33,633 nucleotides of DNA, taken from contig CAYMQR010000003.1 of NCBI GenBank assembly GCA_964392195.1, forward strand, positions 1 through 33,633, written 5' to 3'. The position numbers and the translations under genes were made by a program. Under the pieces are notes generated by a model. That model ran no database searches, was not told the DNA's origin, and was given only the letters and a program-made list of their open reading frames with translations. Shown one piece after another: positions 1 through 33,633 of this stretch. Each line of letters begins with the position of its first letter. Within the stretch, counting starts at the first letter, position 1. Source of the DNA: an uncultured bacterium. GTDB lineage: Bacteria > JADJOY01.

Positions 1-233
1 GCAGGCGACGCGAAGTGCAGGATCGCGTCGAGCGGACCCTCGACGTAGAGGTAGTTGGTGACGTCGAGCTTGATGAAGTGGAAGCGCTCGTGACCCAGGA
101 GATGGCCGATGTTGTCCATTTCGCCGGTGAGCAGATTGTCGACGCAGATGACCTCGTGACCATCGGCCAGAAACCGATCGGACAGGTGAGAACCGATGAA
201 GCCCGCGCCGCCCGTGATGAGTACCCGTCCCAT
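1..233 (-). CDS. NAD-dependent epimerase/dehydratase, UDP-glucuronate decarboxylase (UDP-xylose synthase)-like; N-terminal fragment, gene runs off the left edge
   Basis: Not in the ORF track because there is no stop in the window. The reverse complement from ATG at 233..231 reads [77 protein letters not shown]. It has the extended-SDR Rossmann motif [10 protein letters not shown] and a UXS-like layout (DNxxTG, HFASPA). A GAGGAAGGA RBS lies about 9 nt upstream. It sits directly downstream of ugd. Confidence 0.75.
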
Positions 234-274
234 GAATCGGTTTCCTTCCTCGGAATCGCGCTCGAGCCCCGCGC

Positions 275-1573
275 TCAGCGACCGATCGAGTGATACGAGA
301 AGCCGAGCGCTCGCATCTCGTCCTTGTTGTACAGGTTACGCCCGTCGAAGATCACCGGCTGCTTCAGGCTGGTGCGGACCCGCTCGAAGTCGGGACGGCG
401 GAACTCGTTCCACTCGGTGATGATCGCCAGCGCGTCGGCGCCGTCGATCGCGGCGTAGTTCGTGTCGCAGAACGTCACGCGGTCACCGAAGTAACGCCGC
501 GCCTCGTGCATCGCCTCGGGGTCGTGGGCGCGCACCGCCGCGCCGGCCTGCAGGAACGCCTCGATGATCGTGACCGCCGGCGCCATCCGCATGTCGTCGG
601 TGCGCGGCTTGAAGCTGAGCCCCCACACCGCGAGCGTGCGTCCCGAGAGGTCGTTGCCGAAGTGGCGCATGACCTTGTCGATGAAGTGCTGGCGCTGGCT
701 CTGGTTGACGCGCTCCACCGCGTCGAGGATCTCCATCTCGACGCCGTGGTCGGCGCCGGTGCGGATGATCGCCTGCACGTCCTTCGGGAAGCACGAACCG
801 CCGTAACCGAGACCGGGGAAGAGGAAGTGCGGACCGATGCGCGAGTCCGAGCCGATCCCCTTCCGCACCTGGGTCACGTCCGCGCCGACGCGCTCGCAGA
901 CCCGCGCGATCTCGTTCATGAAGCTGATCTTGGTCGCGAGCAGCGCGTTGGCGGCGTACTTGGTCATCTCGGCCGACGGGATGTCCATCACCAGGATGGG
1001 CTTGTCGGTGCGGACGAAGGGCGCGTAGAGCTCCTTCATGACCTCGGCGACCTCCGGCTTGTCGGTGCCGATCACCACGCGGTCCGGCTTCATGAAGTCC
1101 TGGATCGCGTCGCCTTCCTTGAGGAACTCGGGGTTCGAGACGACGTCGAACGGGTGGCTGGTCTCGGCGCGGATGGCGGCGCGGACCTCCTCGGCGGTGC
1201 CGACCGGCACGGTCGACTTGTCGACGATGATCTTGTAGCCGTTCATCGTCCGGCCGATCCCGCGCGCCACTTCCAGCACGAAGCGCTTGTCGGCGCGACC
1301 GTCGTCACCCTGCGGCGTGCCGACCGCGATGAAGATCAGGCGGCTCTTCTGCACCCCCGCGGCCAGGTCGGTCGTGAAAGTGAGGCGCCCCTCGGCGCGG
1401 TTGCGCGCCACGAGCTCCGCGAGGCCGGGCTCGTAGATCGGCACCTTGCCGGCGTTGAGCGCTTCGATCTTGGAGGCGTCCTTGTCGACGCACACCACGT
1501 CCCGGCCGCTGTCGGCGAAACACGTCCCCGCGACCAGGCCCACGTAACCCGTACCTACCACGCACACTTCCAC
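275..1573 (-). CDS. ugd: UDP-glucose 6-dehydrogenase
   Basis: 432 aa. The N-terminus [19 protein letters not shown] is an NAD-binding motif. GGSCFPKDV contains the catalytic Cys motif. The overall layout is typical of UDP-glucose/GDP-mannose dehydrogenases. Confidence 0.93.
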
Positions 1574-1648
1574 GTAACTCTCCTCCCCGCACCGCGCTCG
1601 AAACGCCCGCGACTCCGTCGCGGGTCCCCACCCCGGCGGCGAGCGGCC

Positions 1649-3067
1649 TCAATACGCGTTCTTGTGTCGCAGTCCCTTGATGAAGGTCAGGCCCAGGATA
1701 CGAAGATCGAAGGACAGGGACCAGTTTTCGATGTAGTAGAGATCACACGCGATTCGCTGCTCGAGCGAGGTGTTGCCCCGCCACCCGTTCACCTGGGCCC
1801 AGCCGGTCACGCCGGCCTGCATGCGGTGGCGCAGCATGTATTTCGGGATCTGGTCCTTGAAGCTGTGAATGAACACCGGGCGTTCGGGTCGCGGTCCCAC
1901 CAGGCTCATCTGCCCCCGCAACACGTTGAAGAGCTGCGGAAGCTCGTCGAGGCTCCAGCGCCGCAACCAGCCGCCGAACGAGGTTCGTCGTGGGTCGTCT
2001 TCCGCCGCCCAGACGGGTCCCGTCTCGGCCTCGGCGTCGACGCGCATCGTCCGAAACTTGTACATCCGGAACGTCTGTCCGTCCAGCCCCATGCGTTCCT
2101 GACGGTAGAAGATGGGCCCGGGTGAGCTGATCCGGATCGCCAGCCCGATGAGCAGCATCAGCGGCGCGGCGAACACCAGGACGATCGACGACACCACGAC
2201 GTCGAAGGCGCGCTTGAGGAGTCGGTTCCAGCCGTAGAGCGGCGTCTCCAGGATGTTGACGACCGGGATCCCATCGAAGTCCTCGATTCCGCCGCGCAGG
2301 CTGATGAAGCGGTAGAGGTCGGGGACCACCTTGATGTCGACCATGAACGCGCCCACGGCCTCGAGGACCCGCACGAAGCGGTCGTGTGACTCCATGGGGA
2401 TCGCGACGATGACCTGATCGATGCCGCCGCCCTGGAGGATGCGCGTCACGTCCTCGTAGACGCCGGTGACCGGGATCCCGCGGAGCTGGGTCCCGACCTT
2501 GGACGCGTCCTTGCCGAGGATTCCGACGATGTGCAGGCCCATCTCCGGATGCCGCAGGATGCGATCGATCACCTCGCCGCCGAGGCTGCCGGCGCCCACG
2601 ACCACGACGTGGCGCAGGTTCTGTCCTCGCTTGCGGAGCTGGCGCAGCACCCCGCGGATCACCGAGCGCACCGCCACCACTCCCACCAGCTCGAGGGGCA
2701 GGAAGATCGCGAACACGACGCGCGAGGCCTGGAAGAACTCGCGGAACATCGAGTCGACGATGATCAGACCGCCGACCGCGAGCACCGAGGCTCGCAGCAC
2801 GTTCACGAGCTCGCGCGAGCGGCGCGCGATCCGCTGCGGCTGATAGAGGCCGTGGCTGCGGAACAGCGCGTAGAAGATGGGCAGCACGAACACCAGGAGC
2901 TTGGTGTAGCGCTCGAGCTCGGGGACGCCGTAGCGGATCGGGATCGCGTCGGTGACCAGCGGGCTGAAGAACCGCAGCCAGAAGGACATCAGCCACGCGC
3001 CGGCGATGATCACCAGGTCGCTCACCACCAGCAGGGTGAGGAACAGGTGGCTGTACTTCTTCAGCAT
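1649..3067 (-). CDS. Polyprenyl-phosphate hexose-1-phosphate transferase (WcaJ/PssY-type initiating sugar transferase)
   Basis: The ORF 1649..3430 was trimmed to ATG 3067 (MLKKYSHLFLTLLVVSD...). It has N-terminal TM helices, a central Rossmann-like segment (VVVGAGSLG) and the C-terminal bacterial sugar transferase core (RPERP, DELPQLFNVLRGQMSLVGPRP, DLYYIENWSLSFDLRIL). The ATG overlaps the upstream stop (ATGCTGA). Confidence 0.88.
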   Translation of the reverse strand: MLKKYSHLFLTLLVVSDLVIIAGAWLMSFWLRFFSPLVTDAIPIRYGVPELERYTKLLVFVLPIFYALFRSHGLYQPQRIARRSRELVNVLRASVLAVGGLIIVDSMFREFFQASRVVFAIFLPLELVGVVAVRSVIRGVLRQLRKRGQNLRHVVVVGAGSLGGEVIDRILRHPEMGLHIVGILGKDASKVGTQLRGIPVTGVYEDVTRILQGGGIDQVIVAIPMESHDRFVRVLEAVGAFMVDIKVVPDLYRFISLRGGIEDFDGIPVVNILETPLYGWNRLLKRAFDVVVSSIVLVFAAPLMLLIGLAIRISSPGPIFYRQERMGLDGQTFRMYKFRTMRVDAEAETGPVWAAEDDPRRTSFGGWLRRWSLDELPQLFNVLRGQMSLVGPRPERPVFIHSFKDQIPKYMLRHRMQAGVTGWAQVNGWRGNTSLEQRIACDLYYIENWSLSFDLRILGLTFIKGLRHKNAY

Positions 3068-4239
3068 GACGCGGCCACCCGCGGCGTGTCCGGCGTGCGC
3101 TCCCGTCCCGGGCCGATCATGGACCGGACCAGGGCCGAGAACTCCTCGCGGAACACCTGCGTGGAGAAGCGCTCCGCGTGGCGGCGGATCGCCCGCGGCG
3201 CGAAGGCGTCGCGGCTCGCCTCGAACCGATCGACGGCCTCCCGGAGAGCGTCCGCGGTGAGGGGATCGAAGAGGATGCCGGTCGGCGAGTCGACGCCTGC
3301 GGCGCCCAGGTCGCGGACGGTCTCGAGCAGCCCGCCGCGCGCGTGGCCGATCACCGGGGCCCCCATCGCTTGTGCTTCCACCGGCGCGATGCCGAAGTCC
3401 TCGTCGGCCGGATGGAGGAACGCGCGGCAACGTGCGTAGGCGTCGCGCAGCCGCGCGGCGTCGACCCAGCCGAGGAACGTCACCTCCGGCCCCGCCACGG
3501 TCCGCAGCCGGCGCTCCTCCTGGCCCTTCCCGATCACGACGAGCCGCCGCCCGCTCCCGCGGAAGGCCTCGATCGCCACGTCCACGCCCTTGTAGGGCGC
3601 GAGCGCGGTGACCATGAGGTAAAAGTCCTCGCGCTCGGGCGGCGTCGGGTCCGGTCGGAAGGCGTCGACGTCGACCGGCGGGTAGATCATGCCGGCGTCA
3701 CGACCGTAGATCCGCCGCACGCGCTCCCGCACGTGCTCGGAGATCGCGACGAACTCGGTCACCCGCGCCGCGCTCGCGACGTCCCAGCGCCGCAGGTACG
3801 GGAGCACGCGCGCGGCGGCCCACCGGACGGGCGCGGTCGAGCGCTCTCGCGAGAAGTACTCGCCCTCCAGGTCCCACGCGTAGCGCATCGGCGTGAAGCA
3901 GTAGCAGAGGTGCGGCGTGCCGGTCTCGACGGGGGCGCCCTTGGCGACGCAGTGGCTCAGGCTGATCACGAAGTCGTACCCGCGCAGGTCGAGGTGCTCG
4001 ATCGCGGTCGGGAACAGCGGCAGGAAGTGGCGGTAGAAGCGCCGCCGCCCGGGAAGGTGCTGCAGGAACGACGTGCGGATCGGGTGGGACTCGATCGTCC
4101 GCGACACCTGGCCCGGCTCGTGGAGGAGCGTGAAGATGTCGGCCGACGGGAAGAGCTCGCACACCTGCTCGAGGCACTTCTCCCCACCGCGCATGCCGTT
4201 GAGCCAATCGTGGACCAGGGCGATCTGCACCGGATGCAC
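3061..4239 (-). CDS. Glycosyltransferase family 4 (GT-B, retaining type)
   Basis: The ORF 3061..4803 was trimmed to GTG 4239 (VHPVQIALVHDWLNGMRGGEK...). It carries the EX7E-type motif FLHPADEDFGIAPVEAQAMGAPVIG. The in-frame upstream extension is R/S/P-rich and overlaps the preceding gene. The start is uncertain because there is no clear SD. Confidence 0.8.
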   Translation of the reverse strand: MHPVQIALVHDWLNGMRGGEKCLEQVCELFPSADIFTLLHEPGQVSRTIESHPIRTSFLQHLPGRRRFYRHFLPLFPTAIEHLDLRGYDFVISLSHCVAKGAPVETGTPHLCYCFTPMRYAWDLEGEYFSRERSTAPVRWAAARVLPYLRRWDVASAARVTEFVAISEHVRERVRRIYGRDAGMIYPPVDVDAFRPDPTPPEREDFYLMVTALAPYKGVDVAIEAFRGSGRRLVVIGKGQEERRLRTVAGPEVTFLGWVDAARLRDAYARCRAFLHPADEDFGIAPVEAQAMGAPVIGHARGGLLETVRDLGAAGVDSPTGILFDPLTADALREAVDRFEASRDAFAPRAIRRHAERFSTQVFREEFSALVRSMIGPGRERTPDTPRVAASC

Positions 4240-4308
4240 CCGTAGCGGGATCGATTCCCAGGCGGCACCCGAGACCGAGCGGCGGCTGGTTGTGTGGCGC
4301 CGGCGTCC

Positions 4309-4358
4309 CCGGTGGCTCGCCACCGGCCACCGGCAGGCCCGGGAGACGGGGGCCGGTG
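4309..4358 (-). promoter_or_regulatory. Two adjacent GC-rich hairpins with interchangeable arms inside the only large intercistronic gap (4240-4453) of the GT operon
   Basis: Hairpin A: CCGGTGG (4309-4315) / loop CTCG / CCACCGG (4320-4326). Hairpin B: CACCGGC (4328-4334) ... GCCGGTG (4352-4358), with an inner CCCG/CGGG helix. The arms are near-identical, so alternative pairings (1:3, 2:4) are possible. Function unknown. Confidence 0.3.
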
Positions 4359-4453
4359 CGCAGCGCGCGAGCTGGAGACCCTTTGCGTTGGGCTCGCGGC
4401 GTGCCGAGGTTGGAGTAGCACTACCGATGGGGGGCGTCAACCGAGTGGCACCC

Positions 4454-5578
4454 CTAGGGATTGATCGCGGCGCGATAGACGTCGGCCGCATGCCGCGCCG
4501 CGGCATCCCAGCCGAAGGCCTCCGCCCGGGCACGCCCCAGTGCCGCGCGCGCGAGGCGCTCGGTGATGCTCCAGCTCGCGACGGCCCCGAGCGCACGCGC
4601 GAGTTCGTCCGGATCGCCGCCGTCGACGTAGACCGCCGCGTCGCCGAGGACCTCCGGCTGTGCCCCGCGCCGGCTCGCCACCACCGGCGTGCCATGAGCG
4701 AGCGCCTCGAGCGGAGGTAGGCCGAATCCCTCCTCCCAGGCCGGTGCCGCCAGCACCGCAGCCCCGCCGAGTAGCGCGGCCTGCGCCGAGTCGGGGAACC
4801 CACCGAGGAACCGGACCCGGCGCTTCAGCCCCGCGGCGGAGACCTGATCCTCGAGTCGACGGCGATGGCGTTCCTCGTTCCTCCACTGCCCGGCGATCCA
4901 GAGCTCGAGTCCGGTCTCGGGAGTCAGGCGGCGGAAGCTCGCCACCAGCGTGTCCACGTTCTTGTGCGGCTTGAGCGATCCCACGTAGAGGACGTAACGG
5001 CGGCCGGTGCGCGGCGGCTCGGGGGGCGATGCCGGAAGCTCCACGCCGTTCGGGACGATGGCGATCCGCGAGCGCGGCACGCCGAGCCAGACGCCGAGGT
5101 CACGCGCGCTCGCCTCCGACACGGTCAGCACCGTTCGCGCCTGACGGCAGGCCGAGCGCATCACCGTGCGGGCGTAGAGGCGGTGGAGCGGCGTGGCGGG
5201 ACGCTTGAGGTGGATGACGTCGTGGATCGTCACCAGGGCGGGACACGGCATCGCCGGCGGCAGAACGTAGTGAGGAGCGTGGAAGAGGTCGGCGCCGAGC
5301 CTGCGCGCGACCGCTCGCAGGGACCGCATCTGAGCGAGGCCGTACTTCGCGCTCGGCTCGTCGACGAAGGCGAACGCTCCCGGCTCGAATCCGTGCGCGA
5401 CGAGCTTCTCACCCTCGCCCGGCTGGACCACCAAGCTGAAGCGCCACCGGGGAAGCTCGCCGGGAAGGCGCCGGACGATCTCCCGGACGTGGCGGCCGAT
5501 GCCTCCGTCGAAGGCCTTCCGCGCGTCTACCAGGACGTGGGGACCGCCATGGCTCGCGTGCTCGCCCCGGGTGCTCAC
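4454..5578 (-). CDS. Glycosyltransferase family 4
   Basis: The ORF 4454..5728 was trimmed to GTG 5578, which forms a GTGA overlap with the upstream stop at 5575-5577. Motifs seen: ...PHVLVDARKAFDGGIGRH..., VSEASARDL and EEGFGLPPLEALAHGTPVVAS (EX7E). Confidence 0.82.
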   Translation of the reverse strand: MSTRGEHASHGGPHVLVDARKAFDGGIGRHVREIVRRLPGELPRWRFSLVVQPGEGEKLVAHGFEPGAFAFVDEPSAKYGLAQMRSLRAVARRLGADLFHAPHYVLPPAMPCPALVTIHDVIHLKRPATPLHRLYARTVMRSACRQARTVLTVSEASARDLGVWLGVPRSRIAIVPNGVELPASPPEPPRTGRRYVLYVGSLKPHKNVDTLVASFRRLTPETGLELWIAGQWRNEERHRRRLEDQVSAAGLKRRVRFLGGFPDSAQAALLGGAAVLAAPAWEEGFGLPPLEALAHGTPVVASRRGAQPEVLGDAAVYVDGGDPDELARALGAVASWSITERLARAALGRARAEAFGWDAAARHAADVYRAAINP

Positions 5579-6717
5579 GCGCACGCTCCGGCCGGAGCCA
5601 GTACCCGGCGATGGACCTCGCGGGTGGCGACCGCGCAGCGGCGCCACGAGAATGCCTCCGCGCGCGCCAGCCCGCGCTCCCCGAGCTGCACACGGTCCGC
5701 CGGCGATTCGAGGAGGCGACGGGCGCATGCGGCGAGCGCCCCTTGCTGACCGGGCTCGGCGAAGCAGACCGCGCCGTCGGCCACCTCGGCGACGGCGGGC
5801 AGTCGGTACGCGACGACGGGAGTCCCTCGCGCCATGGCCTCCAGGATCGTGAGGCCGAAGCCCTCCTCCAGCGATGGATGGACGAGTAGCGCGGCTTGCC
5901 GGTAGAGCCCGTCGAGCTCGGCCTCGGTCACGTGACCACGCCAGCTCACCTGTCCGGCGATCCCGAGCGCCGCCGCCGCGAGGCGCAGCGGCTCCACGAA
6001 GCGTGGATCGTGGTCACCGCACAGCACCAGCGGGTGCGCGCGCCGGAGCGGCTCCGGGAGGCCGGCGTACTCGTCGAGCCAGCCGGCCACGTTCTTGTAC
6101 GGATCGAGACGGCCGACGTAGAGGATCGGGCCCCGGGCCCGGGCGTCCGCGAGGTTCGGCGCGCCGCCGCGCGGCAGGTCGACCCCGTTCGCGACCACGT
6201 CGACGGACACGGTCACGCAGGGATCCTCGCGCAGCTCGTCGCGGGTGGCGTTCGACACGGCGACGACGCGGTCGAGGCGGCCCAGGATCACGTGGAGCGG
6301 TAGCCGCGTCGCGAAGAACGCCCGCCACGGCAGCCGCGCGCCAGGTTCCCGTCCGCGCGCCCGCCACGGGATCAGGTCGTGGATCGTGGCGACCGTGCGA
6401 TAGGGGCCGTGAAGCGGCGACGTCAGCACGTGCGGGACGTGCAGCAGATCGACGCCGAGGGTCCGGACCCAGCGCGGGAACGACAGGAAGTCGCGGGCGC
6501 CGAGAAGCGGCACGGGCGAGACCCAGCCGACCGCGGCGGGCTGCAAGCCGCACTCGGCGGCCAGCTCGTCGCGCACCTCGTCGCAGCCGACGGCGAGCCG
6601 ATACCGCTCGCCACCGTCGAGGGCGAGGAGCTCGCGCGCCAGTGAGCGGGTGTATCGCCCGACGCCGTCCGGGCGCCCCGGCCGGATCCAGCGCGCGTCG
6701 AGCGCGATCGTCGTCAT
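5575..6717 (-). CDS. Glycosyltransferase family 4
   Basis: The ORF 5575..6786 was trimmed to ATG 6717 (MTTIALDARWIRPGRPDGVGRYTRSLA...), which forms an ATGA overlap with the upstream stop at 6714-6716. It carries EEGFGLTILEAMARGTPVVAY. Confidence 0.85.
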   Translation of the reverse strand: MTTIALDARWIRPGRPDGVGRYTRSLARELLALDGGERYRLAVGCDEVRDELAAECGLQPAAVGWVSPVPLLGARDFLSFPRWVRTLGVDLLHVPHVLTSPLHGPYRTVATIHDLIPWRARGREPGARLPWRAFFATRLPLHVILGRLDRVVAVSNATRDELREDPCVTVSVDVVANGVDLPRGGAPNLADARARGPILYVGRLDPYKNVAGWLDEYAGLPEPLRRAHPLVLCGDHDPRFVEPLRLAAAALGIAGQVSWRGHVTEAELDGLYRQAALLVHPSLEEGFGLTILEAMARGTPVVAYRLPAVAEVADGAVCFAEPGQQGALAACARRLLESPADRVQLGERGLARAEAFSWRRCAVATREVHRRVLAPAGACA

Positions 6718-7844
6718 CCCCGCACCCGGTTGAAGAGATCGAGGTAGAGGTCTACCCAGCGCCGCGCCGCGCTCGCCTCGGTCCACCGGGCGGCGCGCGC
6801 CGTGCCCCGGGCACCGAGCTCACGCGCCAGGTCGGGGGCGGCCAGCAGCTGTTCGATCGCCGCCGCGATGTCGGTGGTCGAGAGCGGGTCGACGTAGATC
6901 GCCGCGTCGCCTCCGACCTCCGGGAGCGCGCCGGCGCGTGACGCGATCACCGCCGTCCCGCACGCCATCGCTTCCAGCACCGGCAGCCCGAAGCCCTCGG
7001 TCAGCGACGGGAACGCGAGCGCGCGTGCGTCCTGCAGGAGCTCGATCAGATCGCTCTCCGGCACGCGCCCCGTCATGCGCACGTCGCCCGTCAGGCCGAG
7101 GGATGCGACGTGCTGCGCGAGCCCCTCGGTCTGCCAGCCGCTCGGCCCCACGATGGCGAGCTGGCAGGCGCCGGGCCGCGCCGCCACCACCTGCGCGAAA
7201 GCCGCGAGCAGCCGGTCGAGGTTCTTCTTCGGCTCGCGCACTCCGACGAAGACGAAGTACGGATCCCGGAGCCCGTGCCGCGCCGCCGCGCGTTGCGCGG
7301 TCGGCGCGATCCCCGCCCGATCCCTCGGCCGGAACGCGGCGTCCACCCAGTTCGGCACCACCTCGATCCGCGACGCGTCGAGGCCGAACGCCCGCTGGAG
7401 ATCGGCGCGCGTGTGCTCCGACACCGCGACCACCTGGTCCGCCGCCTTGAGCGCGGGGCCGGTGAAGAGCCTGAAGAACAGGCGGTGCTTCCACGGAACG
7501 GTGCCCGGCAGGTGCAGCGGCACCAGATCGTGGACCGTCAGGACCCGGAGCCCCGGGAACGCGAGCGGGAGCTCGAAGTTGGCGACGGCGTGGTAGAGGT
7601 CGATCCGGTCGCGGCGCAGGACGGCCGGGAGCCGCAGGTTGGTCCAGGCGATGCGGCTCTGGCCCGGGACGACAGCCACGCGGAAGTTCGCGGGGAGCGC
7701 CGTCGGCCCGACCTCCCGGTCGACGTACAGCACGTACTCGTTCCCGGCGTCGTGCCGCGCAAGCGCCCCGACGAGGCGTCGCGTATGGATGCCGAGCCCC
7801 GTCGAGTCGCCGAAGCCGAGCCGCGCGTCGATCCCGATCCGCAT
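6714..7844 (-). CDS. Glycosyltransferase family 4
   Basis: 376 aa. Motifs seen: MRIGIDARLGFGDSTGLGIHTRRL..., VSEHTRADL and TEGFGLPVLEAMACGTAVIAS. It is a paralogue of the two preceding GT4 genes. Confidence 0.87.
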   Translation of the reverse strand: MRIGIDARLGFGDSTGLGIHTRRLVGALARHDAGNEYVLYVDREVGPTALPANFRVAVVPGQSRIAWTNLRLPAVLRRDRIDLYHAVANFELPLAFPGLRVLTVHDLVPLHLPGTVPWKHRLFFRLFTGPALKAADQVVAVSEHTRADLQRAFGLDASRIEVVPNWVDAAFRPRDRAGIAPTAQRAAARHGLRDPYFVFVGVREPKKNLDRLLAAFAQVVAARPGACQLAIVGPSGWQTEGLAQHVASLGLTGDVRMTGRVPESDLIELLQDARALAFPSLTEGFGLPVLEAMACGTAVIASRAGALPEVGGDAAIYVDPLSTTDIAAAIEQLLAAPDLARELGARGTARAARWTEASAARRWVDLYLDLFNRVRG

Positions 7845-7860
7845 GGGAGCGGCCGCTCGT

Positions 7861-8871
7861 TCAGCCGTTCACGACCGGCGCGCGCGACTCGACGACCTCC
7901 TTCACGTAGTAGATCGGCTTCGACTGCGACTCGTGGTAGGTGCGTGCGAGCATCTCGGCGACCAGGCCCATGCTGATGAACTGGACACCGACCAGGATCA
8001 GCATCACGAACAGCAACAGGATCGGCCGGTTCGACAGGCTCACGCCCCACAGCATCCGCTGCAGCGAGAGCCACGCGGCGCCGAGGAACCCGACACCGCC
8101 GCACACCATCCCGAGCAAGCCGAAGATCTGGATCGGCTTGGTCGAGTACGACTCCATGAACTTCACGGTGATGAGGTCCAGCAGCACGCGGATGGTGCGG
8201 CCGATGCCGTACTTCGAGACGCCCGCCCGGCGCGCACGATGGTTGACCGGCACCTCGTGCACCGCGACTCCCATCCAGTTGGCGACGGCGGGGATGAAGC
8301 GGTGCAGCTCGCCGTAGAGCCGGATCTGCTGGACCACGTCGGCGCGGAACGCCTTGAGCGTGCAGCCGTAGTCGTGGAGGCTCACCCCGGTCACCGCCGA
8401 GATGAGCCGATTCGCGATCATCGAGGGCAGTCGCCGGCTCAGGAACGGATCCTTGCGGTCCATGCGCCATCCCGCGACGATGTCGTAGCCCTGCTCGATG
8501 CCGGCGAGCAGCTTCGGGACGTCGCGCGGGTCGTTCTGGAGGTCGGCGTCCATGGTGATGATCACCTGGCCGCGTGCGTGATCGAACCCCGCGCTGAGCG
8601 CGGCCGTTTGGCCGAAGTTGCGCCGCAGCAGCACCACCCGAGCCTCGGGACGGCTTGCCGCGATCTTGCGGAGCGCGTCGGCCGTGCCGTCTCGCGATCC
8701 GTCGTCGACCAGGATCACCTCGAACGACTTGCCGAGTGGCTCGAGCGCGCCCCACACGTCCGCGGCGAGCGCGTCGACGTTCTCGATCTCGTTGTACACG
8801 GGGATCACCACCGAGATCTCGGGGCGCACCGGACCTTCGTTCGTCGCGGCTGCGACAGGCGTCGACTTCAT
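7861..8871 (-). CDS. GT2 polyprenyl-phosphate glycosyltransferase (GtrB/ArnC/DPM-synthase-like)
   Basis: Motifs seen: ISVVIPVYNE, ILVDDGSRDGT, NFGQTAAL and the DAD motif in ITMDADLQNDP. Two C-terminal TM helices are present (IQIFGLLGMVCGGVGFLGAAWL, ILLLFVMLILVGVQFISMGLV). The start was set at ATG 8871 (MKSTPV...), which forms an ATGA overlap with the upstream stop. ORF-track start 8901 is the alternative. Confidence 0.85.
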   Translation of the reverse strand: MKSTPVAAATNEGPVRPEISVVIPVYNEIENVDALAADVWGALEPLGKSFEVILVDDGSRDGTADALRKIAASRPEARVVLLRRNFGQTAALSAGFDHARGQVIITMDADLQNDPRDVPKLLAGIEQGYDIVAGWRMDRKDPFLSRRLPSMIANRLISAVTGVSLHDYGCTLKAFRADVVQQIRLYGELHRFIPAVANWMGVAVHEVPVNHRARRAGVSKYGIGRTIRVLLDLITVKFMESYSTKPIQIFGLLGMVCGGVGFLGAAWLSLQRMLWGVSLSNRPILLLFVMLILVGVQFISMGLVAEMLARTYHESQSKPIYYVKEVVESRAPVVNG

Positions 8872-9437
8872 CGGCTCGAACCTCCCCTCACCCTTCGCCA
8901 CGGTCCTGGCGGGAGCTCAGGACGACCTGCACGGATCCAGGCGCCCAGCACAAGCGGCACCACGAGCGCCACCTCGACCAGCAGCAGCCAACCCGAGTGT
9001 GCGACCCAGTCCAACGTCAGCGGCCACGCGCGCGACACCGCCGGCACGACCCAGAGCGGCGCGGAGAACCGATGCTCCGAGAGCGGCCACGCGAGAGGAA
9101 GCCCGCGCCGTGTCCCCGGGTCGTGAGTCAGCCAGTCGAGCACCAGATGGCTGAGGAACGCGCCCGTGACGAGCGCGACGTCGTGGACCCCCACCGGCCG
9201 ACGTCTCGAGATCACCCGGAGGACCAGCGCAGACGCCGCCAGCATCACGAAGACCGAGTGACTCGGTCCATGATGGAATCGGGCCGGCGAGCCGACCAGG
9301 AGCCCGGGAAGAAAATCGAGATCGGCCGACGCGGCCGCGGACGCACCCAGCGCCACACGGGCCCACGTCGGCGCCGGGCCGCCAGCCGTGAACGCCCAAG
9401 CGATGCCGATGGCCAAGTGACCGAGCGGAGTGGACAT
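8868..9437 (-). CDS. YdjM-like membrane-bound metal-dependent hydrolase (DUF457 family)
   Basis: 189 aa and polytopic. It has the N-terminal MSTPLGHLAIG motif, a HHGPSHS motif and HLVLDWLTHD His-rich motifs typical of the YdjM family. Confidence 0.55.
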   Translation of the reverse strand: MSTPLGHLAIGIAWAFTAGGPAPTWARVALGASAAASADLDFLPGLLVGSPARFHHGPSHSVFVMLAASALVLRVISRRRPVGVHDVALVTGAFLSHLVLDWLTHDPGTRRGLPLAWPLSEHRFSAPLWVVPAVSRAWPLTLDWVAHSGWLLLVEVALVVPLVLGAWIRAGRPELPPGPWRRVRGGSSR

Positions 9438-9474
9438 GACGGTCGTTGCGGGTGTGCCGGGGAAGCCGAGCCGA

Positions 9475-9495
9475 GCGCGGCGAAACCGGCCGCGC
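9475..9495 (-). other. Intercistronic GC hairpin between the flippase-like gene and the YdjM-like gene
   Basis: GCGCGGC (9475-9481) / 7-nt loop / GCCGCGC (9489-9495). It lies within the 72-nt gap. Confidence 0.25.
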
Positions 9496-9509
9496 GGCAG
9501 GCTGCGCGT

Positions 9510-10562
9510 TCACGTTCGAGCCGTGATCCGGCGCAGCCCCAGATACGCGAGCCCGCCGAGGATGATCGAGAAGAAGAGCAGCATCACGTGGACGCCGAAC
9601 GCCGTGAGCAGCGCGATGCTCTTGTCGACGCCGAGCACGCCGTGGAACACGACGCTCCAGGCCCATTCGTAGGTCCCCATCCCGGCGATGCCGTGGAACG
9701 GCGTGATGGTCGTCAGCTCCGCCGCGGTCGAGCCGATCACCACGCCCCAGAAGCTCATCTTGGAGGCGGTGCCCGCGTCGTGCATGGCGTGCACCATCAA
9801 CGTGAACGAGAGGAACTTGGCGTACCAGATCACCAGCGACAGGAGGCCGGCTTTCACGTAGGTCGAGGCGCCGGACGTGCGCTCGAACGTCTCGACCATC
9901 CGCTCCGCCGTCTGCTCGATGCGCGCCCTGAGGCTTCCCGGTCTGGCGTTCGCGAGATCGGCGCCGAGCCAGCGATGGATCCAGGCCACGATTCGCGGCA
10001 TCGCGACCAGCCCGCCGGAGAGGACGACGACGCTCGCGACGGCGACGAGCGGCAGGTCCCGGAAAGCCTCCACGGTGTGAGCGCCGCGGAACGAGGCCAC
10101 CGAGAGCAGGAAGATCAGTCCGAGCGTGATGAAGTCGAGGAACCGCGACACCACCAGCGAAACGACCCCGTCGGCGGCGGATAGTCCCTTCTTCTCCCGG
10201 AGCAGCACGACGTAGGAAAGCTCGCCGATCCGGCTGGGAAGGAGGTTGTTGTACATGATGTGTGCCGACGTGATGAGGTAGAGCTCGGCGAACGACAGGT
10301 CCTTGCGCTGCAACAGCACCTGCCAGCGCAACGCGCGGGCGACGTAGCTACCCGCGTAGATCAGGAACGCCGCGACCACCAGCCCGGGACGGATGTTGGC
10401 GGCGAAGCGCGCGATCTCGTCCCACTGCAACCCGCGCAGCAGCCACCACACGAGACCGACCGTCAGCACGACGGCGAGCGCCTCGCGCCACGGCGTCGGG
10501 GCACGCGGCTCCGACGGCGCGCCGGGCAACGGGGCGGCGATCGAGCTCTCGGTGGAGGTCAA
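9510..10562 (-). CDS. UPF0104 / LPG-synthase-TM flippase-like membrane protein
   Basis: 350 aa and polytopic. The segment RALRWQVLL...LLPSRIGELSYVVLLR is characteristic of the flippase-like domain commonly paired with GtrB-like GT2 genes. The ORF-track start is TTG with no clear SD, so the start is uncertain. Confidence 0.6.
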   Translation of the reverse strand: MTSTESSIAAPLPGAPSEPRAPTPWREALAVVLTVGLVWWLLRGLQWDEIARFAANIRPGLVVAAFLIYAGSYVARALRWQVLLQRKDLSFAELYLITSAHIMYNNLLPSRIGELSYVVLLREKKGLSAADGVVSLVVSRFLDFITLGLIFLLSVASFRGAHTVEAFRDLPLVAVASVVVLSGGLVAMPRIVAWIHRWLGADLANARPGSLRARIEQTAERMVETFERTSGASTYVKAGLLSLVIWYAKFLSFTLMVHAMHDAGTASKMSFWGVVIGSTAAELTTITPFHGIAGMGTYEWAWSVVFHGVLGVDKSIALLTAFGVHVMLLFFSIILGGLAYLGLRRITART

Positions 10563-10904
10563 GGCGGGTTGGCTGGACCTCGGCGATCGCGGCGACGTGG
10601 GAGTCCGCCGTCGGATCGGCCGTCGCCGCGACGAGCGGGTCCGCGGCTCGCGCTCGCGCGCGCCATCCCCCTCGGCTCTGGCCCTGCGGCGTCGCGAAGC
10701 TACGGCACGATGACGCGCCTTGTCAAACGATCTCGAACCCGCGTCGGTGAGCCGTCCACAACCTCGGCACGGCGCGCGCTGCTTGCGGTGCCCGCGAGGA
10801 CGGCGCTACCATTGATCTTTCGATTCGGTGGCTTCCGAGGCTCCGTCGCGGTCGGGAGCCGAGCTCGAAGCCGCCCCCCTCCCGACGGAGGAATCCGCTA
10901 GCCC
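10563..10904. promoter_or_regulatory. Divergent intergenic control region between the glycan operon (-) and the radical SAM operon (+)
   Basis: At 342 nt this is the largest non-coding gap in the window and is flanked by divergently oriented first genes. I could not identify convincing -35/-10 or -24/-12 boxes by eye. Confidence 0.4.
10830..10891 (+). promoter_or_regulatory. Structured 5' leader of the first radical SAM gene: a bipartite hairpin plus a hairpin that occludes the Shine-Dalgarno sequence
   Basis: In the bipartite hairpin (10830-10872), GGCTTC...GAAGCC encloses GGCTCC...GGAGCC. It is followed by CCTCC (10878-10882) / loop CGAC / GGAGG (10887-10891), where GGAGG is the only SD-like sequence upstream of ATG 10905. 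Confidence 0.3.
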
Positions 10905-12311
10905 ATGGCCGCTCGACGCGCTCTCTTCATCAACCCGCCGACCGGCAACTACATCCGGGACGACCGCTGCCAGGTTCCGGTCGAGAACTCGACGAGCGTG
11001 CTGCGCGCGCCCATCGACCTCGCCTACATGGCGGCCATGGTCGAGCAGGTCGGCTGGGAAGCGCGGATCGTCGACTATCCGGCGGAAGGTCTCGCCTGGA
11101 AGGACTTCGAGCGCGACCTCGACGTGTTTCGCCCCGATCTCCTCGCGGTGAGCACGACCACGCCGACGCTCCCTGGGGACATGAGGGCGTGTGAGCTCGC
11201 CAAGGCGCGCAACCCGGCGGTGCTCACGATCGCCAAGGGTGCCCACGTCACCACCCACGACGCCGAGACCCTCGCGGCCTTCCCGCAGCTCGACATCGCC
11301 ATCCGAGGCGAGTGCGAGGAGCTGCTCGGCGAGCTCCTCGCCACCGCTGATCGCTCCTCCGTCCTCGGCATCAGCTACCGGGACGGGGACCGGATCCAGC
11401 GCAACCCGGACCGCCCGCGACTCGAGGACCTCGACAGCCTGCCGTGGCCGGCCCGTCACCTCATGAACAACCGGCTCTACATCCGGCCCGACACCGGCGA
11501 GCCGCAGACCACGATCCAGACCAGCCGCGGCTGTCCGGCACGCTGCATCTACTGCCTCGTTCCCACGCTCAGCGGATTCGATACGTACCTGCGCTCGCCG
11601 GCGAGCATCGTCGCCGAGATGAAGCACTGCGTGACTCGCTTCGGCATCCGCAACTTCTACTTCCGCGCCGACACGTTCACGCTGCAGAAGTCCTGGACGA
11701 TCGAGCTCTGCAAGCTCATCCAGGAAGCGAACATGGACGTCGAGTGGGTCTGCAACAGCCGCGTCGACACGATGGACCCCGAGCGCGCCCGCGAGATGCG
11801 CAAGGCCGGTTGCTGGATGGTGGGCTTCGGGGTCGAGTCCGGCAACCAGGAGATCCTGCGCCACATGAAGAAGGGCGCGACGCTGGCGCAGGCCGAGCGC
11901 GCGATCCAGGCGTGCAAGGATGCCGGGATCAAGACCTACCTGTTCTGGGTCCTCGGCAGCCCCTGGGAGACCGCCGAGACGGCGCAGGACACCATCGACT
12001 TCGCGCGCAAGCTCGACGGCGACTTCTGCGAGTTCCACATCGCGTATCCGTTCCCCGGCACGCCGCTCCACGAGATCTGCACCGAAGAGGGTCTGCTGGG
12101 CGAGGAGCAGCTCACGGGACGCAACGTGAAGCAGGCCGTGGCGCGCAGCTACGCCCTCACCGCGGCCGACCTCAAGAAGATCCAGACCCGGGCACTCCGG
12201 TCGTTTTACCTGCGGCCGAGCTACGTCGCTCGAACCCTGCGCTCGATCGACTCGCCGGTGAAGCTCTGGAACTACGCCCGCCGCGGCCTCCAAGTGCTCA
12301 CCCACCCCTGA
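10905..12311 (+). CDS. B12-binding-domain radical SAM enzyme (class B), paralogue 1
   Basis: 468 aa. The N-terminal cobalamin-binding-type domain includes LFINPP...PIDLAYMAAMVEQVGWEARIVD. The radical SAM cluster motif CPARCIYC is at 11532-11555, and the SAM-binding-type segment GFGVESG is present. An in-frame TAG immediately upstream fixes the ATG. Confidence 0.88.
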   Translation: MAARRALFINPPTGNYIRDDRCQVPVENSTSVLRAPIDLAYMAAMVEQVGWEARIVDYPAEGLAWKDFERDLDVFRPDLLAVSTTTPTLPGDMRACELAKARNPAVLTIAKGAHVTTHDAETLAAFPQLDIAIRGECEELLGELLATADRSSVLGISYRDGDRIQRNPDRPRLEDLDSLPWPARHLMNNRLYIRPDTGEPQTTIQTSRGCPARCIYCLVPTLSGFDTYLRSPASIVAEMKHCVTRFGIRNFYFRADTFTLQKSWTIELCKLIQEANMDVEWVCNSRVDTMDPERAREMRKAGCWMVGFGVESGNQEILRHMKKGATLAQAERAIQACKDAGIKTYLFWVLGSPWETAETAQDTIDFARKLDGDFCEFHIAYPFPGTPLHEICTEEGLLGEEQLTGRNVKQAVARSYALTAADLKKIQTRALRSFYLRPSYVARTLRSIDSPVKLWNYARRGLQVLTHP

Positions 12312-13183
12312 TGCACGAGACCCAGCGCAACCACGACCGGCGGACCGACGTGAGCGAGATCCCGTCTAACACCCGAAGAGGCGAGCGATCAGCCGCCGAA
12401 CCCGCCCGCGACACCACGACCCACGCCTCGACGGCGAGCGGTCCGGCGCATCGCGTGACGGTGGTGCTGCCCGCGTACAACGCCGCGCGGACCCTAGAGC
12501 GCACCTACGCGGACATTCCCAAGCACGCCGTCGACGACATCATCCTCGTCGACGACGCGAGCCACGACGAGACCGTCGAGAAGGCCCGCCAGCTCGGCAT
12601 CCACGTGATCGTGCATCCCGAGAACCGGGGATACGGCGGAAACCAGAAGACCTGCTACACGGCGGCGCTCCACCGCGGCGCCGAGGTGATCGTCATGGTC
12701 CACCCGGACTACCAGTACGATCCCCGGGTGCTGCCCGACCTCATCGCGCCGATCCTGAGTGGCCGCGCCGACGTGGTGTTCGGATCACGGTTGGCCACCC
12801 GCGGCGGCGCCCTCGCCGGCGGCATGCCGCTCTACAAGTTCATCGGCAACCGCTTCCTCACGACGATCGAGAACGTGGTCTTCGGTCGCAACATGAGCGA
12901 GTACCACACCGGGCTCCGGGCCTACAGCCGCCGGTTTCTCGAGTCCATCCCGTTCATGAGCAACTCGGACGGCTTCGGCTTCGACTCGGAGGTCGTGGGG
13001 CAGATCGTCACAGGCGGTTACCGCCTCGAGGAGATCCCGGTCGAGACCCGGTACTTCCGGGAGGCGTCGAGCGTGAACCTCAAGATGAGCGTCCTCTACG
13101 GGCTGAAGACGCTCTCGGTCTGCGGACACGTCCTGTGGTTCCGCCTTCGGCGCCTGGTCGGAGCGGCTCCGGACCGAATTTGA
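12311..13183 (+). CDS. GT2 family glycosyltransferase (soluble, about 290 aa)
   Basis: The ORF 11444..13183 was trimmed to ATG 12311 (TGATG overlap with the rSAM stop). Motifs seen: VTVVLPAYNAARTL, ILVDDASHDET, NRGYGGNQK and HPDYQYDP (DxD-like). The first 45 or so residues are low-complexity, so a later GTG near 12455 is possible. Confidence 0.8.
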   Translation: MHETQRNHDRRTDVSEIPSNTRRGERSAAEPARDTTTHASTASGPAHRVTVVLPAYNAARTLERTYADIPKHAVDDIILVDDASHDETVEKARQLGIHVIVHPENRGYGGNQKTCYTAALHRGAEVIVMVHPDYQYDPRVLPDLIAPILSGRADVVFGSRLATRGGALAGGMPLYKFIGNRFLTTIENVVFGRNMSEYHTGLRAYSRRFLESIPFMSNSDGFGFDSEVVGQIVTGGYRLEEIPVETRYFREASSVNLKMSVLYGLKTLSVCGHVLWFRLRRLVGAAPDRI

Positions 13184-13237
13184 CGGGCCTCCGTCCGCGT
13201 CACTACCTTGGACCCATCAGTGAGCTCCGGGATCCAG

Positions 13238-14836
13238 ATGACGTCATCCAGTAGCGACGCGGGCGCCAGGATCGCGCTGGTACGCCCGCCGATCCTGAAG
13301 ATGACCCGGAGCTTGAGCTCCTTCGGGGTCATCCTCCCGATCGGGATCGCGTACGTGGCGGCGGTGCTGCGCCGCGAGGGCCACCGGATCCAGGTCCTGG
13401 ACGCGCCGGGGCTGGCGCTCGACACGTTCCGCCCCCAGCCGAGCCCCATCGGGACGCTCGAGCTCAACGGGCTGAACCCGGAGGAGATTGTCGAGCGGAT
13501 CGATGCCGACACCGAGGTGATCGGCATCACCCACATGTTCCTCCACGAGTGGCCGATGGTGCGCGAGATCGCCGAGCGCGCCCGGGCGCGCTTCCCCCGC
13601 GCCACGATCGTGCTCGGCGGTGAGAACGCCACGGCTTACCGCCGGTGGATCTTCCAGCAGACCGACGCGGTCGATTACTGCGTGCTCGGCGAGGGCGAGC
13701 TGACGATGGCCGAGCTGGTGCGCCGGCTCCGCAGCGGCGAGACGGCCGCCGGTCTGCAGGGCGTCGCATCGCGCGACCCATCGTTGCACCTCGGGCAACC
13801 GAGCCTGTCGCCCCGGCAGGTCGACGTCGACTCCTTCCCGCGGCCGGCCTGGGACCTGTTCCCGGTCGAGGGCTACATGAAGGTGGCCGACACCTTCGGT
13901 GTCCACCGCGGCCGCTCGATGCCGATGCTCGCGACGCGTGGTTGTCCATACCAGTGTACGTTCTGCTCGTCGCCCGACATGTGGACCACCCGCTACGTTG
14001 CTCGGGACGCCGCCGACGTCGTCGACGAGATGACCACGTACGTGCGCCGCTACGGGGTCGAGAACATCAACTTCTGCGACCTCACCGCGTTCGTGAAGCG
14101 CGAGTGGGCGCTCGACTTCGTCACCCGGCTGAAGGAAGCCAAGCTCGACATCGCCTGGCAGCTTCCCGCGGGCACCCGCTCCGAGGCCCTCGACCTCGAC
14201 GTCCTGGCGCTCGCTTACGAGACCGGGTGCCGGAACATCACCTACGCACCCGAGAGCGGGTCGGCCGATCAGCTCGGCCGCATCAAGAAGAAGGTCAAGA
14301 TCCCGCGGCTGGAGGAGTCGCTCCGCACCGCCCACAAGGTCGGCGTCGTAACCCGGATCAACCTGATCATCGGTCATCCGCACGAGACTGCGCGCGACCT
14401 GTGGCAGTCCTACCTTTTCTTGCTGCGCGTGGCGCTCTCGGGCTGCCGCGACGCTTCGGTGATGATCTTCGCGCCGTATCCGGGCAGCGCCGACTTCGAG
14501 GAGCTGATGGCGGCGGGCCGGATCGAGATGACGCCGCAGTATCACTACGCGGCGCTGGTCCGCTCCGGGCTCAGCAGCGTCACGTACAACAAGACGTTCG
14601 GCACGCGCGCGCTGTTCGCGATCCAGTACTTCTTCCTGGTGTCCTTCTACGGGCTCGCGTACCTGAGCCGCCCGTGGCGCTTCATCGACCTGGTCCGCAG
14701 CCTCGTCACGGGCCAGGAGACGAGCAACCTCGACACCCTCGTCCGGGTGAAGATCAAGCGCCGGCTCGGGGATCGGCTGAAGCGTGGGCTCGGCGGTAGG
14801 CCGACCGGCGCCGTCACCGTGGCCGAATCAGCGTGA
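13238..14836 (+). CDS. B12-binding-domain radical SAM enzyme (class B), paralogue 2, with a C-terminal hydrophobic helix
   Basis: Motifs seen: IALVRPP...PIGIAYVAAVLRREGHRIQVLD (B12-type domain), CPYQCTFC and YAPESGS. The hydrophobic segment RALFAIQYFFLVSFYGLAYL is at about 14606-14677. ATG 13238 was chosen; the ORF-track TTG 13208 is the alternative. Confidence 0.85.
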   Translation: MTSSSSDAGARIALVRPPILKMTRSLSSFGVILPIGIAYVAAVLRREGHRIQVLDAPGLALDTFRPQPSPIGTLELNGLNPEEIVERIDADTEVIGITHMFLHEWPMVREIAERARARFPRATIVLGGENATAYRRWIFQQTDAVDYCVLGEGELTMAELVRRLRSGETAAGLQGVASRDPSLHLGQPSLSPRQVDVDSFPRPAWDLFPVEGYMKVADTFGVHRGRSMPMLATRGCPYQCTFCSSPDMWTTRYVARDAADVVDEMTTYVRRYGVENINFCDLTAFVKREWALDFVTRLKEAKLDIAWQLPAGTRSEALDLDVLALAYETGCRNITYAPESGSADQLGRIKKKVKIPRLEESLRTAHKVGVVTRINLIIGHPHETARDLWQSYLFLLRVALSGCRDASVMIFAPYPGSADFEELMAAGRIEMTPQYHYAALVRSGLSSVTYNKTFGTRALFAIQYFFLVSFYGLAYLSRPWRFIDLVRSLVTGQETSNLDTLVRVKIKRRLGDRLKRGLGGRPTGAVTVAESA

Positions 14837-14841
14837 ATGCG

Positions 14842-14878
14842 TGACGCCTCGACGACACGTGTCGCGTCGAGGCGGTCA
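14842..14878. terminator. GC-rich hairpin between convergent genes (candidate bidirectional terminator)
   Basis: TGAC+GCCTCGACG (14842-14854) pairs with CGTCGAGGC+(G)+GTCA (14865-14878), giving about 13 bp with one bulge and a 10-nt loop. It lies in the 80-nt gap between the rSAM stop (14836) and the fbp stop (14917). There is no U-tract. Confidence 0.5.
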
Positions 14879-14916
14879 GGGTTGGCGGCGGGCCTGGGAC
14901 CCGGCGCCCCGGCTGG

Positions 14917-15918
14917 TCACGCCTTACCCTGGATGTAGCGCTCCGCTTCCTCGACGTCCTCGGCGCTGCCGATGATGAGCGGGACGCGCTGGTGGAGGCC
15001 CTCCGGCTGGATCTCCAGGATCCGCTGGCTCCCGGTCGACGCCGCACCACCGGCTCGCTCGCAGATGAGCGCCAGCGGCGCCGCCTCGTAGAGCAGCCTG
15101 AGTTTGCCCTTCGGCGACTTGGAGTCCGCCGGATACAGGAAGATGCCGCCGTAGAGCAGCGTGCGGTGGAAGTCCGCGACGAGCGAGCCGATGTAGCGCG
15201 CCTTGTACGGCAGATTCTTGGCCTTGTCGATCGTCTTCAGGCGATCGATGTAGCGGCGCGTACCCTCGGGCCAGAGGTGGTAATTGCCCTCGTTGGTGCT
15301 GTAGATCGAGCCGCGCCTCGGAATGCGAATGTCCTGGTGCGAGAGCAGGAACTCGCCGACGCTCGGGTCGAGCGTGAAGCCGTGCACGCCGTCGCCGGTG
15401 GTGAACACGAGCATCGTCGAGGTTCCGTAGAGCACGTAGCCGGCGCACACCTGCTCGACACCCGGCTGCATGCAGTCCTGCGGCGTCCCCGGTCCGCTCG
15501 CGCTGCGACGGCGGTGCACCGAGAAGATCGTGCCGATGTTGACGTTCGCGTCGATGTTGCTCGACCCGTCGAGCGGGTCGAAGTTGAGGATGTACTTCCC
15601 GTGCGGGAACCCGTCCGGGATCGGGATGATGTCCTTCTCTTCCTCGGACGCCATCGTGCACAGGAGGCCGGGGTACTGGAACATCCGGATCATCGTCTCG
15701 TGGGCGAACACGTCGAGCTTCTTGACTTCCTCCCCCTGGACGTTGACCGCGCCCGTCGCGCCGAGCACGTCGACGAGCCCCGCATGCGATACCTCACGCT
15801 GGATGACCTTGGCGGCGAGCGCGATGTGCGTCAGCAGCGCCGAGAACTCGCCCGTGGCCCCGGGGTGACGGTGCTCGGTCGAAAGGATGAATCGGTTGAG
15901 GGTCATCGCTTCGGCCAT
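14917..15918 (-). CDS. fbp: Fructose-1,6-bisphosphatase class 1
   Basis: The ORF 14917..16140 was trimmed to ATG 15918 (MAEAMTLNRFILSTEHRHPGATGEFSALL...), which has a GGGAGG RBS 5 nt upstream. FBPase I motifs are present: FDPLDGSSNID, GYVLYGTSTMLV, ARYIGSLVADFHRTLLYGGIFLYP and LRLLYEAAPLA. Confidence 0.93.
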   Translation of the reverse strand: MAEAMTLNRFILSTEHRHPGATGEFSALLTHIALAAKVIQREVSHAGLVDVLGATGAVNVQGEEVKKLDVFAHETMIRMFQYPGLLCTMASEEEKDIIPIPDGFPHGKYILNFDPLDGSSNIDANVNIGTIFSVHRRRSASGPGTPQDCMQPGVEQVCAGYVLYGTSTMLVFTTGDGVHGFTLDPSVGEFLLSHQDIRIPRRGSIYSTNEGNYHLWPEGTRRYIDRLKTIDKAKNLPYKARYIGSLVADFHRTLLYGGIFLYPADSKSPKGKLRLLYEAAPLALICERAGGAASTGSQRILEIQPEGLHQRVPLIIGSAEDVEEAERYIQGKA

Positions 15919-16030
15919 CGCAACCTCCCTTTCCTGGGTGGGGGATCCGGATTCCGGAGAGCCCAAGGAGGCCGAACGTAGCGGGCGCCGTTCGACCCCG
16001 GCAACCGTGCGCGGAAGGCGTGCTCGAGCA

Positions 16031-16060
16031 CGGCGGAGACTCGTTTCCCGGGCTCCGCCG
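16031..16060 (-). terminator. Hairpin immediately after the REC-PilZ stop codon
   Basis: CGGCGGAG (16031-16038) pairs with CTCCGCCG (16053-16060): 8 bp with a 14-nt loop, starting 1 nt from stop 16062-16064. The perfect palindrome GTGCTCGAGCAC (16020-16031) abuts it. There is no U-tract. Confidence 0.35.
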
Positions 16061-16061
16061 C

Positions 16062-16946
16062 TCAGGTTCCGTCGCCCGCCTCGCGGTCGGGGGATGCGGG
16101 CTCGAGACCTCCGAGGGGCCCGGTCTCGGCTTCCAGCCACGGTGCACGGGCCTTGGCTGCCCCGCCATAGCGTTCCAGGTAGCGAACGATCGCCGCGCGC
16201 GCGACTGCCGGCACGTCCTCGAACTCGAGTCCCATTCCTTCCCGGACCTGGACCTGTGCCCCCCGCTTCCCGCCCACGTTGATCCGCACGACCCGGCCTC
16301 GCAGGGCGAGCTCGGCGTTCGCGCCCGGGAGCACGAACCGCATCGACACCTTGGTGTCGACCGGGAACGGTGCGTCGGTCTCGACGAAGGCGCCAGTCGC
16401 GCTCACGTCGGTGAGCAGCCCCTCTAGCCTCTTGGCGAAGAGCCCGAGCACGACAGGCGCCGCCACGGCGACGCGTGGGTGGCGTCGCTGCTCGGGCCTA
16501 CCCGGGGAGAACGACTCGAGCACCGCCTCGGCGAGGTCCGCCGCGGCCCACGACCTGCTCGCACACCGCGTGATGCCGCACGCCTGGCAGACCTCCGGCG
16601 AGGTCGGGTCGAACGGGTCTTCGACGATCCAGACCGGCACATCGCCGAGCAGACCCTTGGCCTTGAGCCAGCTCAGCACCCCGAGTCCGTCGAACTCGAG
16701 CTGACCGACGTCCACCATCACGAGATCCGCACGGCGCCGCTCGGCCCTGAGCCATTCGTACGCCTCGTCCGGGTCCGCGAGCAGCACCGGCGTGAGCCCG
16801 CGCTCGGCGAGGCGCTCCGGCAACTCGGATCCCCGGGCCAGGCCTTCGCCGACGAGAGCGACACGGGGCGAAGAGCGCTGGCGGTCGGGTTGCATCGATC
16901 GGTGAACGCTCGGCGGCGCGGTGAGGATCCCGGGAGATCGTAGCAT
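16062..16946 (-). CDS. Receiver-like domain + PilZ domain protein (putative c-di-GMP receptor)
   Basis: The C-terminal PilZ motifs are RRHPR (RxxxR) and DVSATGAFV (DxSxxG). The N-terminal CheY-like fold (ADLVMVDV...VPVWIV) has ALVGEG where the usual acidic DD pair sits. The start is ambiguous: ATG 16946 or ATG 16895, neither with an SD. Confidence 0.72.
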   Translation of the reverse strand: MLRSPGILTAPPSVHRSMQPDRQRSSPRVALVGEGLARGSELPERLAERGLTPVLLADPDEAYEWLRAERRRADLVMVDVGQLEFDGLGVLSWLKAKGLLGDVPVWIVEDPFDPTSPEVCQACGITRCASRSWAAADLAEAVLESFSPGRPEQRRHPRVAVAAPVVLGLFAKRLEGLLTDVSATGAFVETDAPFPVDTKVSMRFVLPGANAELALRGRVVRINVGGKRGAQVQVREGMGLEFEDVPAVARAAIVRYLERYGGAAKARAPWLEAETGPLGGLEPASPDREAGDGT

Positions 16947-16999
16947 CCGGGCGCGGGATCGCGGCTCGTGCTTGCGAGCGCTCGGCAGAGAAAGATACG
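16947..16999. promoter_or_regulatory. Short divergent intergenic region (REC-PilZ on the minus strand, seven-gene operon on the plus strand)
   Basis: This is the only non-coding DNA upstream of the 17000-25733 operon. It contains the palindrome CGAGCGCTCG and a small GCTCG/CGAGC hairpin. No consensus promoter was recognised. Confidence 0.3.
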
Positions 17000-18748
17000 G
17001 TGGGCCAGCGGTCCCCCACCGCCTCCCATCTCGTGGATTCCTCGTCGCCGGCCGACCTCGACTGCCTGTTCGTTCACGTCCCCAAAGCGGCGAACCACTA
17101 TCTGCCGCTCGGGGATTTCTTCAACGTGACGTACATGCCGATGGGCCTGCCGGCGCTGGCCGACTGGGCCAACCGCGCCGGCTTCCGGACCGAGATCGTG
17201 CACCTCGGGGTGGAGTGGATCCGCGATCCCGGCTTCGACCTGTTGCGCTGGCTCGACGGCCGCACGGTCCGCGCGTTCGGTCTCCCGCTCTACTGGCACT
17301 ACCAGAGCTACGACGTCATCGAGACCGCGCGCCGGCTCAAGGCGCGCTGCCCCGACTCGTTCGTGTTTCTCGGCGGCCTCACCGCGGGCTACTTCGCGGA
17401 GCAGATCCTGACGCTGGTGCCCGAGATCGACGCGGTCCTCCAGGGACCCGCCGAAGGCGCGATCGTTCCGCTGCTGGAACGCGTGCGCGCCGGCGACGCG
17501 ACCGCGCCCGTCGACGCCTGGGTGCGGGACGCCGACGGCCGGCCGGTTCGCAGGCCGCCGAGCACGACGCGCCCGCCGCTCGACGAGCTCGTGTACGCGA
17601 ACCTCGGCATGATGCGAGGCGCGGACACCTACGCCCAGCTCTTCGGGTTCCCCCTCGCCTACTCCACCGAGCTGCATGCCACCGAGAATCGCGCCCGGCT
17701 CTCCGGCGGGCTAGGGAAGTTTCCGCTCTTCATCGGGCGCGGCTGTCCGTGGAGCTGCACGTTCTGCGGTGGCAACCGCGACACCTTGCGGCGCGTGAAC
17801 GGCACCGCTCACCCCGAGTGGCGCTCCCACGACCGGGTTCTCGCGGACATCCGCCGCGCGATGGGCCACGGCTACCGGGTGGTGTCGACGTGCTTCGATC
17901 CCATTCCCGAGCGCGATGGGTACTTCGTCGACCTGTTCGAGCGGATCGCGCGCGAACGCCTCGACGTCGACTGGTACTTCGAGTGCTGGGGACTGCCGAC
18001 CGAACGCTTCGTCCAGGCGTTCAAGCGAGCGTTCCCCGGTCCGCTCTCCACCATCGCGCTGTCACCCGACGCCGGGAACCAGGCGGTACGGCGCGTGAAC
18101 AAGCAGCCCTACTACGACGACGACGCGCTCTACCGCACGATGCGGATCCTCGAGTCCGCCGAGGTCGCGACCGACGTCTTCTACACGCTCGCGCTTCCGG
18201 GCGAGACGCTCGCCGCGGCCAACGACACGCGCGACCAGATGGCGAGAGTACGGGGGTACCGCAACGCCCGGCGGGTGATGGTCTGGACCGTGCAGCTCGA
18301 GCCGGGTTCACCGCAGTTCGAGCGGCCCGAGGCGTTCCGGATGGAGACGGATCGTCGTTCGTTCCTCGACTACTACCGGGTCCACGGAGGAGCGCACGGC
18401 GACACCTATTCGAGCCTCGGCTTTAAGATCCGCGACTACTTCGGCGACTCCCGCGACGCCGGATCGATCGCCGACTTCGAGACGCGCGTCCAGGCGTACA
18501 AGTGCGCCGACCTGTGCTTCCTCAGCGCCGACCCGCGCGAGCCTGTCGCCGCCGCGAGCGGCCGAGCGCACTGCCTCGAGCGCCGGCGCGAGCTGGCCGC
18601 GCGGCGCGGGTTGCCGCCCCCGGCGCGCACGCTCGGGCCCGGGTACGAGTACGCGGACGCATTCGCCGCCGAGGTCCCGCGCCGCGCGGGCCGGTTCCAC
18701 TGGGTGGCGCCGTCCACCGTTCCGCTCGGCGCCGGGGCGACGCCGTGA
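17000..18748 (+). CDS. B12-binding-type radical SAM enzyme, paralogue 3 (divergent)
   Basis: 582 aa. The N-terminal Rossmann-like domain (LFVHVPK...YMPMGLPALADWANRAGFRTEIVHLG, VFLGGLTAGYF) precedes CPWSCTFCGG. The start is GTG, behind a purine-rich leader. The C-terminal 100 or so residues show no recognisable motif. Confidence 0.78.
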   Translation: MGQRSPTASHLVDSSSPADLDCLFVHVPKAANHYLPLGDFFNVTYMPMGLPALADWANRAGFRTEIVHLGVEWIRDPGFDLLRWLDGRTVRAFGLPLYWHYQSYDVIETARRLKARCPDSFVFLGGLTAGYFAEQILTLVPEIDAVLQGPAEGAIVPLLERVRAGDATAPVDAWVRDADGRPVRRPPSTTRPPLDELVYANLGMMRGADTYAQLFGFPLAYSTELHATENRARLSGGLGKFPLFIGRGCPWSCTFCGGNRDTLRRVNGTAHPEWRSHDRVLADIRRAMGHGYRVVSTCFDPIPERDGYFVDLFERIARERLDVDWYFECWGLPTERFVQAFKRAFPGPLSTIALSPDAGNQAVRRVNKQPYYDDDALYRTMRILESAEVATDVFYTLALPGETLAAANDTRDQMARVRGYRNARRVMVWTVQLEPGSPQFERPEAFRMETDRRSFLDYYRVHGGAHGDTYSSLGFKIRDYFGDSRDAGSIADFETRVQAYKCADLCFLSADPREPVAAASGRAHCLERRRELAARRGLPPPARTLGPGYEYADAFAAEVPRRAGRFHWVAPSTVPLGAGATP

Positions 18749-19998
18749 GCGGCGCGCCAGCGCCGCGGATTCCGGACCGACGCGCCGTCCGCCTGGTCGA
18801 TGCCACGCTTCGCGAGGGCGAGCAGACACCAGGTGTGTGGCTCACGCCGGAGGAGAAGCTCACGATCCTCGAGCTCCTCGGCCAGACCGGGATCGCGCTG
18901 GTCGACGGCTGCTTCCCCGCCGTGTCGGAGGACGAGCGCCGGTTCCTCACGCTCGCCACCGCGCGGCGCGACCTGCCGACCGTCGCCGCCTCGCTGAGGC
19001 TGCGCCTCGAGGAGGTCGAGCTCGCGGCCGATTGCGGCTGCTCGTCGGTGTTCCTCATCGCGCCGGCGAGCGCCGCGCACCGCGAGCTCCGGCTCGGCGG
19101 CGGGCGCGACGACGTCGAGCGCCTCGTCGCCACGCTGGTGGCGCGCTGCGAGGCACTCGCGATCGCGCCGCGCCTCGTGCTCGAGGACGCCAGCCGCGCC
19201 GATCCCGCCGACGTCGCGGCGCTCCTGCGCGCGGGACGAGCGGCGGGGGTCGGGTGCTTCTTCCTTTGCGACACCGTGGGTGTGTGGACGCCCCGGGCGG
19301 CGGCCGCAACGGTGGTCGAGGCCATCGCCACCCTCGGGCCGGGTGTCGAGATCGGTGTCCACTGCCACAACGACTTCGGGATGGCGACGGCGAACACCGT
19401 CGCGGCCATCGAGGCTGGCGCACGCTGCGTGACGGTCACCGTCAACGGCATCGGCGAGCGCGCGGGTCACGCGTCGCTCGCCGAGGTCGCGCTCGCGTGC
19501 ACGGAGATCCTCGGCGTCGACTGCGGCATCGATCCCGCCCGTCTCGCCACGCTCTCCGAGGTGGTCGAGCGGGCGACCGGAATTCCCGTGCCGGTGCAGG
19601 CCCCGGTCATCGGCCCGACGGCCTTCCGGCACGAGTCCGGGATGCATGTACAGGGCGTCCTGCGAGACCCGGCGACGTACGAGCCGATGGAACCCGCGCG
19701 CTTGCGACGGCACCGCGAGTTCGTGGTCGGGAAGCACACCGGACGCGCGCTGTTGCGCGCGATCGCCGACAAAAGGGGGCTGGTCGTCGACGAAGCGGTG
19801 CTGGCTCGCGCGCTCGAGCGGCTGAAGGAGGCGCGCCCGGCCGCGCGCGCCGCGGCCTTCGAGCGCTTCCGGCGCGAGCGCGATCGCTACCTGGCGCTCG
19901 CGCTCGGCCTGCCTCTCGATGTCGCCGAACGGTTGCTCCTCGAGTGCGGCGCCCGTCCCTCCCCGTCGACCGAGCCCGCCGCCCGCACGGCGGTCTGA
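18745..19998 (+). CDS. Homocitrate synthase / 2-alkylmalate synthase family enzyme (HMGL-like DRE-TIM), short form without a LeuA regulatory domain
   Basis: The ORF 18502..19998 was trimmed to GTG 18745 (GTGA overlap with the rSAM stop). Motifs seen: DATLREGEQ, VHCHNDFGMATANTVAAIEAGA, NGIGERAGHA and FRHESGMH. The length of about 417 aa matches NifV/AksA-type enzymes. Confidence 0.85.
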   Translation: MSGAPAPRIPDRRAVRLVDATLREGEQTPGVWLTPEEKLTILELLGQTGIALVDGCFPAVSEDERRFLTLATARRDLPTVAASLRLRLEEVELAADCGCSSVFLIAPASAAHRELRLGGGRDDVERLVATLVARCEALAIAPRLVLEDASRADPADVAALLRAGRAAGVGCFFLCDTVGVWTPRAAAATVVEAIATLGPGVEIGVHCHNDFGMATANTVAAIEAGARCVTVTVNGIGERAGHASLAEVALACTEILGVDCGIDPARLATLSEVVERATGIPVPVQAPVIGPTAFRHESGMHVQGVLRDPATYEPMEPARLRRHREFVVGKHTGRALLRAIADKRGLVVDEAVLARALERLKEARPAARAAAFERFRRERDRYLALALGLPLDVAERLLLECGARPSPSTEPAARTAV

Positions 19999-20007
19999 GC
20001 GGCACCC

Positions 20008-21312
20008 ATGCTGGTTGCGCGGACCCTCGTCGAGAAGATCCTCGCGCCTAGATCGCGCGGACCGGTGGTCACCGGAAGCCGCTACCACGCGATCGAGGTC
20101 GATCTCGTGCTCGCCCACGACGCCACGTTCACGCTCGGGATCGACCGCATCGAGCGCCTCGGCCTGCCGATGCCCGGCGCGCAGAAGCTGCTCTTCGCCG
20201 CCGATCACTTCGCGCCGCCGTCGAGCCCCGAGCGCGCCGCGATCCTGGGACGCTACGTCACCTTCCTGGGCGAGCGTGGATTGCCGCGTGACCAGCTCTT
20301 CCGTGGCATCAGTCACCAGCTCGCCGTCGAGGATCCACGGGCGGTCCCTGGGAGCGTGGTGGTCGGGGCCGACTCGCACACCACGATGATCGGCGCGCTC
20401 GGCTGCTTCGCGACGGGCTTCGGCACCACCGACATCCTGGCGGTGCTCGCCACCGGCACCGCCTTCCTGGAGATCCCCGCGTCGATCGAGCTCGTGGTGC
20501 GTGGCCAGCCGGATCCGGTGATCGAGGGGAAGGACCTCGCGCTCGAGATGCTCTCGCTGCTCGGCGAGGACGGGGGGCTCGGCCACGCGATCGAGGTCCA
20601 CGACCGTACCGCGGCCGGCATCGGCTTCGACGCGCGCTGCGCCATCACCAACCAGGCCGTCGAGGCGGGCGCGACCAGCGCGGCGTTCGTGCCCGACGCG
20701 GTCACGGCGCGGTATCTGGCCTCCCGCGACGGCGTCGAGACCCGTGATCTCGAGCGGTGGCGGCCCGATCCGGATGCGAGCTATGCCCGCACGCTCTCGC
20801 TCGACGCGTCGTCGCTGGCGCCGCGGGTCGCGCGACCTGGCTCGCCCGCGGACGTCGTGCCGGTCGCGGAGGTGGCCGGCGAGCCGATCCAGCAGGCGTT
20901 CGTGGGATCCTGCGCGGGTGGCCGTGTGAGCGAGATCGAGGCCGCCGCGGCCATCGTGCGGGGCCGCCGGATCGCCCCGGGCGTGCGCATGGTGGTCACC
21001 CCGGCGAGCGAGCAGGTGTGGCGCGCGACGTCGCGAAGTGGCGCTCTCGAGACGCTCAGCGAGGCCGGCGCGCTCGTCACCAACCCGTCGTGCGGAGCCT
21101 GCGGCGGGATCGACAAGGGCCTCCTCGCGGCCGGGGAGCTCTGCATCAGCACGTCGAATCGCAACGGTCCCGGGCGCATGGGGCACCGCGATGCCCGCAT
21201 CATGCTCGCCAGCGCCGCGACCGTGGCGGCCTCGGCCGTGACGGGACGCGTGACCGACCCTCGCCAACTCGCCGCCGCTGGGTCCGCCGTTCCCTCTCCG
21301 GTGCTCGCGTGA
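20008..21312 (+). CDS. Aconitase-family dehydratase large subunit (LeuC/HacA-like)
   Basis: 434 aa. GADSHTTMIGALG is present. The Fe-S ligand motifs are VGSCAGGR and NPSCGACGG. The size is that of the split archaeal-type large subunit. Confidence 0.88.
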   Translation: MLVARTLVEKILAPRSRGPVVTGSRYHAIEVDLVLAHDATFTLGIDRIERLGLPMPGAQKLLFAADHFAPPSSPERAAILGRYVTFLGERGLPRDQLFRGISHQLAVEDPRAVPGSVVVGADSHTTMIGALGCFATGFGTTDILAVLATGTAFLEIPASIELVVRGQPDPVIEGKDLALEMLSLLGEDGGLGHAIEVHDRTAAGIGFDARCAITNQAVEAGATSAAFVPDAVTARYLASRDGVETRDLERWRPDPDASYARTLSLDASSLAPRVARPGSPADVVPVAEVAGEPIQQAFVGSCAGGRVSEIEAAAAIVRGRRIAPGVRMVVTPASEQVWRATSRSGALETLSEAGALVTNPSCGACGGIDKGLLAAGELCISTSNRNGPGRMGHRDARIMLASAATVAASAVTGRVTDPRQLAAAGSAVPSPVLA

Positions 21313-21842
21313 GCACGCCGGTGCACCGAGCCCCCCGAGAGGCTGGCCGCCTGCGTGGGCGTGCGCTCGTGCTCGGCGAACACGTCAACGCGGACCTCCT
21401 GCATCCGCCCGCGTTCTTCTCGCTCGACGCGGCGCGTGTCCGATCCGGCTTTCTCGCCGGGCTCGGCTGGGAGGACCGGCCGGGCACCCTCGACAGCCGC
21501 TGGATCGTCGTGGCGGGGCGGAACTTCGGCTGTGGCTCGAGCCGCGAGACCACGGTGGACGCTCTCCGGCGTGGCGGCGTGGTCGCCGTCGTGGCGCCGA
21601 GCTTCGGGCGCATCTTCCAGCGCACGGCCACCGCGCTCGGGTTGCCATGCTTCACCACCGCCGACACGGCGACGCTCGCCTCGATCCAGCCGCACTCGCT
21701 GGTCGAGCTCGATCCGTCCGCGCCGTCTCTCGTCGCCGCTGAGCGTGGCCTCCGGGTCGCGCTCGACCGGCCAGATCCATTTCTCGAGGCGGTCCGTGAC
21801 GCAGGCGGGCTGCTCGAATGGCTCGGGCACCAGCGCCCATGA
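21309..21842 (+). CDS. Aconitase-family dehydratase small subunit (LeuD/HacB-like)
   Basis: The ORF 20757..21842 was trimmed to GTG 21309 (GTGA overlap). The GRNFGCGSSRE motif is present. The product is about 177 aa. Confidence 0.85.
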   Translation: MSTPVHRAPREAGRLRGRALVLGEHVNADLLHPPAFFSLDAARVRSGFLAGLGWEDRPGTLDSRWIVVAGRNFGCGSSRETTVDALRRGGVVAVVAPSFGRIFQRTATALGLPCFTTADTATLASIQPHSLVELDPSAPSLVAAERGLRVALDRPDPFLEAVRDAGGLLEWLGHQRP

Positions 21843-23149
21843 CGGCCATTCGAAGCGGGCGTCGCCCGTACGACTACGACGTCGCGGTGGTCGGGGCGGG
21901 ACCGGCCGGGCTTGCCGCTGCGATCCGAGCCCGCTGGCTCAAGGGGTTCGATCCATGGCCGAGCAGCGTCGTGGTCTTCGACCCAGGGCCTCTCGGCGGG
22001 CTCGGCCGCTGGGGCTCCTGCGTCCTGACCGGACCCGGGTGGTCACTCTCCGGCGCCGAGCTGACCGATCGTCTCGCGGCGGATGTCCGGGGCCTCGCCA
22101 TCCCGGTGCTCCGGGAAGCCGTGACGCGCGTGGTGCGGGACGGCCCGTATCTGGTGCTGCGTGCTGGCGACCGCGACGTGCGGACGCTCGCGATCGTGCT
22201 CGCCTCGGGCTTGAGGACCCTCGCGAACGAGGATCGGCACTTCCCCGACGGAGTGATCATCGCCATGAAGGGGCGGGCACACCTCCGATCGCTCGTCGGG
22301 CGCGCCATCGAAGCCGGCCGCAGGGACGGGTTGGTCGTGGTCGGGAACGCTCACACCGCGCTGCTCGTGCCGGTCTTCGCCGAGCTCGGCGGCTCGGTCC
22401 GGATCCGGTGGGTGGTCGAGCCCTCGACCACCGCCACCTCGAGCACCCACGGCGAGGTGCCCACCGCGCTTCCCCACCCCACCCTGCACGGCCGGCTGGT
22501 CGCGGTCGAGGGCGACGAGCAGGTGGCAGGCGTGACGATCGCGACCGCCGACGGCCCGGTCCACCTCCCCTGCAGCGGCGTCTTCATCGATTATCACGCC
22601 TTCGAGATCCGGCCCGCGGTGTCGGTCGAAGGCCTCGGCCACCTGGGCATCCGAGCCACCGGGGAAGGATTCGTGGAGACGGACTCGTGGAACGAGACGC
22701 GGGCGCCCGGCATCTTCGCCGCCGGTGACGTGACCGGTCGCTACGCCTCCACGCTCACCGCCCTCGGGGATGGAGTGAGCGCGGGGTTCGGCGCTCACCG
22801 CCACGCCTTCCGCGCCAAGTTCGGTGTCGAACCCGACCTGTTCGCCTACCGCGGCCTGGCGCGGCCGCTGGCGCCGGACGGGGAACGGGGGCCCGCGATC
22901 GCCGAAGACGACGTGCCGGTGCTCGTCGGCGTGGCGCACCGCGCCCGCGCGGTGCTCGAGCGTGTGTTGTCCCCGGCGGCGGCGAGCGAGGTGGTCGGCA
23001 CGATCGGCGCCCACGACTCGTCCGTTGCCGAGCTCCGTGCCCGGGCCGACCTGCCACGCGCCGTCCTCGAGGCCGCGCTGCGTGCGGGCATCCAGGCTCG
23101 CGAGATCGTCCTCCACCGCGAGCCAGCGCCCGCGAGCGCCGCACCGTGA
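21839..23149 (+). CDS. FAD-dependent oxidoreductase with a thioredoxin-reductase-like fold; lacks a CxxC redox pair and carries a C-terminal extension
   Basis: ATG 21839 forms an ATGA overlap with the upstream stop. FAD motifs are VAVVGAGPAGLAAA and GIFAAGDVTG. The second dinucleotide site reads LVVVGNAHTALL, a degenerate GxGxxG/A. No CxxC is found anywhere in the catalytic region. The last 110 or so residues have no motif I recognise. Confidence 0.7.
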   Translation: MTAIRSGRRPYDYDVAVVGAGPAGLAAAIRARWLKGFDPWPSSVVVFDPGPLGGLGRWGSCVLTGPGWSLSGAELTDRLAADVRGLAIPVLREAVTRVVRDGPYLVLRAGDRDVRTLAIVLASGLRTLANEDRHFPDGVIIAMKGRAHLRSLVGRAIEAGRRDGLVVVGNAHTALLVPVFAELGGSVRIRWVVEPSTTATSSTHGEVPTALPHPTLHGRLVAVEGDEQVAGVTIATADGPVHLPCSGVFIDYHAFEIRPAVSVEGLGHLGIRATGEGFVETDSWNETRAPGIFAAGDVTGRYASTLTALGDGVSAGFGAHRHAFRAKFGVEPDLFAYRGLARPLAPDGERGPAIAEDDVPVLVGVAHRARAVLERVLSPAAASEVVGTIGAHDSSVAELRARADLPRAVLEAALRAGIQAREIVLHREPAPASAAP

Positions 23150-24297
23150 GCCAGTCCCCCTCCGACGACCGGGTAGGCGACGAGCGCGGTCGGCTCACGC
23201 GGCGCGTGCTCGCGGCGATCCGGGTCGAGAGCACCGGATCGCCCGGGTCCGCCACCGATTGGAACTCCCTCGCGCTCGAGGTGTTCGCGTTCCAGTTCCG
23301 CGCGATGCCGGTGTTCGGCGGCTGGTGCGAGGCGCGGGGGATCGCGCCGGCGCGCGTCCAGACCCCGTGGCAGATCCCGGCGGTGCCCACCGAGGCGTTC
23401 AAGCATCTGCCGCTGTTCGCCGGCGACCCCGCCGACGTCACGCGGACGTTCCGCACCAGCGGGACGTCCAGCCTGGAGGCGCGCGGCGCCGCGCACTTCA
23501 GCTTGGCGGGTCTCGAGCTGATGGACGCGGCGATCGACGTGCGGGCCCGGCAGATGCTCTTCCCCGACCTCGATCGGACCCGGATCGTGGCCCTCGCCCC
23601 GCCGCCGGAGGCCGACCCGGAGCGCGTCATGGCGTACGGGATCCGCCGCCTCGTGACCACCTTCGGGAGGGATGCGGGAACCTTCCTCGTCGGTCCCGCC
23701 GGGCTCGACGTCGGCCGCGCCGTGGAGACGCTACGCGAGGCGTCCAGCGCGCGAGAGCCGGTCACCGTCGCGGGTGCGACATCGGCGCTCGCCGCGGTGC
23801 TCGCGTCCCTCACCCTCGCGGACGACGGCGTGAAGCTCCCACCCGGCTCGCGCGTCATGCACGCGGGCGGACAGAAGCGAGGGGCCGCGCCGGTGGAGCC
23901 CACGCGACTTCGAGAGGAGGTCGCTCGCTGGCTCGGCGTGCCCGAGACTCGCTGCGTGAACCTGCTCGGCATGACCGAGCTCGCGAGCCAGCTCTACGAC
24001 GATACGATCCGCGCAGCGGCCGCCGGCGCGCGGCCCCGGCGAGGCAAGGTGCCGCCGCCGTGGTGCCGGACCTGGGTCACCGATCCCGCGAGTCCCGAGC
24101 CCCTTCCGCACGGCGCCGTGGGCCTGCTTCGCCACCTCGATCTGGCCAATGTCGAGCGGCCCGTCTGCGTGCAGACCGATGATCTCGGTCTCACTTACGA
24201 CGACGGCAGCTTCGAGATCCTCGGGCGCGCCGCCGGCGCCGAGGCGCGCGGCTGCGCGCTCGACCTCGACGAGTGGCGATCCATGGCGGCACCGTGA
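23146..24297 (+). CDS. LuxE-family acyl-protein synthetase (carboxylate-activating, AMP-forming)
   Basis: GTG 23146 forms a GTGA overlap. It aligns by eye with Vibrio LuxE. IPAVPTEAFK...TFRTSGTSS corresponds to IPVFPTSVFK...WFTSSGTNG. VPPPWCRTWVTDPASPEPLPHGAVGLL corresponds to [27 protein letters not shown]. The C-terminal RGCALDL (Cys codon 24253-24255) corresponds to the acylated KGCALSL. Confidence 0.82.
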   Translation: MSQSPSDDRVGDERGRLTRRVLAAIRVESTGSPGSATDWNSLALEVFAFQFRAMPVFGGWCEARGIAPARVQTPWQIPAVPTEAFKHLPLFAGDPADVTRTFRTSGTSSLEARGAAHFSLAGLELMDAAIDVRARQMLFPDLDRTRIVALAPPPEADPERVMAYGIRRLVTTFGRDAGTFLVGPAGLDVGRAVETLREASSAREPVTVAGATSALAAVLASLTLADDGVKLPPGSRVMHAGGQKRGAAPVEPTRLREEVARWLGVPETRCVNLLGMTELASQLYDDTIRAAAAGARPRRGKVPPPWCRTWVTDPASPEPLPHGAVGLLRHLDLANVERPVCVQTDDLGLTYDDGSFEILGRAAGAEARGCALDLDEWRSMAAP

Positions 24298-25733
24298 TGC
24301 CGGCGGTCGTCGAGTCGGGATGGATCCCGCCCGCGCTCGGCGAGGCGACCGACGCGACCGAACAGGTCCGGTGGCGCACCCCCGCTGGCGAGGACGCCGA
24401 GGTACGGCGGCCCGCGCTGTCGCCGGCCCGGCTCGCGTCCCTGGCGCGAGGGCTGCGGGAGGTGGGCCGGCGGTGCCTGGCCGCGCGGCCGATCGCGGGG
24501 ATCGTCGACAGCCTCGAGCGCGTCGCGCAGCTCTGGCTCGACCCGGCGACTCCCGAGCGTCGCCAGGCGATCGACCAGATCGCGTGGGCGAGCGGCTTCT
24601 CGAGGGAGATGGTGGCGCATGCGATCGACCTCGAGTTCGAGTCGAGCCGCGGTCCCCACCTCTGGCGCGCGCTGGAGGCCGAGCTGGGGGCTCCAGCGAG
24701 CCTCGACACGTTCGTCTTCGACGCACGGCTGGGCGGACACCTGCGCGCCTTCGGCCCCGAGCTGGTGGGCGGCATCGCGAGCGCCAACATCCCCGGCCTG
24801 CCCCACCTGATCGCGACGCGGGCGTTCCTCGTCAAGGCCCCGTGCCTGGTCCGTACCTCGCGCGACGAGCCGGTCTTCTTGCCGCTGTTCGCTCGCACAC
24901 TCGCTCGCGTGGACGAGGACCTCGCGGCTTGCCTCGCGGTCGTCGACTTCGATCCTCACGATGGCGCGCTCGACGCCGCATTCCTGGCGGGAATCGATCA
25001 CCTCGTCGCGTTCGGCGGCGTCGACGCGCTCGCGTCGCTGCGCGCGCGCCTGCCTCCGCGCGTCACCGCCACCTGGCACGGGCATCGCCTCGGGTTCGGC
25101 GTCGTGGCGCGCGAGGCCCTCGCAGCCGATCTGACCGACCTCGCGGACCGCATCGCCTACGACTTCTCGCTCTACGACCGCGAGGCCTGCCTCAGCCCGC
25201 AGGCGCTCTTCGTCGAGGAGGGAGGCGAGCGCTCACCGCGGGAGCTCGCACGCGCGATCGCCTCCGCCATGGAGCGCTGGCTCGAGCGGTTGCCGGCGTG
25301 CCGGTTTCCGCTCGCCGAGCGAGGCCGCTTCCGCACCGCGGTCGAGCTGGTCGGGCTGCGCTCGGCCGCCGGCGAGAACGTCGAGGTCGTGGCGGACGGA
25401 GCCGGCTACGCCGTGGTCCTCGAGCGGCCCGCGCCTCTCGACGCGGCGCCCCGCGGCCGGTTCGTACGTATCATGCCGGTCCCGGATGTCGCGCGGGTAC
25501 CGGGCCTCGTTGCATCGCTCGGCCCGTACCTGCAGGTGGCGTTCGTGGAGGGCGACGAGCACCGCTCCGAGCATCTTCGACACGCCCTCGCCCGGATGGG
25601 CGTCACGCGGATCACGCGCGCTGGACTGGCGGGCTTGCCGTCGATGATGTGGCGACACGACGGCGTCGCCTGCCTGGCAGCGCTCGTGCGCTGGGTCACC
25701 GACGAGCGGAGCGCGCCCCGGGATCGGCTATGA
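24294..25733 (+). CDS. LuxC-family acyl-CoA/acyl-protein reductase (aldehyde-forming)
   Basis: The start is GTG 24294 (GTGA overlap) or ATG 24297. The product is about 480 aa, and its layout is that of the LuxC/ALDH-like family. A candidate catalytic Cys lies in YDREACLSPQALFV. The gene is positioned immediately after the LuxE homologue. Confidence 0.7.
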   Translation: MMPAVVESGWIPPALGEATDATEQVRWRTPAGEDAEVRRPALSPARLASLARGLREVGRRCLAARPIAGIVDSLERVAQLWLDPATPERRQAIDQIAWASGFSREMVAHAIDLEFESSRGPHLWRALEAELGAPASLDTFVFDARLGGHLRAFGPELVGGIASANIPGLPHLIATRAFLVKAPCLVRTSRDEPVFLPLFARTLARVDEDLAACLAVVDFDPHDGALDAAFLAGIDHLVAFGGVDALASLRARLPPRVTATWHGHRLGFGVVAREALAADLTDLADRIAYDFSLYDREACLSPQALFVEEGGERSPRELARAIASAMERWLERLPACRFPLAERGRFRTAVELVGLRSAAGENVEVVADGAGYAVVLERPAPLDAAPRGRFVRIMPVPDVARVPGLVASLGPYLQVAFVEGDEHRSEHLRHALARMGVTRITRAGLAGLPSMMWRHDGVACLAALVRWVTDERSAPRDRL

Positions 25734-26960
25734 GCCGCCGGCGCGCCTCTCGCTCCAGTCCTCCACGCGTGGGCACTCGGGATCCGGTCGAAACGGATCG
25801 CCGGTGAGGTACCGAGAGACCGCCCTGCACCCGCCTCCGCAGATCGAGAGGTAGGTACAGCTCGCGCACGGCTCCCCGGCCGAGTCGCGATGGTTCCGGT
25901 AGCGAACCAGCGCGTCCGCGGAATCCCACTCCGCGGCCAACCCGCCGGGGAGGACGCGGCCATCCTCCAGGAAGCTGCAGGCGTGGGTGCGCCCGACCGC
26001 GTCGACCGAGGCCAGGTGATGCCCCGCTTCGCACCCGAGCATGCCGAGGAGCCGCATGCGGTCGAGGTCGGGTCCGTGGTGGCAGGCCATCGGTAGGAAC
26101 GAGCAGTCGATCCGGGGCCGAACCCGCGCATTGCGAGCGATGGCCAGGATCCGGGGATAGACCTCGCGGGCCTGCTCCCGCGTGAGGACGCGCTGCCGGT
26201 AGTCGGTCGCGCCCCGCCCGGTGGGCTTGAGACGCAGGAACTCGATCTCGCGGACTCCGAGGCGCCGCACGGCGCGCGCGAGCTCGTCCAGGCGGTCGAC
26301 GTTCTGGCGCGTCACCACGCAGTTCACCCCGGTCCGCACCCGCGCGCGCCTCAGCACCTCGAGAGCCCTGGCCGCGAGCTGCCACGAGCCCGGCGGCCGG
26401 CCCGCTGCGTCGTCCCACCCGGACAGGCCGTCGACGCTGACGTTGACCTGGCCGAAGACCCGCGAGCGCCGTGCCAGCTCGCTCGTCATGCCGAGGCCGC
26501 TGGTGGTGACGTTGGGCACGATCCCGAGGGTCCGTGCGTGCCTCGCGATCTCGAAGAGGTCGCTGCGTAGGTACGACTCGCCGCCGCCCATCGCGATGTG
26601 AAGCACCCCCGCGGCGGCGAGATCGTCGAGCATCGCGCATACGGCCGCGGTCGAGAGCTCGCCCGGCGAGGGCTCGGCCGCGTCCACGTAACAACCGCGG
26701 CACCCGATCGGACACGCGCGGGTCAGCGTGAGGTGCACCTCCGTCGGAGCCGAGAGCGTCTTTCGCGATGACGCCCAGCGCGGATGGTCGCGGAAGCCGA
26801 GGCGCCGCAGGAACGCGTGGTCGACGAACGCCAGAAGCGGCGGACGCTCGAGGGCCACGATGCCGCCGAACGACTCGAAGCGGATCCGCACGCCGAGCCC
26901 GCCGAGCACACGACGGAGCCACGACGAGGGCGCGGATCGCCACGCGGCACGGCCCGTCAC
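25728..26960 (-). CDS. Radical SAM enzyme with a C-terminal SPASM/twitch-type auxiliary cluster domain
   Basis: 410 aa. The radical SAM motif is CPIGCRGCY. GGGESYL is present. The Cys-rich C-terminus reads CSFL...CHHG...CEAG...CSF...CASCTYLSICGGGCRA. About 75 aa precede the core (IRFESFGGIVALERPPLLAFVDHAFLRRLG). The GTG start at 26960 is uncertain, with GTG 26891 as the alternative. Confidence 0.82.
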   Translation of the reverse strand: MTGRAAWRSAPSSWLRRVLGGLGVRIRFESFGGIVALERPPLLAFVDHAFLRRLGFRDHPRWASSRKTLSAPTEVHLTLTRACPIGCRGCYVDAAEPSPGELSTAAVCAMLDDLAAAGVLHIAMGGGESYLRSDLFEIARHARTLGIVPNVTTSGLGMTSELARRSRVFGQVNVSVDGLSGWDDAAGRPPGSWQLAARALEVLRRARVRTGVNCVVTRQNVDRLDELARAVRRLGVREIEFLRLKPTGRGATDYRQRVLTREQAREVYPRILAIARNARVRPRIDCSFLPMACHHGPDLDRMRLLGMLGCEAGHHLASVDAVGRTHACSFLEDGRVLPGGLAAEWDSADALVRYRNHRDSAGEPCASCTYLSICGGGCRAVSRYLTGDPFRPDPECPRVEDWSERRAGGS

Positions 26961-26994
26961 GGACGTCGAACCCGAGGTCGTGGTGCGCTCGACG

Positions 26995-27306
26995 TCAGCG
27001 TCGCGGCTGTCCGACGGGGTTCACGAACAGATCGACGGGCTGGAAGCGGTCGCGGTAGCGGCCGAGGTACTCACCGGTCTGGTCGGTGAAGTGCGTGACT
27101 CCCGCGGAGTCGACCCACACGTACACGGCGCTCTCCGTGTGTGCACCGGTGCCCGGTGAAAAATCCACGGCCGGCGCGCCGACGGTGTTGAGTCCAGACG
27201 CGCTCGGGCTCGGCGGGCTCCACGCGCGTGCGCCGCGTGGCGCCACGACCACGGCGCCGGCCACGAGAGCGGCGAGGCAGAGGTGGGATGACGAACGGTC
27301 GCGCAT
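26995..27306 (-). CDS. Small secreted DUF4124-like protein
   Basis: 103 aa. ATG 27306 has a strong GGGAGGAGGG RBS. A signal-peptide-like N-terminus (HLCLAALVAGAVVVAPRGARA) is followed by the VYVWVDSAGVTHFTDQ motif typical of DUF4124. Confidence 0.6.
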   Translation of the reverse strand: MRDRSSSHLCLAALVAGAVVVAPRGARAWSPPSPSASGLNTVGAPAVDFSPGTGAHTESAVYVWVDSAGVTHFTDQTGEYLGRYRDRFQPVDLFVNPVGQPRR

Positions 27307-27380
27307 CAGCGCCCTCCTCCCGGAAGGCGCCCGCAGGATAATCCGATCGCCGCGGCGAAGGCGACGGCCAGGCGCCGGGC

Positions 27381-27794
27381 TCAGCCCGGGTCGCTACCGT
27401 CGACGGCCCGGATCTGGACCGCCACGGCGCCCTGCCTTCCCTTCGCGCGGGCGCCCGCCGTTCGGCGACGACGCTGTCGCATGAGCTGCTCGTAGAGCGT
27501 CTGCCGCTCCTTGAGCTCGACCTCGAGATCCTTCCGCTCGCGCTTCGCTTGCTCGAGCCAGTCTAGGATGACCCCGCGCTCGACCTCGGTCGACACCGTC
27601 CGCAGCTCCTCGACGAGGAACTGGATCTGCCAGCTCTGCCTGCGGACCCGGGTCGGGATCTCGCCGAGCTCCTTGCGCAGCTCGGCAGGCGTGGGCTCGG
27701 AACGCGGCACCGGCGTTTCGCTCGCCGGACGGCGTCCTCCTCGCGCCTTGGCCGGAACACGAGGCGCTACGGCGTGTGAACGATTGCCAGGCAT
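27381..27794 (-). CDS. Hypothetical basic coiled-coil protein (about 137 aa)
   Basis: The ORF 27381..28286 was trimmed to ATG 27794, which has a GGAGGAG RBS. The charged heptad-like region reads QFLVEELRTVSTEVERGVILDWLEQAKRERKDLEVELKERQTLYEQLMRQ. I recognise no family. Confidence 0.45.
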   Translation of the reverse strand: MPGNRSHAVAPRVPAKARGGRRPASETPVPRSEPTPAELRKELGEIPTRVRRQSWQIQFLVEELRTVSTEVERGVILDWLEQAKRERKDLEVELKERQTLYEQLMRQRRRRTAGARAKGRQGAVAVQIRAVDGSDPG

Positions 27795-27899
27795 TGGCTC
27801 CTCCGCATGTTGCCCCCACCGACCGATGAAGCAACCGGAATGCCAGGGCCGGGCGATGCGGACGAGCGCGAAAACGGCAATGCTGTCGGGAACGGCCGC

Positions 27900-27929
27900 T
27901 CGCCGGTGCCGACCTCGCGGCACCGGCGA
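27900..27929 (-). terminator. Perfect GC hairpin downstream of the MCP gene
   Basis: TCGCCGGTGCCG (27900-27911) pairs with CGGCACCGGCGA (27918-27929): about 12 bp with a 6-nt loop, 74 nt after stop 28003. The nearest T-run (GCCGTTTTCG) is about 25 nt further on the minus strand. Confidence 0.45.
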
Positions 27930-28002
27930 CGGCGGAGTTGACACCGTGGAGCGGCGAACTGCACGCGGCCCGCGGCGCAGGCTCGCGAATCGTCGCCGAT
28001 CG

Positions 28003-30603
28003 TCAGGAAGGTTCTGCGCGCTCGCGAAGCACGGTGCCAACGTCCTCGACCAGTGATCGCGCCAGGTCCTGCGCGCGCAGCGACATCGAGGCCAGCTCGC
28101 GAAGATCGGCCTCCAGGGTCTGCACGCCCTGGCCGAGCTCGCGCGCGAGCGTGTCGAGCCGCTCGACCGCCTCACCCGGGCGGTGCATCGCCTGTAGCGA
28201 CTCGCGCGTCTGTGCGACCGTGGCGCGGACCCCCGACCCCAGATCGCTGGTGAGCTTGCGGAGGACGAGCTCCAGCGAGCCACCACCCTCGATCTGGGCC
28301 TCGAGCGTGGCGCGGGTCATGGTCATCTTGCGTCCGACGGCCACCACCTGCTCGACGAGCTGACGCGTCCGCGCGGCCTCCGCGCTCACCTGGCCCGCGG
28401 CTCCCTCGGCCCGGGCCGCCTCGCCCTGGAGCGCGGCGGCCGCCGTCGCGAGCGCCTCGACGGACGCACGCACGCCGCGCGCCCCGTTCGCCATCTGATC
28501 CAGCCGCGCCAGAACGGCCTCCACCGCCAGCACCGCTCCACGTACGTCGCGGCCCAGGCCCCCCGCGACCTGCACGGACTCGTGCACCCCGTCGGCCGCA
28601 CGCTGCGCCAGGTCCCGCATCTCGTCCGCGACGATCGTGAAGCCTCCGCCGGCCGGCGCCGCGCGCGCCGCGACGATCGCGGCGTTCACGGCGAGCAAGG
28701 CGCTGCGATCAGCGACCTCCTCCAGCACGCGGAAGCCTTGCGCGAGCATCGCCACGCCCTCTTCGATGCGGTGCACGGATTGCCCGACGTCGCCCACCGC
28801 GACCCGCACCCGGTCGTTGGTGTCCGCGCCGGTCGCGACGGCCGCCTCGATCGCGTGCGAGGAGGCACCGACGATGGCGCACGCGTCCACGACCGCGCGG
28901 CTCTGCTGCGCGAGCGCGCGACTCGCTTCCTCGGCGGCGGCTGCCGATCCCGACATCACCTCGCCGGTGACGCCTACGCCGTGGACGTCGTCGAGGAGAG
29001 GGCGGATCGCCGCCACCAGGCGGCCGACGCGCGCGGACGTGTCGGCCGATTCGTTGGCGAGTCGATCGCAGGCCTCGATCGCGCCGGCGATCGACTCGGT
29101 CGCCGCGACGGCCATCTGATCCTGTCGTCCGAGCTCACGCTCGAGCTGGCTCCAGATCTGCTCTGCGTTCGAGACCATACCGACGAGACGCTCCGCCGCC
29201 CGGCGCACCCGCGTGACGAGCTCGACCTCGAGCTCGACCGCCTCACGGGACTCGCGCCAGCGCTGCTCGACCTGCGCCGCCACCTCCTCGAGCTCGCCGC
29301 GCCGTCTCTCGCGGCGCAAGCGGGCTCGCCTCACGCGCGCCGCGAGCTCGACGACCTGCGCCTCGACCTCGACGATCTCGTCGTCGCCGAACCGCTCTGC
29401 ACGCCCGGCCGCCGGTGACGTCACCCCTGGCTCGAGCGCGTCGAGGTGCGCGCGAACTCCATCCAGCCCGGCGCGGACGTCGCTCGCCACCATCCACGCG
29501 AGCGCGAGCGCTCCACCGAGCGCGAGCATGACCAGCCAAGCGAGCCGAGGCTCGAACAGGACGCTCCACGCGCTCGCTCGGCGAACGGGCTCGGCGACGA
29601 CGAGCCAGGCATCGAGCAGCTCGACATGCGCCGCGCCGAGGTGCGCGCCCGGGAACCGGTCCAGGGGCTCCCCCTGCTCGAGCGCGAGTCCGACGCGCGC
29701 CGGGTCGAAGAACGAGGTCCTCCCGGCCAGGCGTTCGCCGCGATCGAGCAAGGCGACCTCTCGCCGGCTCGAGGCGGCGTCCAGTTCCGTGATGACGGCC
29801 TGGGCCGCCTCCCTCACGTCGCCGACGCGCGTTTGTCGAAGGCTGGACTCGAGCACCCGCAGCGCGAGTTGCGCGGTGTCCTCGAGACGCTCGCGTGCGG
29901 CCTGTGCGCTCGCCAGATCGCGGCGATGCGCCGTGGCGGCGGCAACCGTCACCACCAGTCCCACGAGCGGGAGGGCCACGCCGATCGCGAGCTTCAGCCG
30001 CAGAGAGAGCACCGCGCGCCCGGCCCGGACGCCCGCGCCACTACCGGTCTCGGGCACCGCGAGGAGAACCCAGAACCCAGGCAACTCCCGTCGGACGCGG
30101 TAATAGCGGAAGGGCGCGAGCATCGTCCCGACCACGACGCACACCGCGGCGAGCTCACTCGCCTGGGTTGCGGTCAGGTGAAGCAGCGGCGCCGAGAGCA
30201 CCGCGAGCGACAGCCCGCCGATCGCCCACGAGGCCAGCGAGGCCCCTGCCGACACCACCGGCAAGCCACGGAGGAGCTGCGCGCGAGTGGCGCGAGGGTC
30301 CTCACCCGTCGTGTTACTCGGGCTCGCGACGAGTCGCCGGAGTCGCCGCTCGTGGATGGTCGCCTGGACGAGCCCGCCGACGGCGAGCGCCGCCACCGCG
30401 AGCGCCACGAGCGTCCAGCCGTCGCGCGTCAGGAGCGAGCCGAGATTGGATCGACCGAGTGGCTCGCCAGCGGTCGTGAGTCGATCCCAAGGCAGGTCCG
30501 ACGCGGCGAGCAGTGACACCACGGCCAGCACCACCCCGAACGCACCTCCGCGCAACACGGCGCGCGCGAGCCGCCACCGGATCCGGGAGGTGACCGAGGT
30601 CAC
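28003..30603 (-). CDS. Methyl-accepting chemotaxis protein-like transducer with a polytopic N-terminal region
   Basis: 866 aa. The GTG start has a GAGG-type SD. The C-terminal MA signalling hairpin reads ALLAVNAAIVAARAAPAGGGFTIVADEMRDLAQRA. Several hydrophobic segments lie in the first 390 or so residues, followed by long coiled-coil stretches. Confidence 0.8.
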   Translation of the reverse strand: MTSVTSRIRWRLARAVLRGGAFGVVLAVVSLLAASDLPWDRLTTAGEPLGRSNLGSLLTRDGWTLVALAVAALAVGGLVQATIHERRLRRLVASPSNTTGEDPRATRAQLLRGLPVVSAGASLASWAIGGLSLAVLSAPLLHLTATQASELAAVCVVVGTMLAPFRYYRVRRELPGFWVLLAVPETGSGAGVRAGRAVLSLRLKLAIGVALPLVGLVVTVAAATAHRRDLASAQAARERLEDTAQLALRVLESSLRQTRVGDVREAAQAVITELDAASSRREVALLDRGERLAGRTSFFDPARVGLALEQGEPLDRFPGAHLGAAHVELLDAWLVVAEPVRRASAWSVLFEPRLAWLVMLALGGALALAWMVASDVRAGLDGVRAHLDALEPGVTSPAAGRAERFGDDEIVEVEAQVVELAARVRRARLRRERRRGELEEVAAQVEQRWRESREAVELEVELVTRVRRAAERLVGMVSNAEQIWSQLERELGRQDQMAVAATESIAGAIEACDRLANESADTSARVGRLVAAIRPLLDDVHGVGVTGEVMSGSAAAAEEASRALAQQSRAVVDACAIVGASSHAIEAAVATGADTNDRVRVAVGDVGQSVHRIEEGVAMLAQGFRVLEEVADRSALLAVNAAIVAARAAPAGGGFTIVADEMRDLAQRAADGVHESVQVAGGLGRDVRGAVLAVEAVLARLDQMANGARGVRASVEALATAAAALQGEAARAEGAAGQVSAEAARTRQLVEQVVAVGRKMTMTRATLEAQIEGGGSLELVLRKLTSDLGSGVRATVAQTRESLQAMHRPGEAVERLDTLARELGQGVQTLEADLRELASMSLRAQDLARSLVEDVGTVLRERAEPS

Positions 30604-30821
30604 CGCTCACCCTCGAGGCGCCGTCGGTCGGCGTCGCCAAGCGAAAGAGAACCGGATCTCGCCGCCGCCGATTGCACGGGGTGCACGCACCGATCGAGGT
30701 CGCGCAAGCTTGCGCTCACCAGCCTCTCGAGCGAGTGAGGGAGATACCGGACGACGATCGACCGAGGCTCTGGGCGCGGCCCACGAGGACCGTCGCCCTC
30801 ACCGGATCCGCCCCCGAAGGC

Positions 30822-31097
30822 TCAGGCGTTCAGGGCCTTGCGGAGCTTCTGGCTCGGTTTGAAGGTCAGCACGCGTCGAGCGCTGATCTCGATTTCCTTG
30901 CCGGTGATCGGATTGCGGCCCTTGCGGGCACGCTTCTGGCTGACCTGGAACTTGCCGAAACCGCTCAGCTTCACGTGATCGCCGTCGGCCAAGCGCTCCT
31001 TGAGCAAGTTGAGGATTTCCTCCAAGATCTCGGCGGACTCGACCTTCGAAAAACCGGTTCTCTCATGGATGAGGAGAACGAGATCGTCCTTGGTCAT
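30822..31097 (-). CDS. ihfA: Integration host factor alpha-like / HU-family DNA-binding protein
   Basis: The ORF 30822..31229 was trimmed to ATG 31097, which has a GGGAGGAAGG RBS. Of its 91 aa, VKLSGFGKFQV...GRNPITGKEIEISARRVLTFKPSQKLRKAL matches the IHF-alpha pattern (GRNPKTGE..., RRVVTFRPGQKLK). Confidence 0.85.
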   Translation of the reverse strand: MTKDDLVLLIHERTGFSKVESAEILEEILNLLKERLADGDHVKLSGFGKFQVSQKRARKGRNPITGKEIEISARRVLTFKPSQKLRKALNA

Positions 31098-31216
31098 CCT
31101 TCCTCCCACCGGCGCGCTCACCTTTGGCCGTGCGACGGATGCATCGTAGCCCAAACGGTTTCGCCTAAGCAACGGAAAACTTGAGAGAAAACGAAGCCCC
31201 GGAGAGGTGCCACCGC
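31098..31216. promoter_or_regulatory. Divergent intergenic region (ihfA-like on the minus strand, MaoC-like on the plus strand)
   Basis: This 119-nt gap between divergent starts is relatively less GC-rich (aaacggtttcgcctaagcaacggaaaacttgagagaaaacgaag). No explicit promoter boxes were assigned. Confidence 0.35.
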
Positions 31217-31666
31217 ATGGACCCGACATTCCGAGGGCGCCGCTCGGCGCCCGCCGTGCACGAGATCGAGAAGGGTGCGATCCGCCGCTTCGCTGCCGCC
31301 ATCGGCGATCCGAACCCTCTGTACCACGATGAGGATTTCGCCGTAGCTCGCGGTTTTCGTTCGCTGATCGCGCCGCCGACGTTCGCGTTCACGTTGCGGC
31401 CGGGCTCCGACGTGCGGGCGGAGCTCGAGTTCGATTGGCGCAACGTGCTGCACGGCGAGCAGCGGTTTCGCTACCGGCAGCCGATCACGGCCGGGAACCG
31501 GGTCCGCGTCCAGGCGGAGCTGGTCGATCTCTACGAGAAGCGCGGATCGAGTGGCTCGATGACCTTCGTCGTCGTCGACACGACCGGCCACCTGGACGGG
31601 GGCGCGCTGCTCTACGAGTCGCGCAGCGTCACCATCGTGCGGCGCCGGGAGCCGGGTGCGCGCTAG
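31217..31666 (+). CDS. MaoC-like / FAS1-like dehydratase N-terminal hotdog-fold protein
   Basis: The ORF 31181..31666 was trimmed to ATG 31217. The segments IRRFAAAIGDPNPLYHDEDFAVARGFRSLIAPPTF and NVLHGEQRFRYRQPI are typical of MaoC dehydratase N-terminal (HadA-like) domains. Confidence 0.7.
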   Translation: MDPTFRGRRSAPAVHEIEKGAIRRFAAAIGDPNPLYHDEDFAVARGFRSLIAPPTFAFTLRPGSDVRAELEFDWRNVLHGEQRFRYRQPITAGNRVRVQAELVDLYEKRGSSGSMTFVVVDTTGHLDGGALLYESRSVTIVRRREPGAR

Positions 31667-31673
31667 CGAGCCC

Positions 31674-32465
31674 TCACGAACCGGAGAACTTGGGCGCGCG
31701 CTTCTCGAGGAACGCGCGCAGGCCCTCGCGTGCGTCCGCGGTCGCGAAGCAGTCCCCGAACGCGCGCGCCTCGATCGCGAGCCCGGCCTCGAGGGTGGTG
31801 TCGATCCCCCTTGCGATCGCGCGCTTCGCCTCGCGCAACGCCGCGGGTGCCTTGGCCACGAGGGTGGCGGTGAGGCCCTCGACAGCCTCGCGGAGCGCCT
31901 CGGGAGCATGGACCTGATCCACGAGGCCGATCCGGAGCGCCTCTTCCGCCCCGATCTTCCGCCCGGTGCAGATCAGGTCGCGGGCACGCGCCGCGCCGAC
32001 GCGGCGGGCCAGCCGCTGCGTGCCGCCGAATCCCGGGATGATCCCCAGGTCGATCTCGGGCTGGCCGAGCAGCGCCTTGCTCGAGGCGATGATCCAGTCA
32101 CACGCCATCGCCAGCTCGAGCCCGCCTCCCAGGGCGAACCCCTGCACCTCGGCGATTACCGGCTGAGTCAAGCCCTCGATACGCGAGAACACCCGCTGTC
32201 CACGCTCGGCGAACACCCGTGCCTGATGCGCGTCGAGGGACACCATCTCCGCGATGTCGGCGCCGGCGACGAAGCTGCGATCGCCCCCGCCGCGGACGAT
32301 CACGGCGCGCAGCCCGGGCTGGTAGGCGAGCTTGGCGAAGGTCTCGTCGAGCGCCGCGAGCACACCGGAGTTCAGTGCATTGAGCGCCTTGGGGCGGTCG
32401 ATCGTGACGCGCGCGATCGGGCCATCCTGCTCGACGACGACCAGCGGTGCGGTGGGTTCGGACAT
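31674..32465 (-). CDS. Enoyl-CoA hydratase (crotonase family)
   Basis: The ORF 31674..32501 was trimmed to ATG 32465, which has a GGAGGA RBS 6 nt upstream. Motifs seen: RPKALNAL, SFVAGADIAEM, GFALGGGLELAMACD and PEIDLGIIPGFGGTQRL. Confidence 0.9.
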   Translation of the reverse strand: MSEPTAPLVVVEQDGPIARVTIDRPKALNALNSGVLAALDETFAKLAYQPGLRAVIVRGGGDRSFVAGADIAEMVSLDAHQARVFAERGQRVFSRIEGLTQPVIAEVQGFALGGGLELAMACDWIIASSKALLGQPEIDLGIIPGFGGTQRLARRVGAARARDLICTGRKIGAEEALRIGLVDQVHAPEALREAVEGLTATLVAKAPAALREAKRAIARGIDTTLEAGLAIEARAFGDCFATADAREGLRAFLEKRAPKFSGS

Positions 32466-32557
32466 GGCGGATCCTCCAGAGGTGGGCGTCCAAGCTGGCA
32501 CAGCACACCGGCGCGGGCCACCTGGACTGCGTGACCCGGCGGGCGTGTCGAACGATT

Positions 32558-32584
32558 CGGTCCGTCCGCGGCGGACGCGGACCG
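32558..32584 (-). terminator. Hairpin directly after the dnaK-like stop codon
   Basis: CGGTCCG (32558-32564) pairs with CGGACCG (32578-32584). An inner helix TCCG/CGGA has a 3-nt loop. The structure ends 1 nt from stop 32586-32588 and is followed on the minus strand by AATCGTTCG. Confidence 0.45.
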
Positions 32585-32585
32585 G

Positions 32586-33633
32586 TCAGTTCATCGCGTC
32601 GCGGATGACGTCGAGGATCTGATCGCGGCGCCGGATGAGCACCTCGATCGGCGCGTCCGGATCGTCGCGAACCGACTCGAGCTCGCGGACGGCGTCCTCG
32701 AGCGCGCCGCGCTTCTCGCCGTCGAGCTCGTCGCGGCGCTCGGCGAGCGTGCGCTGGCACTGATACACGAGGTTCGAGATCGAGTTGCGCACGCGGGCAC
32801 GCTCGCGCCGCTCGGCGTCGGCCTCGCGGTAGTTCTCGGCGTCCTGCACCATCTTGGAGATGTCGTCGTTGGTGAGGCCCGACGCGCCCGAGATGCGGAT
32901 CGCGTGCTGGCGTCCGGTGCCGCGGTCACGAGCGGTGACGCCGAGGATGCCGTTGTGGTCGACCTCGAAGATCACCTCGATCTGGGGCACGCCGCGCGGC
33001 TGGGGCGGGATGCCGTAGAGCTCGAAGATGCCAAGCGAGCGGTTGTGCTCGGCCATCTCGCGCTCGCCCTGGAGGATGTGCACCCGCACGAAGTCCTGGT
33101 TGTCTTCAGCCGTCGAGAAGAGCCGCGACACCCGCGTCGGGATGGTCGTGTTGCGCTCGATGACCTTGGTGAACACGCCGCCGAAGGTCTCGACGCCCAG
33201 CGACAGCGGGATCACGTCGAGGAGCACGGTGTCTTCCACCGCGCCGCGGATCACGCCGCCCTGGATGGACGCGCCCGCCGCGACGACCTCGTCCGGGTTG
33301 ATGCCCTTGAGGGGGACGCGCTGGAAGAACTCCTTCACGGCTTCCTGCACCTGCGGTGTGCGCGTCTGGCCGCCCACCAGCGCCAGGCTGTCGATGTCGT
33401 CGACGGTGAGGCCGGCGTCTTCCAGGCACTGCTGGCACGGAACCAGCGTCTGCTCGACGAGGTCGCGTACCAGGTTGTCGAACTCGGCGCGCGTCAACAG
33501 GTACTCGAGGTGGCGCGGTCCGGACTCGTCGGCGGCGATGAACGGCAGGTTGATCGTGGTCTCGACGACGGTCGAGAGCTCGATCTTGGCCTTCTCCGCG
33601 GCCTCCTTGAGGCGCTGCAGGACGACCGGATCG
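32586..33633 (-). CDS. dnaK: Hsp70/DnaK-family chaperone, C-terminal part (gene runs off the right edge)
   Basis: The frame is open to the window edge (…[20 protein letters not shown]...[17 protein letters not shown]...). Substrate-binding-domain motifs are present: [52 protein letters not shown] and QGEREMA. Confidence 0.9.

Follow-up and report, generated by a model that had tools for sequence, protein, structure and literature searches.

A B12-domain radical SAM family co-inherited with a polyprenyl-phosphate sugar synthase-like glycosyltransferase: a possible operon for tailoring a lipid-linked monosaccharide

We describe a radical SAM enzyme with a B12-binding domain (rSAM1) that is co-inherited across phyla with a short family 2 glycosyltransferase (GT2), the two genes often being translationally coupled. 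In the window, that is, the whole stretch of 33,633 nt analysed, these two genes are followed by a second gene of the radical SAM type (rSAM2). The best explanation, which we put forward with somewhat less than even confidence, is that the three genes form an operon tailoring a lipid-linked monosaccharide, where GT2 would make a polyprenyl-phosphate sugar and the radical SAM enzymes would modify it before it is flipped. Literature searches found nothing on this cassette and no described pathway for the radical SAM-GT2 context, in agreement with the preliminary description, which had assigned none to it. The features concerned are the following:

7861-8901, - strand: ArnC-like GT2 (PF00535, 122 bits; NF007986 (ArnC), 249 bits, cut-off 529)
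8868-9437, - strand: YdjM-family inner-membrane putative hydrolase (PF04307, 58 bits), counted as context only
9510-10562, - strand: LPG_synthase_TM flippase-like membrane protein (PF03706, 136 bits; six hydrophobic segments)
10563-10904: divergent intergenic region of 342 bp between the LPG_synthase_TM gene and rSAM1
10905-12311, + strand: rSAM1, B12-domain radical SAM enzyme of 468 aa, motif CPARCIYC
12311-13183, + strand: GT2, 290 aa with the ATG at 12311 as start, soluble, DPM1/ArnC/AglJ/PpgS type
13238-14836, + strand: rSAM2, B12-domain radical SAM enzyme of 532 aa, motif CPYQCTFC

Reading frames and Pfam domains agree on the layout first described, i.e. three + strand genes at 10905-14836 in the order rSAM-GT2-rSAM, divergent from a glycan locus. 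Both radical SAM enzymes are class B with cluster motifs, as had been proposed: PF02310 (B12-binding) and PF04055 (Radical_SAM) scored 59 and 93 bits in rSAM1 and 66 and 60 bits in rSAM2, and PF00535 (Glycos_transf_2) scored 83 bits in GT2, all above the Pfam gathering score. The cluster region of rSAM1 reads TSRGCPARCIYC and its counterpart in rSAM2 reads TRGCPYQCTFC, and the three cluster cysteines are invariant in the alignments of both families. The stop-to-stop frames holding rSAM1 and rSAM2 have a GC3 of 0.92, and GC is distributed over the codon positions of both genes as in real genes. The GT2 frame is absent from the GC3 list; that it is coding is judged from the Pfam match and the homologues.

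Regarding the starts, the ATG of rSAM2 is at 13238, with an alternative TTG at 13208 (542 aa). The first 45 or so residues of GT2 are a variable, lineage-specific extension, therefore its true start is uncertain. The 1-nt junction TGATG between rSAM1 and GT2, reported earlier, is present in the window but is not conserved: it is kept in two close relatives (L006 and L010) and reads TGACG in the other three (L007-L009), so that the rSAM1 stop overlaps a possible GT2 ATG in 3 of the 6 genomes of the lineage. The 342-bp intergenic region presumably carries promoters for both directions; neither a sigma-70-like promoter nor an Rfam element, cobalamin riboswitch included, was found in it.

rSAM1 belongs to a large family without a name, sister to HpnJ, in which at least 2932 homologues share 45-55% identity with it. 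Its best NCBIfam match is the HpnJ model TIGR03471, which aligns end to end and scores far above other families, yet the 257 bits lie below the cut-off of 577.6. All 22 members of the family that were tested likewise match HpnJ far better than any other curated family, and rSAM1 is 30% identical to a genuine HpnJ over 440 residues. Nevertheless, the motif RDDRCQVP is invariant in and specific to the rSAM1 family, and HpnJ lacks both this motif and the family's Cys303. The AlphaFold2 model of rSAM1 (pLDDT 90.6) has AprD4 (6fd2) as its closest solved fold, with a TM of 0.78-0.82 over the whole chain, and AprD4 is likewise the closest solved structure by sequence (114 bits, 23% identity). The model NF033070 gave 131 bits against a cut-off of 500. 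A fusion of a methyltransferase to an rSAM1-family protein exists (P0095).

rSAM2 falls into a second unnamed family, distinct from that of rSAM1 and with at least 2602 homologues. The two enzymes had been called paralogous, which holds at the level of the superfamily only, as they share 26% identity and fall into two distinct large families. The best NCBIfam match of rSAM2 is NF038361, a methyltransferase family (164 bits; cut-off 575). Neither radical SAM enzyme meets an NCBIfam cut-off in the profile search, so the view that both lie outside the characterised subfamilies stands; both also match lipid-modifying families weakly, e.g. TIGR04072 and HpnR. A hydrophobic segment of rSAM2 starts at residue 458, within a helix of the model (456-477), and the family consensus is conserved at this C-terminal hydrophobic helix.

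The short GT2 is probably, judging from its family matches, a polyprenyl-phosphate sugar synthase. Among NCBIfam models it comes closest to AglJ, PpgS and dolichyl-P hexose transferase, each time under the cut-off, and among PDB sequences to DPMS (5mlz) and ArnC. At 290 aa and with no transmembrane segment predicted, it is short and soluble as first described, and the reported lack of resemblance to HpnI was borne out as well (BLASTP E = 1.3; no match to TIGR03472). GT2 shares 55-61% identity with the GT2s encoded directly after rSAM1 homologues in other phyla, and 60-67% with GT2s of Chloroflexi. The two Chloroflexi loci checked both lie between PMT_2 GT-C genes with no adjoining B12-domain radical SAM gene, which suggests that GT2 makes a generic lipid-linked donor. 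GT2 and both radical SAM enzymes fail every equivalog cut-off. The substrate assignments go no further than family resemblance.

The full rSAM1-GT2-rSAM2 triad was found only in five closely related MAGs (L006-L010), where the flanking genes are kept too and rSAM2 is 79-91% identical. Synteny of the triad is limited to these close relatives, and wide conservation is seen only for the rSAM1-GT2 pair. Among 80 species loci of the rSAM1 family, a GT2 gene was directly adjacent in 25 and within two genes in 36. Direct adjacency is thus about four times as frequent as expected from the local background (12 of 278 genes; binomial p ~5e-9, the species not being phylogenetically independent). The linkage persists when the gene order changes, some groups having the GT2 upstream of the rSAM1 homologue and others downstream of it. 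At those distant loci that were checked, the GT2 gene either overlaps with rSAM1 or comes shortly after it. The pair is usually accompanied by GT-C transferases (PMT_2- or YfhO-like) and small methyltransferases, and such rSAM-GT2-MT-GT-C modules recur; one recurrent membrane partner (c10) is PMT_2-like (94.5% in a profile-profile comparison). A large polytopic membrane protein was encoded within four genes of the rSAM1 homologue at 35 of the 80 loci, and either this or a GT2 was nearby at 53. In a Sumerlaeota clade GTP cyclohydrolase I stands beside the rSAM1 homologue instead. As about one third of the loci (27 of 80) have neither partner, the family may be functionally mixed. Members of the rSAM2 family often adjoin PMT_2 or TPR membrane proteins and GT2s; nevertheless, the GT2 association is weak (7 of 50 loci), and 23 of the 50 loci have neither a GT2 nor a large membrane protein nearby.

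The divergent - strand locus encodes the LPG_synthase_TM protein, the YdjM protein, the ArnC-like GT2, four GT4s, a priming transferase of the Bac_transf family and a UDP-glucose dehydrogenase. The LPG_synthase_TM gene passes the 'flippase-like domain' model TIGR00374 (61 bits, cut-off 43.2) and is syntenic in all five close relatives, and its product is a candidate for the flippase of the module or a partner of it. The YdjM gene is syntenic in four of them (L006-L008 and L010), the L009 stretch ending before it. The ArnC-like GT2, encoded by the first gene of the GT4/Bac_transf glycan operon, shares 30% identity with the short GT2. It has two C-terminal transmembrane helices (from residues 256 and 284) and is a probable second polyprenyl-phosphate sugar synthase. 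The substrate of the radical SAM enzymes need not be made by this neighbouring operon, as had been supposed; it is likely a polyprenyl-phosphate-linked monosaccharide bound for a GT-C transferase.

Under the reading we favour, GT2 would work on the cytoplasmic side of the membrane and transfer a hexose from a nucleotide sugar to polyprenyl phosphate, the type of reaction carried out by DPM1, ArnC, AglJ and PpgS. In rSAM1 a 5'-deoxyadenosyl radical would then take a hydrogen from the ring of the lipid-linked sugar, leading to a remodelled ring, more probably by a dehydration, deoxygenation or rearrangement without methylation, in the manner of AprD4 and HpnJ, than by C-methylation. rSAM2 would add a second radical step in the lineage of the window, possibly a methylation. 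The product would be flipped, perhaps by the LPG_synthase_TM protein, and a GT-C-type transferase encoded outside the window would pass it to an envelope glycan, lipid or protein. No GT-C gene was found in the 33,633 nt, so the transfer step has no local candidate. Here we infer the acceptor lipid, the order of the steps, the chemistry, the use of cobalamin and the final acceptor; as target of the radical SAM enzymes we prefer the lipid-linked sugar, and a nucleotide sugar or the lipid itself would fit the tests alike.

Several known systems resemble this arrangement. In the three-component systems of lipid-linked glycosylation, ArnC/ArnD/ArnE-F/ArnT, Ppm1/Pmt, PpgS/Rv3779 and GtrA/B/V, a DPM1-type GT2 stands beside candidate flippases, as here, and homologous rSAM1/GT2 loci also have PMT_2- or YfhO-type GT-C neighbours, although the window encodes none. 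Tailoring at the lipid-linked stage has precedents in the deformylase ArnD and in the epimerisation by DprE1/E2. In the present case a B12-domain radical SAM protein would do the tailoring, which to our knowledge has not been described for such systems. AprD4, a radical SAM 1,2-diol dehydratase acting on the hexose ring of paromamine, a glycoside, combines a B12-like N-terminal domain with a radical SAM barrel like rSAM1. However, it partners the NADPH reductase AprD3 and its substrate is a soluble aminoglycoside (PMC5461906), whereas no AprD3-like reductase and no aminoglycoside genes were found here.

The preliminary description favoured radical C-methylation or rearrangement of a sugar or lipid moiety, with precedents in which such an enzyme beside a glycosyltransferase acts on the sugar. 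Action on a sugar gains from the linkage between the rSAM1 family and the short GT2, whose strong conservation across phyla argues that rSAM1 works with GT2 on a sugar. The leading idea of C-methylation, in which both radical SAM enzymes would be cobalamin-dependent C-methyltransferases of the GenK/GenD1 type and would give the sugar of GT2, as nucleotide sugar or lipid-linked, a single C-methyl branch or two, we consider unlikely. GenK and GenD1 are also class-B enzymes acting on sugars in a cluster with glycosyltransferases, methylases are the majority of characterised class-B radical SAM enzymes, and the B12-binding-type domains, the significant fold matches to TsrM, MgmA, CysS and TokK and the match of rSAM2 to NF038361 agree with methylation. 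Nevertheless, the closest characterised relatives of rSAM1, HpnJ and AprD4, act on a hexose ring and are not methylases (PMC5461906), therefore C-methylation is not favoured for rSAM1. Moreover, no methylase cut-off was met, no specific sequence relationship to GenK or GenD1 was found, and the substrates of these two are soluble aminoglycoside intermediates. The rSAM1 family frequently has a class-I SAM methyltransferase as an additional partner, even in fused form, which shows that methylation is supplied separately, although C-methylation would still be compatible with this.

It is less probable still that the radical SAM enzymes act elsewhere, for example on the alkyl chains of membrane lipids, on the polyprenyl carrier or on a peptide, the GT2 adjacency reflecting only shared regulation in an envelope-biogenesis region. 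The 27 and 23 loci lacking both kinds of partner, the weak matches to lipid-modifying families, the hydrophobic helix of rSAM2 and a distant relative in Clostridium that sits in a RiPP-like cluster are in line with this, but the roughly four-fold GT2 enrichment in several independent gene orders, the overlapping or closely following GT2 genes and the sugar-ring substrates of the nearest characterised relatives speak against it.

In the hopanoid system HpnJ/HpnI/HpnL, which makes bacteriohopanetetrol cyclitol ether, the B12-domain radical SAM gene is likewise directly followed by an overlapping GT2 gene. A genuine hpnJ-hpnI operon (4-nt overlap) followed by an LPG_synthase gene, the domain family found after hpnJ-hpnI in Paraburkholderia graminis, has the same three families as the LPG_synthase_TM gene divergent from rSAM1-GT2, and HpnL is presumed to handle the lipid product. 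Thus the claim that other genes of the Hpn pathway are absent needs amending for this HpnL-type domain, but within the window it holds for HpnK, squalene-hopene cyclase and all other hpn genes. Hopanoid clusters need no GT-C transferases, with which the homologous rSAM1-type cassettes associate. The presumed logic of glycosylating a lipid and then remodelling its sugar by radical chemistry is common to both, and HpnJ and the calditol synthase Cds are both proposed to contract the ring of a lipid-linked hexose (PMC13459092). We nevertheless consider it the least likely of the alternatives that GT2 glycosylates a membrane lipid (alcohol or phosphate) and rSAM1 contracts the pyranose ring, leaving a five-membered carbocycle (the cyclitol) as head group and yielding a cyclitol lipid handled by the LPG_synthase_TM protein rather than a glycosyl donor: although HpnJ is the best curated match for the family members tested, rSAM1 reaches less than half its cut-off, HpnJ lacks the family residues, GT2 is unrelated to HpnI, the LPG_synthase_TM protein and the HpnL-like protein of P. 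graminis are not significantly similar in pairwise comparison, an HpnK-type deacetylase is missing from the window, and the GT-C partners elsewhere imply a product with a transferable anomeric centre, which a carbocycle does not have.

Thus, the pairing of rSAM1 with GT2, which recurs across many uncultured microbial phyla, points to an undescribed modification of cell-surface sugars.

The locus comprises three co-directional genes, in which two radical SAM enzymes with a B12-binding domain (rSAM1, 468 aa, and rSAM2, 532 aa) flank a short soluble glycosyltransferase (GT2, 290 aa). This arrangement had been proposed in the preliminary description and is borne out by the reading frames, the Pfam domains and the cluster motifs. 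The three genes (ORF calls), hereafter the triad, and their upstream neighbours are:

10905-12311, + strand: rSAM1, with PF02310 and PF04055
12311-13183, + strand: GT2, with Glycos_transf_2 (PF00535, 83 bits)
13208/13238-14836, + strand: rSAM2, with PF02310 and PF04055
9510-10562, - strand: LPG_synthase_TM/flippase-like (TIGR00374) membrane protein, upstream of the triad and divergent from it
8868-9437, - strand: YdjM, upstream of the triad
7861-8901, - strand: ArnC-like GT2 with two transmembrane helices, upstream of the triad
upstream of the triad, - strand: four GT4s, a Bac_transf priming transferase and a UDP-glucose dehydrogenase

Both rSAMs pass the Pfam gathering scores and show the class-B architecture, that is, an N-terminal PF02310 domain, a PF04055 core and a CxxxCxxC motif (CPARCIYC in rSAM1, CPYQCTFC in rSAM2), whose cysteines are invariant in both family alignments. 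They had been called paralogous; both are indeed class-B enzymes, but they share just 26% identity. The GC3 of their stop-to-stop frames is 0.92, as expected in a window of about 70% GC, and therefore we regard them as real coding genes; the GT2 frame was outside the GC3 list and its coding status rests on the Pfam match and on homologues. At the first junction the rSAM1 stop codon overlaps an ATG that could start GT2 (TGATG), as had been noted, but this overlap is kept in only two of the five close relatives, the other three having TGACG. Furthermore, the first ~45 residues of GT2 form a variable, lineage-specific tail and therefore its exact start is uncertain. The closest genome is a 'Deltaproteobacteria bacterium' MAG (L010), with 96% identity in rSAM1. 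Its rSAM1 gene (10001-11403) is one base short (1403 versus 1404 nt) and matches by tblastn in two pieces, which is probably an assembly indel error and not a real pseudogene.

Regarding regulatory elements, Rfam at gathering threshold gave no cobalamin riboswitch or other RNA element in the window, and between 10400 and 15100 a sigma-70 promoter search had zero matches and a terminator search only one (12188-12200, within the rSAM1 coding sequence), at or below the shuffle level and thus attributable to chance. The downstream end of the operon faces a convergent class-1 FBPase and a PilZ protein. The FBPase ORF (14917-16140, - strand) carries an arginine-rich N-terminal extension of ~75 residues, which runs into the end of the PilZ ORF (16062-16946, - strand), and its true start is probably an internal Met at about residue 75. 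For the PilZ protein there is a below-cut-off match to the Myxococcus paralogue domain TIGR02266, a hint of Myxococcota origin. Beyond these genes lies a third B12-domain rSAM (rSAM3; 17000-18748, + strand; TIGR04190-like, 129 bits against a cut-off of 500), syntenic in the five close-relative MAGs. It opens a run (17000-25733, + strand) that encodes a homocitrate/isopropylmalate-synthase-like protein, the two subunits (large and small) of a homoaconitase-type enzyme, a flavoprotein, and, for acyl activation and reduction, LuxE-like and LuxC-like proteins; an rSAM/SPASM protein (25728-26960, - strand) is convergent with it. This run looks like a pathway separate from the triad, with 2-oxoacid chain elongation and acyl reduction.

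In order to place the three proteins, we took as family members only those whose whole-protein score was at or above the NCBIfam/TIGRFAM cut-off. Neither rSAM reached the cut-off of any of the subfamilies HpnJ, HpnR, HpnP and BchE, for which a profile check had been suggested. The HpnJ model (TIGR03471; HpnJ belongs, like HpnI, HpnK and HpnL, to the hopanoid cyclitol-ether pathway) matched rSAM1 end to end with 257.3 bits against a cut-off of 577.6, and rSAM2 with 82.8 bits. The respective scores of rSAM1 and rSAM2 were 160 and 118 bits for BchE (TIGR02026; cut-off 481), 79 and 84 for HpnR (650), 130.9 and 55.2 for AprD4 (NF033070; 500), 98 and 164 for the PhpK/Sden_1168 P-methyltransferases (NF038361; 575), and 106 and 86 for the ladderane-associated TIGR04072 (360); TIGR04295 membership was also rejected on its curated cut-off. 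No NAD(P)H reductase adjoins the triad as an AprD3-type partner. The 33.6-kb window contains no YdjC/HpnK gene or squalene-hopene cyclase, and GT2 is unlike HpnI (BLASTP E = 1.3), both as previously stated. The claim that no other hopanoid-pathway gene is present needs one qualification, namely the LPG_synthase_TM-domain gene, which parallels hpnL and is the sole hpn-like context gene, but whose protein was rejected as HpnL (BLASTP E = 0.66).

Nevertheless, HpnJ is the top curated family for rSAM1, well above BchE and all others, and was the strongest match for all 22 rSAM1-family members scanned (best E 6e-85), the score being set against the cut-off for rSAM1 alone. rSAM1 shares 30% identity with a genuine HpnJ encoded on a Paraburkholderia megaplasmid, and this HpnJ lacks both Cys303 and the N-terminal RDDRCQVP motif, invariant in the rSAM1 family. 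Cys22, which lies within this motif, and Cys242, Cys269 and Cys303 are outside CxxxCxxC and invariant across the 22 members; from the alignment, a possible role is in an auxiliary Fe-S cluster or in redox chemistry. The family comprises at least 2932 homologues at 45-55% identity, and no source gives it a functional name. Its carriers, nearly all of them uncultured, belong to Omnitrophota, Sumerlaeota, Planctomycetia, Nitrospirota, Binatia, Patescibacteria and DPANN archaea. One homologue (P0095, 751 aa) naturally joins class-I SAM methyltransferase domains to an rSAM1-family enzyme, and it matches the small methyltransferase gene overlapping rSAM1 homologues at their 5' end in five loci (L004, L019, L034, L037, L083).

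The AlphaFold2 model of rSAM1 is confident (pLDDT 90.6), and its nearest fold is AprD4 (TM 0.78-0.82), followed by TsrM, MgmA, CysS, OxsB and TokK. AprD4 is a radical SAM 1,2-diol dehydratase acting on the sugar ring of paromamine, and has a B12-like domain although it is not known to use cobalamin; thus a B12-binding domain alone would be no proof of cobalamin use. Because HpnJ and AprD4, to which rSAM1 is most closely related, act on sugar rings and do not methylate, we lean towards a dehydration, deoxygenation or rearrangement by rSAM1 over a C-methylation. Cobalamin-dependent C-methylation by both rSAM1 and rSAM2 is an alternative that we consider unlikely.

The other two proteins were placed less specifically. 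rSAM2 falls in another family without a name, with at least 2602 homologues; its top curated match is NF038361, and its fold search returned generic class-B enzymes, whose chemistries were not told apart. GT2 has a GT2 domain and its closest similarity is to the DPM1/ArnC-type polyprenyl-phosphate transferases, the top solved structures being DPMS (5mlz) and ArnC. Its top NCBIfam matches were AglJ, PpgS and dolichyl-P hexose transferase, all below cut-off, so an equivalog assignment to a specific enzyme or sugar failed (AglJ 89.7 versus 325, PpgS 79.2 versus 370, ArnC 36.2 versus 529 bits).

With regard to conservation, five related MAGs (L006-L010) retain the whole layout between the GT4s and rSAM3, with identities of 88-96% for rSAM1, 83-91% for GT2 and 79-91% for rSAM2. 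The synteny of the triad thus holds within this lineage but not beyond, as 75 other GTDB species loci and 80 rSAM2-anchored metagenome loci all lacked it. The best rSAM2-like neighbour of any rSAM1 homologue is 27% identical, and beside rSAM2 homologues there was no match of rSAM1-family strength. It is the rSAM1-GT2 pair that is widespread. Orthologous GT2s (55-61% identity) directly follow the rSAM1 homologue in Planctomycetia, Omnitrophota and a 'Deltaproteobacteria' MAG (L015); in a set of 80 species-level loci around rSAM1 homologues, a GT2 directly adjoins the rSAM1 homologue in 25 and is at most two genes away in 36. Against the local background (12 GT2s in 278 genes) this adjacency has a binomial p of ~5e-9, to be read with the caveat that the species are not independent, and the linkage persists over several gene orders, with GT2 either upstream or downstream. 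A large polytopic membrane protein occurs within four genes in 35 of these 80 species-level loci, and either it or a GT2 in 53. That both rSAMs act on a non-sugar substrate, their adjacency to GT2 reflecting co-regulation only, seems to us rather improbable.

The recurrent partners of the rSAM1 family are polytopic membrane glycosyltransferases (GT-C) of the PMT_2 type, YfhO-like proteins, small class-I methyltransferases, further B12-rSAMs, GT4s and GT9s. In homologous loci a GT-C accompanies the GT2 (L001, L004, L088, L090 and L091), as it does in group A by way of the unannotated membrane family c10, which profile-profile comparison grouped with PMT_2 (94.5%) and whose profile had zero matches in the PDB; hhalign gave no link to PMT_2 for c12, the membrane partner in Nitrospirota (0.6%). 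One locus (L001) holds two tandem rSAM-GT2-methyltransferase-GT-C modules, the second (within 1-15422) consisting of a methyltransferase, a B12-rSAM, a GT2 and a PMT. In L001, L011, L013, L016 and L023 (Omnitrophota, Planctomycetia) the rSAM1-GT2-methyltransferase-(PMT_2-like membrane protein) genes adjoin a CMP-sugar synthetase/NeuB fusion and an Epimerase_2-like protein, which is nonulosonic-acid-type chemistry. A further layout consists of a GT2, an FAD amine-oxidase-like protein that weakly matches UDP-galactopyranose mutase, the homologue of rSAM1, another B12-rSAM sharing 27-30% identity with rSAM1, and a TPR protein (L027, L033, L035, L038, L052-L054, L058, L062, L065 and L076, some lacking one or more of the five genes). 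Members of the rSAM2 family, too, have GT2s and PMT_2/TPR membrane proteins as neighbours, though with less regularity (GT2 adjacent in 7 of 50 loci, a polytopic protein within four genes in 24). Both Chloroflexi GT2 homologues that we examined without an rSAM lie amid PMT_2 genes, which argues that GT2 may make a generic lipid-linked donor, the rSAM being an add-on tailoring enzyme. The triad of the window is a lineage-specific elaboration, and the broader result is a conserved rSAM-GT2(-methyltransferase-GT-C) cassette.

In Sumerlaeota (L043, L045, L046, L069, L079) the rSAM1 homologue (46-50% identity) directly follows a GTP cyclohydrolase I-like (FolE-like) protein, a label read from sequence alone and not from a profile search, and has no GT2 nearby; because of this the rSAM1 family may be functionally non-uniform.

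The most likely reading, which we hold tentatively and at a little less than an even chance, is the following. GT2 would load a hexose onto polyprenyl phosphate, rSAM1 would take a ring hydrogen and remodel the lipid-linked sugar, and rSAM2 would contribute a second step in the lineage of the window. The modified lipid-linked sugar would then be flipped, perhaps via the LPG_synthase_TM protein divergently adjacent to the triad, a partner seen only in this lineage, and transferred by a GT-C encoded elsewhere. The weak points of this reading are that the window has no GT-C (four GT-C-like clusters gave no tblastn match and no protein checked has seven or more transmembrane segments) and that a third of the rSAM1-family loci are without glycan partners.

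Two other loci resemble this arrangement. In Paraburkholderia graminis, hpnJ shares 4 nt with the hpnI behind it, and an LPG_synthase-domain gene comes next; the three families form the same layout in the window, where the LPG_synthase_TM gene is divergent from rSAM1 and rSAM1 overlaps GT2. Since only the rSAMs are detectably homologous, and neither the GT2 and HpnI nor the LPG proteins are, the resemblance is one of architecture and probable logic and not of membership. An HpnJ/Cds-type ring contraction (Cds, calditol synthase) yielding a cyclitol lipid is in our opinion improbable, more so than the preceding alternatives, as the GT-C partners, which need a transferable anomeric centre, disfavour it. 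The second locus is on a 27-kb plasmid of Lawsonia intracellularis (plasmid 1; L174, NC_008012.1 8157-25515), largely a glycan cluster, with two radical SAM genes, one of them a distant B12-rSAM with 28% identity to rSAM1, amid five class-I methyltransferases, three GT2s, two small membrane proteins of the DUF2304 type and one DUF2142 membrane protein. This is the same theme as the rSAM-GT2 cassette in a growable organism, and this cultivable pathogen could be an experimental handle for such systems.

Least probable of all, and doubtful at best, is that rSAM1 is a ring-contracting HpnJ/Cds-type enzyme recruited to a non-hopanoid, non-archaeal lipid, where GT2 would hexosylate polyprenyl phosphate or a membrane lipid and rSAM1 would turn the hexose into a carbocyclic cyclitol head group, with further decoration by rSAM2; if true, this would mean a new class of acid-stable bacterial cyclitol lipids, found also, from the family distribution, in Omnitrophota, Planctomycetota, CPR bacteria and DPANN archaea.

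Coming back to tailoring on the polyprenyl carrier, sugar-tailoring class-B rSAMs and three-component lipid-linked glycosylation are each already known kinds. To our knowledge, radical SAM tailoring at the carrier stage is undescribed for any lipid-linked glycosylation system. Our literature search returned no account of a polyprenyl-phosphate GT2 or GT-C system with a coupled B12-rSAM, nor one of HpnJ-like enzymes outside hopanoid clusters. According to a review from 2026 on radical SAM enzymes that modify lipids (PMC13459092), HpnJ and Cds are proposed ring-contracting enzymes whose reactions have never been reconstituted; the term 'polyprenyl' does not occur in this review.

The rSAM1 family, with at least 2900 sequences, is the closest relative of HpnJ, and the soluble two-gene rSAM-GT2 cassette could be a tractable entry to HpnJ and calditol synthase chemistry. 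Furthermore, two large families now labelled 'radical SAM protein', or mislabelled 'BchE' or 'YgiQ', would gain a context-based annotation. If the model is right, a radical SAM enzyme remodels monosaccharides on the polyprenyl-phosphate carrier, ahead of their placement on the cell surface by a GT-C, and this would explain unusual deoxy, branched and rearranged envelope sugars in many uncultured lineages.

Follow-up and report, generated by a model that had tools for sequence, protein, structure and literature searches.

A segment of 16 kb (positions 10905–26960) in a 33,633 nt stretch of DNA from an uncultured bacterium, the whole of which is called the window here, carries four radical SAM (rSAM) genes, three of the B12 type and one of the SPASM type, and raises the question of whether these genes and the adjacent glycan genes constitute a single biosynthetic supercluster, as a first-pass annotation had proposed. 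The identification of the enzymes themselves is sound. All four CX3CX2C motifs were found exactly as that annotation gave them (Table 1), and each protein contains a Pfam Radical_SAM domain. The Pfam B12-binding domain scores above threshold in rSAM1 and rSAM2 and below it in rSAM3 (26 bits vs 32), for which an AlphaFold model supplies the class B fold; rSAM4 aligns end to end with the SPASM family and carries a C-terminal CX2CX5CX3C motif. The GT2 gene reported among them is also present. The four proteins are at most 26% identical in any pairing, and hence are not recent duplicates. If 25–60 rSAM genes in 5000–8000 genes are assumed, random placement would group four independent rSAM genes in a span of 14 genes with a frequency of 0.0002–0.02 per genome, which is unlikely, but three independent rSAM-containing units with a frequency of 0.02–0.4, which is not rare. 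Gene content, the packing of the operons, the conservation of catalytic residues and the independent distribution of the units were all directly observed; from them we consider it probable that separate functional units lie side by side here as a peculiarity of the lineage, and that the stretch is not one supercluster.

Table 1. Features of the window, with the evidence for each assignment
Feature	Position (nt)	Strand	Evidence or remark
UDP-glucose dehydrogenase	275–1573	-	GC3 frame plot, Pfam
WcaJ-type undecaprenyl-phosphate glucose phosphotransferase	1649–~3058	-	NCBIfam WcaJ_sugtrans, 496 bits > cutoff 411
Four GT4 glycosyltransferases	3061–~4449, 4454–5728, 5575–6786, 6714–7844	-	GC3 frame plot, Pfam
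ArnC-like GT2, candidate polyprenyl-phosphate sugar synthase	7861–8901	-	Pfam Glycos_transf_2
YdjM-family inner-membrane protein	8868–9437	-	Pfam YdjM
LPG_synthase_TM/flippase-like membrane protein	9510–10562	-	Pfam PF03706, 136 bits
rSAM1, HpnJ-like B12-binding radical SAM enzyme	10905–12311	+	Pfam; CPARCIYC at 11532–11555
GT2b, small GT2 like polyprenyl-/dolichyl-phosphate hexose synthases	12350–13183	+	Pfam
rSAM2, B12-binding radical SAM, family other than that of rSAM1	13208–14836	+	Pfam; CPYQCTFC at 13943–13966
Class 1 fructose-1,6-bisphosphatase (FBPase), spacer	14917–15918	-	NCBIfam equivalog, 498 bits > cutoff 368
PilZ-domain protein, spacer, divergent from rSAM3	16062–16946	-	Pfam PilZ
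rSAM3, B12-binding radical SAM, cassette gene 1	17000–18748	+	Pfam; CPWSCTFC at 17744–17767
Homocitrate/isopropylmalate-synthase-like (acetyl-CoA + 2-oxoacid condensation)	18745–19998	+	Pfam HMGL-like + HCS_D2
Aconitase-family large subunit (HacA/LeuC-like)	20008–21312	+	Pfam; NCBIfam NF001614, 409 bits > cutoff 385
Aconitase-family small subunit (HacB/LeuD-like)	21309–21842	+	Pfam; loop FFSL
Thioredoxin-reductase-fold flavoprotein	21818–23149	+	Pfam Pyr_redox_2
LuxE-like acyl-protein synthetase	23146–24297	+	Pfam LuxE; PDB 7xc6_E
LuxC-like acyl-thioester reductase, aldehyde-forming	24273–25733	+	Pfam LuxC, 234 bits; PDB 7xc6_A
rSAM4, SPASM-type radical SAM	25728–26960	-	Pfam; CPIGCRGC at 26691–26714
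DUF4124 small secreted protein	26995–27306	-	Pfam DUF4124; upstream of rSAM4, same strand
Protein without family match	27381–~28001	-	Upstream of rSAM4, same strand

The genes for rSAM1 and GT2b (for which 12350 and 12455 are both candidate starts) are, on comparison of orthologous loci, a conserved two-gene pair of glycan loci, usually found beside a GT-C transferase gene. Homologues of rSAM1 with about 50% identity occur in Bacteria and Archaea, and a small GT2 gene directly follows in five of six independent contexts (among them L080, L083 and L132–L134). The orthologues of rSAM1 are 51–55% identical in L080 and L083, and the GT2 after them, there and in L084 and L085, is 59–61% identical to GT2b. 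Genes for NeuB, epimerases, UDP-sugar dehydrogenase and PMT or PMT_2 GT-C transferases lie alongside the pair, and on an archaeal contig the rSAM1 gene immediately adjoins PMT_2 and EamA genes. HpnJ is the top-scoring named family for rSAM1 in NCBIfam, with a full-length alignment but a score of 257 bits where the cutoff is 578. The cyclitol ether that derives from a lipid-linked glucosamine is lost when hpnJ is deleted, and in Archaea the analogue of HpnJ is Cds (PMC13459092). By analogy with HpnJ, the rSAM1/GT2b pair probably remodels a polyprenyl-phosphate-linked sugar, much as in the HpnI/HpnJ and Cds systems, where the hexose or hexosamine that a GT2 has attached to a lipid is subsequently remodelled by a radical SAM enzyme. 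There are clear differences: GT2b resembles not HpnI but polyprenyl-phosphate hexose synthases (its top three NCBIfam matches, all below cutoff, are AglJ, PpgS and dolichyl-P hexose transferase), the hopanoid genes shc, hpnH and hpnK are absent from the window, and the rSAM1 family, unlike HpnJ, usually adjoins GT-C/PMT_2 transferases and glycan genes and spans both domains.

Another parallel is three-component extracytoplasmic glycosylation (the Gtr, Arn and Citrobacter pentofuranose systems), which comprises a polyprenyl-phosphate sugar synthase, a flippase and a GT-C. Here too, a small GT2 of the polyprenyl-phosphate-sugar-synthase type adjoins a GT-C in most orthologous contexts, and an auxiliary enzyme would alter the lipid-linked donor; epimerases that modify polyprenyl-phosphate sugars before GT-C transfer are the precedent (PMC11127046). 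In the present case, however, the auxiliary enzyme is a B12 radical SAM enzyme, alongside which a class I methyltransferase is often encoded, and the only flippase candidate is the LPG_synthase_TM protein, which is not of the GtrA, MATE or EamA type. No GT-C transferase is encoded in the window, so the last component of the route proposed here is missing from the unit. In that route, for which we infer all substrates and products, the rSAM1–rSAM2 unit (10905–14836) would begin with GT2b loading a hexose or hexosamine onto polyprenyl phosphate; one or more B12 radical SAM enzymes would then remodel the lipid-linked sugar, by C-methylation or by ring contraction of the HpnJ/Cds type; and the modified sugar, once flipped, would be joined to a surface glycan, which the divergent operon (275–10562) probably produces.

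For this operon nine minus-strand genes were counted, one fewer than the ten first reported. Its ArnC-like GT2 has undecaprenyl-phosphate 4-deoxy-4-formamido-L-arabinose transferase as its top NCBIfam match, at 249 bits and thus below the cutoff of 529; the YdjM-family gene is kept in close relatives; and the product of the LPG_synthase_TM gene, which is divergent from rSAM1, exceeds the NCBIfam cutoff for a flippase-like domain (TIGR00374, 61 bits vs 43). Immediately downstream of the pair, rSAM2 shares 25–26% identity with rSAM1. A homologue of rSAM2, mostly 44–62% identical, is present in 38 of 43 metagenome loci; in none of the 38 does an rSAM1 orthologue lie beside it, and in one alone (L103) is it followed by GT2b. 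PMT or PMT_2 GT-C genes neighbour its relatives in L093, L103 and, weakly, L108. As judged from these neighbourhoods, rSAM2 is distributed independently and sometimes lies beside GT-C genes. It is reasonable to suppose that radical chemistry acts on a sugar or lipid-linked sugar connected with the adjacent glycan operon, since the rSAM1 and GT2 genes are conserved in glycan loci and some relatives of rSAM2 adjoin GT-C genes. The suggested tie between radical chemistry and the glycan locus is therefore plausible for the rSAM1/GT2b pair, which occurs in surface-glycan loci of unrelated organisms, but is not supported for rSAM4 or for the group of genes from rSAM3 to LuxC.

That group (17000–25733), which encodes rSAM3, a homocitrate-synthase-like protein, HacA, HacB, a flavoprotein, LuxE and LuxC, is predicted from its sequence and packing to be an autonomous, translationally coupled seven-gene operon: all its genes overlap or abut, the synthase start overlapping the rSAM3 stop by 4 nt. 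No PDB match to rSAM3 was found by sequence. Its AlphaFold model (pLDDT 90.8) consists of an N-terminal Rossmann B12 domain and an rSAM barrel, and Foldseek matches to TsrM, CysS, AprD4, MgmA, TokK and OxsB confirm the predicted class B fold. Unlike these enzymes, to which it is 13–18% identical with a TM-score of about 0.5, rSAM3 has a distinct C-terminal domain in which three cysteines (Cys502, Cys506 and Cys525) are invariant; its 149 homologues are almost all from MAGs. The flavoprotein matches thioredoxin reductase structures at no more than 44 bits, and its GxGxxG and GD motifs are conserved; a CxxC redox pair is absent from the sequence.

The synthase and isomerase genes had been annotated as a 2-oxoacid-elongation module, of which a HMGL/HCS-like synthase and both aconitase-type subunits are indeed present, but a β-decarboxylating dehydrogenase is not. 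A DRE-TIM synthase with an HCS_D2 domain and a two-subunit aconitase-type isomerase are shared with LeuA/LeuCD/LeuB, HCS/HACN/HICDH and the methanogen AksA/D/E/F enzymes; the dehydrogenase of those modules is absent from every cassette. That the genes might serve a variant primary pathway, of the lysine α-aminoadipate or leucine type, and not specialized metabolism, is suggested by the best matches of the synthase, to homocitrate and isopropylmalate synthases (NifV 312 bits, IPMS 309 bits), and by a large subunit that exceeds the cutoff of the generic aconitase/IPM dehydratase family. We nevertheless regard this as highly improbable. The synthase lies below every equivalog cutoff. Its catalytic residues are invariant among cassette orthologues, but the conserved pocket residues Ser80 and Val142 are unlike those of both HCS and IPMS (relative to Thermus HCS, there is Ser at the His72 position and Val at the Ser135 position), and the small-subunit loop is [FY][FY]SL in the orthologues, not YLRT (PDB 2pkp) or YLVY (PDB 3vba), so that pocket and loop differ from HCS/HACN and IPMS/IPMI alike. 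Neither a β-decarboxylating dehydrogenase nor an aminotransferase was found in any of 26 distant cassette loci, the constant B12 rSAM and LuxE/LuxC genes are foreign to lysine and leucine routes, and the distribution is patchy, with relatives almost all from uncultured genomes.

The carboxylate reductase of the first-pass annotation proved to be a LuxE/LuxC pair and not a CAR-type enzyme. As in the Lux system, the genes for a LuxE-type synthetase and a LuxC-type reductase lie side by side, and two cysteines are conserved: the C-terminal Cys of LuxE (vs PDB 7xc6_E) and, in LuxC, the residue aligned to the Cys of YDQQAC in PDB 7xc6_A, here YDREAC. The cassette differs in lacking LuxD, LuxA and LuxB, and in NCBIfam equivalog scores of 46 vs 550 and 67 vs 750. 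Because the two genes share their operon with those for the synthase, the isomerase, the flavoprotein and the B12 enzyme rSAM3, a plain fatty acid is probably not what they reduce. We hypothesize that the dedicated synthase joins acetyl-CoA to a 2-oxoacid and that the dedicated isomerase rearranges the product; that the flavoprotein provides a redox step and may oxidize a 3-substituted malate, replacing the missing dehydrogenase, or alternatively may pass electrons to the rSAM; that rSAM3 methylates or rearranges an unactivated carbon; and that LuxE would activate the carboxylate as an enzyme thioester for reduction to the aldehyde by LuxC.

The distribution of these genes was compared over about 130 related loci; every protein of the window was run by tblastn on 79 genome loci that had been seeded on rSAM3, and cassette neighbourhoods were examined for 10 kb on either side. 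The complete arrangement with all four rSAMs occurs only in five loci (L001–L004 and L014; rSAM3 74–84% identical). The cassette occurs in 26 further loci (rSAM3 39–58% identical) from MAGs labelled Myxococcota, Gemmatimonadota, Hydrogenedentota, Binatia and Thermodesulfobacteriota, with all seven genes in 20 and four to six genes in the other six, and in a permuted order in L007, L013, L032, L033 and L035. Within 10 kb of it, none of the 26 has an orthologue of rSAM1, GT2b, rSAM2, rSAM4 or the glycan genes, and all-against-all clustering of flanking ORFs revealed no eighth conserved gene; in two annotated examples the cassette is flanked by unrelated housekeeping genes. For the cassette, rSAM2 and rSAM4, then, the single supercluster gives way to independently distributed sub-operons, the outcome that had been named in advance as its refutation.

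A narrower form of the proposal, in which within this activated-sludge lineage the glycan operon, the rSAM1–rSAM2 unit, the cassette and rSAM4 together make one modified glycolipid or glycan, with the cassette providing an unusual aldehyde-derived or acyl appendage, seems to us unlikely. The whole arrangement is kept in five related MAGs, but these are close relatives that also retain the opposite-strand FBPase and PilZ genes between the modules, so that shared descent is a sufficient explanation. Additional rSAM genes adjoin the cassette in four other lineages (three in L029, five in L048, one each in the L032 group and L031), a hint that radical enzymes may in many cases modify the cassette product further, so that a looser tie between the cassette and extra enzymes of this kind is conceivable; they are, however, not orthologous to those of the window, and 19 of the 26 loci have neither an extra rSAM nor glycan genes. 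A distant rSAM3 homologue does cluster with GT2, LuxE/LuxC and lipid-handling genes, and LuxC/LuxE genes sit within the flagellin glycosylation islands of Aeromonas (PMC7874193). In the window, the units do not share one strand, and their junctions are convergent or divergent. With an arrangement that is stable across the five relatives, functional coupling is conceivable in this lineage.

The cassette might instead tailor membrane lipids, along the lines of branched or membrane-spanning bacterial lipids, with fatty aldehydes for ether bonds and B12-dependent methyl branching in place of a small-acid pathway. LuxC and LuxE are classically fatty-acid reductases (PMC9157457), and the cassette of L048 lies beside genes for a Tes/TrsS-like rSAM, three B12 rSAMs, a MiaB-like rSAM and a UbiU-like U32 protein. 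Loci of the L043 type unite a more distant rSAM3 homologue and LuxE/LuxC with a GT2, MMPL, LpxL-like and FabD-like acyltransferases and an SDR, and with such lipid-type clusters a glycolipid link is conceivable. We think a membrane-lipid role for the cassette quite improbable, as the substrates of the synthase and the aconitase-type isomerase are small hydroxy-di- or tricarboxylic acids with no obvious long-acyl role, lipid genes are absent near most cassette loci, and the L043-type loci lack synthase and isomerase, so that they may represent a different pathway with three enzyme types in common. Separate units remain the preferred reading, and both conserved modules, the rSAM1/GT2 pair and the seven-gene cassette, appear to be undescribed: a literature search found no publication on them.

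The remaining unit, rSAM4, is convergent with the LuxC gene, with an overlap of 6 nt. Its best NCBIfam match is MftC (positions 5–333 of 339; 161 bits vs a cutoff of 265), and the Pfam SPASM model gave no score. End-to-end alignment and the C-terminal cysteine motif are shared with SPASM maturases of the MftC/PqqE type, but rSAM4 is below every cutoff, and mftA and mftB are both missing. Three distant homologues have a common cassette that differs from that of the window, and elsewhere the family is thus predicted to have its own gene set; unlike MftC/PqqE-type enzymes, these relatives have as their partner a small membrane protein bearing a GYNPNSSS motif, and the window contains no such motif. 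Here rSAM4, of a SPASM family that would work elsewhere with a small membrane peptide, lies beside the DUF4124 protein; the adjoining upstream gene matched no family in Pfam or NCBIfam, and both are kept only in close relatives. Of the spacer genes, FBPase has a likely ATG start at 15918 and the PilZ-domain protein scores 53 bits against TIGR02266 (cutoff 69); these two could relate to exopolysaccharide supply or control.

The interpretation in the first-pass annotation, in which the four radical SAM genes of the window (rSAM#1 to rSAM#4) form a possible single supercluster attached to the glycan locus, stands in part: a glycan link is plausible for unit A (rSAM#1, the small GT2 gene GT2b and rSAM#2), while the reading as a single supercluster is unsupported. 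An alignment of rSAM#3 relatives was used as the seed of a search with one genome per species and 10 kb fetched on each side, a distance that spans all four radical SAM genes, and every protein of the window was compared with the 79 loci retrieved. The full arrangement, including the fructose-bisphosphatase (FBPase) and PilZ genes, occurs only in five close relatives (L001–L004 and L014; rSAM#3 74–84% identical). The seven-gene cassette running from rSAM#3 to LuxC is found in 26 further loci (20 with all seven genes, six with four to six; rSAM#3 39–58% identical), from metagenome-assembled genomes labelled Myxococcota, Gemmatimonadota, Hydrogenedentota, Binatia and Thermodesulfobacteriota. Within 10 kb on either side, orthologues of rSAM#1, GT2b, rSAM#2, rSAM#4 and the glycan genes are missing from all 26, and in the 79 loci rSAM#4 adjoins the cassette only within the immediate lineage. 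The cassette is thus distributed independently of the other units, the finding that the first-pass annotation had itself named as refuting a single cluster. Its gene order is permuted in five of the 26 loci, which argues for selection on the gene set and not for an inherited order.

Gene arrangement of the window (genes called from third-position GC bias, the window being about 70% G+C, and then annotated by Pfam and NCBIfam)
Feature	Position	Strand	Remarks
Nine co-directional glycan genes	275-10562	minus	UDP-glucose dehydrogenase, WcaJ-type priming phosphotransferase, four GT4s, ArnC-like GT2, YdjM, LPG_synthase_TM / flippase-like protein (Pfam, NCBIfam)
rSAM#1	10905-12311	plus	divergent from glycan operon
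GT2b (small GT2)	~12350-13183	plus	
rSAM#2	13208-14836	plus	
Class 1 fructose-bisphosphatase, then PilZ protein	between rSAM#2 and rSAM#3	minus	
rSAM#3	17000-18748	plus	
Homocitrate/isopropylmalate-synthase-like protein, aconitase-type large and small subunits, thioredoxin-reductase-fold flavoprotein, LuxE, LuxC	end 25733	plus	
rSAM#4	25728-26960	minus	convergent with LuxC
DUF4124 protein and protein without assigned family	upstream of rSAM#4	minus	

The density of radical SAM genes can also be weighed against chance. If genes were placed at random, and on the assumption of 25–60 radical SAM genes per 5000–8000 genes, four independent radical SAM genes within 14 genes would be improbable (0.0002–0.02 per genome), whereas three independent units containing such genes would not (0.02–0.4). 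Since rSAM#1 and rSAM#2 count as a single unit, such crowding calls for no functional explanation; that a conspicuous enzyme class is locally abundant is in itself no evidence of a shared pathway. We tentatively propose, as a reading that we place on the unlikely side, that two undescribed systems are juxtaposed here, namely a radical sugar-remodelling device of a radical SAM enzyme and a GT2, and a LuxE-tethered seven-gene pathway. The sugar device would be widespread in Bacteria and Archaea and would convert a polyprenyl-phosphate sugar to a carbasugar or cyclitol, by ring contraction, or to a C-methyl sugar, which a GT-C transferase would install on a surface glycan. The seven-gene pathway would be almost confined to uncultured bacteria, with a new class of metabolite or cofactor as its end product. 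We found no description of the rSAM#1/GT2 pair or of the seven-gene cassette in the literature.

Among the five close relatives, the proteins of unit A show much stronger conservation (rSAM#1 88–96%, GT2b 83–91% and rSAM#2 81–91% identical) than the cassette proteins that follow rSAM#3 (synthase 62–75%, small isomerase subunit HacB 55–67%, flavoprotein 50–74% and LuxE 55–68%).

The cluster motifs of the four radical SAM enzymes are exactly those reported in the first-pass annotation. No two of the four are more than 26% identical, and none reaches a curated equivalog cutoff. In rSAM#1, rSAM#2 and rSAM#3 the CX3CX2C motif lies inside the Radical_SAM domain. The B12-binding domain PF02310 scores 59 bits in rSAM#1 and 66 bits in rSAM#2, both above threshold, and 26 bits, below threshold, in rSAM#3. 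No PDB match to rSAM#3 was found by sequence, which leaves fold comparison as the informative search, and an exact-sequence look-up returned no record; the best structural matches of its AlphaFold model (pLDDT 90.8) are TsrM, CysS, AprD4, MgmA, TokK and OxsB. All three enzymes are assigned to class B (B12-binding), rSAM#1 and rSAM#2 by sequence and rSAM#3 by its predicted fold, with cobalamin use putative in each. As the example of AprD4 illustrates, this fold is by itself no proof of cobalamin use. The rSAM#3 family also has three invariant C-terminal cysteines (502, 506 and 525) outside the SAM-cluster motif, which may form an auxiliary metal site absent from the B12 radical SAM structures matched.

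In unit A, rSAM#1 is a member of a large family. Its best 120 matches are all at least 48% identical and include archaeal (Woesearchaeota, Nanoarchaeota) as well as many bacterial entries. A GT2 of 238–262 residues, 59–61% identical to GT2b where compared, immediately follows the rSAM#1 orthologue in five of six independent contexts, and five of the six contexts, drawn from Bacteria and Archaea, place the pair inside surface-glycan loci. The surroundings include NeuB, cytidylyltransferases, epimerases and UDP-sugar dehydrogenase, and in several contexts a compact set of PMT_2 (a GT-C family), class I methyltransferase, B12 radical SAM and GT2 genes; in the sixth, an archaeal contig, the radical SAM gene directly adjoins PMT_2 and two EamA genes. 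No GT-C transferase gene is present in the window, and GT-C genes do lie beside rSAM#1 orthologues in L081, L132, L133 and L134. L080 (8001-17431) and L132 (7001-15422) contain at least two copies of the pair of a B12 radical SAM and a small GT2 gene over a few kb, and between these copies lie class I methyltransferase genes and a gene for a protein of about 530 residues without Pfam domains.

GT2b has polyprenyl- or dolichyl-phosphate hexose synthases as its three top NCBIfam matches, all below cutoff, and the best named relative of rSAM#1 is HpnJ (TIGR03471), with a full-length alignment of 257 bits (cutoff 578). The hopanoid context of HpnJ (shc, hpnH, hpnI, hpnK), however, is absent from the window and from the six rSAM#1-orthologue contexts. 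When hpnJ is deleted, the cyclitol ether that derives from hopanoid-linked glucosamine is lost, and calditol head groups require the archaeal radical SAM enzyme Cds; ring contraction of a lipid-linked hexose has been proposed for both (2026 review, PMC13459092). Three-component glycosylation systems offer an established precedent in their enzymes that alter polyprenyl-phosphate sugars ahead of GT-C transfer (PMC11127046). The candidate flippase of the window, the neighbouring LPG_synthase_TM / flippase-like protein, falls outside the flippase families known for these systems. From the GT2b matches, the kinship with HpnJ, the glycan contexts and the precedents of HpnJ, Cds and the three-component systems, we infer that GT2b makes a polyprenyl-phosphate sugar and that the B12 enzyme remodels this sugar before glycan decoration, methylation and ring contraction being the candidate chemistries. 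If this is true, radical remodelling of lipid-linked sugars would decorate glycans with a class of carbasugars or C-methyl sugars that current glycan prediction misses. A literature search on B12 radical SAM enzymes with polyprenyl or GT-C returned nothing relevant.

For rSAM#2, an alignment of six orthologues was used to search metagenomes, and 38 of the 43 loci recovered contain a homologue, mostly 44–62% identical. An rSAM#1 orthologue lies beside none of the 38, and a GT2b-like gene is directly downstream of just one (L103). Apart from occasional GT-C genes (PMT/PMT_2 near the relatives in L093 and L103, and a weak, below-threshold PMT_2 match in L108), these loci have no generally conserved neighbour. 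From this survey rSAM#2 is therefore independently distributed, in contexts compatible with lipid-linked sugar chemistry, and its position after GT2b is specific to the lineage of the window.

The cassette is tightly packed in the window, its genes overlapping by 4 or 25 nt or lying 9 nt apart. Clustering of all flanking ORFs revealed no eighth conserved gene, and in two annotated examples the operon stands among unrelated housekeeping genes. The 2-oxoacid elongation module of the first-pass annotation is borne out for the synthase and the two-subunit isomerase and falls short of its dehydrogenase: a β-decarboxylating enzyme of the LeuB/HICDH type is absent from the window, and none recurs as a conserved neighbour of the cassette in the 26 loci. 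The carboxylate reductase proposed alongside it is in fact a LuxE/LuxC pair. The catalytic Arg, Glu/Asp and His of the synthase are kept in all 39 orthologues. At the positions of Thermus homocitrate synthase His72 and Ser135, 37 of the 39 have Ser and 35 have Val, respectively; at that of Arg133, Arg is found only in the window enzyme, with Asn, Glu or Gln in the other cassette synthases. In the Thermus enzyme, His72 and Arg133 are the pocket residues that grip the distal carboxylate of 2-oxoglutarate. A true homocitrate synthase was considered and rejected, the homocitrate-synthase-like Arg of the window enzyme not being conserved in its orthologues. The small-subunit loop of the isomerase, which presumably sets specificity, reads FFSL in the window and [FY][FY]SL in the orthologues, in contrast to YLRT in the Methanocaldococcus jannaschii homoaconitase subunit (2pkp) and YLVY in an isopropylmalate/citramalate isomerase subunit (3vba); nothing relevant to such small-subunit loop motifs was found in the literature.

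Pfam LuxC (234 bits) and LuxE (37.5 bits) are both matched above threshold. In alignments to PDB 7xc6, the Cys that aligns with the YDQQAC Cys of solved LuxC (Cys286; PMC9157457) and the C-terminal Cys of LuxE are both conserved. The pair nevertheless differs from the Lux fatty-acid reductase in that neither LuxD nor luciferase genes are present in the window, and the NCBIfam Lux equivalogs score only 46 against a cutoff of 550 and 67 against 750. The flavoprotein has the FAD motifs; it lacks a CxxC, and an identity as thioredoxin reductase was rejected. A dedicated 2-oxoacid would be condensed with acetyl-CoA and then isomerized, the flavoprotein would either stand in for the missing dehydrogenase or supply electrons to the radical SAM enzyme, rSAM#3 would modify an unactivated carbon, and LuxE and LuxC would reduce a carboxylate to an aldehyde. 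In the LuxE-tethered reading placed above on the unlikely side, a purpose-built acid of the alkylmalate type would be bound to LuxE as a thioester, the B12 radical SAM enzyme would modify it, and LuxC would set it free in aldehyde form. A search of the literature on LuxC/LuxE with radical SAM enzymes or homocitrate synthase found nothing relevant. The cassette is a clean, portable operon with distinctive conserved specificity residues and should be easy to synthesize and express, which brings within experimental reach a metabolite otherwise confined, as far as is known, to uncultured bacteria of sludge, soil and marine settings.

Some observations point away from separate units. Additional radical SAM genes adjoin the cassette in four other lineages (three in L029, five in L048, one in the L032 group and one in L031); none is orthologous to a radical SAM gene of the window, and such extra genes are absent from 19 of the 26 cassette loci. 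The five in L048 (441-9657; Thermodesulfobacteriota) lie directly upstream of the cassette and comprise three B12-type enzymes, a MiaB-like enzyme and a Tes/TrsS-like enzyme with an N-terminal zinc ribbon. The locus also encodes a U32 protein similar to UbiU/TrhP. A distant rSAM#3 homologue (36% identical) is found in L043 (129-20116), and similarly in L040 and L044, within a lipid-type cluster that encodes a GT2, a B12 radical SAM enzyme, LuxE, LuxC, an SDR, a DUF3592 protein, a U32 protein, an MMPL transporter, an amine-oxidase-like flavoprotein, an LpxL-like acyltransferase, a second B12 radical SAM enzyme, a FabD-like acyltransferase and an ATP-grasp protein; synthase and isomerase are absent from the L043 cluster. 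These loci leave room for the view that radical enzymes often modify the cassette product further, perhaps on a lipid. In the same direction, Aeromonas flagellin glycosylation islands include LuxC and LuxE genes (PMC7874193).

The fourth enzyme, rSAM#4, combines CPIGCRGC with C-terminal C365/C368/C374/C378 and aligns end to end with SPASM maturase families. It scores 161 bits against MftC (cutoff 265) and has no mftA or mftB neighbours. Relatives 44–49% identical, one of them from the cultured Geomesophilobacter sediminis, belong to a different conserved gene set. In L086 (4614-7769), L087 (4347-7185) and L088 (4528-7787) the radical SAM gene is preceded by one for a small membrane protein of about 70–90 residues with a K-x-GYNPNSSS motif followed by a hydrophobic helix, present in two copies in L087. 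Homologous proteins of about 390 and 205 residues, of no known family, flank the set in L086 and L088; in L087 the upstream protein is an unrelated one of 414 residues, and a downstream counterpart is lacking. Metallophos and HupE_UreJ_2 genes also lie near the rSAM#4 relatives. The partner proteins match no Pfam or NCBIfam family and are absent from the window and its close relatives, where a search for the GYNPNSSS motif found none. This set looks like an undescribed SPASM-maturase system.

With regard to the window at large, an Rfam scan gave no match, hence no cobalamin or SAM riboswitch at any unit, and no tRNA genes flank the region as an island. Scans for promoters and terminators were uninformative at 70% G+C, the former returning no sites and the latter two, both within coding sequence and no more than in shuffled controls. 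The runs that contain the sequence are all DNA runs from activated-sludge metagenomes, with no RNA run among them. The LuxC and rSAM#4 coding regions converge with a 6 nt overlap (25728-25733), which leaves no room for a terminator in between. The longest FBPase ORF (14917-16140, GTG at 16140) is probably over-extended, since the domain begins about 78 codons in; the alternative ATG at 15918 has a purine-rich GGAAAGGGAGG stretch immediately upstream. The downstream part (28003-33633) encodes an 866-residue methyl-accepting chemotaxis protein, an HU protein in a long ORF (putative start, 40-odd codons ahead of the HU domain), a MaoC/HadA-like dehydratase, an enoyl-CoA hydratase and a truncated Hsp70, none of which recurs beside the cassette in other loci.

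Follow-up and report, generated by a model that had tools for sequence, protein, structure and literature searches.

The window analyzed here, a 33,633-nt stretch of a contig from an uncultured bacterium, carries at positions 17000–25733 a cassette of seven genes that recurs in uncultured members of at least five phyla, its gene order nearly always preserved. Because the same genes occur in the same order across these phyla, they probably form one uncharacterized pathway. On the reading that we favor, which we consider somewhat better than an even bet, this pathway makes a substituted acid of the malate type, one acid group of which is reduced to an aldehyde. The product is most likely a specialized rather than a primary metabolite. 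An earlier note on this DNA had proposed that a citrate- or alkylmalate-like acid is built, isomerized, and reduced, and knew of no characterized pathway combining these genes; our literature search likewise found no characterized cluster or paper matching the seven-gene set. The domains, the co-localization, and the missing partners described in that note are borne out, but the seven genes are not an indivisible pathway, a citrate- or homocitrate-type (acidic) substrate is disfavored, and stoichiometric translation claims too much.

Organization of the operon

The seven genes lie on one strand. At five junctions the stop and start codons of adjacent genes overlap by 4 nt, and at the sixth the genes are 9 nt apart (Table 1), all six junctions being exactly where they had been placed. 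Third-position GC backs the reading frames of all seven genes, and other in-frame starts are possible for three of them (ATG 21818, GTG 24273, and ATG 24297). The overlaps, which are seen again in distant copies of the cassette, support co-transcription and coupling without demonstrating the “stoichiometric” translation claimed earlier; that term over-reads them, since 4-nt overlaps are commonplace in operons at a G+C content of ~72%. A consensus scan of positions 16000–27500 found no sigma-70-like promoter and no terminator-like site within the operon; the sole terminator-like site is at ~27170–27183 on the minus strand. All HMM assignments proposed for the operon genes hold in a Pfam search, and every operon protein misses the NCBIfam equivalog cut-offs. 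Judging from alignments, catalytic residues are kept in the five enzyme families checked.

Table 1. Genes and junctions of the seven-gene operon
Feature	Position	Strand	Basis
Cobalamin-type (class B) radical-SAM enzyme, 582 aa, first operon gene	17000..18748	+	Pfam, AlphaFold, Foldseek
Junction overlap 1	GTGA at 18745	+	Sequence
Short-form homocitrate/isopropylmalate-synthase-like Claisen condensing enzyme, 417 aa	18745..19998	+	Pfam, NCBIfam
Junction gap	9 nt, between 19998 and 20008	+	Sequence
Aconitase-family [4Fe-4S] (de)hydratase/isomerase large subunit, LeuC/HacA type, 434 aa	20008..21312	+	Pfam, NCBIfam
Junction overlap 2	GTGA at 21309	+	Sequence
Small subunit, LeuD/HacB type, 177 aa, family-specific substrate loop	21309..21842	+	Pfam, alignment
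Junction overlap 3	ATGA at 21839	+	Sequence
Flavoprotein, thioredoxin-reductase (TrxR) fold, 436 aa	21839..23149	+	Pfam, AlphaFold, Foldseek
Junction overlap 4	GTGA at 23146	+	Sequence
LuxE-like adenylate-forming acyl-protein synthetase, 383 aa	23146..24297	+	Pfam, alignment
Junction overlap 5	GTGA at 24294	+	Sequence
LuxC-like acyl-thioester reductase, aldehyde-dehydrogenase superfamily, 479 aa	24294..25733	+	Pfam, alignment

Distribution and modularity

A LuxE-like relative is encoded, with a patchy distribution, in 436 of ~185,000 species-level genomes. We compared 82 non-redundant loci, all from metagenome-assembled genomes, as is every carrier; approximately 37 of them hold all seven genes. 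The order is that of the window in 33 of these seven-gene loci; in three it runs synthase, aconitase subunits, radical-SAM, flavoprotein, luxE, luxC, and in one the luxE–luxC half is placed first. The seven-gene carriers belong to the Myxococcota, Thermodesulfobacteriota, Acidobacteriota, Gemmatimonadota, and Hydrogenedentota, their LuxE proteins share 39 to 68% identity, and their flanks are unrelated. When the LuxE sequences of the 82 loci were clustered (average linkage, 55% identity), the seven-gene set was present in 13 of ~21 clusters, and a metagenome scan yielded additional copies. The carriers of this widespread cassette are mostly anaerobic or soil/sediment bacteria. The predicted co-localization of LuxC and LuxE with HMGL-like and aconitase-family genes is thus found at large scale, and synteny in many other genomes speaks against an arrangement peculiar to this one.

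The cassette is not one indivisible unit of seven genes. A five-gene core, comprising the synthase, the large and small aconitase-type subunits, and the LuxE-like and LuxC-like proteins, also occurs alone, without the radical-SAM and flavoprotein genes. The flavoprotein gene, where present, always stands directly upstream of luxE, and the radical-SAM gene is absent or moved in other loci, so that the set is better described as a core with a luxE–luxC-tied flavoprotein and a mobile, dispensable radical-SAM gene. The cassette is otherwise self-contained: neighbor clustering revealed no other conserved partner genes except a Peptidase_U32 gene downstream of luxC, conserved in one Desulfobacterota clade.

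Synthase and aconitase-type isomerase

The synthase has HMGL-like (198 bits) and HCS_D2 (63 bits) domains and lacks a regulatory domain. It scores below the cut-offs of both the nifV (313 versus 463) and LeuA-type (310 versus 517) NCBIfam models, and its closest solved structure is that of a homocitrate synthase (6ktq). The TLREGEQ and HCH motifs quoted in the earlier note are both there, and the corresponding metal and substrate motifs R-E-G-E-Q and H-C-H are conserved in the family. The substrate-selecting positions are unlike those of leucine, citramalate, and homocitrate enzymes: in the alignment, the position of TtHCS His72 is Ser or Thr, that of Ser135 is Val or Ala, and that of Arg133 varies across the family. 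If the reference residues have the roles that we take them to have, these few aligned positions suggest a pocket that is uncharged and roomier than in pyruvate-, 2-oxoisovalerate-, or 2-oxoglutarate-type enzymes.

The large subunit matches the Aconitase domain (268 bits) and the NCBIfam subfamily model NF001614 (408.8, above its cut-off of 385) and reaches no equivalog model. Its Cys ligands are intact, as had been claimed: Cys302, Cys362, and Cys365 are present and, together with the GADSHT motif, invariant in 50 orthologs. The small subunit (Aconitase_C, 52 bits) keeps the catalytic GSSRE motif in nearly all of 54 sequences, Ser262 being found in 53. Its loop, LHP[SP]x[FYH][FY][ST], corresponds to YLRT in the methanogen homoaconitase subunit and YLVY in the isopropylmalate isomerase subunit, and the Arg that recognizes the distal carboxylate of homocitrate is replaced. 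This replacement and the changes at the His72 and Ser135 positions of the synthase disfavor a citrate- or homocitrate-type (acidic) substrate.

In the first two steps of the favored pathway, the synthase would condense acetyl-CoA with a 2-oxoacid, probably not 2-oxoglutarate, to a 2-substituted malate (step 1), and the two-subunit Fe-S enzyme would dehydrate or isomerize it to a substituted maleate or 3-substituted malate (step 2). The pocket residues that bear on step 1 are also unlike those of pyruvate- and 2-oxoisovalerate-specific enzymes. The same pairing of an acetyl-CoA-dependent DRE-TIM Claisen synthase with a two-subunit aconitase-type isomerase is found in LeuA/LeuCD/LeuB, in AksA/AksDE/AksF (methanogens, coenzyme B), and in HphA/HphCD/HphB (cyanobacteria, homophenylalanine), and the cassette enzymes retain the metal ligands, the Fe-S cysteines, and the catalytic Ser. 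The cassette differs from these modules in its substrate-selecting residues, in having a carboxylate-to-aldehyde reductase after the module, and in lacking a beta-decarboxylating dehydrogenase. No gene in the window encodes an Iso_dh, luciferase, LuxD, or PEP-mutase domain, in line with the absence of such a dehydrogenase, luxAB, and luxD remarked on before; nor was an isocitrate/isopropylmalate-dehydrogenase signature found in 3799 ORFs from the window and the 82 loci, or an Iso_dh Pfam domain among those listed in nine annotated cassette contexts. With no enzyme for oxidative decarboxylation encoded in the cassette, the intermediate would keep at least two carboxylates (step 3).

Lengthening of a 2-oxoacid by one CH2 is known from the homophenylalanine, homotyrosine, coenzyme B, and glucosinolate pathways, and such elongation is the standard role of a synthase–isomerase pair (LeuABCD, AksADEF, HphABCD). 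A host isopropylmalate dehydrogenase (LeuB) could supply the missing decarboxylation and make steps 1–3 a cycle that adds one CH2 to a 2-oxoacid, possibly an arylpyruvate, after which LuxE/LuxC would convert the homologated keto or amino acid, by reduction of its only carboxylate, into a keto or amino aldehyde. The uncharged, roomy synthase pocket would suit this reading, as would the Blastocatellia-type copies, whose neighbors are consistent with a scaffold of amino-acid origin that is possibly aromatic: a gene for a hisC-type aminotransferase (324 bits, cut-off 276) lies 55 nt upstream of the synthase, and downstream of luxC, on the same strand, are genes for an FAD enzyme, a Methyltransf_2 methyltransferase, and a flavoenzyme of the Trp_halogenase family. 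However, known dedicated elongation clusters usually include a dehydrogenase, and none of ~45 cassettes has one adjoining. The aminotransferase and tailoring genes are limited to one lineage, except for halogenase and X666 homologs in locus L047, so that they could reflect lineage synteny, and hisC may be merely housekeeping. We regard elongation followed by reduction as unlikely, albeit the most credible of the alternatives.

Much less credible is a redundant or variant route of primary amino-acid biosynthesis, which we consider very improbable. Homology of the synthase and isomerase would allow leucine, isoleucine via citramalate, or lysine via alpha-aminoadipate, and the fungal lysine pathway does join homocitrate synthase, homoaconitase, and the adenylating reductase Lys2, with a Claisen condensation, an aconitase-type isomerization, and an ATP-dependent reduction of the distal carboxylate to a semialdehyde; LuxE/LuxC would then be the Lys2 equivalent. 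However, Lys2 is an A-PCP-R enzyme, whereas LuxE/LuxC would use cysteine thioesters; the cassette has no dehydrogenase, aminotransferase, or saccharopine enzyme, and the residues that recognize an acidic side chain are replaced. The missed equivalog cut-offs, the patchy distribution, and the linkage to a radical-SAM tailoring enzyme also argue against a primary role.

LuxE-like and LuxC-like enzymes and the flavoprotein

The LuxE-like protein matches the LuxE domain with 37.5 bits and the LuxC-like protein the LuxC domain with 234 bits; against the NCBIfam LuxE and LuxC models they score only 46 (cut-off 550) and 67 (cut-off 750), respectively. For the solved Photobacterium LuxC–LuxE complex, a review names two thioester-carrying cysteines, the near-C-terminal, acyl-carrying Cys364 of LuxE and the catalytic Cys296 of LuxC (PMC12041015). 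Cys370 of the LuxE-like protein aligns with the near-C-terminal cysteine of Photobacterium LuxE (7xc6_E) and is invariant, as are the SGT motif, Lys244, and the GMTE motif, in 79 relatives. Cys306 of the LuxC-like protein, invariant in 71 relatives, aligns with the conserved Cys of the LuxC “yd..aC” motif (7xc6_A), which is taken to be Cys296. The cassette pair thus shares with the fatty-acid reductase of luminous bacteria (7XC6) a two-protein architecture encoded by adjacent genes, the adenylation motifs, and both cysteines, whereas in HMMER it matches the solved proteins only weakly (50 and 45 bits) and, unlike the lux genes of luminous bacteria, the cassette has neither luxD nor luxAB.

In step 4, the LuxE-like enzyme would adenylate one carboxylate with ATP and load it as a thioester onto its own Cys370; the acyl group would then move to Cys306 of the LuxC-like enzyme, and reduction with NAD(P)H would free the aldehyde. 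Because luxE–luxC lies within a pathway for a malate-type acid, a short polar di-acid, rather than myristate, is the probable substrate. The end product would be a small branched aldehyde, present as such or as a lactol or butenolide.

The flavoprotein (Pyr_redox_2, 48 bits; AlphaFold pLDDT 92) has as its top Foldseek matches ferredoxin-dependent flavin thioredoxin reductase, low-molecular-weight TrxR, and TrxR-type FNR. Its sequence lacks a redox-active CxxC and has a degenerate NAD(P)H motif (GNAHTA in place of GxGxxA), and there is an extra C-terminal helical domain (~residues 330–436). Besides the query, 35 homologous clusters score at least 156 bits, followed by a drop to 66 bits for ordinary TrxRs; at the loci checked from the group at or above 156 bits, the cassette is present. 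Our guess is that the flavoprotein provides an accessory redox step on the LuxE–LuxC module (step 5), which might be saturation or desaturation of the C=C bond in the acid, either free or tethered to an enzyme, perhaps with ferredoxin as the electron donor.

Cobalamin radical-SAM enzyme

The radical-SAM protein matches Radical_SAM with 41 bits, and B12-binding with only 26.2 bits (cut-off 32.1); its best NCBIfam match, TIGR04190, reaches 129 bits against a cut-off of 500, and no sequence-level match was found in the PDB. Its AlphaFold model (pLDDT 91) has TsrM, CysS, MgmA, and TokK as top Foldseek matches (TM ~0.5–0.57) and matches TsrM, CysS, and TokK along its full length. It shares with all four the N-terminal Rossmann-type cobalamin domain and the radical-SAM barrel with its CxxxCxxC motif, here the invariant C249/C253/C256. 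It differs from them in sequence (~15% identity) and in three further invariant cysteines, C502/C506/C525, in the C-terminal helical domain. The model suggests that the enzyme is likely a C-methyltransferase tailoring the product, which would add at least one C-methyl group as optional tailoring (step 6). Cobalamin radical-SAM enzymes also perform non-methylating chemistry, for example OxsB and BchE, and AprD4, a structural match of the model, is a dehydratase.

A related combination is known from pantaphos (hvr, Pantoea ananatis) and phosphinothricin (Pms, Pmi, PhpK), where an alkylmalate synthase and an aconitase-type isomerase/dehydratase operate with no dehydrogenase dedicated to them; they are joined by a flavoenzyme in pantaphos and by a cobalamin radical-SAM methyltransferase in phosphinothricin. 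The likeness lies in the malate-type synthase–isomerase logic. Unlike these clusters, the window has no PEP mutase or phosphonate gene, and to our knowledge both clusters lack LuxE and LuxC. The cassette flavoprotein also differs from the pantaphos flavoenzyme in its TrxR fold and occurs in strict anaerobes.

Genomic surroundings

Upstream of the cassette, the window has hopanoid-associated-type genes (an HpnJ-like radical-SAM protein, glycosyltransferases, and an LPG_synthase_TM protein), and in locus L006 a downstream block encodes GT2, B12 radical-SAM, GT2, and CDP-alcohol phosphatidyltransferase proteins. The carrier phyla are known for ether and branched lipids, and distant paralogs of the radical-SAM gene adjoin an MMPL transporter and a phytoene-desaturase-like flavoprotein. 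The sole characterized LuxC–LuxE pair uses fatty acids (PMC12041015). These observations would fit a lipid pathway in which LuxE/LuxC is a fatty-acid reductase for ether or unusual membrane lipids, the synthase and isomerase are the source of branched primers, and the radical-SAM enzyme acts as a methylase of alkyl chains. We consider this improbable: genes for acyl carrier proteins, ketosynthases, acyltransferases, or glycerol lipids are not conserved alongside the cassette, a lipid pathway gives no rationale for coupling luxE–luxC tightly to a synthase and isomerase of the malate type, both proteins fall far under the lux equivalog cut-offs, and lipid-like neighbors occur in just two to three of ~20 clades.

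If anything slightly less probable is that the cassette belongs to a surface-polysaccharide or glycolipid locus, its aldehyde or acid product decorating the glycan of the upstream glycosyltransferase cluster. Within 16 kb upstream lie genes for a UDP-glucose dehydrogenase, a priming sugar transferase, four GT4 and two GT2 proteins, and two more B12 radical-SAM proteins, a neighborhood shared with the close relatives L001, L002, L007, and L011. However, FBPase and PilZ genes on the opposite strand stand between the cassette and the glycan genes, and in other clades the cassette has unrelated neighbors, such as genes for a cold-shock protein, a PIN toxin, a helicase, a protein kinase, and transposases. 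That the aldehyde is joined to an amine or a sugar, as the earlier note envisaged, is suggested only weakly and in a lineage-specific way.

Gene content and organization of the operon

The window has a G+C content of about 72%, and third-position GC singles out one coding frame per region. The junctions of the seven-gene cassette are those described in the earlier note: five 4-nt start/stop overlaps (GTGA at 18745, GTGA at 21309, ATGA at 21839, GTGA at 23146, and GTGA at 24294) and one 9-nt gap, from 19998 to 20008. The note read them as implying stoichiometric co-translation of one pathway. Overlaps of 4 nt are usual for operons of high G+C content; they argue for a single transcript with coupled translation and for no more than this. 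We found no sigma-70-like promoter in positions 16000–27500 and no terminator-like site within the operon, and an Rfam scan of the window yielded no riboswitch or other RNA family.

Pfam searches bore out every proposed domain assignment: Radical_SAM with a sub-threshold B12-binding match, HMGL-like (198 bits) with HCS_D2, Aconitase, Aconitase_C, Pyr_redox_2, LuxE (a weak match of 37.5 bits), and LuxC (234 bits). The reported lack of expected partners was confirmed as well, since isocitrate/isopropylmalate dehydrogenase, luciferase, and LuxD domains are absent from all window genes in Pfam searches. None of the seven proteins reached an NCBIfam equivalog cut-off, an exact-protein look-up of the LuxE-like protein gave no database record, and the literature searched does not describe this gene set. 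The principal claim, that of a coherent operon with no characterized counterpart, stands.

Features of the window and their positions
Feature	Position	Strand	Content	Conservation
Surface-polysaccharide-type cluster, GT4-rich	275–7844		UDP-glucose dehydrogenase, priming sugar transferase, four GT4	
Hopanoid-associated-like block	7861–14836		GT2, YdjM, LPG_synthase_TM, HpnJ-like B12 radical-SAM, second GT2, second B12 radical-SAM	
Radical-SAM gene (R)	17000–18748	plus		
Synthase gene (H)	18745–19998	plus		
Aconitase-type large subunit gene (L)	20008–21312	plus		
Aconitase-type small subunit gene (S)	21309–21842	plus		
Flavoprotein gene (F)	21839–23149	plus		
LuxE-like gene (E)	23146–24297	plus		
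LuxC-like gene (C)	24294–25733	plus		
SPASM trio	25728–27900	minus	SPASM radical-SAM, preceded on its own strand by a small DUF4124 protein and an unannotated ORF	close lineage

In the hopanoid-associated-like block, the HpnJ-like protein scored 257 bits against a cut-off of 577, and the second B12 radical-SAM protein, which is Sden_1168-like, scored 164 against 575. FBPase and PilZ genes lie on the opposite strand between the polysaccharide-type cluster and the cassette. Downstream, and converging on luxC, are genes for a SPASM radical-SAM protein, a DUF4124 protein, a chemoreceptor, HU, a MaoC-like dehydratase, an enoyl-CoA hydratase, and DnaK. This wider neighborhood occurs only in close relatives (57–68% LuxE identity), such as GCA_016713535.1, “Deltaproteobacteria bacterium”. 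A block comparable to the hopanoid-associated-like one is present in L006 (L-numbers denote related loci from other genomes or metagenomes), where genes for GT2, B12 radical-SAM, GT2, and CDP-alcohol phosphatidyltransferase are located downstream, at 1.5 kb from the cassette.

The stop codons of the SPASM radical-SAM gene and luxC overlap by 6 nt. The SPASM protein is matched best by the mycofactocin maturase model, with 161 bits, below the cut-off of 265. Together with the DUF4124 protein and the unannotated ORF it may form a peptide-modification unit; conservation of this trio is limited to the close lineage (L001, L002, L007, L008, and L011).

Conservation and modularity of the cassette

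A search with the LuxE-like protein of the window returned 614 relatives, nearly all derived from metagenomes or metagenome-assembled genomes, and when each species was represented by a single genome, 436 genomes proved to encode one. All of the best 80 of these 436 carriers are metagenome-assembled; they belong to Myxococcota (Kofleriaceae and Polyangiaceae), Thermodesulfobacteriota (Syntrophaceae, Syntrophorhabdus, and Desulfobacteraceae), Acidobacteriota (Blastocatellia and Chloracidobacterium), Gemmatimonadota (Longimicrobium), and Hydrogenedentota. The carriers are all uncultured. The search for co-localized genes that the note had proposed revealed the same genes in the same order in other genomes with unrelated flanks: copies with 41–46% LuxE identity keep the order B12 radical-SAM, HMGL/HCS_D2, Aconitase, Aconitase_C, Pyr_redox_2, LuxE, LuxC, and again show the 4-nt overlaps. 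Conservation across phyla gives the cassette a significance above that of a single-genome finding.

Gene arrangements were surveyed by tblastn of the window proteins against 82 nonredundant loci. Additional full cassettes came from metagenomes scanned with the radical-SAM protein as anchor.

Gene arrangements among related loci (letters as in the feature table)
Arrangement	Loci
R-H-L-S-F-E-C (seven genes, window order)	33
H-L-S-R-F-E-C	3
F-E-C-R-H-L-S	1
H-L-S-E-C (core only)	6, plus 2 found outside the tblastn survey
H-L-S-F-E-C	1 uncut (L035), plus 3 cut at contig ends
F-E-C	3 uncut, plus 2 cut at contig ends
L-S-F-E-C	2 uncut, plus 3 cut at contig ends
E-C or E alone	Gemmatimonadota clades

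Clustering of flanking ORFs in the related loci revealed no further conserved partner, luxD and luxAB included, with the single exception of Peptidase_U32, which lies directly 3′ of luxC in one Desulfobacterota clade (57–96% LuxE identity). From these arrangements and the lack of other conserved flanking partners, we conclude that the cassette is real, self-contained, and modular, consisting of an H-L-S unit, an F-E-C unit, and a mobile, dispensable radical-SAM gene. Some cassettes are interrupted by unrelated genes, which encode an amidase, a transposase, a nucleotidyltransferase/HepT pair, and a β-helix protein.

The closest named relative, L001 (GCA_016713535.1, JADJOY010000008.1), has a cassette that is fragmented in the gene calls. 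Its radical-SAM gene is called as two pieces, and the flavoprotein and LuxC genes are uncalled, yet tblastn matches them at 75–84% identity; assembly frameshifts are a more likely cause than true decay. The Gemmatimonadota/Longimicrobium loci L063–L086 carry the LuxE-like gene alone or with a LuxC-like gene whose product is only about 30% identical to that of the window. No synthase or isomerase gene was found near them, and their neighbors are uninformative (an EamA transporter, an NlpC/P60 protein, and a TPR protein); a histidine kinase gene is a recurrent upstream neighbor of the Gemmatimonadota loci with only luxE or luxE-luxC.

The synthase and the isomerase

The synthase is a short form that lacks a regulatory domain; among solved structures, that of the Sulfolobus homocitrate synthase (6ktq) is nearest to it. 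Across 48 orthologues, the LREGEQ motif is kept (LRDGEQ or LREGDQ in some), as is the metal-ligand motif H-C-H (H-F-H in two). The protein scored below the cut-off of every defined subfamily in NCBIfam: 313 against 463 for NifV, 310 against 517 for the LeuA type, 239 against 414 for LysS, and 137 against 450 for CimA.

Residues of the substrate pocket were compared by alignment to the Thermus homocitrate synthase (TtHCS), with verified numbering. In the cassette synthases, His72 is replaced by Ser or Thr and Ser135 by Val or Ala, and the Arg133 position is variable (R, Q, N, H, E, D, or S). In the Thermus and yeast structures, the distal carboxylate of 2-oxoglutarate is bound by these residues, and citramalate and isopropylmalate synthases have Leu and Tyr or Ser at the equivalent positions. 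Judged from this alignment, the pocket is probably uncharged and not narrowed. An acidic substrate, suggested by an Arg at the β-5 position of the synthase, was considered and dropped since this Arg is not conserved in the family.

In the large subunit of the aconitase-type enzyme, the Fe-S ligands C302, C362, and C365 are invariant, and the score against the NF001614 subfamily model exceeds the cut-off (408.8 against 385). The catalytic GSSRE motif of the small subunit shows little or no variation, and nearly all of 54 orthologues carry the specificity loop LHP[SP]x[FYH][FY][ST], which matches neither the YLRT loop of methanogen homoaconitase nor the YLVY loop of isopropylmalate isomerase.

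A β-decarboxylating dehydrogenase (LeuB, AksF, or HICDH) was sought in two ways: the Iso_dh domain is absent from the window and from nine annotated contexts, and a dehydrogenase signature pattern had no match among 3799 ORFs of the window and the 82 related loci.

The LuxE–LuxC module and the flavoprotein

Both proteins align with the solved LuxC–LuxE complex of Photobacterium (7XC6). Cys370 of the LuxE-like protein aligns with a cysteine near the C terminus of 7xc6_E and is invariant in 79 relatives, and Cys306 of the LuxC-like protein aligns with a conserved cysteine of 7xc6_A and is invariant in 71 relatives. The two thioester-carrying residues of the lux system are LuxE Cys364 (Photobacterium phosphoreum) and LuxC Cys296 (PMC12041015). 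Based on the alignments, Cys370 and Cys306 are taken to be their counterparts. Neither protein reached its lux equivalog in NCBIfam (LuxE, 45.9 against 550; LuxC, 66.8 against 750). To our knowledge, LuxE–LuxC chemistry has been described solely for fatty acids.

The AlphaFold model of the flavoprotein is confident (pLDDT 92) and shows the two-Rossmann-domain fold of low-molecular-weight thioredoxin reductases, with an additional C-terminal helical domain. Foldseek matched it to thioredoxin reductase (TrxR) and ferredoxin-dependent flavin thioredoxin reductase (FFTR) with E = 1e-19, and TrxR-type ferredoxin-NADP reductases are also among the best matches. The FAD-binding GxGxxG motif is present as GAGPAG, the CxxC motif is absent throughout the protein, and the NADPH-binding GxGxxA motif is replaced by a degenerate GNAHTA. 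The score against the thioredoxin-reductase equivalog model was 65 against a cut-off of 343, and the family is set apart sharply from true thioredoxin reductases, scores of at least 156 bits being followed by a score of 66 bits.

One might regard the flavoprotein as a mere redox partner of the radical-SAM enzyme, but it is present in L035, L053, L056, L075, L077, and L078, which have no radical-SAM gene, so that this role alone does not account for it. Its fixed position before luxE suggests instead that it works with the luxE-luxC module.

The radical-SAM protein

The CxxxCxxC motif of the radical-SAM protein (C249, C253, and C256) is invariant in 43 sequences. For a candidate N-terminal cobalamin-binding Rossmann domain, the B12-binding Pfam model scored 26.2, below the cut-off of 32.1; homologues carry PF02310. 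A sequence search against the PDB returned nothing, and matches came by fold search alone. The closest folds to the AlphaFold model (pLDDT 91) are those of the cobalamin methylases TsrM, CysS, MgmA, and TokK, the alignment with TsrM spanning 549 columns; the nonmethylases AprD4 and OxsB are also among the fold neighbors. The 148 relatives that were found are all metagenomic, and because their names are absent or generic they give no functional clue. Most simply, the enzyme would be a tailoring C-methylase.

Three further cysteines in the C-terminal helical domain (C502, C506, and C525) are invariant among the 43 homologues, which suggests a putative auxiliary metal or Fe-S site. Distant paralogues (36–39% identity) were seen in two other settings in the metagenome loci L118–L169. 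In one they lie 3′ of Peptidase_U32, and the loci also encode a sigma-54 two-component system and a Liv-type ABC transporter; in the other they lie 3′ of genes for an amine-oxidase/phytoene-desaturase-like flavoprotein and an MMPL transporter. The order in L144 and L124 is luxE, luxC, U32, radical-SAM paralogue, and in L116 the paralogue directly follows luxC. These settings say little about the substrate of the cassette.

A putative pathway and its relation to known systems

In the pathway that we infer, substrate, step order, and product are all putative. The synthase would join acetyl-CoA to a noncanonical, probably neutral 2-oxoacid, and the condensation product would be dehydrated or isomerized by the aconitase-type enzyme. 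Decarboxylation would not follow, given that the dehydrogenase is missing from about 45 cassettes. The LuxE-like enzyme would then adenylate one carboxylate and load itself as a thioester, and the acyl group would be handed to the LuxC-like enzyme, where reduction would yield an aldehyde.

Such a cassette resembles a 2-oxoacid elongation module that is cut short and linked to a LuxC–LuxE-type reductase. In pantaphos and phosphinothricin biosynthesis, too, a synthase and an isomerase occur without a dehydrogenase of their own and with a flavoenzyme or B12 radical-SAM partner, and this logic is like that of the cassette. Phosphonate biosynthesis is nevertheless ruled out, because the PEP-mutase domain is absent from every window gene. 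The fungal lysine pathway has a similar order of chemistry; the cassette differs from it in the residues that recognize the acidic side chain and in having neither a dehydrogenase nor an aminotransferase. The missed cut-offs and altered specificity residues rule out a housekeeping role in leucine or lysine synthesis. Further candidate roles would be an alternative pantoate route, a citramalate-derived isoprenoid-like C5 unit, and a naphthoate-forming cyclization.

On sequence criteria, the proteins fall outside the lux system, NifV/LysS/LeuA/CimA, the specificities of homoaconitase and isopropylmalate isomerase, and thioredoxin reductase, while the catalytic machinery of each family seems to be kept. 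What is new is the combination, a probable specialized-metabolite operon made from already known enzyme families. If the proposed pathway is correct, it would represent a new biosynthetic logic, in which malate-type chain building without decarboxylation is followed by carboxylate reduction through a cysteine relay, and a second role for LuxC–LuxE that is neither luminescence nor fatty acid metabolism. It would also entail five new enzyme subfamilies, each marked by a substrate signature of its own, and a metabolite produced by hundreds of uncultured species that belong to at least five phyla. The core of five genes (H-L-S-E-C) is compact and self-contained and therefore directly testable by heterologous expression.

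Lineage-restricted putative tailoring genes

In Blastocatellia-type copies, the core sits within a run of genes on the same strand. A hisC-type aminotransferase gene lies 55 nt upstream of the synthase gene (TIGR01141, 324 bits, cut-off 276), and luxC is followed by genes for an FAD enzyme, a Methyltransf_2 methyltransferase, and a Trp_halogenase-family flavoenzyme. Desulfobacterota copies have one or two U32-family genes after luxC, in some cases with extra cobalamin radical-SAM genes nearby. Among U32 proteins are the O2-independent hydroxylases UbiU, UbiV, and TrhP. The two sets could be aerobic and anaerobic versions of one hydroxylation and methylation tailoring, in parallel with aerobic and anaerobic ubiquinone biosynthesis, and such matching sets would hint at an sp2-rich, possibly aromatic scaffold. 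We treat this hint as a lead, since each tailoring set is confined to particular lineages and the aminotransferase gene may be a housekeeping hisC.

A broader proposal, which we consider rather unlikely, is that the cassette forms the core of an unrecognized O2-independent route to a decorated specialized metabolite, possibly aromatic or butenolide-like, in many uncultured sediment and soil bacteria. The substrate of the LuxE–LuxC chemistry would then be a short malate, maleate, or succinate that bears a substituent, and decoration would be carried out by cobalamin radical-SAM methylases and U32-family proteins in anaerobes, and by FAD monooxygenase- or halogenase-type enzymes and a SAM methyltransferase in the aerobic Blastocatellia-type set.

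Copies of the Blastocatellia/Chloracidobacterium type also encode a 605-residue β-propeller protein between luxE and luxC (11440–13257 in L089 and 11273–13087 in L042), which has no Pfam match and weak similarity to YVTN/PQQ repeats. In L027, the same position is occupied by an unrelated amidase/Golvesin_C protein.
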